Below the pieces are notes generated by a model, which did not search any database, was not told the origin of the DNA, and worked only from the letters and a program-made list of their open reading frames with translations. Shown here piece after piece: positions 1-57,301 of a stretch of DNA of 57,301 bases (the stretch's first letter is position 1; each line of letters begins with the position of its first letter). Origin of the DNA: a virus (Duplodnaviria; Caudoviricetes); IMG/VR virus record IMGVR_UViG_3300045738_002091, positions 1 to 57,301 of that record. One strand, 5' to 3'. Both the position numbers and the translations under genes were made by a program.

Positions 1-1
1 A

Positions 2-856
2 ATAATTTGTGAATCTAATTTCCAACCCAACAACATCAGGGAGGGGTCTGATATAAAGTTTGATATGGATGCAGAAAGTTATCAAATTTCCAAAGTTGAT
101 GATCTGTATTTTGTTATAAATTTTGATGCGGTTAATTCTAGTGGACTTATAGTTAAGGAGTCCGACGCAAAAAATCTTGTTTTGGGAGATGTAATAGATA
201 TCTCCTTTAAGGAATACCAAGTAAGCAAAAGCGCCGAAATCATATACTCCGGAGAAGGATACAAGATAGGAGATAGGCTTCTCATAGATGAGGGGACTGT
301 TCGAAAAGATTTAGCTACTGGAGAAAGTTTTTTCGCAGAACTTGAAGTTTTATCTGTTAACGAAGAAGGAGGAGTTAAAGAACTAAAAATAAATAAAAAC
401 GGAAACTACTTGGAAATTCCAGAGGGCAGTTTACTTTTGGCTTGGACGCCAAAAGGGGGAACAGGAGAGCATTTAGAAATTAACGTTTATTTTTCTTCTC
501 ATTCTAAAAGAAGTGCATTTAAAAGAGAAATCATAAGTCTTTCTAAACTGGATGATGGAGCTTTTTATGCTGATTTAAACGCCCCTCTTTCAGAAGAGAT
601 AAGAACAGGTAAAATTTCATCAAAGAAAAAAGTAATAACAATTTCCATTCCGTATTTGTCTGAAACAAAAAATTCTCAACTTTTCGGAATAGTGCAAGAT
701 TTCACACAAAACTATAGGCTCCCACTTATGCTGGGAAACAGTTTAAACGCAGCGTTTATTTTTAATAAGGCCATGAAGTTAGCTGATCAAGAAATCGCAT
801 TATTGAAAGATAGAATAGAAAAACTTGAATCTATAATTCATAAGAAGGATAATTAA
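2..856 (+). CDS. 5'-truncated putative virion structural protein with a GxGY beta-repeat and a C-terminal coiled coil
   Basis: The frame is open from base 2 (IICESNFQP...DIKFDM), so the ORF runs off the window edge. IIYSGEGYKIGD...VKELKINKNGNY resembles GSGY repeats of large-phage baseplate/fibre proteins. It ends in a heptad-like ADQEIALLKDRIEKLE. Confidence 0.5.
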   Translation: MICESNFQPNNIREGSDIKFDMDAESYQISKVDDLYFVINFDAVNSSGLIVKESDAKNLVLGDVIDISFKEYQVSKSAEIIYSGEGYKIGDRLLIDEGTVRKDLATGESFFAELEVLSVNEEGGVKELKINKNGNYLEIPEGSLLLAWTPKGGTGEHLEINVYFSSHSKRSAFKREIISLSKLDDGAFYADLNAPLSEEIRTGKISSKKKVITISIPYLSETKNSQLFGIVQDFTQNYRLPLMLGNSLNAAFIFNKAMKLADQEIALLKDRIEKLESIIHKKDN

Positions 857-1715
857 AATCCTCTAATTTCAATAGGTGTTTTGTGTCATTGTAAATTCTA
901 GCTTCAACCTTCGCTCGGGTTCCGGTTTTAAGTTCGGGAAGGGAAATTGTTAAATAATATTCTCCCATAAATCCACATCCTGCGGTTATCACTTTTACTT
1001 CTTTTAATTTACCGTTTTCTATGACGGTTTCACATTTTGGTGGAAATACCATATTACGCTTACAACTAAACTCTATTGTTGGAGGCTCAGTATATCCTGA
1101 TCCTCCATCGACTACTTCTATGTCCAGTATATTATAATACGGTGTGTATTCCATAGCGTCTATTATTGTATATTTTTTATTAAATGAATCTCTATGAGCA
1201 ATTTGTTGAGATACAGAAAAAGCATCAAAACTATCAACAATTCCTATTGGATTCCCATTCTCGTCTCTTTGAGTATATGCATCTTTTAATCCTATTGCTT
1301 CTGCAAACTTCATGAGAATAAAATTTGGCAAATCTCTCAGGAATTTTTTTTGCATTGTTATATTTTTTAATTTTTTTTCGTCTCCCTCTTCTAAGTAGCG
1401 CATGAATAGAAGATCCAGCCCTTTGAACAGATCTTCTCTCTGCGGTATCCAAATGGAAAAATGTAGTTCTATTATATGCGAACGATCAAAGATTAGTTCG
1501 CCCTCCTTGAGGGCTAGACAACTTATATAAAATTCTGGCAATTGGCAATTTTCAAGCTCTCTATAAAAGATCTTAATCGAATCTTCTTTTGTCAAACCAA
1601 GCATCAGAATTCGCTCTCTTATAAGGGCCTCGTTGTCATCATCATCTTCAACCGGAATGAAAACAGAATTGAATTCTCCATCTTTTTCATAAAAAATTAT
1701 TAAAAATTTATCCAT
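831..1715 (-). CDS. Tail-assembly-chaperone-like domain fused to a GSGY baseplate-type repeat
   Basis: QREDLFKGLDLLFMRYLEEGD...KKFLRDLP resembles the phage tail assembly chaperone motif (R..L...D..F.RALE.GD...K..LRD.P). The C-terminal part is IEVVDGGSGYTEPPTIEF...IENGKLKEVKVITAGCGF. It lies immediately downstream of the gpJ-like gene. Confidence 0.55.
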   Translation of the reverse strand: MDKFLIIFYEKDGEFNSVFIPVEDDDDNEALIRERILMLGLTKEDSIKIFYRELENCQLPEFYISCLALKEGELIFDRSHIIELHFSIWIPQREDLFKGLDLLFMRYLEEGDEKKLKNITMQKKFLRDLPNFILMKFAEAIGLKDAYTQRDENGNPIGIVDSFDAFSVSQQIAHRDSFNKKYTIIDAMEYTPYYNILDIEVVDGGSGYTEPPTIEFSCKRNMVFPPKCETVIENGKLKEVKVITAGCGFMGEYYLTISLPELKTGTRAKVEARIYNDTKHLLKLEDFNYPSYEL

Positions 1716-1716
1716 T

Positions 1717-4700
1717 CTATTTCTTTATTGTAAGGCCCCTAAGGACAAGAGAGACGGTTCTCCATATAAATGTACAAGCAGTCTTTAGATTCCTATTTTT
1801 TCCCGTTGCGAAATCTATGTAATTTTGAAATATTTTGTATGCGTCTTCATGTTCGCCACTTGCGATAAAAGCCTTGGCACTTTCTCGATAACCCCTTCGG
1901 AATGCTTCTCCATACCAAGTGTTATGAAAATATTTTATACACCAACGAATGGCTTCTTGTCTTTGGCTCTCTGTGAAAGCGCCTGTTTCAACAGCGTGGC
2001 TTGCAATTACGCATTTGCTCTGGCTACCAGCATTGAAGTCAAGACTATAAGTACCTATATCGGTGGTAATCGAAGTTGGTGTCATGCTCGTACTTCTATC
2101 ATATACGTATGCATAACTCTGAGAGAGCCAAGTTGAATCTGCATTTGGTCCAACTTGACTAGGTAGGGGAATACCCTTCAATTTATTCATCTTGGTTCCC
2201 AAGAGAACTCCCGCGAAAAAACAACCGTGAAGTGGAGCACCGCCATATCCCCCTAAGGATATATCTCCTATCTCAAAATACTCTTTTGTTCTCTCCCCCA
2301 GTGAAAATCGTACTCCACTGGTTCCACCGAAAGTCGGAACGGGCTTGGTAAGAGAATAATAATTACTCCTCATTGGATCGGGAGAAAACGTGACAAATAC
2401 CTCATACAATGAGCTAGGTAACGGACTTGAAAACCAAAACCTTCTTCCTGATCGAGTTGCATCGATTGTGAAAACTTTGTAAGCTGTTCCATCACCCTTA
2501 CCTCCCATTCTCTTTGCTTGTCTAATATTGTAATTAGCTCCATGATTCACAAATTCTGTTTTAGAAATATTGGCAGAATGATAGTGTAATTCTCTTCTCG
2601 CATTTGCATTTATATTATAATAAATCCAAGCTCTCCATTTTAATGACCCTTCTAGAAATGAGTTTCTGCTCATTACCCTTACGACTCTCTCAGACCAAAC
2701 GACTTTTCGAAGTAACGTTTTCTTTGCGGGGGCTACATCAAGTGTCGAAATCCAAAACTGATCAATAAAACCAACACTAACGAAAAGATGAGGAGTCACC
2801 CCCTCCATTGCTATGTCATCTACAAATGCTTCTTTGCCTATGTCTACGAAAGGGGTTTTTATGCTAAATGCAAGGTTGGCGTCTTCTGATAGTCCTTCAG
2901 AAAAGAATATGTAACTGGATGGAAAAGAAGCTTCTGGTAATTTTATTCTAGTAGAAATTGAGTCGGTTAAACTATCCCCCTCGAAAGCTGTCAACATGTC
3001 TGGTATATCTGATGCTACAAAAGAGCCTTTAGAAACAATAAATACGGCACACCTTAGGTCAGGCTGATCACCCAGAATGGGTGGATCGGCATCATCTTTT
3101 TCCACCACGAGATTCACTGATCCGTCCTCTTCAAGCCACATATCAGTACAGAAATTTGGGTCAGTGGTATTTTCACAAGTTTCTACTACTGCTCCTTCTG
3201 GCGTACCATATCTGTCTGTTAAATTTACGCTGGGGAATGGTTCATTATTTACATAAAGTATGTCATATCCGGGATTATTAGTGTAGGTAGAATCTGATGT
3301 AACGTCACCAGCTTCATTTCTTATAATTTGTCCTCCCGCAGAAGAATAACCATTTGGGTCTACTCCTTCCACAACTACATCCATAGTTCTATATGGGGAT
3401 ATTCCATCCCCTATGGTCGTTCCCATGTCAGGATCATCGGGTATGGCAGCATTTTCGGCAATGCTCAAGGTATCGCTGAACCTCGTGGCCGCAACATCTA
3501 CCCTTTCGAAAAGTAAATTCGTGCTGGGATTAGCAGCGGTTGGTCCGGTTGTTTCTCTGTATGATACCCTATATGTAAAATCGTTTGGAATGGATATTCC
3601 CCCATATCCGTCTTGTTCTAATGCGTCCAGTAATGCTGCTGAAAAACTAGCATCCCACCCCACATCTATATTTGCAGTGATATATTCACCATTGGAATCT
3701 TTTTGACCGTGTCTATTTGTAGCGCCCTCTGCTAGGATTTCACCTTCTAGCGCTAAGGAACTTATCACCAAATCAAGGATCAAAAAAACACCTGTAATAT
3801 CGATAGTCGTATAAACAAATTCGGTTAAACTTGGAGAACATTGGCCAGCCCTATTTACCGCATATGCTCTAATATAAAATCTTCCATTCGTCATTGGAAC
3901 GTAAAGTGTAGCTGTATTGGGATGACTCACAAAACCCAGAAAAAATTCGTTATTTGGAAGGAAACCATATGGGTCATCTGTAAAATCAGTAGAGGCATTA
4001 AAATCGTTGCTTCCGTCATCTCCTAACTCGGCTCTCTTTATGTAAAATTTATAACCCATCAACTTGCCGAGCAGGGCTTCTTGATCGGCAACAGAGCTTT
4101 TTTCGACAGTAATATCTATTTTATATGCATGTGTATTTGATATTGCTGTTGCTGTTGCTCTAATGCCATTTGGCTTGGTGGGAAACAGGGCCATCGATGG
4201 GGACACCTCCTCATACAAATCATCGATAAGGGGATATTTTTCTGGAGCATATTCAATTGCGTTGATATTGTATCTAAATTGTTCTTTTTCCTGAACGGTT
4301 ATAACCCTAAATCTTTCTAAATCATCTATTTCTCTGGTTTCTCCAGTCACTTCTATTGTCCAAATAAAAGAGTCTGGTTTTGGTTCTATAAATCCGCTTT
4401 CGACACCATTATCTAATAGCACATTTCCATTGTTATCATAAAGCAACCCACTAAACCCTGTTACATTGTATGTTTCGCCATCAAAAACATTTATTCCTTC
4501 GGAATAATTACCAGTTAAATTAATAACGCTAACATAATCACCTTCGTCGCCGCCGCTTTGTTGATAAGAATGAAGAACGCCCTCAGCCCCGGTATGTATA
4601 ACGTCTGATTTGTTAAATTGGAATTCCTGTATGGCTGGCCTATGAAGATAATTTTGTGCCGCCACACTACCATCTATCCTTGTATTAATTGAATCGACAT

Positions 4701-6999
4701 AAGACGGTGGGGTTAACACCTTCAGAGTAAAGAATTCTTTACCCTCTATTATCGCAGTGTCCCTAATAAATCCCGATATAGATTGATCCAAATATACCCA
4801 TGAAGGTGCATCAGTTTCACCCGTGGCAACGTCTATTCTGGGACTCCGACCTCCCTGCCTGTTTTTGAGAAAAGTATCATAACTGGTTCTATGAATATCT
4901 GACACGCCAATAACATCCCCCGGAGAAATATACGCTCCTTCAATTCCGGCAGAAAATGCTATATTTTGAGTCTCCAAAGATTCAGTCAGTAAAACATATT
5001 TTGCTAATCTTCTTGCTTGGCTTCTTGTCACACATCCGAAAGCTGTAAGATCCTTTACTCTAGTACCATATTTTTTTATACCGCCAACCTCTTCTACATA
5101 TTCAAGCTGAGGTTTATAATGTTCAAATTTATCATTGTATTTAACAATACATACTGTGTGTCTGGCTTTTCTTCCTGAATTGCTATATACGAATTTTCCA
5201 TCTATCACATTTGCATTAGAAAATGTGTATTGTGTTTCTTTCGGAGAATCGAACGTAGCTTGTAATTTCCCTCCTTGATAATAAGAAAGCCCTCTAAATA
5301 TAGAAGCAAAAGAATTTATTATACCATAGGCATCATCTCGCGTTGTCACTGCTACGTTACAAGCAAATCTTGGTTCGCCTTGGGCGGTTCCATCACGATT
5401 TGTTAATCCGTTCGGAACCATTTCGTCACAATATTTGGATATTTCATATAGTGTCCATTTGTCTATGTTATTTTCCTCCATATATTTTCCCAGTCCATAT
5501 CGTATATTGGTAATCAAGTCATAAAATATCCAAACTGGGTTATCGGTCCATTGTTTAAGTATCGTCCCATCACTTCTTCTTTTCCAATCGCCATTCCAGT
5601 CTTCCGTAGTGCTTCCGTCGCCTATGCGATTTCCATTCTCGTCATAAGCCTCGTCCACCGTTGGATCGTGGCCTTCTGGGGGCGAATTGCGAATACTTCC
5701 ATAAGTTTTTAGTATCGGGTTATAATTGTTTGGAACCTTTACCTTAATTCCTTTGGTCATGAAAGTTCTTTTTGGAATGGCCGAAAAAGAATCTGCCCTG
5801 AATCTGCTTCTTACATATGCGCTATTTGGATAACAATATTTTTCATTATATATCTCTATGATCGAATCTACCGATGTCTGATTTGCTGCGTGAGTCCCGA
5901 AACTGTCCCAAGTTTCTCTATAGACGGCAACCTTCCACCCAAGAAAAGATGGATGCTCCATGTCTGGTCTAAATTTTGATTCGTCTATTTCTACGGACGT
6001 TTCTCTCAAATATCCCGCCCGAACCACTCCATAAATTGATTCCAAGGAAACATTTGACGTGCTTTGGCTTGTAAGATTTCCGTTAGAATCTCTTTCCCAA
6101 AAATCTACATTTTTTTCGTCGTCCCCAAAATAAGGTCTGTAGTCAATCCTATAAGTTATGTAGTCACCCTTTATATCTCCTTTTCCAATCGCTGGCCTAT
6201 CGCCCTGATAATTAAACGGCCCACCGAGTTCTCTTCTAAATAGGGAACTAACTCTTATAACTACTTTAAATGAGGTGCAGTGTTTATTTAAAATTTTATA
6301 AAATTTAGCCTGATCTCTTCCTTGGGAATCTTCACCAGCTTTTAATTCCATGTTGTCAGGATTGTAAGAATCCTGATCAGTAGATGTTTTTTTGTATTGG
6401 ATTTCAGGACCAAAAAGTCTTTCGCCAATGGTTTTGATGACCTGAAGTTTATCAAGCGGATTGTCAGTAACCGCATCAGCCAAGCCAATAGCCTCTCCAC
6501 GAGGTTCTCCGAGGGTAAATGCAAAGTCTGTATCTCGATAATTTAGATACGCCTGTCGGGTCATAATTTCTACATCGTTATAATATACAGACCTTAAATA
6601 ACCGGATACATGAGCTTCGCTGCTCCCTGCTGAAATTGGAATAAATGGTGAAAATTTAGCCGATTCGTAACCTGTTTCTCCGACTATGGAAGTATACGCA
6701 TATTCACCAGAGGTTATCCCCTCTATTGGTCCTTCACTAAGTAGATCTATCGTTTCAAGAATACTTAGCGATAGAGCGCCCGGAGGTTTACCCGCATCTG
6801 TGCGTACCTTGGATCTTTTCCATTCTGCTTTTTCTATTCTCCTATCTATGCCGACTGGTTCTTCTGTCGAGTCTCTGGGCGAGGGCGATGGGGGAGGACC
6901 ACCAAACCATCTGTGAAACTCAACGTCGTCTTGGATGAGGTGAAACTGACCAGAATTATCTCCTGAATTACCGCTATATTTTATGTCTATTTTATTCAT
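1717..6999 (-). CDS. Tail tip / central tail fibre protein, lambda gpJ (TipJ)-like, 1760 aa
   Basis: gpJ-family motifs: DLLSEGPIEG, YPNSAY...F..IPKR...GIKVKVP.NY.P, WNG.WK...WTDNPVWIFYDL.TN.RYGLG, IDKW.LYEI.KYCDE.V, EPRF.CN, GC..RSQA.R..KY.LLTE, PGDVI.V.D. Synteny with M-L-K-I. Confidence 0.92.
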   Translation of the reverse strand: MNKIDIKYSGNSGDNSGQFHLIQDDVEFHRWFGGPPPSPSPRDSTEEPVGIDRRIEKAEWKRSKVRTDAGKPPGALSLSILETIDLLSEGPIEGITSGEYAYTSIVGETGYESAKFSPFIPISAGSSEAHVSGYLRSVYYNDVEIMTRQAYLNYRDTDFAFTLGEPRGEAIGLADAVTDNPLDKLQVIKTIGERLFGPEIQYKKTSTDQDSYNPDNMELKAGEDSQGRDQAKFYKILNKHCTSFKVVIRVSSLFRRELGGPFNYQGDRPAIGKGDIKGDYITYRIDYRPYFGDDEKNVDFWERDSNGNLTSQSTSNVSLESIYGVVRAGYLRETSVEIDESKFRPDMEHPSFLGWKVAVYRETWDSFGTHAANQTSVDSIIEIYNEKYCYPNSAYVRSRFRADSFSAIPKRTFMTKGIKVKVPNNYNPILKTYGSIRNSPPEGHDPTVDEAYDENGNRIGDGSTTEDWNGDWKRRSDGTILKQWTDNPVWIFYDLITNIRYGLGKYMEENNIDKWTLYEISKYCDEMVPNGLTNRDGTAQGEPRFACNVAVTTRDDAYGIINSFASIFRGLSYYQGGKLQATFDSPKETQYTFSNANVIDGKFVYSNSGRKARHTVCIVKYNDKFEHYKPQLEYVEEVGGIKKYGTRVKDLTAFGCVTRSQARRLAKYVLLTESLETQNIAFSAGIEGAYISPGDVIGVSDIHRTSYDTFLKNRQGGRSPRIDVATGETDAPSWVYLDQSISGFIRDTAIIEGKEFFTLKVLTPPSYVDSINTRIDGSVAAQNYLHRPAIQEFQFNKSDVIHTGAEGVLHSYQQSGGDEGDYVSVINLTGNYSEGINVFDGETYNVTGFSGLLYDNNGNVLLDNGVESGFIEPKPDSFIWTIEVTGETREIDDLERFRVITVQEKEQFRYNINAIEYAPEKYPLIDDLYEEVSPSMALFPTKPNGIRATATAISNTHAYKIDITVEKSSVADQEALLGKLMGYKFYIKRAELGDDGSNDFNASTDFTDDPYGFLPNNEFFLGFVSHPNTATLYVPMTNGRFYIRAYAVNRAGQCSPSLTEFVYTTIDITGVFLILDLVISSLALEGEILAEGATNRHGQKDSNGEYITANIDVGWDASFSAALLDALEQDGYGGISIPNDFTYRVSYRETTGPTAANPSTNLLFERVDVAATRFSDTLSIAENAAIPDDPDMGTTIGDGISPYRTMDVVVEGVDPNGYSSAGGQIIRNEAGDVTSDSTYTNNPGYDILYVNNEPFPSVNLTDRYGTPEGAVVETCENTTDPNFCTDMWLEEDGSVNLVVEKDDADPPILGDQPDLRCAVFIVSKGSFVASDIPDMLTAFEGDSLTDSISTRIKLPEASFPSSYIFFSEGLSEDANLAFSIKTPFVDIGKEAFVDDIAMEGVTPHLFVSVGFIDQFWISTLDVAPAKKTLLRKVVWSERVVRVMSRNSFLEGSLKWRAWIYYNINANARRELHYHSANISKTEFVNHGANYNIRQAKRMGGKGDGTAYKVFTIDATRSGRRFWFSSPLPSSLYEVFVTFSPDPMRSNYYSLTKPVPTFGGTSGVRFSLGERTKEYFEIGDISLGGYGGAPLHGCFFAGVLLGTKMNKLKGIPLPSQVGPNADSTWLSQSYAYVYDRSTSMTPTSITTDIGTYSLDFNAGSQSKCVIASHAVETGAFTESQRQEAIRWCIKYFHNTWYGEAFRRGYRESAKAFIASGEHEDAYKIFQNYIDFATGKNRNLKTACTFIWRTVSLVLRGLTIKK

Positions 7000-7924
7000 T
7001 AAATAAGGGCTTTAAAATTTTACGAACAAATGACCTCAAGGGTGCATCAGTATTATACCCCAAAGAGTCCAACTTATCTATTCTAGATTTTTCTTGATAG
7101 GGGTGATGAAGAATAGAGTCATTACCTAAATATATTCCAAAATGTGCTGGGTAATTTATATCCCATTGATCTTGACCTTCGCCTCCCAAGATCAACAAAT
7201 TATGTTTTTCAAGATTTTTTACTAATTTGAATTTAGATTTAGTTAACAAATCGACATAATAATTTTGCATGGTTTTTTTATTTAGTCCTTCTCTAAGCTT
7301 TACGCATTCCCAAGTTCCTTTTTTTTGATGTGGGTTATAATGACCCTTAGGTATCGCCTTTTTATAGAGAATTTTTAAATTAGTGTATTTGAATTTTAAA
7401 CCCGTAGGAAAAAATTCAGAAAGATCACTTATCTCTTTCTTCGTCAAGGTTTGACCACTTGCGTCAAGCACATTCGCATCTTCGAGTTCTTCCAGATAAA
7501 CATTAAAATATTTTTGATAATAATCTTCGACCAATTCACTATCTGCAAAGATGCCTAAGCAATAATTTCTTCCGACAAAAGGAGCTACCCATCCTCTTGG
7601 CTCATAAACTTTGAATGTTTCATTTTCCAAGCAGTATAAAATCAATTTTAACTTGAGTTTTTCACTTACGTATTTGTCTTCCCAGCTAAAACTGTCCTGT
7701 TTTCCGCTTGGATGAGAATGATAAAAATAAACCAATTCGCTTCCTTTGGATTTTGAAATGATTTCGTCCCTTGACAGAAGGCAATGTTTTTCAGGCGTAG
7801 GAGAGATATTTTTGCAACGCTCTGCTATGAGGCCAAATGAATTTTTGACAATAATGCCCCCACACTCATGAGGCTGTGACTCTTCTGCATGTGCTTTAAT
7901 AAATTTTTTAACTGTTTCATTCAT
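6992..7924 (-). CDS. Second gpK-like protein: JAB/MPN metalloprotease plus degenerate NlpC/P60 domain
   Basis: JAB motif HAEESQPHECGG...YHSHP...S.ED. The NlpC part retains GR.Y..G...LV.DYY and HFGIYLG...ILHH but lacks the DC catalytic Cys. Confidence 0.85.
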   Translation of the reverse strand: MNETVKKFIKAHAEESQPHECGGIIVKNSFGLIAERCKNISPTPEKHCLLSRDEIISKSKGSELVYFYHSHPSGKQDSFSWEDKYVSEKLKLKLILYCLENETFKVYEPRGWVAPFVGRNYCLGIFADSELVEDYYQKYFNVYLEELEDANVLDASGQTLTKKEISDLSEFFPTGLKFKYTNLKILYKKAIPKGHYNPHQKKGTWECVKLREGLNKKTMQNYYVDLLTKSKFKLVKNLEKHNLLILGGEGQDQWDINYPAHFGIYLGNDSILHHPYQEKSRIDKLDSLGYNTDAPLRSFVRKILKPLFNE

Positions 7925-7931
7925 GGGATTA

Positions 7932-8597
7932 CTATGATGTCATTAATCCGTCTCCTGCCGTGATGTGAGTTATATCTCCGTATTGTCCGATTACGTTACT
8001 CCCAGCTAAAATTTCACCGTATATAATAGGTATGGGATTTCCTTCCCTGACAATATTCACTGGACCGTTAAATAGGTAAGAACCTTGTGTCATACCTGCA
8101 ATTTTTTCTATCTTGTCAAATTCGGGGGGCTGCATCATCATCATGGCCAACCCAGAACCCACAAGCGCTGCTCCAGCAGCAAATACCATCATTGCTACAA
8201 TCTGTCCCCCCGGAACAAAAAAGGAAGCTACCATTAATAATGCCCCGAGAATGGTCATTCCGCCCCCATCTCCAGACCCTTCGATTATGGGAATGATATC
8301 TATTGTTTTTAAATTCTTTGTCCTAAGGACAATATTTGAGTTCATAAGTATTCCTATGTCTTTTTCGAGGGTTCTTTCTGTATTTCCTAGTTCTCCATTC
8401 ATCATTAGTTCTTCTCCGTTAATCAAAACGGAAAATCTTGTATTGGATTTTTGCCCTTCTAAAAAAAGCCTGTTAAGTTTATTTTGAGTTTTTACATTTA
8501 TTGCGTGTAAGGCTTCGCTTGCAGAAGCAACGCAAATATCCCATTGGTTTTTTCCAAGTGATTTACCTAGTCCTCCATGAAATTTTATTCTTGTCAT
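7932..8597 (-). CDS. Tail assembly protein, lambda gpI-like (ubiquitin-like N-domain plus hydrophobic segment)
   Basis: Start reassigned to ATG 8597 (ATGA overlap with the gpK stop). MTRIKFHGGLG...ASEALHAI, IDIIPIIEGSG, a Gly/Ala hydrophobic stretch, SYLFNGPVN..REGNPIPIIYGE...GS. Confidence 0.9.
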   Translation of the reverse strand: MTRIKFHGGLGKSLGKNQWDICVASASEALHAINVKTQNKLNRLFLEGQKSNTRFSVLINGEELMMNGELGNTERTLEKDIGILMNSNIVLRTKNLKTIDIIPIIEGSGDGGGMTILGALLMVASFFVPGGQIVAMMVFAAGAALVGSGLAMMMMQPPEFDKIEKIAGMTQGSYLFNGPVNIVREGNPIPIIYGEILAGSNVIGQYGDITHITAGDGLMTS

Positions 8598-9307
8598 TTT
8601 ATTTTTTTGTTTCTTAGTGCAATTACGGTTCTTTTCTTCAAGGACGGAGAATATTCTTCTATACAGGAAAAACCATTTTCTGGGTGATGGAGTATACAAT
8701 CATTACCTATGTAAATAGCAGCATGAGAAGGAAATTCTTCCCCATATTTATTAATAATAAGGCCGTCTCCTTTTTTTATCTTTTTTTTATCCACTTCAAA
8801 AAACCCCTCTTTTTTAAAGTTTTTTTCGTATAGCCAAATATTAGAATAATTAACGGAAAAAGAATGATCTTTCCAACGCTTGCTTATTTTAATGTCGTGT
8901 TCTACTTCGTAATAATCTAAGCAAAGAGAGAAACAGTCGTTTACTCCTACTTCAAAATTTCTTCCTATTAAATCTATTTTTTTGCCCTTCGGAATATATT
9001 CTTTGAATTGATTTGTCTTAACATGATAGAGTAAATATCTTATATTTTGAGCTTCACTTTGTACCTTATCATGCTCTGAGAAATCATTGTTATCACCGAT
9101 ATGAGAGTGATATACAGAAATTATTTCTCCCAAGGTGGCAGCGTTGAGGTATTCTTTTGCGCTTATTTTAAAATGCTTATTTTTTAGAGAGGAAGAATTA
9201 ACACACCGAAATACAACCATTTCGTCAGTTTTTTGCACAAGAAAACCACAGCATTCATTTGGAAGCTCACTTCTTGCGTGTTTGATTATTTCTTTTTTAA
9301 CGATCAT
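8594..9307 (-). CDS. Tail assembly protein, lambda gpK-like (JAB plus NlpC/P60)
   Basis: Start reassigned to ATG 9307 (TAATG overlap). PNECCG...YHSH...FSEHD (JAB); LIGRNFEVGVNDCFSL..DYY and SHAAIYIG...ILHH (intact NlpC Cys/His). Confidence 0.92.
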   Translation of the reverse strand: MIVKKEIIKHARSELPNECCGFLVQKTDEMVVFRCVNSSSLKNKHFKISAKEYLNAATLGEIISVYHSHIGDNNDFSEHDKVQSEAQNIRYLLYHVKTNQFKEYIPKGKKIDLIGRNFEVGVNDCFSLCLDYYEVEHDIKISKRWKDHSFSVNYSNIWLYEKNFKKEGFFEVDKKKIKKGDGLIINKYGEEFPSHAAIYIGNDCILHHPENGFSCIEEYSPSLKKRTVIALRNKKIK

Positions 9308-10467
9308 TATCCTTCTTCTATTTTCTTGACAGCAGGAAACCCGCCAAATGGCAAGCATCCATAATGAGTGCCATCGGCTCCATTAATCGGCTCCGTCCTT
9401 GGAAATTTTGCTATGTCTTTTCTATAGGCATCATTCCATCTTAATTTACATCCACGTTGGCTTTTTGAACAAGCGTCTTGAAGCCAATATTCTACATGAG
9501 GAGGCGATAAATTAGCGGGAACAACTTGTCTGGCGACAAAATAATATTTAACACCATTTTTTTCTATGTATACCCAATCTCCGGAAGGATATTCTGTTCC
9601 CAATTGATACTTTTTTGGCGTTTGGTGTACACGCCCTATATAATCAGGCACTAATTCAGTGATTAAGATATCTTCGTCTGTCGCAATCGGATGTGCGATG
9701 GGGGGTAATGATAATGATCTTATATTATCTGTTCCGAATGCTTTTTCAGAAGTCTTTCTATCTTTCGAATCGTTAGGATTAAAAAGATGACTAAATTCAT
9801 AAAGACAGCCTTCCCCCCTGTATTGCCATTGACAACTTCTGGTAATTATAACTCTGGACGGTAGTTGTTTATTCTCAAAATCGACGAAAGAAGAAAGCTC
9901 AAATTCTACCTCGGTAGAACTTTCTGACGTTTTTCTTTCTACAAAGAAAATTTCTCTTGGGAATTCCGCATGAGGATCTGGCTCAAAACCTTCTGGCATA
10001 TCCTGATCCCCCTTGTTAAAATTCTCTTTATCCAAGTATTTGGCAAATGTTCTGACTCTTGTTACTTTCGCACCACAAAGATCATCCAGTTGTCTCATCA
10101 TAACCTTTATGTCTCTAAATTCTTTTATGTCTTCTTCATTCGCTCTAAAAACCATTCTCGGAGATGGGGCAGTTCCTCTCGTTGTGGATTCGAATCCCGT
10201 AACCATAATGGGCATTGAAATATATTCTTCTCCTCTCCATCTAATTCTTTGCCTAAGTAGTTTTACGTTACTATGAAACCTAAAAATCCTTTGATTGCTT
10301 GCGACAGGTAAGTTTTGATCTTCTATAAGATCTTCTAGATCTATTTCAAAAAGGGTTACAACTTCAGAGGGATTAATGCTCTGAGATTGACTACTTATTT
10401 TTCTATAAGAATCAAGCTTCTTTGAGATCTCGATAGGGTTATCGTCGTAATCACTTAGTTTTGGCAT
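9307..10467 (-). CDS. Minor tail protein, lambda gpL-like
   Basis: LFEIDL, Y..MPI..TGFE, L.GAKVTRVRTFAKYLD..NF, VEFELSS, LP.R.I...CQWQYRGEGC, D.CSKS..GCKLR, LPFGGFP. The four conserved Cys (Fe-S ligands in lambda gpL) are present. Confidence 0.95.
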   Translation of the reverse strand: MPKLSDYDDNPIEISKKLDSYRKISSQSQSINPSEVVTLFEIDLEDLIEDQNLPVASNQRIFRFHSNVKLLRQRIRWRGEEYISMPIMVTGFESTTRGTAPSPRMVFRANEEDIKEFRDIKVMMRQLDDLCGAKVTRVRTFAKYLDKENFNKGDQDMPEGFEPDPHAEFPREIFFVERKTSESSTEVEFELSSFVDFENKQLPSRVIITRSCQWQYRGEGCLYEFSHLFNPNDSKDRKTSEKAFGTDNIRSLSLPPIAHPIATDEDILITELVPDYIGRVHQTPKKYQLGTEYPSGDWVYIEKNGVKYYFVARQVVPANLSPPHVEYWLQDACSKSQRGCKLRWNDAYRKDIAKFPRTEPINGADGTHYGCLPFGGFPAVKKIEEG

Positions 10468-10468
10468 G

Positions 10469-11011
10469 TTATATCACTACCTCCTCGAACGTTGCTCTAA
10501 CGTTGTTGTTATCATAAAATGCCATAGAAAAACTCCATCTTCTCGCAACAAACAATTTCTCTGACGAATATGGAGAAGGGGCAACAAAGATAAAAGATTC
10601 CCGCGCCTTTCTAACGGAAAGAAAATGGGAAATTGCCCTTGCTTCTTGGTTGTCTCTGGAATCAAAAGAAACTGAGACGCTAATTAAATTACTGTTAATT
10701 CCGTCAGTAATTCTTTGTTCATACCCATCTCCAAATTTAAGCCTAAGGACCCTTGGTGCTGATTCAACTGACACATTATAAGAGGGATTCCATATGAATT
10801 CAGGCTTGTTTTTGAGGGTTCGAGTATCATATTTAACTCCTCCCCATTCCGTATTAAACAGGCTCGGAGCGCTTGTGGTTACTCCATTCACTCTAGAATA
10901 CCAATAAAATCGTTTCCTATCAGATCCGCTACCTAATTTATAATGGACGATATCGTCTAATCTATATGTCGTGGTTGATTTCCACTCGGGGATGTCATAA
11001 ATATTGGCCAT
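10469..11011 (-). CDS. Minor tail protein, lambda gpM-like (distal tail), with an N-terminal extension
   Basis: Start reassigned to ATG 11011. FIWNPSY...PRV...KFGDGYEQR..DGIN...F..R...EA.AI..FL...ATFEEV. Confidence 0.92.
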   Translation of the reverse strand: MANIYDIPEWKSTTTYRLDDIVHYKLGSGSDRKRFYWYSRVNGVTTSAPSLFNTEWGGVKYDTRTLKNKPEFIWNPSYNVSVESAPRVLRLKFGDGYEQRITDGINSNLISVSVSFDSRDNQEARAISHFLSVRKARESFIFVAPSPYSSEKLFVARRWSFSMAFYDNNNVRATFEEVVI

Positions 11012-11036
11012 AGTTCCTACCTTTTTCCTAGTGTAT

Positions 11037-11042
11037 TTACAC
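11037..11042 (-). promoter_or_regulatory. GTGTAA motif (putative late promoter) for the tail-tip operon
   Basis: The minus strand reads AGTGTAAATACACTAGGAAAAAGGTAGGAACT-ATG. The same hexamer precedes several other genes. Confidence 0.55.
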
Positions 11043-11072
11043 TTATTTGACAAAGGGACAGCAAAATACTCC

Positions 11073-11078
11073 GTGTAA
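11073..11078 (+). promoter_or_regulatory. GTGTAA motif (putative late promoter), 8 nt before ATG 11087
   Basis: CCGTGTAATAGTATAT-ATG, with no SD between motif and start. Confidence 0.55.
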
Positions 11079-11086
11079 TAGTATAT

Positions 11087-11995
11087 ATGGCTTTTTCGGT
11101 ATTGAATAGAGAGAATCAACAGATTTTTATAGGCTCGGAGCAGATTTTTGGGGTACAATCAGTATCGGCAAACTACAAAATTCCTGAAGTACCATTGGAA
11201 TTTGTCGGACTTGCGGGAGTTATACCAGTTCCTAACTCTCAACAAGTTGGTGATATTACATTTCAACTTTTAACCATAGATACTGACCCATTCATAAAGT
11301 GCATTTCAAAAGACAGCTTTAACGGGTACGTAATGGAAGATTCCAGTAGTTTTGATAAATATCATTATTCATTTAATTCCGGATATCTTCAAAGCTACAC
11401 TTCTTCATGTTCCGTAGGAGAAATACCTAAGGTTTCAGCGAGTTTCAGAGTGGTTGGGGATATGGGAACACTCGCAACCGGAGATATGGCTTCTGATGCT
11501 AAAATTGAAGTCAGAGATATAGTCAATTCCACAAAGACAGATCCTGTTTTCAGGATTCCAACGGCCTCCTCCATAGAAATAACTCTCGATGATTTTGAAA
11601 CTAATCTAGTACAAAATTTCAACCTGAGCGTAGTTATCCCAAGAAAAGATTACTACACATTGGGAAACAGGTCTCCATACCAAGTTGAGGTTGATTATCC
11701 CGTTATCGCGGAAGTAAATTTTACAATAGAAATCAATGATTACTCAGGGAATTCAATTAAGTCATACCCATGTAAACAAAAAATAAAGCAATTTGAAATA
11801 AAACTGAAGGCCCAAAAAACACATGAACTTATAACACAATTCGCATTTTCTGGAGCGACCTTAGTAGGCGAATCCTATTCTTCAGATACGGAAGAGAATG
11901 CTAAAATTACCGCGACCTATAGATGTTACATATCTGACTTAATAACCCTGAGTGACAATTTAAATACTCCAGAATTAAAAACTCAGACTTATTGA
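11087..11995 (+). CDS. Putative tail-tube/baseplate-hub-like structural protein (paralog 1)
   Basis: Two internal beta-rich units (IFGVQSVSANY...FNSGYLQSYTSSCSVGEIP.VSASF; LVQNFNLSV...YYTLG..SP...FSGATLVGESYS) typical of the tail-tube fold. Adjacent to tail genes. Confidence 0.55.
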   Translation: MAFSVLNRENQQIFIGSEQIFGVQSVSANYKIPEVPLEFVGLAGVIPVPNSQQVGDITFQLLTIDTDPFIKCISKDSFNGYVMEDSSSFDKYHYSFNSGYLQSYTSSCSVGEIPKVSASFRVVGDMGTLATGDMASDAKIEVRDIVNSTKTDPVFRIPTASSIEITLDDFETNLVQNFNLSVVIPRKDYYTLGNRSPYQVEVDYPVIAEVNFTIEINDYSGNSIKSYPCKQKIKQFEIKLKAQKTHELITQFAFSGATLVGESYSSDTEENAKITATYRCYISDLITLSDNLNTPELKTQTY

Positions 11996-12000
11996 ATCTA

Positions 12001-12006
12001 GTGTAA
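12001..12006 (+). promoter_or_regulatory. GTGTAA motif (putative late promoter) followed by an AGGAAAAAGG leader
   Basis: AGTGTAAAATTAAGAGGAAAAAGGTTTAAGG-ATG; same layout as upstream of the gpM-like gene. Confidence 0.55.
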
Positions 12007-12030
12007 AATTAAGAGGAAAAAGGTTTAAGG

Positions 12031-12870
12031 ATGCTTTATTTTAACAATTGCGACATTCAGGTCAATGGCACAGGACTAATGGCTCAAAATGCTCACTTAG
12101 CATCTTCTAACTCACTGAGAAGCATAAAGCCCATTGGAAGATCGAAAGGGTTAGAGACTAGTCCGGAAGGGCCAGTCACTAATAACTTTTCTGCCACGTA
12201 TTGGATAAATATTGACAAAGATCCCTGTTATCAAGAAGTTCTGAAGCTAAAAGATTTATTCGTATCCAAGTCTGAATTTGATCTAGCCCAACCACAAGTC
12301 ATTGAAGTAGCTGGATTGTCGGGGGCTTTTTATATGAATTCTTATAGCATTTCAATAAAGTCCAATGCCGCAATACAAGCTAGAGTTTCATATAAGGGAT
12401 TTGAAGAAATGAGTGGAAACGTATCTCCAAGAGATGAAGTATTGGAATATGTAGATAGCTTTAGTGGGTTGGCCCATTCTTGGACTACGTTCATTGAGTC
12501 TGATGCTGGGAGCTTAGATATCCCTATTCTTGAGTTTGATTATAATTTTGCTTCTAGAATGACCCCGGTTTATGCCCTTGGGGCAAAAACCCCAGTACAG
12601 GTCCTATTTACTAATTTTGAAGAGACCATAAAAATGCAAAAAGACATAGAAAGACAAATTAAATTTTACGGAGAAAGTGGCTGTGCTCTCTTCGATTCAT
12701 GTGCAAATGACCCTAAGGTAAAAATATTTAAATTAGGTTATTTATGTGATGATTCTTTAACTGACGCTATGGAGTTTGGTGTATCAGGATATCGAATTAA
12801 TTCAAATTCAATAACTGTTGACACAAATGATTTTGTTAAATCTGAATTTACAATAACCAAAACAAGCTAA
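12031..12870 (+). CDS. Putative tail-tube-like structural protein (paralog 2)
   Basis: FNNCDIQVNGTG...AGLSG.FYMNSYSISI...ARVSY..F and FDYNF...PVYALG.KTP.QV, aligning by eye with the neighbouring paralogs. Confidence 0.5.
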   Translation: MLYFNNCDIQVNGTGLMAQNAHLASSNSLRSIKPIGRSKGLETSPEGPVTNNFSATYWINIDKDPCYQEVLKLKDLFVSKSEFDLAQPQVIEVAGLSGAFYMNSYSISIKSNAAIQARVSYKGFEEMSGNVSPRDEVLEYVDSFSGLAHSWTTFIESDAGSLDIPILEFDYNFASRMTPVYALGAKTPVQVLFTNFEETIKMQKDIERQIKFYGESGCALFDSCANDPKVKIFKLGYLCDDSLTDAMEFGVSGYRINSNSITVDTNDFVKSEFTITKTS

Positions 12871-13967
12871 TGTTCCATTCGTATAAAAATTGTAAAATTC
12901 ACCTGAATAATTCAGGGATTATTGCTGATTCAGTTGACTTTCAAATTAGCGCACAGACTTCTCCTGTTTATCATGCGGAAAAAAAATACGCCCAAGGAAG
13001 TTCTGCGGCTCGGGGAGCAGTGGGTGGAAAAGTTAACATCGGCTATTTCATTACCGGAGATGACCCATTGCGAGAATTTATATATTCAGAAGTTTCCGGA
13101 ATCTCAGGAAATTTTGCGGGATTGACTTTTGGAAGCGGCTATTTGACTTCTTATTCTTTAGAGCTTACCCCAAATAGTTCTGCTCATGTTTCGGCTGAAA
13201 TAGATTTTTTTGATCAACTAACAGGAACTTTTGACCCTGCAACAGAAGAACTGGATTCTGTTGAGCCACTCAACGCTTCTGAGATAACATTGAATGGAAC
13301 TGGGTTTGGGGATCTATCAAACGTTATGCGAGCATCATTAAATTACAAAAATGACGTAAAGGCCAGTTACCATATTACTTTAGAAGAAGGAAAGACCAAT
13401 ATAAAACCTAATCGCATAGTATTTGGAAAAAAACAGTTGGTCTCATCATTGGTATTTGATTCCGTAGATGGCAATTTAGGACTTTATGGTAATTATGGAA
13501 CTTTGACTTTCGGCTTAAAAGATAGAGACGGCAACCTACAATCAGAATATTCAGTAAAGGGAAGAATCCAATCAAAAGGAATAGGAGCTAGTTCAGAAGG
13601 CTTTGCTAAATGTTCACTAAAAATTACGCAAGACGCCCCAAGTGAAAACGTAACAATAACAGATTTTCACCCGGAGTCAGGTGTTCCGGGAGATAAAATT
13701 GTTGTCTCTGGTACTAATTTCCATTTCAATCCAATTCTTTATTTAGAAAAGTATGAACTTAAACCTCTGGAATATATAAGTCAAACTGAATTAAGATTTA
13801 CAACCCCAAATGCACCAATCCCAAGTGGAAATTTGCTTGTGGTTAGGACAGATTTGCCTGTCGAGGAATCATTTAGAACAGAAAATTTTTATTGGCAAGA
13901 ATCCGGAGGGAATTTTAAAGTTATATATAATGACCCATCGATAGGCGCGACTTTCGCAATAGTGTAA
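12870..13967 (+). CDS. Putative tail-tube-like structural protein (paralog 3) with a C-terminal IPT/TIG domain
   Basis: YKNCKIHLNNSG...FAGLTFGSGYLTSYSLEL...VSAEIDFF; C-terminal ITDFHPESGVPGDKIVVSGTNF...ELRFTTP (IPT/TIG). Confidence 0.55.
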   Translation: MFHSYKNCKIHLNNSGIIADSVDFQISAQTSPVYHAEKKYAQGSSAARGAVGGKVNIGYFITGDDPLREFIYSEVSGISGNFAGLTFGSGYLTSYSLELTPNSSAHVSAEIDFFDQLTGTFDPATEELDSVEPLNASEITLNGTGFGDLSNVMRASLNYKNDVKASYHITLEEGKTNIKPNRIVFGKKQLVSSLVFDSVDGNLGLYGNYGTLTFGLKDRDGNLQSEYSVKGRIQSKGIGASSEGFAKCSLKITQDAPSENVTITDFHPESGVPGDKIVVSGTNFHFNPILYLEKYELKPLEYISQTELRFTTPNAPIPSGNLLVVRTDLPVEESFRTENFYWQESGGNFKVIYNDPSIGATFAIV

Positions 13968-13968
13968 A

Positions 13969-16900
13969 ATGGCTTACAAACACGTTACAACAGGCTCAAT
14001 AGGAGAATCGATTATCGTTTCGGGAGAAAACCTTTCATCGGTTAATAAAGTCTTTTATTCACAACAGCCAGCTTATGCTGAGGGGGCTAGATTTTTTGGA
14101 ATTGATTTTGAATTTCTTGAATCAATTGTTCCCGATAGCGTTCAATGGGGACCGATTACTATTGTCGCAGATATCATAGCCAAATCCGGAACTTCTGATT
14201 TCGATTTTGTCCCCAATCCGGAAATTATAAGCCTAGACGATTATTCTCCATCGGCAAGCGTAACAATAGGAGTGTCTGGTCGGGCTTTGTCCGGTGTTAC
14301 TGGAGCCTACTTCGGCATTGAAGAAGATGGGACACATCGCGACAGTAATCTGACAGGGATAGTTTTATCAGGTTCAGTAACATCCATAGGAGAACTTCCG
14401 ATAATTGTTCCTACTGGTAATATTTCAGGAATGTTTAAAATAGTAGGACAATCGGGTCTCTATGATGTTTCTGATAAACTATCTGTATCAGCAAAAATAA
14501 CAGGAATTAATCCAACATCTGGGTACGAAGCAGACCAAGTTGTTTTGTCGGGTGTAAATTTTATTCCCGAAGCTCTATATCTGAGTGGAGCCGACTATTA
14601 CGAGGTCAGCTTTGGAAATGGAGTACGTGGGAGCTTCAAGATAGACTCAACAAACGTATTAACTGGACATGTTCCTTACCATGCTGATTCTGGCATGGTT
14701 AATTTGGTAAATTCAAATAACGGATTACATACTGGAGGAATAGATTTTAATGTCCTTATAAGTCCACCAACCGTTATATCTTCGGAACCTGAGTCAGGCG
14801 TTCCGGCGGGATATTCCCTTACCGACGCCTTTTCGATATTTGGATCTAATTTTGTAGATATAACAGGAGTCTATTCGTACCCAAGTTACGAAACTTCTTT
14901 TGATATAAATACAGCAAATAATTTAATTGATCCTTTCCAATTAAATTTTAATCTTCAAAATAGAAACCAACTCCAAATAAGCGCCCCTTCTGGAACTGGT
15001 TATCAGAATTTAGTAATACAAACCGAGCATGGAACTGGTCAAGGAGAAGAAGTCTTCTTTTTGAAATATGCTCCAGTTGTTTCTGGATTTGGGCCTAGAT
15101 CGTTAGTGGCAGGGGATGATATCTATATTACGGGAAGTGGATTTTTTACAGACCATTTACTAGTTTACTTTAGTGGGCTAGGTCCAGAGGAACAATTTAA
15201 AACAAAAATTTTCGTTGATATTCAAAGCGTCATAGGCGATGCGAGAGACACTTCGCCTCCAAATACGCAACAGGTCATGACAGTCACAAACCCCGGACTT
15301 TCATCCTCTACTTCTTATAAATTAATAGTCGAAAATGGAGTAGGAATAGGGGTATCTTCTTTATCAGCAAGTTTCTTAGGGCATCCAAAAATAGACACAA
15401 TTACTCCTACTTCTGGCAGACATGGAGATACAATAACACTTAGTGGCGAATCGCTAGGGGGTAATGTAGACAATCTAAAGCACGGCTTTGGAATAGACAT
15501 CCCTTATTTTTCTCCGATAGCTGGAGAAAGCGCAACTGGAATGACCTTTACGGTCCCCGACAAACAGACCTATCTAAGTAATGATTTATTCTATGGTAAA
15601 CGTTATAACCGCATAATTGTTGGTAGCTCAGCCGGGTCGAGCACTTCAGAAGAATATTTTTTAACTATCCCAGATGATATAGTTTGTAGTGGCTTTATCC
15701 CAGAAGTTGTATTTCCTGCTGACGAAATTATAATTTCAGGAGGAAATCTAGAGCTAGTCAAAAATGTAATATTTTCGGGAGGTCTAAAAGATGGCGTTCG
15801 GCAAAGATCAATCGTACGGGTTAAAAACGATGGTATGGTCACGGAATTCCATCCGCTCGGTTCAGACAGCCCCAAAACAGGAATTTCAATTAGAGTTCCC
15901 GGAGATGTATCAGACGGAAAAATTATTTTATCAGGAATCTACTCTTCTTGTCAGACTACACAAGAACTCATCATCGATAAAGACCCCGCTGACATTACTA
16001 TTATATCCGGAAGCGGAGTATTCGGAGACAAGATTAGAGTAAGCGGAGAAAATCTGCATGGACAAGCACTTTGGTTTCGTGGTTATAGAACTGGTACTAT
16101 TGACATTTCTAATCCGGTTGATGATCCGTTTGGTGAATTTATTGAACTGAATAAAGGTCCTCTTGAAGAGTTCATCCCGCCTTTATCAACTGAATACGTT
16201 ACTGACCCACACGGATTCGAAGTAGTTGACATAACAATTCCGGCAACGGTTCCAGAGTTTTCTGAGCTTTATGTTTCTCGCATAGGCATTTCATCCCCAT
16301 CTAGAAGGGATTTTAAAGCTCTAAGAACTGGGGTCTTTGTATTCCCTATTGTTAGTGGAATTTCCCATACAGAAATACACGTAGGAGATACTCTTTACGT
16401 TACGGGAGTAAATGCGATGGGCACTCTTGAAAATGCCGTAGGCATTTCTGGTACAGGTATTCCTAATCTATTCAGCGACATTTCAACTGACGCAAAGGAA
16501 ATTGAGTTTGTAAGTAAATATAATACAAAGATCACTCAACTCCCAGAACAAGATGGAGTACCTAGTTGGATGGACTTGGGTGGTTGGCATATACCAAATT
16601 GGCCAAAAGAATTATTTGATTCAGGCGATCCTCTCGCTCATAAATTCAATGCCAATATACGTAAACACGTACATGGATCTGGAGTAGTAGATACAACTCC
16701 CCCTACGGGAACTTATGTAATACCGATAGAAGTAGGAGACAATTTTGTCGGAACTGGTTTTATATTTTTATTCTTTGATGAGCATAAAGTTCATAAACAA
16801 GATGAAGGCGCTACGGCCACTTCTACTGACGTAGGCTATAAAACTCTTCATTGGGGGCACAATAAGATAGTAGAAAGAGGTCCAGATTCAGTTTCGTTTA

Positions 16901-19900
16901 AAGGAAAAACCTATCAAGGAAGGCGTTTCGACGATTTCGATTTTGATGGTGATGGAAAAAATGATACGTTTTTATGGAGTGGATATACCCATGAAACTAA
17001 CTATGAGAACAGGGGCGAAGAATACTCCCCTTTCTGGACAGGATTTAGTGGAAGTTATAACGATGAGCGTTTTGGAGACATTCTTTATACGAAGCATCCC
17101 CTTGTCATCCTGCCAGAGATAATTGAAATAACGGGAATAAGTCCCTCAGGTGGATTTCCGGGAGAATCACTCTCAATTTTTGGTTCTGGATTTAAGAATG
17201 CTACAGAAGTCTTTATTACTTTAGATGACGTTGGAGAGGATCATGATCTTCAAGTTAAAAAAGAGTTAACCGTAATCAATAAAGAATACGAATATATTAG
17301 TACTAAAATACCTTCTGTAGATTGGCAAACCAATCAAGAAAGAAAATCCGGATATATAACAGTCAAAACGAGATACAGCACTGCGAATTCCAGCGGATTG
17401 GAAAGTGGGCATGTTACAATCGAAAGACCGCCAGATTTTACTGGATTCTATCCAGATTACGGAATAGAGGGAGAAACAGTATTTTACATAGGAGGAACTA
17501 ACCTTAAATACATAAATAGTCTTTGGCTTAGGTCAAATACCGATTACGAAACAGTAGACGTAACTTATTGGGGGTTCGAAAACCGTGAAAATGACACTAT
17601 AGGAATATCAGGTCTTACTCCTCAGGGCATGTTGCCACTTCCTGATGATTTTACAATTTTCGGTTCAGCCACCGACTCGGCCTCAACCACTTCCGTAGGC
17701 CCCTATACAGTTGTAGTGGGAGATCTAACTGTTCATGGAAGTTTATACGTAGCCGAAAGTGCATACATCCAAGAAGACCTTGTAGTTTCTGGAAATACTT
17801 TTGCTTATCAAGATTTAGATGTATCCGGTGAATATTTGTTGGACGGGATTCCATTTGATGCGGGATCACTAATTAAAAGATTACCAAGAGAAAACAAAAT
17901 ACTTCATTTATCAGCCGAAAATAAATTCAGCTATATTGGAACAGGCGCTACTTGGAACGATATATCAAAATCCAAGAATGACGCTACTCTTATTAATTCT
18001 CCCACTTTTGGTGTTAACGAACTTGAGTTTAATGGGGTAGATCAATATGTAACCCTTCCCATGATAGAGCCGTTAAAGGTTCAGGATTTTACCATCGGTA
18101 TATTTTTTAAGCCAAACGAGGTTGGGGGAACAATCGCTACTCCAATTATTGCAGCGCCAAACCTAATACCAACTGAACTTGTTAGTTACGACATAAGTTA
18201 TGATTCAAATCGAAGATTTTTCTCGAATATAACATTTACAGACGAAACTTCTTCAACTGTATTTACTGATCAGGTAGATACGGGCTCTTATCACGTTGTC
18301 CATGCTACATGGGATGGAACAATTCATAAGATCTTCATAAGTGGCGAAGAGGCTAATTCTAATACTCCTGCGGCTGGAAAAATTATTTCTTATACTGACA
18401 CATCTTTAAATATATTAACAAATAGAACCGCTAGTCAATTCGTAGAAGGCGACCTTAGAGATATTCACATGTACTCTGGGGCTTTAAGTGGTAATGAAAT
18501 TTATGATATATATTCTAATTTAAATAATGTTTTTATATACGATAGAGACTTAGTTATTTCAGGTGGGAAAATCAAAATATATGAGCAAGATAATCCATCC
18601 AATTTTGGAATTTACGAAGATAATTTTATTAGCTTGAGTGGTGAGAATGCTGGAATAAGTATTAATGGCCACCTGTTAGATCCTCAATCGGAAAGATACA
18701 AATGGGAAAATGTAACCATTGGCGACAAGATTGACTTTGTAAGTTCACAGGGAACCGGAACATCAACAAGCATTACGGGAACAACCGATCATACTTTAGT
18801 AGGCTCGGTGCTCTTGGAAATGCAAGACGCCGGTCAATGGAGAAATGTAAAAGTTGTATTTGGAACATTGTTGTTCCCCGGCCTAAATAGCATCAAAGAC
18901 TTCGAAGTAAGGATCGGGTCAGATGTAATGGATTGGCCTTATAAATTTTCAGGGATAGATACTACAATTTCAACTGATTCAACAGATGTCACATTCATAG
19001 CTGAAGGTTTACCAGTCGGTTACATTGCAGAAAGCCCTCTCCTTTTAGACGTGTATGCTCGACCAACGACGTTTGAATGGCTTGGTGATCTTACCCAATA
19101 CAGAACCATTTACGGCGCGGGAGTCTATGGAACTGGAAGCGGCGTTGGAGTGTGGAATATCACCACAGAAGGAAACGTCGAGTTAGCCTTCCAACCGAAT
19201 ACGGGAGAAGGGAGCATAATCGGCACGGCAATTTATACGGGTGATGGAATTTCAGATTCGTTCCAGCTTGAATATACGGAAGGTGACACAGAACGAATAT
19301 TTGTTAGCTTAGACGGTATAGAATTAGTTCCTGAAATAGATTTTACAATTGTTGACCTGACAGGGGTTAAAATTAATAGCGCACCAAGCGCTGGAGAAGA
19401 AGTTTTTCTTAGGCAAATTTCTAATTCAATTGTCGTTCAACCGACGACTAACATTGTTAATTTCGGTGATATTTCTGGCTTAACCCTTTCTGATCTTTCA
19501 ACCGGAACTCAGATGCATTTTTCTGGTGAAATTTCTTCACTAGATGTCGAAAATTACAATATTTATGATAGTAACGTAAGTATTACTGGCGGTGGACAAA
19601 CGATCCATAACGAATTCTCAGGAATCACCGTAAATATTGACAACAATGCAACTGCAACAGCAGTTAATGTATTCACTGAACCGGGTGGCGACTCGACGAT
19701 GACATCGACGAACGCAAATGTAGTAGTCGCAAATGAAGGTGTCACTTCTTACATAACAAATTTGAATACTGCTTATATATTTGCAGAAACCGGAGCAGGA
19801 AAAGTCTTTATAACAGGGGGACAAAACCTTCTTACTGGTAACGTATATATAACTGGTGGCGAGAACATTGTAAGTGGGGGACTTTCTACAGTTTCTATTA

Positions 19901-20529
19901 ATGACGGTGAAAACACAATTTTCTTTACTGATGAATATAGCGAAGAAGCTACGGTTACTGGCGTTAACATAACTATATTTAGTTCTGGAACAATAGAGAA
20001 CATTTCAGGCGAAACTCTGACTATCCAAGATAGTCAACTTAGTAATTTTGGATATTCAGGAACTCAAATAACAATCCAAGGTGATTCCGTAACTTCTATG
20101 ACTGGAGAAGCATCCGGTTTAACGATCACTCAAAACGCTGGAACTGCAAATTATCATTTTTCTGGTGCTGCGGGAGGTAATACATATTTAAATACAATCA
20201 CAGCCAATAGCGCTTTTTCGGCCATAGGTTACGATAGCACTACATTTAATGTAACTGGAAACGATGCAACTATTAATTCTAGTGTCTGTAATATCGATAC
20301 AGAAAATATCACTACATACGAATCAACAAATTCGATAACTGGAACAACTATTGATGACATTTTTATATCTGGCATAGGAAATGTGACCTATATAGACGTA
20401 CAGGATGGAAACCTATCGTTTACGGGGGCTAGTGATTCGACAAATATCATAAGTGGTGCGAATACTGTAAATGCAACAGGAGTAAGCTATATTATTTATA
20501 ATTCTACGGTAACTATTGGTGGCGAATAA
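13969..20529 (+). CDS. Large virion surface/fibre protein: multiple IPT/TIG Ig-like repeats, a LamG domain and a C-terminal TG-rich repeat region (2186 aa)
   Basis: Repeated IPT/TIG starts (ITGINPTSGYEADQVVLSGVNF, IDTITPTSGRHGDTITLSGESL, ITGISPSGGFPGESLSIFGSGF). LamG-like LHLSAEN..SY.GTGATWNDIS...FNGVDQYV...YHVVHATWDG...IHMYS.ALS..EI. C-terminal xTG/xSG repeats. Confidence 0.75.
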   Translation: MAYKHVTTGSIGESIIVSGENLSSVNKVFYSQQPAYAEGARFFGIDFEFLESIVPDSVQWGPITIVADIIAKSGTSDFDFVPNPEIISLDDYSPSASVTIGVSGRALSGVTGAYFGIEEDGTHRDSNLTGIVLSGSVTSIGELPIIVPTGNISGMFKIVGQSGLYDVSDKLSVSAKITGINPTSGYEADQVVLSGVNFIPEALYLSGADYYEVSFGNGVRGSFKIDSTNVLTGHVPYHADSGMVNLVNSNNGLHTGGIDFNVLISPPTVISSEPESGVPAGYSLTDAFSIFGSNFVDITGVYSYPSYETSFDINTANNLIDPFQLNFNLQNRNQLQISAPSGTGYQNLVIQTEHGTGQGEEVFFLKYAPVVSGFGPRSLVAGDDIYITGSGFFTDHLLVYFSGLGPEEQFKTKIFVDIQSVIGDARDTSPPNTQQVMTVTNPGLSSSTSYKLIVENGVGIGVSSLSASFLGHPKIDTITPTSGRHGDTITLSGESLGGNVDNLKHGFGIDIPYFSPIAGESATGMTFTVPDKQTYLSNDLFYGKRYNRIIVGSSAGSSTSEEYFLTIPDDIVCSGFIPEVVFPADEIIISGGNLELVKNVIFSGGLKDGVRQRSIVRVKNDGMVTEFHPLGSDSPKTGISIRVPGDVSDGKIILSGIYSSCQTTQELIIDKDPADITIISGSGVFGDKIRVSGENLHGQALWFRGYRTGTIDISNPVDDPFGEFIELNKGPLEEFIPPLSTEYVTDPHGFEVVDITIPATVPEFSELYVSRIGISSPSRRDFKALRTGVFVFPIVSGISHTEIHVGDTLYVTGVNAMGTLENAVGISGTGIPNLFSDISTDAKEIEFVSKYNTKITQLPEQDGVPSWMDLGGWHIPNWPKELFDSGDPLAHKFNANIRKHVHGSGVVDTTPPTGTYVIPIEVGDNFVGTGFIFLFFDEHKVHKQDEGATATSTDVGYKTLHWGHNKIVERGPDSVSFKGKTYQGRRFDDFDFDGDGKNDTFLWSGYTHETNYENRGEEYSPFWTGFSGSYNDERFGDILYTKHPLVILPEIIEITGISPSGGFPGESLSIFGSGFKNATEVFITLDDVGEDHDLQVKKELTVINKEYEYISTKIPSVDWQTNQERKSGYITVKTRYSTANSSGLESGHVTIERPPDFTGFYPDYGIEGETVFYIGGTNLKYINSLWLRSNTDYETVDVTYWGFENRENDTIGISGLTPQGMLPLPDDFTIFGSATDSASTTSVGPYTVVVGDLTVHGSLYVAESAYIQEDLVVSGNTFAYQDLDVSGEYLLDGIPFDAGSLIKRLPRENKILHLSAENKFSYIGTGATWNDISKSKNDATLINSPTFGVNELEFNGVDQYVTLPMIEPLKVQDFTIGIFFKPNEVGGTIATPIIAAPNLIPTELVSYDISYDSNRRFFSNITFTDETSSTVFTDQVDTGSYHVVHATWDGTIHKIFISGEEANSNTPAAGKIISYTDTSLNILTNRTASQFVEGDLRDIHMYSGALSGNEIYDIYSNLNNVFIYDRDLVISGGKIKIYEQDNPSNFGIYEDNFISLSGENAGISINGHLLDPQSERYKWENVTIGDKIDFVSSQGTGTSTSITGTTDHTLVGSVLLEMQDAGQWRNVKVVFGTLLFPGLNSIKDFEVRIGSDVMDWPYKFSGIDTTISTDSTDVTFIAEGLPVGYIAESPLLLDVYARPTTFEWLGDLTQYRTIYGAGVYGTGSGVGVWNITTEGNVELAFQPNTGEGSIIGTAIYTGDGISDSFQLEYTEGDTERIFVSLDGIELVPEIDFTIVDLTGVKINSAPSAGEEVFLRQISNSIVVQPTTNIVNFGDISGLTLSDLSTGTQMHFSGEISSLDVENYNIYDSNVSITGGGQTIHNEFSGITVNIDNNATATAVNVFTEPGGDSTMTSTNANVVVANEGVTSYITNLNTAYIFAETGAGKVFITGGQNLLTGNVYITGGENIVSGGLSTVSINDGENTIFFTDEYSEEATVTGVNITIFSSGTIENISGETLTIQDSQLSNFGYSGTQITIQGDSVTSMTGEASGLTITQNAGTANYHFSGAAGGNTYLNTITANSAFSAIGYDSTTFNVTGNDATINSSVCNIDTENITTYESTNSITGTTIDDIFISGIGNVTYIDVQDGNLSFTGASDSTNIISGANTVNATGVSYIIYNSTVTIGGE

Positions 20530-23500
20530 ATGGATATTGAACTCATACAATTAAATTATTCGACTGGCTACATAACCGGGCAAAATGTGTCTGTTTATGA
20601 TAGTACCATTGTCGAGATGAATATCACTGGAATCAGCCCAATCGTCTCGATTACTAGTGGTACAACTTATTTTTCCGATTCCACAGCCTACGTAACGGGA
20701 AATATAAATGTAGAAGACGGAGGAATTCTCACTGGTGAGATAATAGGAAACGTTACCATTTCTGGAGGTACGTCTTATCTGACTACAGACAGTAGTGTTT
20801 CAATTTCCGGCGGAACGAATACCATTACGGGATCTTCTGTTTTCGCTACGGGAGAAAATTTAAATATTTCCTATGGCGTAACCACAGCCACAGGAAATAA
20901 CATTAACATTACATCTGGCACTAATACAATAAGCCTTCTTTCTGAAAGCGATGTATATTTAACAGGCGGGACAAATATATTAAATGTATATTCGGGATCA
21001 GCTACAATAGGTGGAGACGTTGCGAATGTATACAATCAAATAGTCGATTCCACCAATACAACCGTAACCGGATATAATGTTAATATTACGGGCGGGACTA
21101 CGAACATAACGGGAAACAATTTTACTATATCCGATGGAACCAACAATATTAATAGCGGTAGTGGCATTGTCATAAATCATGGGCTTAACACTATTACAGA
21201 TTCTTTGGACGTTGATGTGCTTGGAACAGTAGAGGCTCTCTTTGATAACGAAGTTGCAGAACTTACTTTAATCGGAGGAGATCCATTAATTTATAAGCCG
21301 GATGCTGTCAATATTTATAGCGGTGAAGAAATTACAATACATGAGGCAATCACTGTCAATCTGAATGATGAGTCTTCTCTTAATCTACTGGGAGACGATA
21401 GCAAAATTATAAATGCTTCTACGCTTAACTTTACTGGCGATAATATTGATATAAGTAACTCGGGTTCTGGTATTGTCAATATCACCAGTATTGGAGATGC
21501 AACTGTAAAGGATAGCTCAAATATATATCTTTCAGGAACTGTAAATGTAACAGGAACCGTTATCAACTCTGGCTTGATTACGGTTACTGGTTCTGATTTT
21601 TCAATTTATAGCGGAGAGAATACCATTGGTAGCTCGACAGTAACTGTTAATTCTGACGATATAACGGTTCGTAATTTGAGTAACACTTATATAAATGGAG
21701 AGCTTCTATCGTTTCAAGACATTGAGATTCTTAACGCTGGTCAGCTTCAAATGACTGGGGATGCTACCATTTCAAATCTTGCTGGATCAATTAATATAAC
21801 TGGAGGAATCAATGAAATCACTGGCTTGGGTGATGGAATAATAGCTTTGTATGATTCATCAGGGGCAATTGTTAATACTTCTTCTTCTGTGTCCGTAACA
21901 GGAGGTCAAACAACCATTACATCTTCCGATACTGTTTCCTTAGTCGGGGAATCAGGATCTAGTTCTACTATCCACAATACTGGAAATGTTGGAATAACCG
22001 GGGGAACAATAGCAATAACCAACACAGGGGATGCTTCCGTAACGGGTTCTACCATAAGCTCGTTTAATTTGGTTTCTGGAACCGCACACTTTGTCTTGCA
22101 AACGGGTTTCATAACAGGAGGAGTTAATTATCTTACGGGACAGAATTTTAGCATCACATCCGGAACTAGCCATTTCACAGGAGATTCGATTTATGTTACC
22201 GATGGAACAAGTCACATTACGGGCAACAATGTATATATAACTGGACAAACAATAAGCGTAACCGGAGTGGGTGAATCAGTATTCGCGACAGGGCAGGACA
22301 TAACTATTAACGACGGAACAGTAAGCGCAACTGGTAAAATTTTTAACGTCAGTGGAAGCACGGTCAATATAACTGGACAACTTAACATCACTGGAACTAA
22401 CAACACAATAAATGCTGATACTGCATATTTAACAGGACAGTCTCTTAACATTTATTCCGGTACTAGCTTCATTACGGGAGGAGCGATTAGTGTATCTGGA
22501 GGCGTTGTAAATGTAACAGGGGTTACCTCTGGAACCTTCAACCTGAATGACGGTTCTGTATCGACGGTAAATCTTAGCGGAAGTGGAAATGTCCTTACGG
22601 TAAACGAAGGTGCTGTAATAAAGCTCGATATTGATGATGCAGAAAATTTGAATTTGCCTGATATAGACAGCGTGACTGTCATAAGTGGGAATACATATAT
22701 ATCTGGTCAAGAATTTTCAGGAATATTTATTACGGGCGGGACAACCAGCATAACTGGATTCATAGGTAGTGGAGTAACAGTAAATTCCGGTACGGTTAAC
22801 ATAAATTCCACTGGAGAGTTTACCCTTAATTCTCCAATCGAAGTCAACGTACACAACAAAGAAAGCGGAATAGTAAACTTTACTGGAACAGCAAATGTAT
22901 ATAGCGGGGCTAATTCAATTACGTCAGTTTCAGGAGCGATTATTTCCATAACTGGAGGAACCAATAGTTGGAGTGGAGGAGTCGTAACCATAACAGGTGG
23001 AACAAATTATATTACCGGAGATGTTTCAATAACCGGAGATCAAATAACCATTACGGGAAGTAGTGGAACAAATCAATATATAACCGGAAATTCAATAACA
23101 ATCCAAAGCAGCACAAATACAAACATATCAGGGATCAGTGGTTCTACTTTCGATATTGATGAAAGCATTAATATTTTTAGCGATATACAAGATTCTACAT
23201 TTACAATCGAAGACGTTAGTACTCTAAATTTAACGGGCGGAAGCCAAACAATTAACGGAACAATATCGCAACAGAACCAATATATGTTTGGGGGTAACAT
23301 AACAGGGACTGTGATAGTTTCGGGTGGAACACATACATTTAATACTTACGGTGATACTGATATAAACTTATACAGCGGGGAGCATAGTGTAACAGGAGAT
23401 TCTATAAATATAACAGGTGGATTTGTTAATATCTTTAATATAGAAAGTGGTGCAACAAATACGTTTTCTGATAGCGATGTTGATATAAGCATAAATACAA

Positions 23501-26500
23501 CCAGTGGTGATTCTACACTCGTAGTTTCTGGAGACGTTAATTCCATATCCACAAGTGAGTTATCTGTTGATACGTTAACCGGAAATCTTATCTCATTTAC
23601 GGGTTCAAACGTGACAATACAGACTGGTGATGTAAACGACATAAGCATAACCGGATATAATCAAGTGGTTAATTTGTCTTTTGGTTCACAATCTATATCA
23701 AAGGACTCGATAAACGTTGGAGATATTAACACTTTCATTTTACAGAATTCTGGAATTAATACGATTACTAATTTAACGGGACGTTTTGTTTCGATTATAG
23801 ATGGAGCGATAGATTTAAATAATGCATATGGTGATATTTATTCTTACTCTGGAGATATAAACGTTTCGAATACTGGAAATACATTCAATACTACAGGTGG
23901 AAATATCTACCATAACATCACTGGAAACGTAGACACCATTACCGGAGGCATAAATACTATTTATTCCACTTCTACCTTAAATCTACAAACAAATGAATTA
24001 ACCGTTAGTGGTGGAACCAACTACATAACAGGAGATACAGTTACTGTTACGGGAGGAATCAATTATCTTACTGGGACTGATCCCGGAACATTCTCGCTTA
24101 TAAGCGGAAGCAACTATATAACCCTAAATGACAATAATCTGGAATTAACAGGCGGCACAAATATAGTAACAGTCAATAGTGGAAATGTAAGCATTACTGG
24201 AATTACTACAATTTCGGGTGGAGCAATATCCGTTTTGGGAGACGTAAGTGAAGTAAGTGATTCTACGATAGTCCACAATGTTTCTGGAACTAATGTTGAC
24301 ATAGAAAGTATGACCGGAAGCATTACTGCCGTAAATGCATCTATAACTGGAATCATACTTTCAGTAACTGGAAATACAATAAACGCAACAGGGCAGGTTA
24401 ATGCCACGGGAGAAACTATTAATGTCACTGGCACGGCTTACATTAATGGATCGGGATCGAATATTTATGTTACTGGAATTGCCAATACAACAGGCTCAAA
24501 CACCAATATACTTGGGTCGGGAAATACGATTTCAATATCGGATTCAGATATTGTAATTTCTGGGGGAACTGTTTCTGACGTTAGTACAACTGGGCTTATA
24601 ATTAATCAGGGAACAACATATGTCACTCCGCTTACAGATAGGAAAATAATTCATACAGCATTTTATTCGTCTACTGGAGAAAGAAATTATGTAATTTCAG
24701 GTGGCGTTCCAACTGGTGAAGAAAATCTTATTGTCTCAATTGGTGGTATCATTATGAATCCATTTGATGATTATGCCATAAGTGGGACCAGCGTTCATTT
24801 AATCGCTTCTCCAAGTTCTGGAGAAGAAGTCGAAATAAGAAATTTCTCCTCAGACCAAGCTGATATACCAATTTCGATAATTGATGCGGCAAGCGTAAGA
24901 TTCACGGGCGGTAGTCAAACCGTTACGATAATTGATCCAAATGTGGCATACCTCTATCCAGAAAGTGGGAATGTAAGCGTAACAGGTGGCTTGGTTAATT
25001 TATACAATAGTTCCTCTACTCAAGTTGGCGTGACAGGTACTGGAATTACCATCACTCAAGGAATTATAACTATTTCTGGACAAACATCTCCCCCCATAAG
25101 CAATTCGACAGTCAATTTCTATGGCGATACCACAAATGTTATTACGGGCGATAATGTTTCTATTTCGGGTGGTGATAATTATATTAGTGGCGCTGTAGGC
25201 ATAGCTACGGCTCTTGGTTATTATTCAAATGCTGAAGCTTCGGGCCTAATGGATTCCGATATAAATATATATAGCGGAATTACATACATAACTGGTGGAT
25301 ACTCACTTGCAACTGCTGATTCGTCCTCCACAGCAACGGCTATATCGAATGTTAATGTAAATATGAGCGGGGGAATCAATACGATAAACACTCCGAACGT
25401 ATCTATTACTGGCTACCTTTTAGAAAATGTAAATCTTACGGCAACAAGTGGTGACATAAACGTAACCGGGCACTCTATTACCATTACGGGTGACAATATA
25501 ATAAACGCTAGTGGAAATTACCTAACAGTACAAAGCGGAACAGCTAACATTGAAATTACGGGCGATAATCCTATCAGTATCACAGGAGGATTAACTAATC
25601 TTACCATTAGTGGAACGACTAACATTATTGGTGGAGAAAACATTTTTAATATAAACAGTGGCGCTATCTCAGAGGTTTATACTAGCGGAACCAACACTAT
25701 TAATTCAGGGACAAGTTATGTAACTGGGCAATCTATTACTATAAATTCTGGAATAACTTATTTCACTGGGCAAAACACAGGATTAAATATAAATATTAAT
25801 TCTGGAATTACATATTTTACCGGAACAAATAATGACATAGATGTAATAAGTGGAGTATTTTACTTAACTGGTAATAATTCTGGGGCTTCCGTAAATACGA
25901 CTGGAGGCCAAAATTACTTTAGTAATCTTGAGAATCTTAATTTAAGTGGTGGTGACAATAATTTTGAAGATGCTCTAATAGAAAATATTAATCTTAACAC
26001 AGATACGATAAATATATATAGCGGCACTACATATGCAACTGGAGAGAACATAAACATAACGGGTGGTTTGAACTACGTAACTGGAGCTCGTGACATATGG
26101 ATTTACGGTGGAGAAAATATAGTTACCGGAGAAGAAGGAAAAACTTTTATAACTGGAGGAATCAATGAGATTTCGTTTGAAGGTTTTGGCTTTGCCTTTA
26201 TTAGATACGGAACCAATTATATAACAGGAGGCATTAATGAAATCGAAGCCCTTGGCCCCATTAGTATAACAAGCGGCACGAGTTATTTCACTGGGATTCA
26301 TACAGGACAAATCAATATAAACACTGGGATTAGTTATATCACTGTCACCGGAGATGTAATAGTCACTGGGGGGGTAACTCACATTACGAATACAGGATCA
26401 ATTTCCATCGATCCAGAAACTGCAAATATCTATAGCGGAACCAACTCAATTACGGGAACGCAAACAATCTATATAACTGATGGTATCAATATTTGGAGCG

Positions 26501-29500
26501 GGGGAACCAATACCATAACCAACGGCCAAAACTACATAACTGGGGACGTTTCCATAACTGGAGTAGATATAACGCTAAATGAAAGTACCATAGCCTATGC
26601 TACGGGGTCCTCCTTTACCCTTAATAACGGTGCAACTGCTAACGTAACTGGAAATCCCCCTGTCTATATTACGGGAGGAACTGCTGTAATTTACAACAGT
26701 GGGCAAACAGACGTAGCAAGCGGAACAAATGTCACAATCCACAACTATGCAGAGATGGATATGGTAGTCGAAGACGTGAACATAGTAGGCGGAACGAATA
26801 CTATATCCGGCGAAACACTTGGCGACATAAACATTAGCGATGGCACAAACTATATAACTGGAGATCCCTCTATAACGGGTTCTACGATAAACATTATAGC
26901 CGATTTGGTAACAGGGGTATCGGGACAAACAATAAATGTGAACAGCGGAGACGTTAACACAACTTTAATAGAAAATTCCACCATCATTTCCAATTTTGGA
27001 ACCATAAATACTTCTGCCGGAGTTTCGATAACGGGAAGTACAATAAACGTTGAAACTGGTTCTACAAATTATATCTCAGGACATACGGTAAATGTTTACA
27101 GTGGTATTAACATAATAGATTCTGAAGAGGGTGCTACTATTAGTGACTCGACTAATACATTTAATGCAACTGGCACTTTGAATTTTGATCTCATTGGAGC
27201 AACCGATAATACTTTCACATTTACTGGCGATAGCAACATAGTTAACATTACTGGAACAACTGTTTTTGGCGACATCACGATAAATAGTGGGCAAACTGCG
27301 ATTACCGGAGCAGAGATAGTCCTCTATGGGGGGGTTGCTACTATTCATTCTGGCGAAGATATTTTTCTAATTAATTCGATAAATACGATAAGTGGCGGAG
27401 AAAATGTTTATGTTCTTGGAGATAAAAACACATTATCTGGAATTACCATTGTCTCCTTTACTGGTAACGATAACTCTATATATGATTCTGTACTATATGC
27501 TGACGAGGTAAATATTGCCTCTGATACGATTAATACAATTCGAAGCGGCAACATCTCAATAGATGGCGGCTTGAATTCTTTGTATAATTCCACTGGAGCA
27601 AATATATACATAAGCGATACGGGCAACACCGTAAACATTACAAGCGGCACTAACATAAATATAGTAGGAACTGGGAATTTCCTATTTACTAGTGGTGATT
27701 TTACAACGGTAAATACAGAAGTATTTTCTGGGACTGATGCAACAATATCTGGACTTAATATCACTGGTGGAGGAGCCGCATATATAACAAACCAAGGCTC
27801 AGAAGTAATAAGCAACACAAATGTTCAATCCGGCGGGATTGCGTACCTAACTGGTAATTCCTTTACCGTTTCAGATATAGATGGAACTGCTTATATAACT
27901 GGAAGAGATATACAAATATCAGATAGCACGTTAATCAATAGTGGCGACCATGTAATAATAACAGGAACCTCTCTAGTCGTACAAGGTGGCGTAAATAGTG
28001 TTACTGGTAACTCTATCTCCATAACTGATAGTACAAATACCATATCTGGTCATCAGGATTTAATTACAATAACAGGAGGTACTTCGTACATAACTGGTGA
28101 CACAGATATATATTCAGGTACGAATTACGTTACAGGCACGACCATTAATATAACTGGTGGTGATATTATCGCAGAAGCAAATCTTGTCAATATCACTGGA
28201 GGGACAACGACTGTAAATGACAGTTCAGCCCATGTAACCGGAGAAAATATATCGATCTATGATTCTACGAATTATGTGACCGGGGGGGCAATCTATGTTA
28301 CTAGTGGAATCATAAATGCAACTGGAGATAACAGCACGATTATAGTAACGGGTAATGAATTAGTAAATCTCACAGATAATGATTTAGCCTATATAACCGG
28401 AGAAAGTATATCCATCCATGATTCTACGAATTATGTGACCGGAGGAATAATCAACATTACTGGCGGAATCGTAAACATAACTGGGGATAACAGCACAATT
28501 ACAATAACGGGTAATGAGTTAGTAAATGTCACGAATCATGCTATAGCTTCAGTGACTGGATCTGACATAGATATCGAAAATAACGATGGTGGAACAATCA
28601 GCATAACTGGGACAGTAGATACCATAAGTAATGGCACAAACTATATTTTAACTGGAGATTATTCTACCGGAATATTCAATATCACAGGTGGTACTTCTAA
28701 TATATATATTCAATCGTCAGGTAGCCATGCAAGCGTCACTGGCAATGCAAATATATACAGTGGAAATGTATTTGCCACTGGAAATGAGATTTCCATAAAT
28801 GGAGGTATCAATTCTCTCACTGGGGCTAATGTAAATATTACGGGTGGCACAAGTTATATAACTGGACATGAAGAAATAGTCATAAACAATGGAACCAACT
28901 ACATAACTGGAGCCGATATTGGTGTCACTGGGGGGACTAACGATATAACAAATCTAGGAGTGTTGGTTCTTGATACTCCCATTGGCTATATAGATGGTGG
29001 TACAAATCTAGTTACGGGAAACAACATTACCATTACTGGCGGTACAAATCATGTCACTGGACATGAAGATATATATATCACAAGCGGAACTTCGTTTGTC
29101 ACAGGAGGAGATGTATTTATTACCGGAGGTACGGTTTACTCGACAGGAAATAATATATTTGCAACTGGTCAAAATATCAACGTTTCTGGGGGAACAAGTT
29201 ACATCACTGGGATAACCGTTTCCTCAATTGGGAATAATAATCATATTTCTGGGAATACAGCCTATATAACGGGTGAAACATTGACTATAAATTCGCAAAC
29301 GAATTATATAACAGGAACAGACATATCGATCAACGATGGAACCAATACGATCACTGGAATCGTGACACTTATAGATGGGGGGGTAAACTACCATAGCGGA
29401 GTGACCCTTAATATTACTAACGGAACCACCTTCGCTACAGGAACCTATTTTAATATCACTGGTTCTACCAACTACATAACGGGTTCTGTCGTTAATATTA

Positions 29501-31854
29501 CAGGAAATGCAAATATAACAGGAGGGACTATTTTCATCACCGGAGAAGTTGGAAATATATATAGCAGTGTTAATACCATAAGCGGAGCTTCTTCGGTTTA
29601 CATAACATCTGGCACAAGTTACCTCACCGGAACAAACGTCTTTTTGACTGGTGGAACAAGCACAATAAATACAGAAAATGTCAATGTTACTGGATCGGCA
29701 ACCATAAACTCCCCCACAACTGCTTATGTTACGGGGAGCACAATCAGCATCACTGACGGTATTAGTTACGTAACTGGAGAAGCAATAAACATTACAGGTG
29801 GGACCACTTACTCTACGGGCAATCTATTTTATATTACGGGCGGTCCAAATACAATTACTGGTAGCGTAGTTAACATAACTGGTGATGGCAATTTCGTATA
29901 TGATTCTACCGTTACTATTTCAACCTCCGAAAATGTTTATATCACTGGGGGCACTAACCATATGACCGGAGTGTCTATCGAAATTAACAATGACGGAATC
30001 ACTTTCGCTACAGGAGTTAATGTCAGCATTACTGGAGGTAATAATAATGTGACAGGTCACCTTGTCAATATAACTGGTGGAACTAATACGATAGAGAACT
30101 CCACTGTTAACGTGACAGGGGATAAGATATACATTAATAACAGCACTAACTTTATAACAGGGGCAGAGCAAACAATAACGGGTGGCACAAATTACATCAC
30201 AGGAACTAATTCTTATATATCTAGCGGAACGAATTATGTTACGGGTAATACGGTATTTATTTCTGGAGAAACAGTAAACGTAACGGAAGTGGGTGAATCC
30301 GTTTATGCAACTGGCCTAACATTTAATATTAGCGATGGCACAAACTATATAACGGGACGATACATTGGCATTACGGGTGGAACCATTAACGATATTCAAG
30401 CCGAGGGTGATGTCAATATAACGGGAGTCCAAACCTTTAACTTTATGCCCACCGGAGCGGGTAACATCGCATATATTGAAACAGTTACAGCTAACATCTA
30501 TACAGGATTGGTTTATGCCACAGGGAATATAATTAATACAACAGATGGTTCAAATCACATAACTGGAGGTGATTACATGACCGTTAATGTAACTGGCGAG
30601 ACTACCTACATAACTGGAAGAGACTCCATGACTTCCTATATAACTGGAGATGTTACAATTTATGATGGGACCAATCACATAACCGGAAGTAATGTTGGTA
30701 TTACTGGAGGTGTTAATTATATTACAGGTAATGCATATATAACTGGTGAAGGAGAGTTTTTTGCCACTGGAGAAAATATATACATATATCCAACCCTATC
30801 CTTTGAGGGTGAAAATTATGCCCATTTGGAGCTTACCAATGACATAGATGTAACAGGACAAAACATATATATAACTGGGGATGGACATAGCGTAACCGGA
30901 AAAACAATTTATATAACTGGAAACGACAACACTGTTAGAGATAGTACCGTATATGTTACGGGTTCGCAAATATATGTTACGAACGGAACAAATTCATTTA
31001 CTGGAAGTGATACGGTTAATATTACTGGCGGTACTAACGTAGTAAATGCTCATAATGGCTCGACTACGAATATCACAGGGACATCAATAGGGCCGATAAC
31101 TTCATCTGGCACAAGCTATGTAAATGCCACAAGCGCTTATTTCACTGATGGTATTAATTTCAATATTACCGGAATCTCAAATTATTTTACGGGCGGCAGT
31201 CATTATATAACTGGAAACAACATATTCATGACTGGTGGCACAATTGAAAATGCAGGGGGAACTCTTAGTCTCACTGGTTCTGGAATAACTATAAATAGCG
31301 GTACAAACTATGTTGATAATTCCAATCTAACAACATTCAATTCTATTATCAACTTTACTGGAGAAACAATTAGAGACAACATAATCAATGTCTATACAGG
31401 AAATGTAGATATCGAATTGGCATCTGGAACTGATATACATACTACTGGTGGTAGTATTTATATATCGGGAACAGACATAACAATAAGCGGAGAGGTTAAT
31501 GTAGCAAGCGGAACGTTTGAAGTAATAGGTGCAATATATGGAAATTTGAATTTACAAGCCGGGTCAGAAGCTACTCTAATAACTCCAGATATTTTCGGTG
31601 ATTTAAGGAGCTATGGAATTCTCCAAATCAATGGAGATGTGACCTTTGCTCAAACGAGTGGTGATACATTAATCTCTGGGATTTTACAACATCTCTACAC
31701 TGGAGAGGTTCCGACAGGAACCGTGGACGAATATGGAATAGACGGACAAATTGCCTATGATACGGGATGGTGGTATGTCAAGGTTCCTGATTCTGGTTGG
31801 TTAAGAAATCGCCTTTGCCCGTGGGGAGAAAGCTATCACACAGATTGTCCCTAA
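20530..31854 (+). CDS. Giant Thr/Gly/Asn/Ile-rich repeat protein (3774 aa), predicted beta-solenoid fibre
   Basis: A continuous 11.3-kb ORF built from degenerate units such as (V/I)NITGGTNYITG, with very few Lys/Arg/Trp/Cys. The C-terminal P.....G.DGQIAYD..WWYVKV...GW.R motif is seen at the ends of phage fibre proteins. Confidence 0.7.
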   Translation: MDIELIQLNYSTGYITGQNVSVYDSTIVEMNITGISPIVSITSGTTYFSDSTAYVTGNINVEDGGILTGEIIGNVTISGGTSYLTTDSSVSISGGTNTITGSSVFATGENLNISYGVTTATGNNINITSGTNTISLLSESDVYLTGGTNILNVYSGSATIGGDVANVYNQIVDSTNTTVTGYNVNITGGTTNITGNNFTISDGTNNINSGSGIVINHGLNTITDSLDVDVLGTVEALFDNEVAELTLIGGDPLIYKPDAVNIYSGEEITIHEAITVNLNDESSLNLLGDDSKIINASTLNFTGDNIDISNSGSGIVNITSIGDATVKDSSNIYLSGTVNVTGTVINSGLITVTGSDFSIYSGENTIGSSTVTVNSDDITVRNLSNTYINGELLSFQDIEILNAGQLQMTGDATISNLAGSINITGGINEITGLGDGIIALYDSSGAIVNTSSSVSVTGGQTTITSSDTVSLVGESGSSSTIHNTGNVGITGGTIAITNTGDASVTGSTISSFNLVSGTAHFVLQTGFITGGVNYLTGQNFSITSGTSHFTGDSIYVTDGTSHITGNNVYITGQTISVTGVGESVFATGQDITINDGTVSATGKIFNVSGSTVNITGQLNITGTNNTINADTAYLTGQSLNIYSGTSFITGGAISVSGGVVNVTGVTSGTFNLNDGSVSTVNLSGSGNVLTVNEGAVIKLDIDDAENLNLPDIDSVTVISGNTYISGQEFSGIFITGGTTSITGFIGSGVTVNSGTVNINSTGEFTLNSPIEVNVHNKESGIVNFTGTANVYSGANSITSVSGAIISITGGTNSWSGGVVTITGGTNYITGDVSITGDQITITGSSGTNQYITGNSITIQSSTNTNISGISGSTFDIDESINIFSDIQDSTFTIEDVSTLNLTGGSQTINGTISQQNQYMFGGNITGTVIVSGGTHTFNTYGDTDINLYSGEHSVTGDSINITGGFVNIFNIESGATNTFSDSDVDISINTTSGDSTLVVSGDVNSISTSELSVDTLTGNLISFTGSNVTIQTGDVNDISITGYNQVVNLSFGSQSISKDSINVGDINTFILQNSGINTITNLTGRFVSIIDGAIDLNNAYGDIYSYSGDINVSNTGNTFNTTGGNIYHNITGNVDTITGGINTIYSTSTLNLQTNELTVSGGTNYITGDTVTVTGGINYLTGTDPGTFSLISGSNYITLNDNNLELTGGTNIVTVNSGNVSITGITTISGGAISVLGDVSEVSDSTIVHNVSGTNVDIESMTGSITAVNASITGIILSVTGNTINATGQVNATGETINVTGTAYINGSGSNIYVTGIANTTGSNTNILGSGNTISISDSDIVISGGTVSDVSTTGLIINQGTTYVTPLTDRKIIHTAFYSSTGERNYVISGGVPTGEENLIVSIGGIIMNPFDDYAISGTSVHLIASPSSGEEVEIRNFSSDQADIPISIIDAASVRFTGGSQTVTIIDPNVAYLYPESGNVSVTGGLVNLYNSSSTQVGVTGTGITITQGIITISGQTSPPISNSTVNFYGDTTNVITGDNVSISGGDNYISGAVGIATALGYYSNAEASGLMDSDINIYSGITYITGGYSLATADSSSTATAISNVNVNMSGGINTINTPNVSITGYLLENVNLTATSGDINVTGHSITITGDNIINASGNYLTVQSGTANIEITGDNPISITGGLTNLTISGTTNIIGGENIFNINSGAISEVYTSGTNTINSGTSYVTGQSITINSGITYFTGQNTGLNININSGITYFTGTNNDIDVISGVFYLTGNNSGASVNTTGGQNYFSNLENLNLSGGDNNFEDALIENINLNTDTINIYSGTTYATGENINITGGLNYVTGARDIWIYGGENIVTGEEGKTFITGGINEISFEGFGFAFIRYGTNYITGGINEIEALGPISITSGTSYFTGIHTGQININTGISYITVTGDVIVTGGVTHITNTGSISIDPETANIYSGTNSITGTQTIYITDGINIWSGGTNTITNGQNYITGDVSITGVDITLNESTIAYATGSSFTLNNGATANVTGNPPVYITGGTAVIYNSGQTDVASGTNVTIHNYAEMDMVVEDVNIVGGTNTISGETLGDINISDGTNYITGDPSITGSTINIIADLVTGVSGQTINVNSGDVNTTLIENSTIISNFGTINTSAGVSITGSTINVETGSTNYISGHTVNVYSGINIIDSEEGATISDSTNTFNATGTLNFDLIGATDNTFTFTGDSNIVNITGTTVFGDITINSGQTAITGAEIVLYGGVATIHSGEDIFLINSINTISGGENVYVLGDKNTLSGITIVSFTGNDNSIYDSVLYADEVNIASDTINTIRSGNISIDGGLNSLYNSTGANIYISDTGNTVNITSGTNINIVGTGNFLFTSGDFTTVNTEVFSGTDATISGLNITGGGAAYITNQGSEVISNTNVQSGGIAYLTGNSFTVSDIDGTAYITGRDIQISDSTLINSGDHVIITGTSLVVQGGVNSVTGNSISITDSTNTISGHQDLITITGGTSYITGDTDIYSGTNYVTGTTINITGGDIIAEANLVNITGGTTTVNDSSAHVTGENISIYDSTNYVTGGAIYVTSGIINATGDNSTIIVTGNELVNLTDNDLAYITGESISIHDSTNYVTGGIINITGGIVNITGDNSTITITGNELVNVTNHAIASVTGSDIDIENNDGGTISITGTVDTISNGTNYILTGDYSTGIFNITGGTSNIYIQSSGSHASVTGNANIYSGNVFATGNEISINGGINSLTGANVNITGGTSYITGHEEIVINNGTNYITGADIGVTGGTNDITNLGVLVLDTPIGYIDGGTNLVTGNNITITGGTNHVTGHEDIYITSGTSFVTGGDVFITGGTVYSTGNNIFATGQNINVSGGTSYITGITVSSIGNNNHISGNTAYITGETLTINSQTNYITGTDISINDGTNTITGIVTLIDGGVNYHSGVTLNITNGTTFATGTYFNITGSTNYITGSVVNITGNANITGGTIFITGEVGNIYSSVNTISGASSVYITSGTSYLTGTNVFLTGGTSTINTENVNVTGSATINSPTTAYVTGSTISITDGISYVTGEAINITGGTTYSTGNLFYITGGPNTITGSVVNITGDGNFVYDSTVTISTSENVYITGGTNHMTGVSIEINNDGITFATGVNVSITGGNNNVTGHLVNITGGTNTIENSTVNVTGDKIYINNSTNFITGAEQTITGGTNYITGTNSYISSGTNYVTGNTVFISGETVNVTEVGESVYATGLTFNISDGTNYITGRYIGITGGTINDIQAEGDVNITGVQTFNFMPTGAGNIAYIETVTANIYTGLVYATGNIINTTDGSNHITGGDYMTVNVTGETTYITGRDSMTSYITGDVTIYDGTNHITGSNVGITGGVNYITGNAYITGEGEFFATGENIYIYPTLSFEGENYAHLELTNDIDVTGQNIYITGDGHSVTGKTIYITGNDNTVRDSTVYVTGSQIYVTNGTNSFTGSDTVNITGGTNVVNAHNGSTTNITGTSIGPITSSGTSYVNATSAYFTDGINFNITGISNYFTGGSHYITGNNIFMTGGTIENAGGTLSLTGSGITINSGTNYVDNSNLTTFNSIINFTGETIRDNIINVYTGNVDIELASGTDIHTTGGSIYISGTDITISGEVNVASGTFEVIGAIYGNLNLQAGSEATLITPDIFGDLRSYGILQINGDVTFAQTSGDTLISGILQHLYTGEVPTGTVDEYGIDGQIAYDTGWWYVKVPDSGWLRNRLCPWGESYHTDCP
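28231..28548 (+). repeat. Imperfect 159-bp (53-codon) tandem duplication inside the giant ORF
   Basis: GATTCTACGAATTATGTGACC occurs at 28261 and 28420. Protein units: HVTGENISIYDSTNYVTGG...TGNELVNLT and YITGESISIHDSTNYVTGG...TGNELVNVT. Confidence 0.85.
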
Positions 31855-32582
31855 GCCTTAGTCATTTTTTCCTTAAGGGCCTTGATCTTCGGGATATATT
31901 CAAAAATCTTTATATTTGAAACGTCATCTAATGAACTAAATTCATCTGCTCCTTTGACCCCATCAGAAACAAGCCTTTTTTTTACGTCATCAAAACCAAC
32001 GTTTGTAATGTCCATTAGTTTCTGAAGGATTACCCTTGGATTTGTGAGGTTTCCGCTTTCCCCATCTTGTTGGGGAGGGACTATTTTGGAATTTCCTATT
32101 TCGTCTTTGCCCAAAATATTAACCTTTAGGAAGTTTCTGACGCAGCGCACAAATGCTCTATTTTCAGCCGTTGCTCCAAGATAATACCGCGTAAGAGAAT
32201 TGGTGTTCTCTATGGAAGCGTCTCCTATAGCAGAGAAGGTTACTTCTTTTCCTTCTGTCTCAAGATTCGGAATCCATTTTATTTTGCAAACAGAAACTAC
32301 ATAACCCTGAGAGGGGCAAGAGACCTCGTGTGTAAGCTCAGTATAACCTCGAACTTGAGCAAGTTCTTTATACCCATGAAGAAGAACGAGTAAATCTCTA
32401 TCTTCTAAATCATCAATACTTTTGCTTGCGTTGCCCCTGTCTTTTGGGACTAAAAAATCAGGGTTGATCATTTTTCTCCAATCAATAAACCCTTCATCGG
32501 TAAGTTTGTAGTCTAACCCTTTAATTAAACCGTCATTATTGCGTTCGATCTTTTTGATTTTAGGCGTGGCTTTTCTTGGCAT
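31851..32582 (-). CDS. Probable single-strand annealing protein (Rad52/Sak/ERF-like fold)
   Basis: LLHGYKELA..RG...VVSVCKI.W...FSAIGDAS..N...YL.ATAENRAFVRCVRNFL.VNI...DEI resembles the SSAP core helix motif (A.AE.RA..RA.R). Confidence 0.55.
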   Translation of the reverse strand: MPRKATPKIKKIERNNDGLIKGLDYKLTDEGFIDWRKMINPDFLVPKDRGNASKSIDDLEDRDLLVLLHGYKELAQVRGYTELTHEVSCPSQGYVVSVCKIKWIPNLETEGKEVTFSAIGDASIENTNSLTRYYLGATAENRAFVRCVRNFLKVNILGKDEIGNSKIVPPQQDGESGNLTNPRVILQKLMDITNVGFDDVKKRLVSDGVKGADEFSSLDDVSNIKIFEYIPKIKALKEKMTKA

Positions 32583-32583
32583 T

Positions 32584-33762
32584 TTATTTTCGGTTTGTTT
32601 TTGTTTTTGTTTTTTCTAAGAGCATGTAATAATCAGATTCCTCCCAAAACTCTTCATCATCGACAACTTTTTGGATATCGTCTTGATTCGAGCAAGGGAT
32701 ATCGTTTTTATGATGATATTTACTTAAATACATTTTAGAATTGCTAAGAGTAAGCTTGGATGATTTGAAATACAAGTTTTTTTTGTCTTTGTGTTCTGAA
32801 AAGTCAGGGATCTTTTTGGGGTGGATAATTCCGTAATCCATATAATCAAGCTTAATAGACTCAAGTTCTTTCCCTTCAATGCTGCTCAAAAGTAAAAATT
32901 TTATACCATGATATTCAAGAAATTCTATAAATTTTGGATCATTTTCTTTTTCTATAAAATAAATTATTTCTTTAATTTTGTGTTTGTACTTAAGAAGTAT
33001 ATTCGAGTCGATTGACTTGTTAGTCACAATAGAGCAAACGCAATCTTCTAGCTGCCTACAAAGATTGTTTTCTTCAAAGAAAAAATCCATTCTTACGATA
33101 ATCGCAGATATATTAAGGGACGCAGAACCTATGACTTGATTAGGTACTGTTTCTATTATTTTATTAAGATAATTATTACCCGACCCAAGCGTCTTGTATC
33201 CAAATTTAAAATCAAATCCAAGAAGATCAAAAATTGCTTTTGCAATTTTCTCTGGCTTAATCATATTAATTGTTTTTGGAAATTCCTGTGCCGCAAAAGA
33301 GGGCTTATTTCCTTCTCTGTCGCTTTCTATAAGAATTTGATTTTTGTTATCGCCCCAGTAAGGTTTAACGTCTTCTTTATGGTTATTTGCATAAGCGCAA
33401 ACTATTTTTTTATTGTAGTGTCCGGCCAATTGACTAATGTGATTGTCTATTCCAAAGTGAAGCATTGAATTTTTGATCAAATATGCTTCTTGATTTTTGG
33501 TTGCCATACCACATACAGAAAAAACATTAGGAGGAGCTTTGCATCCTTTTTCTCCAAGTTGAAGAATTTGTATCTCTTCTTCTCTAAATTTGTCTTTTAT
33601 TATAGTAATAACATCTGCCCAAAAATCGTAATCTTGAGACGGAATAAGAGAAGTCGAAAACGTAATATATTTTTCAAAATCCAACGGGAAAAATTTCTCG
33701 TAGATATACGGCTTGTCTATTCTAACGCCGCAATTGGTCGCATAAGATTCTACTAGGTGCAT
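32584..33762 (-). CDS. Glycosyltransferase family 9 (heptosyltransferase-like) C-terminal half plus an unknown domain
   Basis: Start reassigned to ATG 33762 (MHLVESYA). QDYDFWADVI...IQILQLG...VCGMATKNQEAYLIKNSMLHFGIDNHISQLAG.YNKKIV..Y matches the GT9 nucleotide-sugar-binding domain pattern (L.IG.DSG..HLA.A...P.V.LF). Confidence 0.65.
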   Translation of the reverse strand: MHLVESYATNCGVRIDKPYIYEKFFPLDFEKYITFSTSLIPSQDYDFWADVITIIKDKFREEEIQILQLGEKGCKAPPNVFSVCGMATKNQEAYLIKNSMLHFGIDNHISQLAGHYNKKIVCAYANNHKEDVKPYWGDNKNQILIESDREGNKPSFAAQEFPKTINMIKPEKIAKAIFDLLGFDFKFGYKTLGSGNNYLNKIIETVPNQVIGSASLNISAIIVRMDFFFEENNLCRQLEDCVCSIVTNKSIDSNILLKYKHKIKEIIYFIEKENDPKFIEFLEYHGIKFLLLSSIEGKELESIKLDYMDYGIIHPKKIPDFSEHKDKKNLYFKSSKLTLSNSKMYLSKYHHKNDIPCSNQDDIQKVVDDEEFWEESDYYMLLEKTKTKTNRK

Positions 33763-33766
33763 ATTT

Positions 33767-35689
33767 TCACTTATAGTTAAGGTCTTTGTAAACAACTTTA
33801 TCTTTTCCGTTTCTTGAATATGTTGGGTGTTTCTGTGTCGTAAAATAAGGCTGAAACACAATGTCAAAATAACCTTTGTGTTTTCCTGTCCCTTGTAATC
33901 CTCTAAGATTATCCATTTGGTCGCTATAAGGAATCACGCCATGAACATATGGGTTTCCATCTAGAATATCAAAATATTCCGGTTTTGTACAAAAATAAAT
34001 TTTATAATTTTTATACTCTTCAGATATCGACCTAAGTAAGCTAGTAGACATAAAAACATCTTGAGCACTTTCAGGCATTATATACAAAATTCTTTTCTTG
34101 TCTTCTTTATCAAGAAGCGACTCAAGTGACTTATGTTTATTTTCAATTTCGGTATTTTCTTTTGTCGCCACCTGTCTGAAATAAGACTCTACGCTTTCTC
34201 TTGTGGCCCCTTTGACCATTTCTTGCATCCAATACCTATGCCCATCATCCTCTGAAGTAACATAGTGCATCTTAAGTATGTTGTGATACATACATAGTAA
34301 CCATTCATCATCGTTTTTAGTTTCTGGAATCTCAAAATTTGGATCTCTTTCCTCTTCTTTTAGGTCAAATTTATAAGTCGTAGGTTTGCATGTGTCTAAA
34401 AACCTTTCTAATTTTTTTCCAACAGCATCTATCGAAAATAAAGAAAGGGTCCACTCTCTTGCTTTCTTGCCAATTTTTTCTTTTTTGTGTTTGGGCATTC
34501 TCCAAACTTTCTCTATTTCTTTCGCAATTGATTCCGGTTTTGTTGAGGCTTTTCTGAATTCAGTTCCATGTTCTCGATATTCGCTCCAGTCTAACGCTAT
34601 GGAACCAGAGTCTGGAGTACAAAGGTCTTCTCCACAAGAATAGTTTGTAACAAGCGTTATTAATTCTACAAGTTTAGCTTCTTGAACTGGAATCTCTTGG
34701 CCACCAGAGGTAAATGGGTGGCAATATACATCCATTAAGTTGTATACTTCATTTAGTTGTTCCTCAGAAACTCCTAGTCCTACTCCCGTTGTGACCATAC
34801 CTTTTTGATCCCCACATATTGAACACGGTTGATCTTGTCCATTAAAGGGTTTTACATTGTAATTTTTACAGGATTTACAGACATAAGTAGTTATAATTTT
34901 ATTTTTATCTATTTTATATTCTCCAGCAAGTCTATGGATATTCCACCCTTCTGCCCAACTTGTATGAAGCAAAAGATAAGCATTGGAATTTTTATTTTTA
35001 GATAAGAATTTTTTGAATCCTTCTAACAAATTAGGTACAGATTTCCTAAGCTGGTTTCTGAAAACGTAACCTATGATATAAGCGTCAGGAGAAATTCCAG
35101 ATTTTTTTCTTAATTCTAACTTTTTTTCATCATCAAGTTTGTAAAAATATTTATCATCAATTGCCCCATGAACCGTTTTAACTTGCTCATAACCTTCTTG
35201 ATTTATCGCTTTGGTTGCAAAATTTGACCATATCCAATAATTTTTAACTCTTTTTGCTGCTTCGATAGCAGTTGGAAGAATCGGCAAGGAATCAAGAGTC
35301 GTCCATAGAACAGAGGTGATTTTATCAAACCATATTTTATTTATCGCAAATTCAATTCCCCATATGTCTTGCACAGCAATATAAACATCAGGTTTTTCGT
35401 CTTTCATTACCCTGTCGATATAGTGTGCTCCATAACCAGCTAATCTGGCTACGTTTGGGTCTCTGTTTAATTGATTTACTTCCTCTTGGCTATCGGGAAG
35501 ACACCCCATTGATTTCCAAGGGGTTCTTTTTAGGTCAGGGTTGGAATAACTCGTTCCAGCACAATAGTGTACCAAATCATACTTATCAGTTTTATATAAA
35601 TAAGTCAAAATGGCTTTGGCGTTTCTACCAAAACCAGTTTTGGCCAAAGCTGAATCAGTTTGGATAAGTACTTTAAGTTTTTTTGACAT
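33767..35689 (-). CDS. GT4-family (GT-B) glycosyltransferase with Zn-ribbon insertion, DUF4214-like module and C-terminal GT9 N-domain
   Basis: Start ATG 35689 (TAATG overlap). TGFGR, IGYVFRNQLRK..P.LLEGF, LNEVYNLMDVYCHPFTSGGQEIPVQEA; CKSC...CSIC; MYHNILK...DDGHRYWMQEM..GATRESV..YF; RILYIMPESAQDVFMSTSLLRSI...IYFCTKPEY.DIL.GNPYV. Confidence 0.8.
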   Translation of the reverse strand: MSKKLKVLIQTDSALAKTGFGRNAKAILTYLYKTDKYDLVHYCAGTSYSNPDLKRTPWKSMGCLPDSQEEVNQLNRDPNVARLAGYGAHYIDRVMKDEKPDVYIAVQDIWGIEFAINKIWFDKITSVLWTTLDSLPILPTAIEAAKRVKNYWIWSNFATKAINQEGYEQVKTVHGAIDDKYFYKLDDEKKLELRKKSGISPDAYIIGYVFRNQLRKSVPNLLEGFKKFLSKNKNSNAYLLLHTSWAEGWNIHRLAGEYKIDKNKIITTYVCKSCKNYNVKPFNGQDQPCSICGDQKGMVTTGVGLGVSEEQLNEVYNLMDVYCHPFTSGGQEIPVQEAKLVELITLVTNYSCGEDLCTPDSGSIALDWSEYREHGTEFRKASTKPESIAKEIEKVWRMPKHKKEKIGKKAREWTLSLFSIDAVGKKLERFLDTCKPTTYKFDLKEEERDPNFEIPETKNDDEWLLCMYHNILKMHYVTSEDDGHRYWMQEMVKGATRESVESYFRQVATKENTEIENKHKSLESLLDKEDKKRILYIMPESAQDVFMSTSLLRSISEEYKNYKIYFCTKPEYFDILDGNPYVHGVIPYSDQMDNLRGLQGTGKHKGYFDIVFQPYFTTQKHPTYSRNGKDKVVYKDLNYK

Positions 35690-36246
35690 TACCAAATATC
35701 GGAATCATCATCCTTGACATCGGGCTTTGGTTCTGGTTCTGGAGCCTTCTCCTCGGCCTCTTTTACTCTTTGTTTCGCATCTTTAATTCTTTTTTTTCTT
35801 GTTATCTCGAAACTCCGAAGCAAGATGTATTCGAAGAAAAGAACAAGCTGGACAGATTCAGGGAAATCAAAACCAATAGCAAAAAATTCTCCGCTAGTTG
35901 AATCATCAGGTTTTTCTTTCGTAACTCCTAAAGAAAATCCAAGCTGATTGCCCTCTTTATTCACATAAGGGCCGAATTTAAATTTGACGATTTGGTTACT
36001 ACCATGATAACCCTTGAAGTCTGTGTTCCTTTTTATTGCATCTATAAAGCTGCAAATTTCCTTTTGGCTGAACTTGAGAATAACCTTGTTTTCGGGATCA
36101 TTAGCATGAAATGAAGCTTTTCGAGCTTTTGCATCCCAAGACTTTTGTCTAATTATCGAGGCGAAAAAAGAATTTTCTACCTCATTTAGGTAAAATCGAC
36201 AGGCCGAGCCTTTTACTGTTGGTTTTGGTTTGTAGAATTCAATCAT
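35689..36246 (-). CDS. Putative ssDNA-binding protein, Whirly/PC4-like fold, acidic C-terminal tail
   Basis: Start reassigned to ATG 36246. FYK....KGSAC.F, W......F...KVILKFSQKEICSFI, GFSLGV....F.IGFDFPES..L..FFEYIL. The tail PDVKDDDSDIW is SSB-like. Lies next to dnaE. Confidence 0.5.
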   Translation of the reverse strand: MIEFYKPKPTVKGSACRFYLNEVENSFFASIIRQKSWDAKARKASFHANDPENKVILKFSQKEICSFIDAIKRNTDFKGYHGSNQIVKFKFGPYVNKEGNQLGFSLGVTKEKPDDSTSGEFFAIGFDFPESVQLVLFFEYILLRSFEITRKKRIKDAKQRVKEAEEKAPEPEPKPDVKDDDSDIW

Positions 36247-36253
36247 ATGGAGA

Positions 36254-36283
36254 ACCATACAGGGAAATCCCCGAAGGTGTCAA
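36254..36283 (-). promoter_or_regulatory. Sigma70-like promoter TTGACA-N18-TATGGT, 7 nt before ATG 36246
   Basis: The minus strand reads TTGACAccttcggggatttccctgTATGGTtctccatATG. The TGA stop of dnaE lies within the -35 box. Confidence 0.65.
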
Positions 36284-38871
36284 GCGTTATTTTCTTTCTT
36301 ATCGGATTTTAATTGTGATAACTTAGTATAGATTTTTTGATCTTGAACTGAAATATTATAGGCGAAAATCGCATCTTCTTTTTTGGTTCCCCTGAGGATA
36401 ACGAGACTGCCTTTTTGGGGGTATCTTCCTCCGTTTTGGGATTTCATGTCGTCTACGCTATCGTTAAAAATGAGTACCGTGATTAATCCGGTTTCATCTT
36501 GGACTTCTGCTTTATAATAGCGCGTTCCTTTTCTTGATTTTCCAGTTCGATAGTCTATTACGGTTCCGGCAAGGGTAATTTTTTCATTTAGACCCGCCTC
36601 TTGCGCTTCGAAAACAGACATCAAATCGCTTCTCTTGTCAGCGTAGATTTCTCTTAACGTCTTATTGTAGGTGAATCCGAGAAGAGTCCTTTCATAATAC
36701 CAATTTGCCAGATCTTCTGATTTTTGATTTATGTCGTAAATTTCTTTGTATGGTTTGTATCGTTTCCTAATGGTTTCTTTTCTGGAATCTTTAATTAGGG
36801 GGCGACCCTTTTCATCGTTTAGTTTGCTTATGTGCCTTAATATTTCTAATAGGTTTTCTTTAAATTTTTCTTTATATTTTACTACAATTTTCTTTTCCCT
36901 AAAGGTCAAAATATTCCAAAGTTGTGCCTCAAGCACAGTCCGGCTTCTGGTCTGTTTCTCAGTTTCGAGTGCTCCTGCTTGAAGTAGGGCGGATAATATG
37001 CCGATTCCAATTTTAGCCTCTTCCGCTCCTTGAAACACTCCGAATTTGTTTGAGTATTTTTTTCTAAAACTCTGGAGCTTTTCAATTGATTTGTCAGAGA
37101 TCCCCTTTATAGACAAGAGGCCAAAACGAATGTTTTTATTTTCAATTGTAAAATCTAAATCAGATTTTAAAATATGAGGAGGTAAAAGCTTCATGTCAAA
37201 TTGATGAAGTTCTTTGTGGATTTTAGAAATTTCGTCAATCGGATCTCCCTCGTTTCGAGTCATCCTTAAAAGAGACAAGTAAAATTCTTTTGGATGTTTG
37301 AACTTAAGATAAATCGTAATTGCAGCAAGTGCAGCATAGGAAATGGAATGAGACTTGTTGAATGAGTAATTAGCAGAGTCTTCTAGAACTTTCCATAGTA
37401 CATTACTAATTTTTTTGTCCAGATTATTTTCTTTGACTTTGTTTTTAATTTTCTTTTTCCATTCACGAACTTCAGACACTTTCTTTTTGCCGACAATGCG
37501 GCGAAGGATTTCAGCTTCATCAAGAGTAAAGCCAACTTTATGAGCCATCTTCATTAGCTGTTCTTGATATAGGGCTACCCCTCCTGTCGATGCTAAAATG
37601 TCCTCAAAAAACGGATGAATTACGTCATAGGTTTCATTGTTTACATAGTTTGCGTATTGATTTACATACGCTAATGCTCCGGGTCTAGCTAAGGCTAAGA
37701 CCGCACTTAGTTGTTCTAAATTTTTAGGCTTAACTTTTCGGCAGACTCTAAAGTTCGTATCGGCTTCGATCTGAAATAATCCATGAGGCGCTTTAAGATC
37801 TTGGAGATTTTGATAGATGGCAGGATCGTTAAGGTCAATGTCTTCAGCATTTATTCCAATTTTCTTACATGCGTCATCAACAACGGAAGCACTACGTAAC
37901 CCAAGTATGTCCAATTTCACATTTGAAATGGATACGTAATTCATATCGTAACTGGTTATAGAGCTTTTATCAGAAGAAAGCTCCGTGGGGCAACAATCTT
38001 CGAGCTTATCATACGACAATGAAATTGCAGAAGCATGTACGCTTTTATTTTTTATGAGACCTCGAAGCTTAAGCGCAATTTTATAAGATTCTTCATTTTC
38101 ATCACACCAGTCTTTAAATTTGGGCTCTTCTTCATACGCCTCTTCAAGATCTTTAACAATCCCAAAGACTCTCGGGATCAGAGAAGTAACTTCATTCATC
38201 TCTTGTTCTGTTTTTTCTCCGACAATCTTACCGCATTCCTTCATTACGAGTTTCCCGCTAAGAGTGTTAAAGGTTACGATTTTTGACGTTCTTTCTGAAA
38301 AAAGCCCTTCAAGATATTTGATTACCGTCTGCCTATTATAATAACAAACGTCAACATCAATATCACACATCAATGATCCATCTAAGTATGTTACTCCATC
38401 TATTACTTGCTTCTTGGTGCGAGCTTTTGATATGAACCTTTCGAAAAAAAGATCATATTTAATCGGGTCTATTTTTGTTACCCCTATAAAAAACAAAATC
38501 AAGCTCCCAGCCGCAGAGCCTCGGCCCAATCCAATTGCTATTTTGTTTTCTTTGCAAAAATTAATTACCATCCATACTAAAAGGATGTAATCGGTAAACT
38601 CCAGTTCCTTAAGAACTTTTAATTCGTATTTTGCTCTCTTTATGTATTTTTTATACAGGTCAGAGTTCTTTTTTAAGCCTAAGCTTTCGAACCCTTCTAA
38701 GGAGAGAGCTCTGAGGAAATCATGATTTGAACAGTCCTCACTAAGCTTGTGCTTCCGTTTTAAATTTAAATCAATTTGAAAATTTGGAAGCCTTACTCCA
38801 TATAGGGGAAGGTTTATTTTTTTAAACTGCTTTAAAAATAATTTTTCGTTATTAGAATTCGAAACTGCCAT
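36280..38871 (-). CDS. dnaE: DNA polymerase III alpha (family C) catalytic core lacking the PHP domain
   Basis: GLGRGSAAGSL, IDPIKYDLFFERF, CDIDVD, SVHASA, KLDILGL, GLFQIE, LALARPG, LYQEQLM, YSFNKSHS..YA, IRFGLLSIKGI and a C-terminal OB fold. The start is uncertain (38871 preferred; the ORF extends to 38907). Confidence 0.95.
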   Translation of the reverse strand: MAVSNSNNEKLFLKQFKKINLPLYGVRLPNFQIDLNLKRKHKLSEDCSNHDFLRALSLEGFESLGLKKNSDLYKKYIKRAKYELKVLKELEFTDYILLVWMVINFCKENKIAIGLGRGSAAGSLILFFIGVTKIDPIKYDLFFERFISKARTKKQVIDGVTYLDGSLMCDIDVDVCYYNRQTVIKYLEGLFSERTSKIVTFNTLSGKLVMKECGKIVGEKTEQEMNEVTSLIPRVFGIVKDLEEAYEEEPKFKDWCDENEESYKIALKLRGLIKNKSVHASAISLSYDKLEDCCPTELSSDKSSITSYDMNYVSISNVKLDILGLRSASVVDDACKKIGINAEDIDLNDPAIYQNLQDLKAPHGLFQIEADTNFRVCRKVKPKNLEQLSAVLALARPGALAYVNQYANYVNNETYDVIHPFFEDILASTGGVALYQEQLMKMAHKVGFTLDEAEILRRIVGKKKVSEVREWKKKIKNKVKENNLDKKISNVLWKVLEDSANYSFNKSHSISYAALAAITIYLKFKHPKEFYLSLLRMTRNEGDPIDEISKIHKELHQFDMKLLPPHILKSDLDFTIENKNIRFGLLSIKGISDKSIEKLQSFRKKYSNKFGVFQGAEEAKIGIGILSALLQAGALETEKQTRSRTVLEAQLWNILTFREKKIVVKYKEKFKENLLEILRHISKLNDEKGRPLIKDSRKETIRKRYKPYKEIYDINQKSEDLANWYYERTLLGFTYNKTLREIYADKRSDLMSVFEAQEAGLNEKITLAGTVIDYRTGKSRKGTRYYKAEVQDETGLITVLIFNDSVDDMKSQNGGRYPQKGSLVILRGTKKEDAIFAYNISVQDQKIYTKLSQLKSDKKENNA

Positions 38872-39100
38872 CTTCTTGGACATCTGGTCCGGATGTATCG
38901 TCGTCATCTTCTTCTCTTATGTCAAGAACCAACTGTTCTAAGACTGCCAAAATTGCCTTTTTTGACGTTGGTGATTTGATTTGTAAAAAAACGTCAACTT
39001 TATCACTGCGACTCCCTTCCCTAAGGGCAAGGATGATATAATCCATATTTTCAGCATCCAGTTTTTCAGTGAGGTCGTAAATGTGATCAAGCGACGGCAT
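38852..39100 (-). CDS. Small acidic hypothetical protein
   Basis: ATG 39100 (MPSLDHIYDL) lies directly after a sigma70-like promoter; 82 aa. Confidence 0.65.
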   Translation of the reverse strand: MPSLDHIYDLTEKLDAENMDYIILALREGSRSDKVDVFLQIKSPTSKKAILAVLEQLVLDIREEDDDDTSGPDVQEDGSFEF

Positions 39101-39107
39101 TTCCCTA

Positions 39108-39136
39108 AAAATAAGAGCGTTTAAGGAATAAGTCAA
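39108..39136 (-). promoter_or_regulatory. Sigma70-like promoter TTGACT-N17-TATTTT, 7 nt before ATG 39100
   Basis: The minus strand reads TTGACTtattccttaaacgctctTATTTTtagggaaATG. Confidence 0.65.
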
Positions 39137-39147
39137 AGACTAATTTA

Positions 39148-39153
39148 GTGTAA
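39148..39153 (+). promoter_or_regulatory. GTGTAA motif (putative late promoter), 9 nt before ATG 39163
   Basis: TTAGTGTAAATCATATAT-ATG at the head of the fibre/adhesin cassette. Confidence 0.55.
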
Positions 39154-39162
39154 ATCATATAT

Positions 39163-39543
39163 ATGGCACTTTCAAAAATTAATTTAGTAAGGCTGAAAAG
39201 TGGAGAAGCTCCCACTGATGGTAGCCTGATCACCTATGATTCTAATACTACGCTTTATCAAGCTCAAACTCAAACTGGTTTTCTCTATGAGGTTTCCCCA
39301 TATATTAAGCTAAGTGAAACCGATAACGATGCTAATTTTATATCCCTCGACTATGTTCCGTTGAACTCAATATCAGTAGACGGAACCTTGGTTGGGGTAG
39401 ATAATAGGATTGCAGATATAGGACCTTACGTTTTGACTCCCAATGAAGTTTCTGATGGGGCTTATTCTCAACATTTCATAAGCACAGATACCCCCGTCGA
39501 AGCTAGTGGTAAAGATGGGGATCTTTGGTTCGTGATTGCTTAG
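39163..39543 (+). CDS. Small putative tail-fibre-associated protein
   Basis: Ends in FISTDTP...SGKDGDLWF, a P...G.DGD.W motif common in fibre junction domains. First gene of the adhesin cassette. Confidence 0.5.
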   Translation: MALSKINLVRLKSGEAPTDGSLITYDSNTTLYQAQTQTGFLYEVSPYIKLSETDNDANFISLDYVPLNSISVDGTLVGVDNRIADIGPYVLTPNEVSDGAYSQHFISTDTPVEASGKDGDLWFVIA

Positions 39544-39549
39544 CTTAAC

Positions 39550-42500
39550 ATGAAGTTCAAAAGACATTTTTATATCAAGGACCTTGATAGGGAAATAGGC
39601 GCTATAGAAAATGTTCCCCTGTCTGAATCTATTGGATATGTGGGAGATCCCCACTGGGAAAAAGTAGGATTGTTAATACAGTCAAACGACATTAGTGAAA
39701 GCACGGATATTATAGATAAATCCCAATACAAACGTCCTTTAACCCTTAATGGTATCGAAAATTCAATAAGCCGCATACAAAATAATGATGAATTTAAACT
39801 CGACTATGGTAATTATAGTATCTGGGGAATCGAATCAAAAAAACGTATTTATGTAGGGCAACGGCATCAGAGTCATAATCTACATTGTCTTACGTGGGAT
39901 GTACATGGAAAATTAACGCTTCAGGATACGATAAATTTACCGATTACACCCGATGGGGAGCATGGTCAACCAACTGGTGGTTACAGAAGCGCAGTTTGGG
40001 GAGACGAAAATTATGTTTATATAGCCATTGGATATTTCGAGACCGACGTGTTCAACAATCCTTCTGAGGATGGCCACAATTGGGGCAGTGCCATTGCGGT
40101 TTTTTCTGTAAGCGATAGTGGCAAATTGGCTTTCGTAGAATATAAGTTTTTGCCAGAGGGCAATCAAACTATCAGAGGCATGTGGGGAGATGAACAATTT
40201 ATTTATGCTTCCGGACAGCATGGGTGGAAAATCAACGAAGGTGCGACAGCCGCTGGAGTGATTACTATTGATGACTTTTACGGTCCATTAATACTTATCT
40301 ATTCTAAAAATTCTGATGGTACGCTGTCTCTTGTTTCTTCAACGTATGATATGCAATCTGACCCTTTTTGGGATACAGGTAGGGCAGATGGGCCAAACCC
40401 AACCCTAGCTGGAACAGTCTTGTTGATACAATCTGATACTACAGACGGCAGCGTGGTGATTGTAGACTCATCCAGAAAAAATCACACAATTGTCGATAAC
40501 AACGTAAATCATAGTACCGTACATTCGAAATGGGGAAGTAGTTCTCTTTTATTCGATGGTGACGGAGACTATTTGGAAATTCAGATGGCAACCGCAAGGT
40601 CAAATGAATATCCACAGGGTAGGATAACAGATTTTGATTTTGATGGTCGTGATGTGACTATCGAATTTTGGTGGAAACACATTAATCATTCACCGAATGG
40701 CCACGTCGCGGCTTGGGGTTCCGGTTTCATGAAAGAGGATAGCCTAATGAGCAAGGGGCAAGTGAATTATAACGGCAATGGCTGGCAATTTCGATTAATG
40801 CAGGAAGATGATTCCATGTCTTATTGGAAAAAGGGAACCGTTTTATTCTCCTTGTACGGAGATATGCGCCCTGATGGGGACGACGAGCTCGGTGGGACTG
40901 GTCAGTTCGGAGGGGCTCATTTGGCTAGTGATCAAGCTCTTGATGATGGGGAATGGCATCATATCGCAGTTACAAGAGAAGCAGTCGGAGGGCTAGGTCA
41001 TTGGCGTATGTATGTAGATGGAGCATTACAAGATGGTGCTTCTATTGGTCCTCCAGTTTCTCCGGGCGAACCACAACTTGATGGAGTCCTCAGTCTTTAT
41101 AATACGTTTGATACAGATTGGGACCTTTTAATAGGAGCCGGAAGAAGATACGAGGATGGAAAGATTGGTTATTTCGGCAACTTTTATATGGAAGACATTA
41201 GAATAACTAAAGGCCGCCGACGATTTACAAACACGACAATAGGTCAAGAAGCGACTGGAGTAGAAAAACTTTTCAAGATCAGAAAACACCCAGCACTGAA
41301 CGCACAGTCGTTACCTCAGGAAGTGGGCGAGGTTCGATCCATCATCGAAAAAGATGGATATGTAAGTGCAAGTGTCGGAAATGGGTGGATCTCCTACGAA
41401 CTAAATAGAGAGACGGGAGAGCTAACCGTGACCGATGATGAGCCATCTTGGTCTTATTCTTATATGACAACTGCAGATTCGAAATTCAATTATTTAAAAG
41501 TGCATGGAACAATATACGCCTTTAGAACGACCAATGGAATTATTCACGATGTCGCCCCCACCAGCAGAAATCCCGAGGGTTCTGTTTCTCTCGAAAACCC
41601 AATAACTTCTAGTTACACAGTCGTTGCCGCAGACAAAGACTATGTTTACGTAGCTGGAGTGACACAAGATCATGAAAAACACCTTTTATTTGGTACTGGC
41701 GTTAAGACTTATGATGCTAGGATTTCAGTCTATTCCGTGGATGAAGAAACAGGGATTTGGACTCTTATTGCTTCCTACTATACTCGAAATTTATCGAATG
41801 GTAGAGATTACCTTGCGCCGTCCGATCTTTGGGTGGGTGGTGGTTTTATTTTTGCTTCGATAAGCGACAATTTATCATCTTTTAAATTTTTTCAATCCGG
41901 TAAAAGCACAACGGAAGACTCTCAAATTTCTACCGCTCTTTCTTTTGATGGAATAGATGATTCTATCACCACGCCAAAAATCGATTTCGATGAATTTGGG
42001 AGTGACGACTTTACCATAGAATGTTGGGTAAATAGTACTGGTAATCCAAGTGCGATGATGCAACCACTTATTTCCAAGGTTAAGTCTGGTTCAATCTACC
42101 ACCCGCAAGGGTGGGTTTTAGGGGTGCTGTCCTCGACTAGCAAAGGCCGCTTGTTATTTTACGATCAGCAAACCATAGAAGAATACGGAGTAATATTTCT
42201 TGGCTCGAAGTACGACATTCTTGATGGTCAGTGGCATCACGTTGCCGTTACTAGAAAAGATGGCTTAATTTCTCTTTGGGTTGATGGAAAAATTGAATCA
42301 AGGCAATCGGATGGGGCAACTGCTGTAGTCTCTGATTCTTTTCCTCCTTTCGTAGGCGATGGCCAAGTAATCCAAATTGGAGAACTCTATTCTAGTAATG
42401 TTTATAGTAGAAACTATGAAAATTTCTTCAAGGGTCTTCTTGACGATATCAGAATCACAAGTCACGCAAGATATGACACAAATTTCGACGTATCGAAAGA

Positions 42501-45096
42501 ACCGTCCCCTACTTACCTACAACAGTTATCCCCCATAAAGTTAAAATTTAGAGGAGGTAGCCTTTCAGAAAAGGAAACTCAGAAATTCGCCCTTAATCCT
42601 ATTGATTATTCCGCTTTGAAAAATAAGGTATTATTTGGCAATAGGGGCCAAAAAAATGGTTTCATGTATAGAGATTCTGAAAGATCGCTTGAACGCGGTC
42701 TTGTGGACGTTTGGGGAGGTGGAAAATTTATTTACGGAGTTGCTTACAATACATGGACAGAAGGCGGGTTTCGTGTTTATTCCCGTAATGCTTCAGGTAA
42801 ATTAACGCTTAGGGGTTCTCATGGTGGTCTTGGCCAAGAGGGGCGAGGCGTTTGGGCAGATGATGGGCTTGTGCTTGCAGCTTTAGGAAGTGGAGGACTT
42901 AGGTCTTATTCTATTAGCGATGAAGGAATTCCCACTACGCTAGAGACACTAGATACTACTTATGCGAGACAAGTTTTCGTAAAAAAAGACGGCAACCCCG
43001 GCAGTCCAACTTATCTTACCAGATTTGTTTTTTTAGCTGATCACACATATTTAAGAGTCTATAAGCAGATTGGTGAAGGCCGCGAATCACTTCCTGCATC
43101 ATCGGATTTAATAAATGTACATAATGAATCGACTTGGGGTGGTTCTAGAAGTAGCATTTGTAGTGGCGTTTGGGCCGATGATGAGTGGGTTTATTCTTCT
43201 CAGACTAATTGGGGTTTATATATTTGGAAAGTCGTCGATGCCGGAACTCTTGAATACTATAATGGACACGCCAGAGGAGACCCATACTCTTATACATATA
43301 ATGCACGTCACGTTTGGTCAGATGGAAATTTTATTTATGTATCTTATGGAAAAGATGGTTTATATGTTTACAAATGGAACCCTGCGTGGGGGAGTAGAGG
43401 AACGCTAGAACTTAAGAGTCGTGTTTCAGTAAGCTCGTACAAGGTTTGGGGGGATGGAGATTTTATTTATGTAGTTGACAGGAAAAAATTACATATTTAC
43501 ACCGTCTCTTCGGGGGGAAATATGACTCTCAGAGATTCAATTAGCAAAGACGATTCATCAGAACTAAGTGTTTGGGGAGATGGGAAATTTATTTATACTG
43601 CCAATAGGCTAGAGGGTGCAGATCTGTGCAAGGGTGGATTATATAGTTACTCCCTTGTCGAAGCTCGCGGGAAAGAAACACAGATATACCCATCGAGTAA
43701 TAAAGAGGGTCCGGTTCATGACTTAAATTGTACTTGGCCGCCGGTCACATTTGGGAACGGGCATTTCATAGAGGGATATCGCTATACTGAAGATCCTCTG
43801 GGCGTTCGGAATGGTCATGGCCGTACAATATACGATGGAGTAGGTTTAAATAGACACCCATACATAAGCCCATGCAGTAAAACGTGTGATCATGCCAGTT
43901 GGCTCTTTAATTCAATTAGTGCTAATGTTCCGCCTTATTACGGCTCAATGACACAGAGTGAAAACATGAACAATCCCTTGGGAGACTTTAGGCATTTTTT
44001 ATCGACGGGAGACCAAGAAGCATACGGAATCGATGATCAGGGAAATTATCTTAAAATCTCAAGCAAAGAAAGTGATGCATACGATTTTGCTAATTTGGAT
44101 TTTACAATCGAATTTTGCGTAAGAATACTTCCCATAGTCACAAAATTAGAAAAGCCCGGAGCATACAATGTCGAAACGGGAATGGGCAAAAGAATCATTC
44201 TTATGAATGGCTCAAGTTGGGTTATAGGGTATGATTGGGATAGTCTTGGGTTCTTTGCGGTAGCCCAGAGAGATACAAAAGAGTCGTATGACCAAGGCAT
44301 TGGGCTTTCGAGTAATTCGCGTAGCCTTTCTACTTTTTATACGGGGACAGCAAGTCCTCCTCATGTTCTTAATTGGGAAAGGGACGATAGCTCGGGAATG
44401 GATGTCAGACTAGGAGGTCAATTTTATGATGATAATCATTGGCATCATGTAGCATTTACTAGGCATGGAAATAGTTTGTCATTGTTTGTAGATGGTTTTT
44501 TGAAAGACAAAATAAGTATAGATAGCAGCGTAAGCTATGCCCAAGATGGTTGGAATAATTATGGATATCTATATGGTCCAAGCGTTGCACAAACAACAAA
44601 GCCATCTAATATAGTTTACATAGGCAAAGATTCGGGTAATCTTGTAATAGACGAACCGTGGTTTCGAAACGTACGATTTACTCAGGGAAGTTATGGAGGT
44701 GCAACATTGGTAACCAATGTATGGAATAGCACTCTATCGAATATTCCAGCTATACTGGGTACTCCCTTCAACACCTCGTTCCCCCTCTACCCCTCAAGAA
44801 ATTGGAAAGAAGGTGTGCCAAATTTAATGGGCGCTAATGGGACAATTGATGAAACCTCTTATCACCTTTTCGGCAGTATGGATTTTATGAGAATTATAAA
44901 AGGTCATGCAGAATACACTGAAAATTTTCTCCCATGCCCTAATTTTGACCTCAAAGTCTCACTCCCCACTCATTGGAGAAGGGTCAATGGACTTTCCGTA
45001 AAAAATAAAAATACAAAAATCGGAGAAACAGCAGCCACTTGGAAAGAGGTGGTAAATGGCTACCTTAAAGTCAATAACGTATGGGAGATACAATAA
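39550..45096 (+). CDS. Putative receptor-binding/fibre protein with three LamG domains and LVIVD-like beta-propeller repeats (1848 aa)
   Basis: Three (D)xxWHH(I/V)A(V/F)TR...VDG...(D/E)xxRI LamG cores; about a dozen VWGDGxFIY(V)-type blades; C-terminal WKEVVNGYLKVNNVW motif. Confidence 0.8.
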   Translation: MKFKRHFYIKDLDREIGAIENVPLSESIGYVGDPHWEKVGLLIQSNDISESTDIIDKSQYKRPLTLNGIENSISRIQNNDEFKLDYGNYSIWGIESKKRIYVGQRHQSHNLHCLTWDVHGKLTLQDTINLPITPDGEHGQPTGGYRSAVWGDENYVYIAIGYFETDVFNNPSEDGHNWGSAIAVFSVSDSGKLAFVEYKFLPEGNQTIRGMWGDEQFIYASGQHGWKINEGATAAGVITIDDFYGPLILIYSKNSDGTLSLVSSTYDMQSDPFWDTGRADGPNPTLAGTVLLIQSDTTDGSVVIVDSSRKNHTIVDNNVNHSTVHSKWGSSSLLFDGDGDYLEIQMATARSNEYPQGRITDFDFDGRDVTIEFWWKHINHSPNGHVAAWGSGFMKEDSLMSKGQVNYNGNGWQFRLMQEDDSMSYWKKGTVLFSLYGDMRPDGDDELGGTGQFGGAHLASDQALDDGEWHHIAVTREAVGGLGHWRMYVDGALQDGASIGPPVSPGEPQLDGVLSLYNTFDTDWDLLIGAGRRYEDGKIGYFGNFYMEDIRITKGRRRFTNTTIGQEATGVEKLFKIRKHPALNAQSLPQEVGEVRSIIEKDGYVSASVGNGWISYELNRETGELTVTDDEPSWSYSYMTTADSKFNYLKVHGTIYAFRTTNGIIHDVAPTSRNPEGSVSLENPITSSYTVVAADKDYVYVAGVTQDHEKHLLFGTGVKTYDARISVYSVDEETGIWTLIASYYTRNLSNGRDYLAPSDLWVGGGFIFASISDNLSSFKFFQSGKSTTEDSQISTALSFDGIDDSITTPKIDFDEFGSDDFTIECWVNSTGNPSAMMQPLISKVKSGSIYHPQGWVLGVLSSTSKGRLLFYDQQTIEEYGVIFLGSKYDILDGQWHHVAVTRKDGLISLWVDGKIESRQSDGATAVVSDSFPPFVGDGQVIQIGELYSSNVYSRNYENFFKGLLDDIRITSHARYDTNFDVSKEPSPTYLQQLSPIKLKFRGGSLSEKETQKFALNPIDYSALKNKVLFGNRGQKNGFMYRDSERSLERGLVDVWGGGKFIYGVAYNTWTEGGFRVYSRNASGKLTLRGSHGGLGQEGRGVWADDGLVLAALGSGGLRSYSISDEGIPTTLETLDTTYARQVFVKKDGNPGSPTYLTRFVFLADHTYLRVYKQIGEGRESLPASSDLINVHNESTWGGSRSSICSGVWADDEWVYSSQTNWGLYIWKVVDAGTLEYYNGHARGDPYSYTYNARHVWSDGNFIYVSYGKDGLYVYKWNPAWGSRGTLELKSRVSVSSYKVWGDGDFIYVVDRKKLHIYTVSSGGNMTLRDSISKDDSSELSVWGDGKFIYTANRLEGADLCKGGLYSYSLVEARGKETQIYPSSNKEGPVHDLNCTWPPVTFGNGHFIEGYRYTEDPLGVRNGHGRTIYDGVGLNRHPYISPCSKTCDHASWLFNSISANVPPYYGSMTQSENMNNPLGDFRHFLSTGDQEAYGIDDQGNYLKISSKESDAYDFANLDFTIEFCVRILPIVTKLEKPGAYNVETGMGKRIILMNGSSWVIGYDWDSLGFFAVAQRDTKESYDQGIGLSSNSRSLSTFYTGTASPPHVLNWERDDSSGMDVRLGGQFYDDNHWHHVAFTRHGNSLSLFVDGFLKDKISIDSSVSYAQDGWNNYGYLYGPSVAQTTKPSNIVYIGKDSGNLVIDEPWFRNVRFTQGSYGGATLVTNVWNSTLSNIPAILGTPFNTSFPLYPSRNWKEGVPNLMGANGTIDETSYHLFGSMDFMRIIKGHAEYTENFLPCPNFDLKVSLPTHWRRVNGLSVKNKNTKIGETAATWKEVVNGYLKVNNVWEIQ

Positions 45097-47187
45097 ATGA
45101 CACCGCCGCTACCAGATCAACAAAGTTGGGAGCTAATCCATAAAACTGATAAATTGGTTATTGGGGCTACTTTTCCCTATTACGAAACATCTGAAGATTA
45201 CCATTATTTTGTTGAAGATCTTTTGGCATACCTAGTCGAAAATACTCCTTACGATACGAGTGTTTATACCGAAGCCCCATTCTATATAAAAATTACCATA
45301 GAAGAAGGAGTTATTATAAAGGGGCCAATTGTTATAAAAGGATTTAACTCAATGTCCACCTTCGAGATTATCAACCACGGGGAAATAAAGGGCACAGGCG
45401 GCAAGGGGGGCACGGCTTCTACTCCGTATCATCTGAGAGGTTATGCTCAGGATCTAATAAACAAGCCTCGCTTATCTCAAAAGTATTGGCATGAATTAGA
45501 TGGCCAAGATGGAGGTGATTGCATCCATACCTATCATAACCTTGTTATAACCAACTATGGAAAAATTCATGCTGGAGGCGGTGGTGGTGCTGGCGGAACG
45601 CCTGTCTACGGTTTCTATGCTTCGAACAAACAAGCGGATAATACAAGAACCTATCTTCCATTAATGGAAGCTCCCTTGGGTAATTTCGGTAATATGAATG
45701 CAAGATTTTGCGATGCCTCACCCACTTGGAATTGGCCATCTAATTCATATTATGGACCTTGGCGTTGGGACTACCACAATAAATGGCAATACGAATGGGG
45801 TGGAAGATGTAAACCGGGTTATCATTGTCCATCCAATCCCGATATTTGGAATCGTGGACTCATAGCCAAAACTCAGCCTATGTTAACGATTTGGATTTGG
45901 CCAAATACTTGTTCCTATAAAAATTCCTATGGTATTACTATTTGGTGCACTGGTCCGGTAGGGCTCGGATTCCCTTATAAGGGATTTACCGTCGTTTCTG
46001 ATGGTTGGGAACGTCGTGACTGGACTGGTTCGACTGGTTCTGTATCGAAGGGCGACCCAGACCTTGCCCTCAATCAAAAAATTTCATTCCAAATCATCCA
46101 CGGGGGAAATGGTGGCGGCGGGGCAGGATTTGATAGCTCTGCCGGATCATATGACAGACGATGGCTTGATAACGGTTATGGGGGAGGGTCTTATTCTGTA
46201 AGTAGGACCGTAATTGGAGGAGGGAAATATTTTGACGTACGCATATCCGAGCTTTACAAATTCGGATTGGCATTAGGGAAGTTTTTCGCCCTTGAGAATA
46301 TAGATCTAAGTTGGCTGAGTAAAGAAATAGATCATCCCACATGGGGAAAGATTGATTTCGATGCCAAAATAGTAAGTGGCCCAACCCTAAATACCAGCGA
46401 TACCCTTTCCATTACTAAAGAAGGGGGACTCACAAATTTTCCAACTTCGTTTGACATAACGATGCTTTGGGGATCAAGAACACTCCGTAGAAATATAAAT
46501 TGGAACACCGCTCATTTTTCCCCTCCCCCTTTCGAATGCCTTAGCATAGAAGATACACCAGTTACCCATACCGTCCCAATTTATTATGATGACTACGACA
46601 TGTCTCCACTTTTCGGTTTGTCTTCGTTATCGTATGGCTATAGAGAAATACCAGCAGCAGGTGGACGGTCTTGGCCAAAAGCTAATCCATACGGAGCAAG
46701 CGATCCATACGGAGGCTATAACGGTGAAGACTTTGTGGGAGCACATCGCGCTAACCAATATAGCTTAGCCTCTGCCGGAATCGCAGACATCGGAGGGGCT
46801 GGTTCTACTAGACAATATTCTGAAGTAGATTGGGGAGAGGGCCAAAGTAGGGTAGACGACCCAGTATGGCGACGTGATCCTAAAAAATTATGGTCCAAAG
46901 GTGGGGGTTCTGATGCAATGTCGTTTTTGGTTCATGGAATTTATAATCACGACTACTTAAAAGACTTTAAGGGTGATGGTGGCGCTGGCGGCAATATAGG
47001 CGAAGACGGAAAAAATACTGAAGTTGCTGCTTATTCAGGAACCTCGAAACTAGGGCAACCATATACGCTACCAGCCATTACCATAAAAGGGGGTAAAGGA
47101 GGACACGCAATAAAAAAGAAGGACGGGGTAACTGTTAGCATCAAAGAAGAAGGGGATATAAAAGGAAGGATTGAAGCTGGTCTTTAG
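45097..47187 (+). CDS. Glycine-rich adhesin-like protein (T-even gp38-type polyglycine motifs)
   Basis: IINHGEIKGTGGKGG, DGQDGGDCI, ITNYGKIHAGGGGGAGG, GGNGGGGAG, GDGGAGGNIGEDG, GGKGGHAI...GDIKG, with aromatic-rich inserts between the glycine motifs. Confidence 0.65.
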   Translation: MTPPLPDQQSWELIHKTDKLVIGATFPYYETSEDYHYFVEDLLAYLVENTPYDTSVYTEAPFYIKITIEEGVIIKGPIVIKGFNSMSTFEIINHGEIKGTGGKGGTASTPYHLRGYAQDLINKPRLSQKYWHELDGQDGGDCIHTYHNLVITNYGKIHAGGGGGAGGTPVYGFYASNKQADNTRTYLPLMEAPLGNFGNMNARFCDASPTWNWPSNSYYGPWRWDYHNKWQYEWGGRCKPGYHCPSNPDIWNRGLIAKTQPMLTIWIWPNTCSYKNSYGITIWCTGPVGLGFPYKGFTVVSDGWERRDWTGSTGSVSKGDPDLALNQKISFQIIHGGNGGGGAGFDSSAGSYDRRWLDNGYGGGSYSVSRTVIGGGKYFDVRISELYKFGLALGKFFALENIDLSWLSKEIDHPTWGKIDFDAKIVSGPTLNTSDTLSITKEGGLTNFPTSFDITMLWGSRTLRRNINWNTAHFSPPPFECLSIEDTPVTHTVPIYYDDYDMSPLFGLSSLSYGYREIPAAGGRSWPKANPYGASDPYGGYNGEDFVGAHRANQYSLASAGIADIGGAGSTRQYSEVDWGEGQSRVDDPVWRRDPKKLWSKGGGSDAMSFLVHGIYNHDYLKDFKGDGGAGGNIGEDGKNTEVAAYSGTSKLGQPYTLPAITIKGGKGGHAIKKKDGVTVSIKEEGDIKGRIEAGL

Positions 47188-47192
47188 GGTCA

Positions 47193-47831
47193 TTAAAGTT
47201 CCAACTGATACTTTAACTGATTCCAAACTTTTAGGTTTAGCTCCAAGTCAACCAAGGCATCATGTGACTTTTCATAGTTGTGTTCCATTTGGAATTCTTT
47301 ACCCAAGGCTACTAAATTCGTTTTTATACCCTTTCTTCTTTCTCCTAGGAGTTTGTATTGATACTCAAGAAAATCTTCCCCCTCTCTATACGGAAGTTCA
47401 TATTTTATACCTTTAGCTATGGCATTGGTATCAATTATTTTATCCATTAAATGACTATAATCTTCTCCAACGTAATTATAAAAATCTTTTATTAAGTAAA
47501 TGTCAAACCCAAGAATATTGTGGCCTACTATGTAGTCTGCATTACCAAGCCAATCTTTTATAGTGGGAAAAATTTCCTCGAATGGGATTTTTCTTTTTTC
47601 GTAATCGGAGGGGCTGAAACGTGTGATTTGCGCGGCTTCTTTACTCACTTTTATTTCTCTGTCCCACCCCACATAGTAATCTTTAGCATCAATTCTCTCG
47701 CCTCCCTTGCTTTTTATCATGGCGATTTGCCAAGGAAGATTATGACACTGATTCAAACAAAGATTTTCTGTTTCACAGTCAATAAATACAAAAATTTTGT
47801 CTTCTTCGAATCTAATCAAGTGACCATCCAT
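47193..47831 (-). CDS. DEDDh 3'-5' exonuclease (DnaQ/epsilon-like)
   Basis: Exo I FIDCETE, Exo II VGHNILGFDI, Exo III HDALVD. Start 47831 or 47837. Confidence 0.9.
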   Translation of the reverse strand: MDGHLIRFEEDKIFVFIDCETENLCLNQCHNLPWQIAMIKSKGGERIDAKDYYVGWDREIKVSKEAAQITRFSPSDYEKRKIPFEEIFPTIKDWLGNADYIVGHNILGFDIYLIKDFYNYVGEDYSHLMDKIIDTNAIAKGIKYELPYREGEDFLEYQYKLLGERRKGIKTNLVALGKEFQMEHNYEKSHDALVDLELNLKVWNQLKYQLEL

Positions 47832-48306
47832 CTTCATCCTCCTTAAATTTTATCAAATCTTTTTGAGAAACAAAATACGCATCTCCGGCGTTGTTTGGAT
47901 TCCAAAGGTACTTCTCCTGTACGGCATCTTGTCCTTTGATGTAGCCTATTATATTATACGAAGGCATTAATCCCGTTACTAAAGCGAAATTTTCTTCATA
48001 CTTTGGAGAATCGATGGGTCGGATAATTAACTTCCCATCTAACCTGTCCGTATACCTAACTTGCCATCCTCCTTCTACGTCCGGAGCATGAAATGTATTA
48101 ACGTCTCCGATCCATTTTTCTCCAATGAATTTCGAAAATGCTATTTCCGCCCCACATGCTTCTATGTCACTTGCCCAAGCATTCCCACAAGCGTAACCGT
48201 GACTATGTAGATTCTTAAGCTCTTTGAAGAGATTCGTTAAGCGTCTTTCTATAGCTGCGTGAGCGGCTTTTCTGCACTCTTCTTTTGTGAGTTGAACTGT
48301 GGTCAT
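47812..48306 (-). CDS. Hypothetical protein, possible restriction-endonuclease-like fold
   Basis: ATG 48306 (ATGA overlap). G..AE.AF.K...PDV...WQVR...LIIRP.D...LVTG...IIGYI.G...YFV.Q..L pattern. Confidence 0.5.
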   Translation of the reverse strand: MTTVQLTKEECRKAAHAAIERRLTNLFKELKNLHSHGYACGNAWASDIEACGAEIAFSKFIGEKWIGDVNTFHAPDVEGGWQVRYTDRLDGKLIIRPIDSPKYEENFALVTGLMPSYNIIGYIKGQDAVQEKYLWNPNNAGDAYFVSQKDLIKFKEDEDGWSLD

Positions 48307-49064
48307 GACTTTCTCCAACTCTCAAAGCAAAATTCATTACTACACATGTGGTCTAAGTTTGGCTTGTTTAGTGTACTTCGGTTGTTAATACATCGAAATG
48401 TTAAATACGCTTTGAAGTCTTCTTTGTTTTTATAGTAAATACTTTTTGCATTAATAACCTTGTACTTACCCTTTGTTTGTTCCATCACTCTTTTTTTGAG
48501 AATGTAATCAAATGGTATATTGTTATCTTCAATAAAAAAAACTGGCTTACAAAAACCAAACGAAGGAATACAGGTTGAATAAAACAATGTATTTTTATGT
48601 ATGTAAGAATCATAAAACGGAACACAAAGCATCAAGTCTTTTTCGTCCCAAAAAACAGAAAGGCTTTCTAGATCAATTCTTGGCTCATAATAAAAGCCGT
48701 CCTTTGCGGCCAAGCTATATATTTTGATTAGTCTTTTGTATCCTTCTGTGTTTTTGACAAAAATTACATATTTGGATTGTTTGCTAAGTGAACCTTCGTT
48801 TTTTTCATTAAGGTCACTACAAACTGTGATCCTCAAACCAAAATTCAGTTTGATTTTTTCTTCTTCGCAATTTATATAGGCTTGTAAAAATCCGCTTACG
48901 CTATCATCGACCAAGAAAATTTCCTTAAGTTCATTGCTTTTTGCTATTTCAATAATCGATTGTGGACCGTTATTTAATACTGAATTCGGCTTTTCTAGGG
49001 TGAGGATACTCCTTCCCTTGGAATACTGGCTCTTAAATAATGGTATTGAATTTGTTTGAGACAT
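48303..49064 (-). CDS. Stand-alone PHP domain corresponding to the DnaE N-terminus
   Basis: ATG 49064 (TAATG overlap). PLFKSQYS.G.SIL, IFLVDDS.SGF, IKLNFGL, VIFVKNTEGYKRLIKIYS, GFYYEPRID, IYYKNKEDFKAY. Confidence 0.85.
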   Translation of the reverse strand: MSQTNSIPLFKSQYSKGRSILTLEKPNSVLNNGPQSIIEIAKSNELKEIFLVDDSVSGFLQAYINCEEEKIKLNFGLRITVCSDLNEKNEGSLSKQSKYVIFVKNTEGYKRLIKIYSLAAKDGFYYEPRIDLESLSVFWDEKDLMLCVPFYDSYIHKNTLFYSTCIPSFGFCKPVFFIEDNNIPFDYILKKRVMEQTKGKYKVINAKSIYYKNKEDFKAYLTFRCINNRSTLNKPNLDHMCSNEFCFESWRKS

Positions 49065-50056
49065 TAGAAAAAGTCCAGCATATCCCCATTGTGTCTGGGG
49101 CATCCATCATAATTCATTTTTTCGACAGTCTCCCCCTTTTTGGGGGAAAATGTATTTTCGAAATCTGTTTTTAGAACATTTCCATTCTTATCTTTAAGAG
49201 CATGGTAGGAAAAATCAAACTTATATGGGCAATGCCACATGAGGGAGCCGTCTTTTTTAAGCTGACCCTTTTCTTTGGCAAAACCACACATGAGTTTGCC
49301 GCTGAATCCTTCTTTTGGTATGGGTTTATCCGCAGCAAAATTAGATTCGGCATCCTTCTCATCAAAATTGCGAATGCTTTTATAAACTTCTTCCAAATAG
49401 TATTCGAATCCTTCCAATGCGTCATCACTAAACTCAAGCCTTTGGATTGGTTTTTTGGGAAATCTAAGGAAAAGAAATTCAACAACGGGTTTAAGCTTTG
49501 GCCATGTCTTTTTAGCTACTAGGCTGTATATCATTGCTTGCACATTGCTCTCAAGATCCTCGCCTTTAAATTTTCCCTTGCTCGACTTGTAATCGCTAAT
49601 CAAAATTTCATTTTTATTTTTGAATTTGGCTATTTTATCTATAAAGCCATAAATTCTATAAGACGGACTTTCATTTGTTATGTCAAACTCAAATTCTGGA
49701 TCTAAAAGCTCGGAGCCTTCCACATAAAAATCACTACGTAGCCCAACTACAATCATTTCGTCCATTAAATCATAGTTCTCGGCATCAAAGATACCTGATT
49801 GTTTTAGGTGTTTTTTTACAAGCCTATCTATTGGTGGAGAAGCCTTAATGGTTTTCTTTTCTGAAATTATTTCCTGATGTTTTTTGTGTCTACTTTCTAG
49901 TAGAAGCTCGAATATCAAGTGGCAAATAGTTCCCCTTAATGCTCCAGAATTTGTAGTATCGGGGAGCCCAAGGCCATATTTGCACCAATATAACCAAGAG
50001 CAAGACTTAAAGGTCTTAATTCTAGAAGCTGACAAATATTTGGCTTTTTTAAGCAT
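49064..50056 (-). CDS. PD-(D/E)xK exonuclease (RecB/AddB/Cas4-like)
   Basis: LSASRIKTFKSC.W.Y, GTICH.IFE, EFEF, GFIDKI, ISDYKS, QAMIY and C-terminal Cys residues (LMCG...WHCPY...GCP). Confidence 0.85.
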   Translation of the reverse strand: MLKKAKYLSASRIKTFKSCSWLYWCKYGLGLPDTTNSGALRGTICHLIFELLLESRHKKHQEIISEKKTIKASPPIDRLVKKHLKQSGIFDAENYDLMDEMIVVGLRSDFYVEGSELLDPEFEFDITNESPSYRIYGFIDKIAKFKNKNEILISDYKSSKGKFKGEDLESNVQAMIYSLVAKKTWPKLKPVVEFLFLRFPKKPIQRLEFSDDALEGFEYYLEEVYKSIRNFDEKDAESNFAADKPIPKEGFSGKLMCGFAKEKGQLKKDGSLMWHCPYKFDFSYHALKDKNGNVLKTDFENTFSPKKGETVEKMNYDGCPRHNGDMLDFF

Positions 50057-50954
50057 TACATTTTTGTTCCCATTCTACTATCTCTTTTCCTGTCATCTCA
50101 CCGAAATCACCCTTTGATGGTAAACAAATTTTCACTTGATGGAAATCAAAATATTTTTTTAATTTGTTATTAAGCTTTTCGGCGGCTATGTTGCCAGCAC
50201 TATTTTTTTCATCATCGTTATTTAGTGCTATTGTTATTTTTTCTGGATCTAACTTTATTAAGCTGTTAAGTACCGGAATACTTATATCCAAACCAAATGT
50301 TACAAGAGTATTTTTTACATCTTGATCCCAAAGAGACAACATGTCTCCGATACTTTCAATAAGGATTACTTCTTTTTTATCTTTTACTATTTCTAAATTA
50401 GCTTGGAATGGATATTTCCAGTCAGATTTTCCTCCCATATGTTTCCATTTCGGTCTTTTGCCTGAGTCTTTTAGAATACACCTTCCGGACAAACCTATCA
50501 GTTTCGCTCGTGAATTGAATATAGGAAACACATACCTATATTTCATTCTTCCCTCCTTGGCAACTCCCCCTCCGAAAAGGTCTAAGGTATCTTTGCTAAT
50601 TCCCCTGTCCAACCAATAAGAGGGGTCATCCTTAAGTTCGTTAAGCATGTTCGCACTAAAAGTTTTAGTGGTCTTAACCTTGGGTTTGGGTTTTTGACCT
50701 TGCGAAAAAATAAGTTTTCCTTTCAGAAACTCCTTGGCTTCTTCGGGAGTTTTAAAACCCAAGGTTAACTTTACTAATTCTTCTAGTGGGCCGCTTACTC
50801 CTAATTTGTAATCAGTAAACCATCCTGTTTTTTTGCTTATCCTTAAAACAGTATTGTTATTGGAGTCACGATAAAGTGGTCTTGCCCTGTATTCTCTCCC
50901 AAAATCAAAGAGCGTATATCCTACTGATTCTAAAATTTCTCTAAGATTTTCCAT
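50049..50954 (-). CDS. DnaG-like primase (Toprim)
   Basis: YW.DRGIS, RYVFPIFN....IGLSGR, PKWKH, VILIESIGDMLSL, IALNND, DFGEM. Adjacent to DnaB. Confidence 0.85.
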   Translation of the reverse strand: MENLREILESVGYTLFDFGREYRARPLYRDSNNNTVLRISKKTGWFTDYKLGVSGPLEELVKLTLGFKTPEEAKEFLKGKLIFSQGQKPKPKVKTTKTFSANMLNELKDDPSYWLDRGISKDTLDLFGGGVAKEGRMKYRYVFPIFNSRAKLIGLSGRCILKDSGKRPKWKHMGGKSDWKYPFQANLEIVKDKKEVILIESIGDMLSLWDQDVKNTLVTFGLDISIPVLNSLIKLDPEKITIALNNDDEKNSAGNIAAEKLNNKLKKYFDFHQVKICLPSKGDFGEMTGKEIVEWEQKCNA

Positions 50955-52444
50955 TAGTGAAGCCCAAGGTTACTGTTGTCATTGACTCCATCATCAAGTT
51001 CATGCTGGGCACTTTCATGTTCTATAATATCAGCAAGCGACCCATGTTCCCTAACGACAAAATTGTCCATAGAAAAATTAAGATAATTGTTAACCCATCT
51101 TTGAGTTCCTTCTATGTTTCTTAATAAAAGGTCGTGATGCCCGGAAGCATCCCTACCTTGGAATCTGGCTTTTAGGGGAATGAATTTGTGAGTACCAAAT
51201 TGTACCCCATCAAGGGCTATTTCGTCAGGCGTCTTGCGTCTACAAATTGCAACAAAGGTAGCAAACCATTGAAGCCGATCAGATTGTGCAATAGCAGAAG
51301 AATCATCAAAAAATGATGAAGCAGTTCTATTAAAATTTTCTCCAGAACGATTTAATTGAACGGCTGTCAAGATTACGGAATTTAATTCTTCACCAATTTT
51401 TTTTAATTTGCTTACCTTCTCTCCAATCGCTTGATATTCTGCCCAATTTTTGCCCAATCCTTCGCCAGTGAGCTTGAGATAATCATAGATAATGATTGCA
51501 GGTTTTCCTCTTTTTACATTTTTGTAGTACCACCTACGGATAAAAGAAATCACCTGTTCTACTGTTTTTTCTCCTACTCTAAAATGATCCATTGTATAGC
51601 CTTTTATTTTTGGCCAAACATCTCGCACCTTTTGAATCATCTCCGCATTTTTACGCCAATTTCCGGTTTCTAAATACCAAGCGTCAACACCAGAAAGGCT
51701 TGCAAGAAGTCTCATTTGCATTTCTTTCTTGGACATTTCAGTATCTAGCATCAGAACCCTCGGCTTAGAGGGATTACTTAAGTATGTATGAAGGCCGAGA
51801 TAACTCAATAAAGTAGTCTTTCCCTGTCCCGGCCTTGCTGCAAATGCGTATAGGTTACCGGGCCTCAGACCCCCGTACAAGCGATTAAATTCCGGGAATG
51901 GGGTCTTGAACCCTGTTTCTTCTACAGGCTCGTCTCCGAGCCTTTCTGCAAATTGTTCCAAATCATCGAACAGGTCTTCTGCGTCATTGTTGAAACCATA
52001 TTTTGAAATTTCACTGTTTAAGTTGTCATCAAGTTCGGAGACAATATCGTCAAATGTTCTTTCGTTTGGTGTCTCAAGGTTCCTAATTCCTTTCCGAAGA
52101 ACTTCCTTAAGGTCTCTGCGTAGCCTAATCTCATGCAAGTCGTGCGCGTTATCTATTGTGCCTTGTTCTGTAATTTCGGTGAAGGTTAGGTCGTCAATGT
52201 ATTCGAAAATATCAATATCATCCTTGAAGGAAATACCAAGATTTTTAATCTTATTCGCAAGAACTACCTTGTCTACTTTCTGCCCCTCCTGAAGACACGC
52301 TTTGATGACCATGTAAATGGTACTATGAACGTCATTGAAAAAATGTTGGTCTGTTAAAAATACGTCTAAATCAGGAAAAATACTTTGATAGTTTATCAAA
52401 CCCCCTAGAACCCGCTTCTCTGTCTGAATGGAATATATCTGCAT
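50954..52444 (-). CDS. dnaB: Replicative DNA helicase
   Basis: N-terminal EKRVLGGL...F....H..IY; TGF.T.F.EFNRLYGGLRPG.LY.FAARPGQGKTT; DTEMS; IIYDYLKL; AVQLNR. Confidence 0.95.
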   Translation of the reverse strand: MQIYSIQTEKRVLGGLINYQSIFPDLDVFLTDQHFFNDVHSTIYMVIKACLQEGQKVDKVVLANKIKNLGISFKDDIDIFEYIDDLTFTEITEQGTIDNAHDLHEIRLRRDLKEVLRKGIRNLETPNERTFDDIVSELDDNLNSEISKYGFNNDAEDLFDDLEQFAERLGDEPVEETGFKTPFPEFNRLYGGLRPGNLYAFAARPGQGKTTLLSYLGLHTYLSNPSKPRVLMLDTEMSKKEMQMRLLASLSGVDAWYLETGNWRKNAEMIQKVRDVWPKIKGYTMDHFRVGEKTVEQVISFIRRWYYKNVKRGKPAIIIYDYLKLTGEGLGKNWAEYQAIGEKVSKLKKIGEELNSVILTAVQLNRSGENFNRTASSFFDDSSAIAQSDRLQWFATFVAICRRKTPDEIALDGVQFGTHKFIPLKARFQGRDASGHHDLLLRNIEGTQRWVNNYLNFSMDNFVVREHGSLADIIEHESAQHELDDGVNDNSNLGLH

Positions 52445-52464
52445 AGTCTCCTTCGAGGAAGGGA

Positions 52465-52493
52465 AACATAACCCGACGAAAAGATCAAGTCAA
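52465..52493 (-). promoter_or_regulatory. Sigma70-like promoter TTGACT-N17-TATGTT upstream of dnaB, followed by SD AAGGAG
   Basis: The minus strand reads TTGACTtgatcttttcgtcgggtTATGTTtcccttcctcgAAGGAGactATG. Confidence 0.7.
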
Positions 52494-52494
52494 G

Positions 52495-52749
52495 TTAAAC
52501 CTCTTCCCCGTCTTCAGGAGTATCGGGATTGGTCATTTGCTCTACGGAACATTCAATATTTATGGCTTCTAGGGCTTTACTCCAGTTTGAAATGTGCATT
52601 TGCATTGCCATTGCTTGCATAGAAGAATCTGCGCTACTGAAAACCAATGGATGTCCTTCTATATCAAAAGTAAAAAGAACATACCCCCCATTGGAGCATT
52701 CGTCGATTTGATTTAGTACTTGTTCTGGGAACTTAAATTTTTTATCCAC
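52495..52749 (-). CDS. Small hypothetical protein
   Basis: Proposed GTG start at 52749 (MDKKFKFPEQVLNQIDECSNGGY...), 8 nt after a GTGTAA motif at 52763-52758; acidic tail. Confidence 0.6.
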   Translation of the reverse strand: MDKKFKFPEQVLNQIDECSNGGYVLFTFDIEGHPLVFSSADSSMQAMAMQMHISNWSKALEAINIECSVEQMTNPDTPEDGEEV

Positions 52750-52765
52750 AATAATATTTACACTA

Positions 52766-53191
52766 TCAAATAATAGATATGCCAAATTTGTTCTTTATAA
52801 AATCAACGGATAAACCTTTTACTTCGTCATGTTCAATTTCTATTAATTCAAAACCATTTTTTTCTAACCATTCTGTTTTTTCCCAATCTCTTTTTATGGA
52901 ACTCAGGTACTTTGCTTTTGAATTACCATGAAAAAATTTGTTAAACTCTTTGTGTTGAGGCCCATTAACTTCGATGGCTATTTTCTTTGTGAAGTTTACT
53001 AAATCAACTGACATTCTGGTTCCGTATACCGGAAATTCTTCAAAGCATACTTGATACTTCCAATGCGGCTTAAGGAATTGCTTAACATTAAATTGAAGTT
53101 TCGATCTGGAGGGTTTGTCCCATTTTATTTTATACTTGTTTACGTTTCTTGAAATCAAGCGCCCTGACATACTATATAATCGAAGCATCAT
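52766..53191 (-). CDS. DUF559/Vsr-like endonuclease
   Basis: FEEFPV...VDLVN...IAIEVNGPQH...FFH...RD..K..WLE.NG.ELIEI. Confidence 0.8.
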   Translation of the reverse strand: MMLRLYSMSGRLISRNVNKYKIKWDKPSRSKLQFNVKQFLKPHWKYQVCFEEFPVYGTRMSVDLVNFTKKIAIEVNGPQHKEFNKFFHGNSKAKYLSSIKRDWEKTEWLEKNGFELIEIEHDEVKGLSVDFIKNKFGISII

Positions 53192-54324
53192 GATTCAACG
53201 TACACCTCTTTAATCTTTTTATACCAATAGTCTATGAACTCTGGATTATCGTCCATGAATTTAAGAATAGAGTCTCTTCCTTGAAATTTCTCTGGCATCT
53301 CAATACCTAATTCTTTCATCTCTTCTATGACACTTGAGTCAACACTTGTCCAAGCTCCTGATTTTAAAAGAAGTCCATTTTCGAACATCAAATCACGAAT
53401 TTCTCTTTCTCTCCAAATACTATTACCCCCTTTTCTTCCATACATAATAGGGTAGGTTATGAGTGTATTTGTTTTCTCATTAGGTGATTTCTTGATGGTA
53501 ATTTTAACTTCGTGGCCCACTATTTTATTTTTTATAGGATCATATCTTTCATTCGGCTTTTCGAGTATCAAGTCTTTATTATACCTTCCTTCGAATTGAA
53601 AAATAAAATTAGAATAATGCATTAAAGCATGGCCACCGGAGGCTGAAGTATTTTTGTAGGCTTTTTTAGCATATGGATCTATTTGTATGTCTGCCCTTAC
53701 CTGACTTATCAAAATCATAATATGACCGCCCTTCGACATATCAAGGGAGATGCGTTGCATAATTTTGGATGCCAATAGGGCTCCACCAGCGACTTTACAT
53801 GCTTCGTCAAAGTCTTTTTCTAAATCGTTTTTTGGGATGAGACTGTCTACACTATCAATAACAATACCATACCTAACTGCTTCAGGATTCTCTTTAACTA
53901 AGGTTCTAATAATTTTAAATACTGTCTCATACACATTACATTCTAAGATAAAACAAGTACCGACTTCCCAATCTTCGGCATTTTTAACAAAGGTGATTCC
54001 GGTCCTTTCTTGCACCTCTGGATCTAAACGCCCTTCAGATTTAACATATATACCTTTTGAGTTATCAATAGAACTAAGAAGGTTTTTTATTATTTCTAGG
54101 GCTTCGGAGGTCTTACCCCCTTCGTTAACCCCACAAAACCTATGGAGTCCGGGCATAATCCCCCCAGTTCTTATATCTAAAATAAGGCTTCCAGTGCTTA
54201 CCTTATAGTAAACATCTTCTTTGTAGTTGTGGTGATCATCTGAAAATTGCTGCAATAACTGATCTAATTGAGCACTTGATGCATCTTCCAGCTTGCTTGG
54301 AGCTATCTTTTTTTTTCTTGGCAT
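53188..54324 (-). CDS. recA: RecA/UvsX-family recombinase
   Basis: VSTGSLILD...GG, Walker A GVNEGGKTS, Walker B IVIDSV, ILISQVR, SGGHAL.HYS, GAW. Confidence 0.9.
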   Translation of the reverse strand: MPRKKKIAPSKLEDASSAQLDQLLQQFSDDHHNYKEDVYYKVSTGSLILDIRTGGIMPGLHRFCGVNEGGKTSEALEIIKNLLSSIDNSKGIYVKSEGRLDPEVQERTGITFVKNAEDWEVGTCFILECNVYETVFKIIRTLVKENPEAVRYGIVIDSVDSLIPKNDLEKDFDEACKVAGGALLASKIMQRISLDMSKGGHIMILISQVRADIQIDPYAKKAYKNTSASGGHALMHYSNFIFQFEGRYNKDLILEKPNERYDPIKNKIVGHEVKITIKKSPNEKTNTLITYPIMYGRKGGNSIWREREIRDLMFENGLLLKSGAWTSVDSSVIEEMKELGIEMPEKFQGRDSILKFMDDNPEFIDYWYKKIKEVYVES

Positions 54325-54327
54325 GAT

Positions 54328-54747
54328 TTAGTATGTTTTAAAATTAAAGAATTTTGGTTTTTTATTTCTAGGTTCGACTTCCCTGTCTTCTCCTATTTTT
54401 TCTTCTTCAATTTCTTGCATATTTTTTTTGTTTATGTCTAGGGCAATGTATTTGAACCTCTTAAAGAGTATCCTCTTTCCTTCTTCAGTCAAGAAATAGG
54501 ACAAACAGTAGGGCTTATACCAAAGATTTACCATCACGAAAAAATAGAATCCGTGCTTATTAATAAGGGTTTTGGCCAGCTTGAACTGTTTTGGGTAATT
54601 TATTTCTGCATCTTTGCGTAGAAACTTATGGAGCATGAAGAGGTATTCATCTCTCTTGCTTAATGTCCCATCTGACCATCTTTTCAACAAGTTCTCCAAA
54701 TGATACCTTGGGTTTCCACCCCAATTCTTCTCTTGCTTTGGTTGCAT
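54328..54747 (-). CDS. Hypothetical basic protein (true start uncertain, probably near 54640-54690)
   Basis: The ORF fills the gap between gmd and recA. The computed start overlaps gmd by about 100 bp, so it is probably too long. Confidence 0.5.
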   Translation of the reverse strand: MQPKQEKNWGGNPRYHLENLLKRWSDGTLSKRDEYLFMLHKFLRKDAEINYPKQFKLAKTLINKHGFYFFVMVNLWYKPYCLSYFLTEEGKRILFKRFKYIALDINKKNMQEIEEEKIGEDREVEPRNKKPKFFNFKTY

Positions 54748-55717
54748 CTCCGATTAAAATGTCTATTTCTGCCGGACGATAAAAATCCGGATTGACCTTA
54801 ACGAAAGTATACTTATGGGGGCCTCCATTGTCGATATATTTTTCATCCACTCCTTCCCCCTCCCAATGTCCTTTAAAACCAGCGGTAGAAAAGGCTTTTT
54901 CCACAAATTCTCTGATAGAATGAGCTTCACCGCTTGCAAGAAGATAGTCTTTTGGGTTCTCCTGATTCAACATAAGCCAAACCCCCTCTATGAAATCTTC
55001 GCTATCGCTCCAGTCCCTTTTTGAATCAAGATTGCCAAGCTCAATTGAATCAAAAGTTGCAGCATCTCCATGACGACCCCTCCAGTTATCTACGCATTTA
55101 ATTTTATTGAAGATTCTGGCTACCCCTTTGGTAATTTTTCTTGTCACGAATTCTTCGCCACGCTTGGTCCCTTCGTGGTTGAAAAGAACTCCGTGAACCG
55201 CATAAAGATCATAAGAGTCTCTATATACTTTAACTAGATGGCCAGCCGCACATTTTGAAGCTCCATATGGACTGCGAGGCTTCAGGGGGTGAGAAAGATC
55301 TTGGGGGCAATAATCGACATCTCCAAATTCTTCACTACTTCCGGCACTATAGAATCTACAATTAGGCTGGAATCTTCTAATCGCTTCCAAGCACCTTATT
55401 ACTCCTGCGGCATTGGTATCAAAAACCTGCATTGGCATATCCCAGCTACATCCTACAAAAGAATTAGCCGCAAAGTTAATAAAATAATCAGGTTGTATTT
55501 CTTGCACTAATTTTGCGAGGCTAAACTCATCAGTAAGGTCTCCATAAACTAATTGAAAATTAGAATGATCCAAAAACTTTTTACAATTAACAAAATTAGG
55601 ATTAGAAAGTCTACGGACCATGCCGAATACCCTATTATCTTGATTTTTTAAAAGGTACTCACACATATTAGAACCGTCTTGGCCCAATACCCCTGTAACT
55701 AAAATCTTTTTGTTCAT
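54647..55717 (-). CDS. gmd: GDP-mannose 4,6-dehydratase
   Basis: Start ATG 55717 (ATGA overlap). LVTGVLGQDGS, GDLTD, NFAANSFV..SW, FYSAGSSEEFG, PRSPYGASK, LFNHEG..RGEEFVTRKIT, LGNLDSKRDW, FYRPAEID.LIGD. Confidence 0.96.
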   Translation of the reverse strand: MNKKILVTGVLGQDGSNMCEYLLKNQDNRVFGMVRRLSNPNFVNCKKFLDHSNFQLVYGDLTDEFSLAKLVQEIQPDYFINFAANSFVGCSWDMPMQVFDTNAAGVIRCLEAIRRFQPNCRFYSAGSSEEFGDVDYCPQDLSHPLKPRSPYGASKCAAGHLVKVYRDSYDLYAVHGVLFNHEGTKRGEEFVTRKITKGVARIFNKIKCVDNWRGRHGDAATFDSIELGNLDSKRDWSDSEDFIEGVWLMLNQENPKDYLLASGEAHSIREFVEKAFSTAGFKGHWEGEGVDEKYIDNGGPHKYTFVKVNPDFYRPAEIDILIGDATKAREELGWKPKVSFGELVEKMVRWDIKQER

Positions 55718-56688
55718 TTTTTCCTTAGAGAGTTTTCTTCTTTTGCTTTGACATACCATTCATAGGTAGATTCTAAGCCTTCTTCCAAATTAATTTTTGG
55801 TGACCAACCTAAATCTATAAGCCTTTTGGAAGACATTAGTTTTCTTAACGTTCCATCCGGTTTTGAAAGATCAAAGGCGATGCCTCCTTCGTATCCTATC
55901 ACCTTTTTCATTGTAAGAACAAGTTCTTCAATCGAGCAATCTGTACCAGAGCCTATATTAAGGTGAGAAATTTTTTGGTCATAAACATCTTTAACATTAA
56001 CCTTTTCAAGAATAAATATACAGGCGTCTGCAAGATCATCTACGTGCATGAATTCCCTTCTTGCTTTTCCTGTCCCCCATACCTTAACGATTGGAAGGTT
56101 CTCTGTCTTTGCTTCGTCGAATTTTCTTATCAAAGCGGGGAAAACATGAGAGTTTTCAGGATGAAAATTATCATATGGCCCATACTGATTACAGGGCATG
56201 ACAGAAAGATATTCCCTACCAAATTGCCTGTGATAACTTTCACACATTTTTATACCAGCAATTTTGGCAATTGAATAAGGCTCATTTGTGTACTCTAACG
56301 GAGAGGTTAAAAGATATTCCTCTTTGATAGGTTGCTCCGCAAATTTAGGATAAATACAAGAACTACCCAAAAACAAAAACTTATTCACATTCCACTTGTG
56401 GGCTGTATGAATTAAGTTGTTTTGAATTTGAAGATTACCGTAAATGAAATCTGCTCTGTATTCGTTATTCGCATGAATGCCTCCAACTTTTGCGGCACAA
56501 TCGATAACAGCTTCTATTCCTTCGTTATCCCAAAAAAAATCTTCTACTTCACCTTGTCTTGTCAGGTCGAGGTAACAAGAGTCGGCAGTTATGATATTTT
56601 GATAGCCACATTCTTTTAGTTTTTCGTGGATAGCCCTTCCAACCATTCCGTTATGTCCGGCAATATAAATTTTGGAATCTTTGTTCAT
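55714..56688 (-). CDS. fcl: GDP-L-fucose synthase (GDP-4-keto-6-deoxymannose epimerase/reductase)
   Basis: IYIAGHNGMVGRAI, AAKVGGIHAN, FLGSSCIYPK, LE.TNEPYSIAKIAG, MPCNQYGP.DNF...SHV.PAL, VWGTG..RREFMHVDD, KPDGT.RK. Confidence 0.96.
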   Translation of the reverse strand: MNKDSKIYIAGHNGMVGRAIHEKLKECGYQNIITADSCYLDLTRQGEVEDFFWDNEGIEAVIDCAAKVGGIHANNEYRADFIYGNLQIQNNLIHTAHKWNVNKFLFLGSSCIYPKFAEQPIKEEYLLTSPLEYTNEPYSIAKIAGIKMCESYHRQFGREYLSVMPCNQYGPYDNFHPENSHVFPALIRKFDEAKTENLPIVKVWGTGKARREFMHVDDLADACIFILEKVNVKDVYDQKISHLNIGSGTDCSIEELVLTMKKVIGYEGGIAFDLSKPDGTLRKLMSSKRLIDLGWSPKINLEEGLESTYEWYVKAKEENSLRKK

Positions 56689-57299
56689 TTTTTTTGAGTG
56701 TCAATCCAGTCTTCTAATTTCACGGTAGGTTCATATCCAAGATATTTTTGGATTTTGGATATATCTGCTAATGTTGTTGCAGCTTCTCCGGGCCTTTCTG
56801 GTACGTGAATTATTTCGTCTCCAATTAGTTTAGCAAGCTCAAGAACACTATGATTTTTCCCTGTCCCGACATTAAAAATTTCACCAAATATTTTTCTGTT
56901 ATCGCTTTCAGCAGCACGTATGTTTGCTTGAACTACGTCAGATACATGGGTGAAATCTCTACGCTGTAATCCACCACCCACAATTGTCATTAGTTCTCCA
57001 TCCGCAACTTGACGTTGGAAGATCCCTACTACGGGTGCGTATTGACCTCTTACTGGTTGCCTTTCTCCGTAGACATTAAAATATCTAAAGATTACGGTTC
57101 TAAGATCCCATAATATCTGATACATCTTACATAAGTCTTCCGCAGCTACCTTGGTAACAGAGTACGGGTTTAGGCAATCTCTCGGCATGTCTTCCTTTAA
57201 GGGTGGCTCATTCTTGAGTCCATATGCGGAAGACGTTGATGAGTACATGAACCTTTTTACCTTTGTTTTCCTAGACGCTTGAAGAACATTACAAGTACC
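56685..57299 (-). CDS. NAD-dependent nucleotide-sugar epimerase/dehydratase (5'-truncated)
   Basis: The frame is open to the window edge (GTCNVLQASRKTKVKRFMYSSTSSAYG). YSVTK (YxxxK), RYFNVYGERQ, G.Q.RDFTHVSDVV.AN, FNVGTG. Confidence 0.92.
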   Translation of the reverse strand, partial: GTCNVLQASRKTKVKRFMYSSTSSAYGLKNEPPLKEDMPRDCLNPYSVTKVAAEDLCKMYQILWDLRTVIFRYFNVYGERQPVRGQYAPVVGIFQRQVADGELMTIVGGGLQRRDFTHVSDVVQANIRAAESDNRKIFGEIFNVGTGKNHSVLELAKLIGDEIIHVPERPGEAATTLADISKIQKYLGYEPTVKLEDWIDTQKK

Positions 57300-57301
57300 C
57301 A

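Follow-up and report, generated by a model that had tools for sequence, protein, structure and literature searches.

What does a tailed phage build with the sugar-nucleotide genes, glycosyltransferase genes, and giant fibre-like proteins carried on one stretch of its DNA, and to which product would the sugars be attached? The window (the whole stretch analysed, 57,301 nucleotides) is a piece, about 37% complete, of an uncultured phage of ~155-172 kb with a lambda-type tail tip. Two separate glycan modules, A (32584-35689) and B (54647-57299 and past the window end), are located in it, 19 kb apart and in different operons. Both modules share their minus-strand operons with genes for replication and recombination (DnaE, RecA, and DnaB) rather than with the late structural genes, and the window does not include the capsid and tail-tube genes. 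An earlier note had read the locus as a candidate virion glycosylation system. Its list of parts was right, and the locus proved richer than claimed, but the acceptor motif that it had proposed did not stand. The reading ranked first here is a phage-autonomous glycan on a phage-made product.

Module A lies within a block of conserved genes:

31851-32582, minus strand: 243-aa conserved protein, last gene of the block, with synteny in 80 loci
32584-33762, minus strand: 392-aa GT9-like protein, comprising a GT9 lobe (residues 1-184) and a further alpha/beta domain (residues ~199-380)
33767-35689, minus strand: 640-aa fusion glycosyltransferase (GT640), comprising a GT4 domain, a four-Cys ribbon, DUF4214, and a half-Rossmann lobe
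35689-36258, minus strand: 189-aa conserved protein between DnaE and the glycosyltransferase gene, with synteny in related loci

The two glycosyltransferase genes, noticed earlier one gene away from the end of the giant ORF, were confirmed as GT4-like and GT9-like. In GT640, residues ~1-440 form a GT4-type GT-B domain with an invariant four-Cys ribbon (C271/C274/C289/C292) inside it, residues ~450-520 a helical DUF4214-like linker, and residues ~530-615 a four-stranded half-Rossmann lobe with an invariant D544. The protein scored 26.2 bits against Pfam Glycos_transf_1 (cut-off 26.4, E 6.5e-6) and matched phrog_2170 'glycosyltransferase' with an E of 1.1e-14. PF00534 was matched by 37 of the 39 GT640 family members (E<=0.01) and DUF4214 by 18; more than 3441 relatives were found. 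The structure model (pLDDT 83) had as its top Foldseek match in the PDB 3oy2 (E 6.9e-18), followed by MshA, PimB', BshA, and HepE, with TMt values of 0.72-0.76 over ~450 columns (best ~0.76), as expected of a two-Rossmann GT-B fold. The motif of retaining GT-B enzymes of family GT4 is E-x7-E; the invariant E332 and E337 of the GT640 family, in 'GGQEIPxQEAK', have a spacing of 4 rather than 7.

Residues 1-184 of the 392-aa protein represent the donor (nucleotide-sugar)-binding lobe of a heptosyltransferase-type GT9 enzyme, followed by an alpha/beta domain (~199-380) without an assigned kind. The family comprises 1186 clusters at 50% identity. Its profile matched RfaF (1psw) in the PDB with an E of 6.6e-7, the family consensus 'GvDSfsvHlA' aligning to 'NDSGLMHVA' of RfaF at the DSGxxHxA motif; the window copy reads D106-N-H-I-S-Q-L-A113. 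Pfam Glyco_transf_9 (PF01075) was matched by 58 of 73 family members (best E 6.8e-16), and in a six-frame search orthologues in four of five records exceeded its cut-off; the window's own protein gave no match to PF01075 at E<=0.01, nor in the six-frame search. Its model (pLDDT 96) had VIA Z scores of 17.4 with RfaF (1psw), 16.4 with WaaC (2h1f), 16.2 with 3tov, and 14.5 with TibC, the best non-GT9 fold reaching 11.2; 168 residues were aligned on 1psw with an rmsd of 3.1. A GT9 enzyme with both lobes on one polypeptide was rejected, the 392-aa protein starting at the C-lobe and the candidate N-lobe being on GT640.

That candidate is the small lobe of GT640 (residues ~530-615), which is read, from the models, as the N-lobe of a split GT9. 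The predicted docking of the 392-aa protein with GT640 residues 525-640 scored 0.78, against 0.00 for the best control. Among solved complexes, 58 of 80 attained the mark used, as did 2 of 110 mismatched pairs. The docking runs shared at least 72% of contacts, with a partner pLDDT of at least 67, and likeness to solved single-chain GT9 structures may be the source of this result. If so modelled, the small lobe and the GT9 lobe would together be a split GT9, rebuilding one GT9-like active cleft with D544 on GT640 and the 'DSGxxHxA'-type motif D106...A113 on the 392-aa chain; two transferase activities would thus reside in the pair. The boundary between the two genes was kept in all six aligned relatives. 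The 150 representatives of the 392-aa family listed are ~376-408 aa long, fragments aside, also with the boundary kept. A search of proteins of 687-2000 aa, weak as evidence, yielded no fused form. As to ADP-heptose as the donor, the window contains no heptose pathway genes.

The block (189aa-GT640-392aa-243aa) is syntenic across the related loci retrieved; it has DnaE on one side and the fibre genes on the other and forms part of a tightly packed DnaE operon. The stop codon of the 189-aa gene overlaps the GT640 start by one base, and the 243-aa gene converges on the 3' end of the giant ORF. The 189-aa protein had no match in Pfam, PHROG, NCBIfam, or PDB, its acidic C-terminal tail being only a lead towards a possible SSB-like role. 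Family and PDB searches with the 243-aa protein gave no match, and its Atlas results are leads only, to Sak/Rad52-type annealing proteins (0.88-0.92). Thirteen related records were found using the glycosyltransferase pair, which is thus present in all of them by construction. Relative to the complete genome G006, identities were 63% for DnaE, 61% for GT640, 52% for DnaB, 50% for RecA, and 49% for primase, so that only DnaE exceeds GT640. On synteny and conservation, the pair is core to a very large lineage of uncultured phages. The GC content of the lineage phages compared ranges from 31 to 38%, which suggests different hosts, and the conservation of GT640 would sooner suit an acceptor that is itself conserved and specified by the phage than a glycan of the host.

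Module B contains the sugar-nucleotide genes:

54647-55759, minus strand: Gmd, GDP-mannose 4,6-dehydratase (Pfam GDP_Man_Dehyd, 355 bits, full length)
55714-56688, minus strand: Fcl, GDP-L-fucose synthase (NF047922, 452.9 bits, cut-off 500)
56685-57299, minus strand: GalE-like NDP-sugar epimerase/dehydratase SDR, of which the window, ending here, holds the C-terminal 204 aa

All three had been named before and were borne out by profile matches, the epimerase as a partial GalE-like SDR. Gmd scored 337.7 bits against TIGR01472, below the cut-off of 415, and all 11 of its PDB matches at E<=1e-40 are GDP-mannose 4,6-dehydratases; Fcl covers positions 2-306 of the 308 in the NF047922 profile. Both enzymes are present with end-to-end matches and are predicted to make GDP-L-fucose; since both score below the NCBIfam equivalog cut-offs, they may act on a related GDP-sugar, e.g., GDP-heptose. 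In the closest relative, G001, the Fcl orthologue is 75% identical, and the best PDB match to the full-length SDR orthologue (300 aa, 78% identical) is the UDP-glucose 4-epimerase 4zrm (E 4e-53).

Module B is the inner end of a hypervariable nucleotide-sugar/glycosyltransferase island upstream of recA. In the relatives, gmd is constant (an orthologue in 12 of the 13 records), and the tailoring enzymes and glycosyltransferases vary from phage to phage. The G006 island carries a UDPG/GDP-Man dehydrogenase, HtrL_YibB, and a GT4-like gene; that of G005 a GT10-like fucosyltransferase, DegT, a C-methyltransferase, HAD-NTP_transferase, and a GT2-like gene; and that of G001 two GHMP kinases (best PDB matches heptose-phosphate kinases), a cytidylyltransferase-like gene, and a GT-like gene. 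The heptose-kinase-like and cytidylyltransferase-like genes of G001 lie directly past the position that corresponds to the window end. No fucosyltransferase family (GT10, GT11, GT23, and similar) was detected in any window ORF, the window ending inside the island. Other enzymes replace Fcl in G005 and G006; since GT640 is 61% identical in G006 despite this replacement, it is probably independent of GDP-fucose. This replacement, the location of the modules in different operons 19 kb apart, and the glycosyltransferases that the relatives' islands bring of their own would agree with two modules unrelated to each other and to the virion, the pair glycosylating a small molecule or a non-structural protein of phage or host, and gmd/fcl being an independent metabolic add-on. 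That explanation is decidedly improbable, as the two modules occur together across the lineage.

The operon context raises another candidate product, the phage DNA itself. The glycosyltransferases, encoded between DnaE and recombination-like genes and as conserved as DnaE, could hypermodify it with a variable glycan for escape from restriction; the variable sugar island would suit such an arms race, and phage GT-B enzymes that glycosylate DNA are known, reportedly from Pyle 2024, as cited in PMC12619734. However, a ThyA-type hydroxymethylase (PF00303) and TET/JBP (PF12851) were each found in 0 of 5 records screened, among them G006 and G007 (estimated completeness 100% and 91%), so that no known acceptor base can be made, and the folds are GT4 and GT9, not of the T4 AGT/BGT type. 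DNA glycosylation is thus very improbable, the least favoured of the readings weighed.

The structural proteins that bear on the acceptor are the following:

1717-6999, minus strand: gpJ-like tail tip protein (Phage-tail_3, E 5.5e-19)
12870-13967, plus strand: 365-aa IPT/TIG-domain protein, (S/T)G marginal (11 observed/5.8 expected, z 2.3)
13969-20529, plus strand: fibre protein of 2186 aa (one LamG domain, one T7-tail-fibre-N domain)
20530-31854, plus strand: giant fibre-like protein of 3774 aa with a degenerate 7-residue repeat
39550-47187, plus strand: two fibre genes of 1848 aa (three LamG domains) and 696 aa, (S/T)G-depleted

The numbers of (S/T)G dipeptides and NxS/T triplets were compared per ORF with the expectation from 300 shuffles. 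The (S/T)G excess claimed for the structural proteins was present in the two giant fibre ORFs, marginal in ORFs 12031-12870 (6 observed/2.6 expected, z 2.4) and 12870-13967, and absent from gpJ and the two depleted fibres. In the giant ORF, 345 sites were observed and 145 expected (O/E 2.4, z 20.8), with 228 TG versus 117 SG; in the 2186-aa ORF, 99 and 47 (O/E 2.1, z 8.7), with no clear period. gpJ, for which an excess had also been stated, contained 23 sites with 23 expected (z 0), which makes it a negative control, from the window itself, for what was claimed of the motif. The O/E was 0.70 in ORF 39550-45096 and 0.44 in ORF 45097-47187; with a 126-aa gene at 39163 these two form a fibre cassette, which is missing in L004, L007, and G006, where an exonuclease gene adjoins DnaE. 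The replication proteins showed no significant excess, as claimed, the baseline pooled over relatives nonetheless having an O/E of 1.20 (1239/1031). The strings quoted as evidence of bias (VSGISGNF, VTGFSG, etc.) each occur only once or twice, and the supposed tail-tube-like paralogs had neither family matches nor blastp paralogy. NxS/T was not enriched over composition in any window ORF, contrary to the claim; the giant had 119 observed and 112 expected (z 0.8), 61 of the 119 being NxTG/NxSG.

The giant protein has no Pfam or PDB match. It consists of the repeat [N/Y][I/V][T/S]G-x-x-x throughout, with a short non-repeat C-terminus, and the C-terminal ~250 aa of the 2186-aa fibre resemble this repeat (29-31% identical to the giant by blastp). 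The gaps between (S/T)G sites in the giant peak at 7 residues (94 of 344, with 4.7 expected), with more peaks at 6 and 14. The (S/T)G excess in the giant is thereby shown to be the turn of its 7-residue fibre repeat.

These results bear on the acceptor proposed in the earlier note, (S/T)G or NxT, and on the specific reading that can be built on it, in which the GT9-like enzyme densely O-glycosylates giant beta-solenoid-type fibres at such sites, as a phage analogue of TibC/AAH acting on TibA/AIDA-I. The giant repeat protein is indeed one gene from the pair, and an (S/T)G-enriched ORF follows the block within 8 kb in 39 of 69 related loci. The hydroxyl residue stays S or T at 82-86% of aligned positions in (S/T)G sites, where replacement by V/I is rare, versus 48-58% for T elsewhere, and 12 T4 and T5 fibre proteins lack the bias (O/E 0.76-1.3, except T5 pb4 with 1.84). 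But the motif has a fixed place in a structural repeat, so its conservation is expected without glycosylation. Co-variation with the transferases and gmd does not support the motif, the other 30 of the 69 loci having no such ORF nearby and three half-complete relatives with the pair and gmd having no (S/T)G-rich ORFs (0/52, 0/42, and 0/37); gpJ and the two window fibres also lack the excess. The sites of TibC, a GT9 enzyme, include NSGG, in favour of the proposal, since it heptosylates Ser in NSGG-type turns of a beta-helix (PMC4358343); it does not modify Thr, however, and TG prevails over SG in the giant. NxT fares no better, the sequons being at composition level and neither OST (PglB/STT3) nor NGT (GT41) families occurring among the window ORFs; GT41 cross-hits in 3 of 39 GT640 relatives were weak (best E 1.7e-4). 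Acceptance at (S/T)G or NxT is accordingly improbable.

A serious rival, although on balance an unlikely one, is remodelling of the host envelope, with the pair and the island acting on LPS, capsule, or wall glycans during infection. This would block superinfection or alter the surface of the infected cell, as is usually assumed for 'LPS genes' of marine phages. It agrees with the GT9 fold being nearest to the LPS heptosyltransferases RfaF and WaaC, with the HtrL_YibB, UDPG dehydrogenase, gmd/fcl, and heptose-kinase-like genes of the islands, typical of LPS/capsule, with expression alongside early or replication genes, as judged from gene order, and with the likeness of the hypervariable island to O-antigen diversity. 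The gmd, fcl, and glycosyltransferase sets of cyanophages, e.g., S-SCSM1, were read as AMGs for the host cell wall (PMC9602691). Against it, GT640 is as conserved as DNA polymerase across likely different hosts, which is unusual for enzymes tracking host glycans; no Wzx/Wzy/WaaL-type, Gtr-type, or lipid-carrier glycosyltransferase was found in the window; and the acceptor-binding GT9 N-lobe is cut to four strands, whereas LPS heptosyltransferases have a full acceptor lobe.

Glycosylation of a virion protein (fibre or tail) by the phage's own glycan is our leading guess, unproven and held at somewhat less than an even chance. The phage would build its own glycan, module A supplying the conserved core and module B the variable decoration, and this glycan, added in the cytoplasm, would end up on a product of the phage, most likely a virion protein, at a point not necessarily (S/T)G. 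Speaking against a virion target are the replication-type operons of the glycosyltransferase genes, the GT9 lobe being closer to RfaF/WaaC than to TibC, the LPS inner core as the canonical GT9 acceptor, the LPS/capsule character of gmd, fcl, UDP-glucose dehydrogenase, and HtrL, and the lack in the window of a fucosyltransferase family and of S/T-rich tails of the mycobacteriophage kind (a scan for 20-aa windows with >=60% S/T gave one short stretch, in the giant only). The sequence evidence does not discriminate between a virion and a host-envelope target.

Among known systems, TibC/AAH shares with the phage pair a GT9-type donor lobe, a reduced four-stranded acceptor-side lobe, and a four-Cys metal knuckle, which in TibC is a finger gripping the substrate; the gene also lies near a long repeat protein, whose [T/S]G turns may correspond to the S-G-G-type turn motifs of TibA/AIDA-I. 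The family of TibC/AAH, the bacterial autotransporter heptosyltransferases (BAHT, protein O-heptosyltransferases), is defined by a beta-barrel at the N-terminus and by a four-Cys iron-finger set into the C-lobe of GT9 (PMC4358343). Membership in BAHT was rejected: the 392-aa protein starts directly with the C-lobe, none of its invariant columns is a Cys, and the GT640 segment before the small lobe is helical. Unlike TibC/AAH, the phage pair has no such barrel, carries its only four-Cys motif in the GT4 domain rather than the GT9 lobe, distributes the enzyme between two chains, one of them a fusion with GT4, is structurally closer to LPS heptosyltransferases, and persists in relatives where no comparable repeat protein is encoded nearby. 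The parallels point to a protein acceptor by resemblance only. RfaF/WaaC are the best structural and sequence match to residues 1-184 of the 392-aa protein, with an aligned DSGxxHxA-type motif, but the phage version differs in that two genes share the GT-B fold, the acceptor lobe is shortened, and a further domain of ~180 aa is added; moreover, the genes are phage-encoded and core to the lineage. A split two-chain GT9 fused to GT4, if the models hold, would be a novel architecture in a conserved core phage gene block.

Phage-encoded glycosyltransferases also occur in mycobacteriophages, where Freeman et al. 2023, as cited in PMC12619734, reportedly proposed that they decorate virion proteins with O-glycans on the C-terminal tails of capsid and tail-tube subunits; here the genes are in a replication operon, and S/T-rich tails were not found by the scan. 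Aquatic phages of the S-SCSM1 type likewise carry gmd, fcl, epimerases, and several glycosyltransferases, but as accessory genes of T4-like myoviruses, read as modifying the host surface, whereas here the glycosyltransferases form a conserved core block. Chloroviruses and mimivirus, which are eukaryotic giant viruses, encode Gmd and fucose synthase together with cytoplasmic glycosyltransferases and place a conserved core glycan with variable decoration on their virion proteins. The top Foldseek match of GT640, 3oy2, is a glycosyltransferase of chlorovirus NY-2A, by a slight margin over bacterial GT4 enzymes.

The 57,301-base window, which spans an entire virus record, was rated 37% complete by CheckV. 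It holds the following gene groups:

11158 to 1717, minus strand: lambda-type tail-tip set (gpM, gpL, two gpK-like JAB/NlpC proteins, and gpJ)
11087 to 31854, plus strand: fibre genes, among them ORFs of 2186 aa (13969-20529) and 3774 aa (20530-31854)
36258 to 31851, minus strand: four-gene block encoding proteins of 189, 640, 392, and 243 aa, with gaps of 1-4 bases or a 1-base overlap
minus strand: replication set (DnaE, exonuclease, PHP, PD-(D/E)XK nuclease, primase, DnaB, and RecA)
54647-55759: Gmd, family match end to end
55714-56688: Fcl, family match end to end

Terminase, portal, capsid, and tube genes were absent from the window. Related records of 37-54 kb were rated 25-35% complete, and the related record G006 (171,916 bases with a 357-base terminal repeat) was rated 100% complete; therefore, the full genome is estimated at about 155-172 kb. 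The G006 record is labelled linear; its final ~357 bases repeat the first ~357, and a complete, terminally repeated genome is the probable reading. At 31%, the G+C content of G006 lies below the ~38% of the window. No cultured relatives of this phage were found in the phage collection. The sole tblastn match of the 640-aa glycosyltransferase (GT640) there was weak and partial, in Synechococcus phage S-CBS4, and no match was obtained in the same collection with the 392-aa protein or with 1000 aa of the giant 3774-aa ORF. DnaE matches were at most 27.5% identical among the 15 records listed, with all matching records below 60%. Six of the 13 MAG bins containing relatives of the GT gene were Bacteroidota and the others were scattered over many phyla, probably as phage contigs mis-binned by composition, and the bins are weak evidence of the host. 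One such bin was labelled Promethearchaeota (archaeal).

The two central genes of the block, GT640 (33767-35689) and the 392-aa protein (32584-33762), had been described in the earlier note as glycosyltransferase-like, and both assignments held. GT640 belongs to the GT4-type GT-B enzymes (Pfam score of 26.2 bits, cut-off 26.4; Foldseek TMt ~0.76), and 37 of 39 relatives share the Pfam GT4 match. Its GT4 domain is accompanied by a 4-Cys ribbon that is invariant (C271/C274/C289/C292), by a helical segment resembling DUF4214 (matched in 18/39 relatives), and by a final lobe of four strands at residues ~533-612 with an invariant D544; an eight-sequence GT640 profile retrieved nothing from the PDB at E<=1. 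The window copy of the 392-aa protein had no Pfam match by its own sequence, and 58 of 73 relatives matched Glyco_transf_9. The family profile aligned the DSGxxHxA motif and reached RfaF at E 6.6e-7, and in the structure model (pLDDT 96), residues 1-184 fall on the GT9 donor lobe. The Z scores of this model were 17.4 for RfaF, 16.4 for WaaC, 16.2 for 3tov, and 14.5 for TibC, and the next fold scored 11.2. When docking of the 392-aa protein with GT640 residues 525-640 was predicted, the score was 0.78 (best control 0.00), a mark reached by 58/80 solved complexes and 2/110 mismatched pairs, and this result may arise from likeness to solved single-chain GT9 enzymes and demonstrates likeness, not binding. 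The docking runs agreed in at least 72% of contacts, with a partner pLDDT of at least 67. Listed relatives of the 392-aa protein measured ~376-408 aa, and no fused form was detected among the longer proteins searched, which is weak evidence. The pair is read as a GT-B enzyme of GT9 type whose two lobes are encoded by separate genes, the acceptor-side one being fused to a second transferase. Profiles of the outer 243-aa and 189-aa proteins gave nothing meaningful against the PDB, and their homologues nothing usable against PHROGs.

More than 3441 relatives of GT640 were found, and the 392-aa family formed 1186 clusters at 50% identity. All relatives compared were found through the GT pair, and every one carries it. 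In the loci fetched with GT640, the 189-GT640-392-243 block is syntenic beside DnaE. Between the window and G006, GT640 was 61% identical, second only to DnaE (63%) and followed by DnaB (52%), RecA (50%), and primase (49%). The replication module of G006 also contains two insertions that are absent from the window, namely a 419-aa 2OG-Fe(II) oxygenase (L095:1566-2825), which is not of the TET/JBP type, and a 1020-aa ORF (G006:38467-41529). Between RecA and DnaB, a small gene (52766-53191, minus strand) encodes a DUF559 protein (Vsr-like endonuclease) conserved at 53-86% identity in relatives.

The sugar genes gmd, fcl, and an epimerase, also named in the earlier note, were likewise confirmed: Gmd and Fcl matched their families in full, both scoring somewhat under the NCBIfam equivalog cut-offs, and the third SDR gene, cut by the window end, has a full-length GalE-like orthologue in the closest relative, G001. 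All 11 PDB matches of Gmd at E<=1e-40 were GDP-mannose 4,6-dehydratases. The gmd gene was present in 12 of 13 related records, the single miss being a fragment, and its neighbours differed. They comprised two SDRs, a UDPG/GDP-Man dehydrogenase, HtrL_YibB, and a GT4-like gene in G006; a GT10-like gene, methyltransferases, HAD-NTP_transferase, an RmlD-like gene, a C-methyltransferase, DegT, and a GT2-like gene in record G005; and, just past the position of the window's end, two GHMP kinases, a cytidylyltransferase-like gene, and a GT-like gene in G001. The best PDB matches of the G001 kinases were heptose-phosphate kinases. In record G007, a 378-aa SET-domain protein is encoded upstream of gmd among the island genes (L119:6753-7889); the SET domain is a protein lysine methyltransferase family. 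From the conserved GT pair and the differing gmd neighbours, it follows that the window holds two modules: one is the GT pair, and the other forms the inner end of a sugar/GT island that is hypervariable. The GT pair, read as a split GT9 fused to a GT4, belongs to the core of a very large uncultured lineage and occurs together with this island.

Remodelling of the host envelope is favoured by the canonical role of GT9, by the LPS/capsule character of the genes in the island, by the position of the modules amid replication genes, and by the interpretation given to cyanophage gmd+fcl+GT sets in a published study (PMC9602691). This target is ranked second, as somewhat less likely than the virion. 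Against it count the conservation of GT640, close to that of the polymerase, in phages whose GC content spans 31-38%, the shortened acceptor lobe, and the lack of any lipid-carrier or flippase gene within the window. Glycosylation of DNA is highly improbable: ThyA-type hydroxymethylase and TET/JBP genes were each found in none of five records, which include 100% and 91% complete genomes. Taken together, the predicted split GT9, the core conservation, and the variable island suggest a glycan that belongs to the phage itself, conserved at its core and variable at its periphery, a design that favours the virion or another phage protein as the target. We rank this target first, tentatively; the absence of S/T-rich tails counts against it.

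The dipeptide bias that had suggested glycan acceptors was evaluated against 300 shuffles of each protein. The claimed excess of SG/TG in structural proteins proved to be confined to part of them. It was strong in two ORFs, of 3774 aa (345 observed and 145 expected, z 20.8) and 2186 aa (99 and 47, z 8.7), and marginal in two small neighbouring ORFs (z 2.3-2.4), but the LamG fibre and the 696-aa fibre were depleted (O/E 0.70 and 0.44), and gpJ, to which the excess had been extended, showed none (23 observed and 23 expected, O/E 1.0). The reported excess of N-x-(S/T) triplets was not recovered, as these stood at the composition level in every ORF (119 observed and 112 expected in the giant), and 61 of the 119 giant sequons are N-x-T/S-G of the same [N/Y][I/V][T/S]G repeat that forms the local context of its (S/T)G sites. 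These sites are even along the whole giant and periodic, with 94 of 344 gaps being exactly 7 residues (4.7 expected) and secondary peaks at 6 and 14. The 2186-aa protein ends in ~250 aa that are similar to this repeat. Across 12 proteins of T4 and T5 (seven from fibres or tail tips, together with tape-measure, tube, capsid, and two non-structural proteins), the (S/T)G O/E ranged from 0.76 to 1.84; therefore, the bias is specific to the repeat architecture here and not general to fibres. In three homologues, S/T was retained at 82-86% of aligned (S/T)G positions, compared with 48-58% for T elsewhere, and such retention is expected of a structural turn and an acceptor site alike. Searches of the giant against the PDB gave only chance-level matches, among them an ice-recrystallisation-inhibition beta-solenoid at E 0.49, and a piece of the giant had no usable match in Atlas. 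The final ~120 residues of the giant (31500-31854) lie outside the repeat and close with a W/Y-rich stretch that contains two Cys; this C-terminus may be a receptor-binding or assembly domain.

In the survey downstream of the block, 69 loci with at least 3 kb after it were included and 11 further loci were skipped. An (S/T)G-enriched ORF (O/E>=2, p<1e-4) was found after the block in 39 of the 69 loci; in the other 30, without such an ORF, tail-tip genes come straight after the block. The GT pair and gmd were present in all five records counted for enriched ORFs: G006 (100% complete; 3/74, one probably a shadow frame), G009 (87%; 1/69), G010 (56%; 0/52), G011 (53%; 0/42), and G012 (49%; 0/37). 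The narrower version of the virion reading, in which (S/T)G is the acceptor motif, is unlikely.

An 8 kb fibre cassette (39163-47187, plus strand) lies in opposite orientation inside the replication module and encodes proteins of 126 aa, 1848 aa with three LamG domains, and 696 aa. In L004, L007, and G006, the exonuclease gene is directly beside DnaE, and L001-L003 have shorter or different fibre genes at the cassette site, which therefore looks like a swap site for receptor-binding proteins. The two gpK-like tail proteins (6992-7924 and 8594-9358, minus strand), each with a JAB domain and an NlpC/P60 trace, are paralogues of 35-39% identity separated by a 255-aa gene.

Glycosyltransferases and gmd/fcl encoded by phages have been described before, and those of aquatic phages are usually classed as AMGs for the host surface. 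The new features here are a heptosyltransferase-family GT-B enzyme, predicted to be naturally split over two genes with the acceptor lobe fused to a second GT; the occurrence of this pair as a core block with about DNA-polymerase-level conservation in a very large uncultured lineage; and its position alongside a hypervariable nucleotide-sugar/GT island in which gmd is the only constant gene. In the limited literature collection searched, no published description of the split GT4-GT9 pair or of the phage lineage was found. Should the virion be the target, the known range of virion glycosylation would widen from actinobacteriophages to include abundant phages of aquatic habitats; should it be the host envelope, the pair would represent an unusually conserved takeover function. 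The enzyme pair is open to direct in vitro testing under either target.

The observation made in the earlier note is confirmed in part, and its interpretation as virion glycosylation is supported in part. It retains its GT and sugar genes but loses NxT as an acceptor, which was rejected for lack of enrichment and of a matching enzyme. For the virion target, parallels exist with TibC (PMC4358343). The beta-barrel and the in-lobe iron finger of TibC are missing here, and TibC acts on Ser, not Thr, both of which speak against the virion. In favour of it, TibC modifies Ser in NSGG turns of a beta-helix, its N-lobe is four-stranded, as is the last lobe of GT640, and its 4-Cys finger grips the substrate, with a 4-Cys ribbon present in GT640. 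A full phage counterpart of TibC-TibA / AAH-AIDA-I has a low probability. In such a system, the split GT9-like enzyme, tethered to the GT4 and the 4-Cys ribbon, would run along beta-solenoid-type fibres within the cytoplasm and attach O-glycans at the hydroxyl residue of [T/S]G turns. Strain-specific outer sugars would be added next by the hypervariable island, and the fibres of this uncultured phage lineage, which is globally abundant, would then bear a 'phage O-antigen'.
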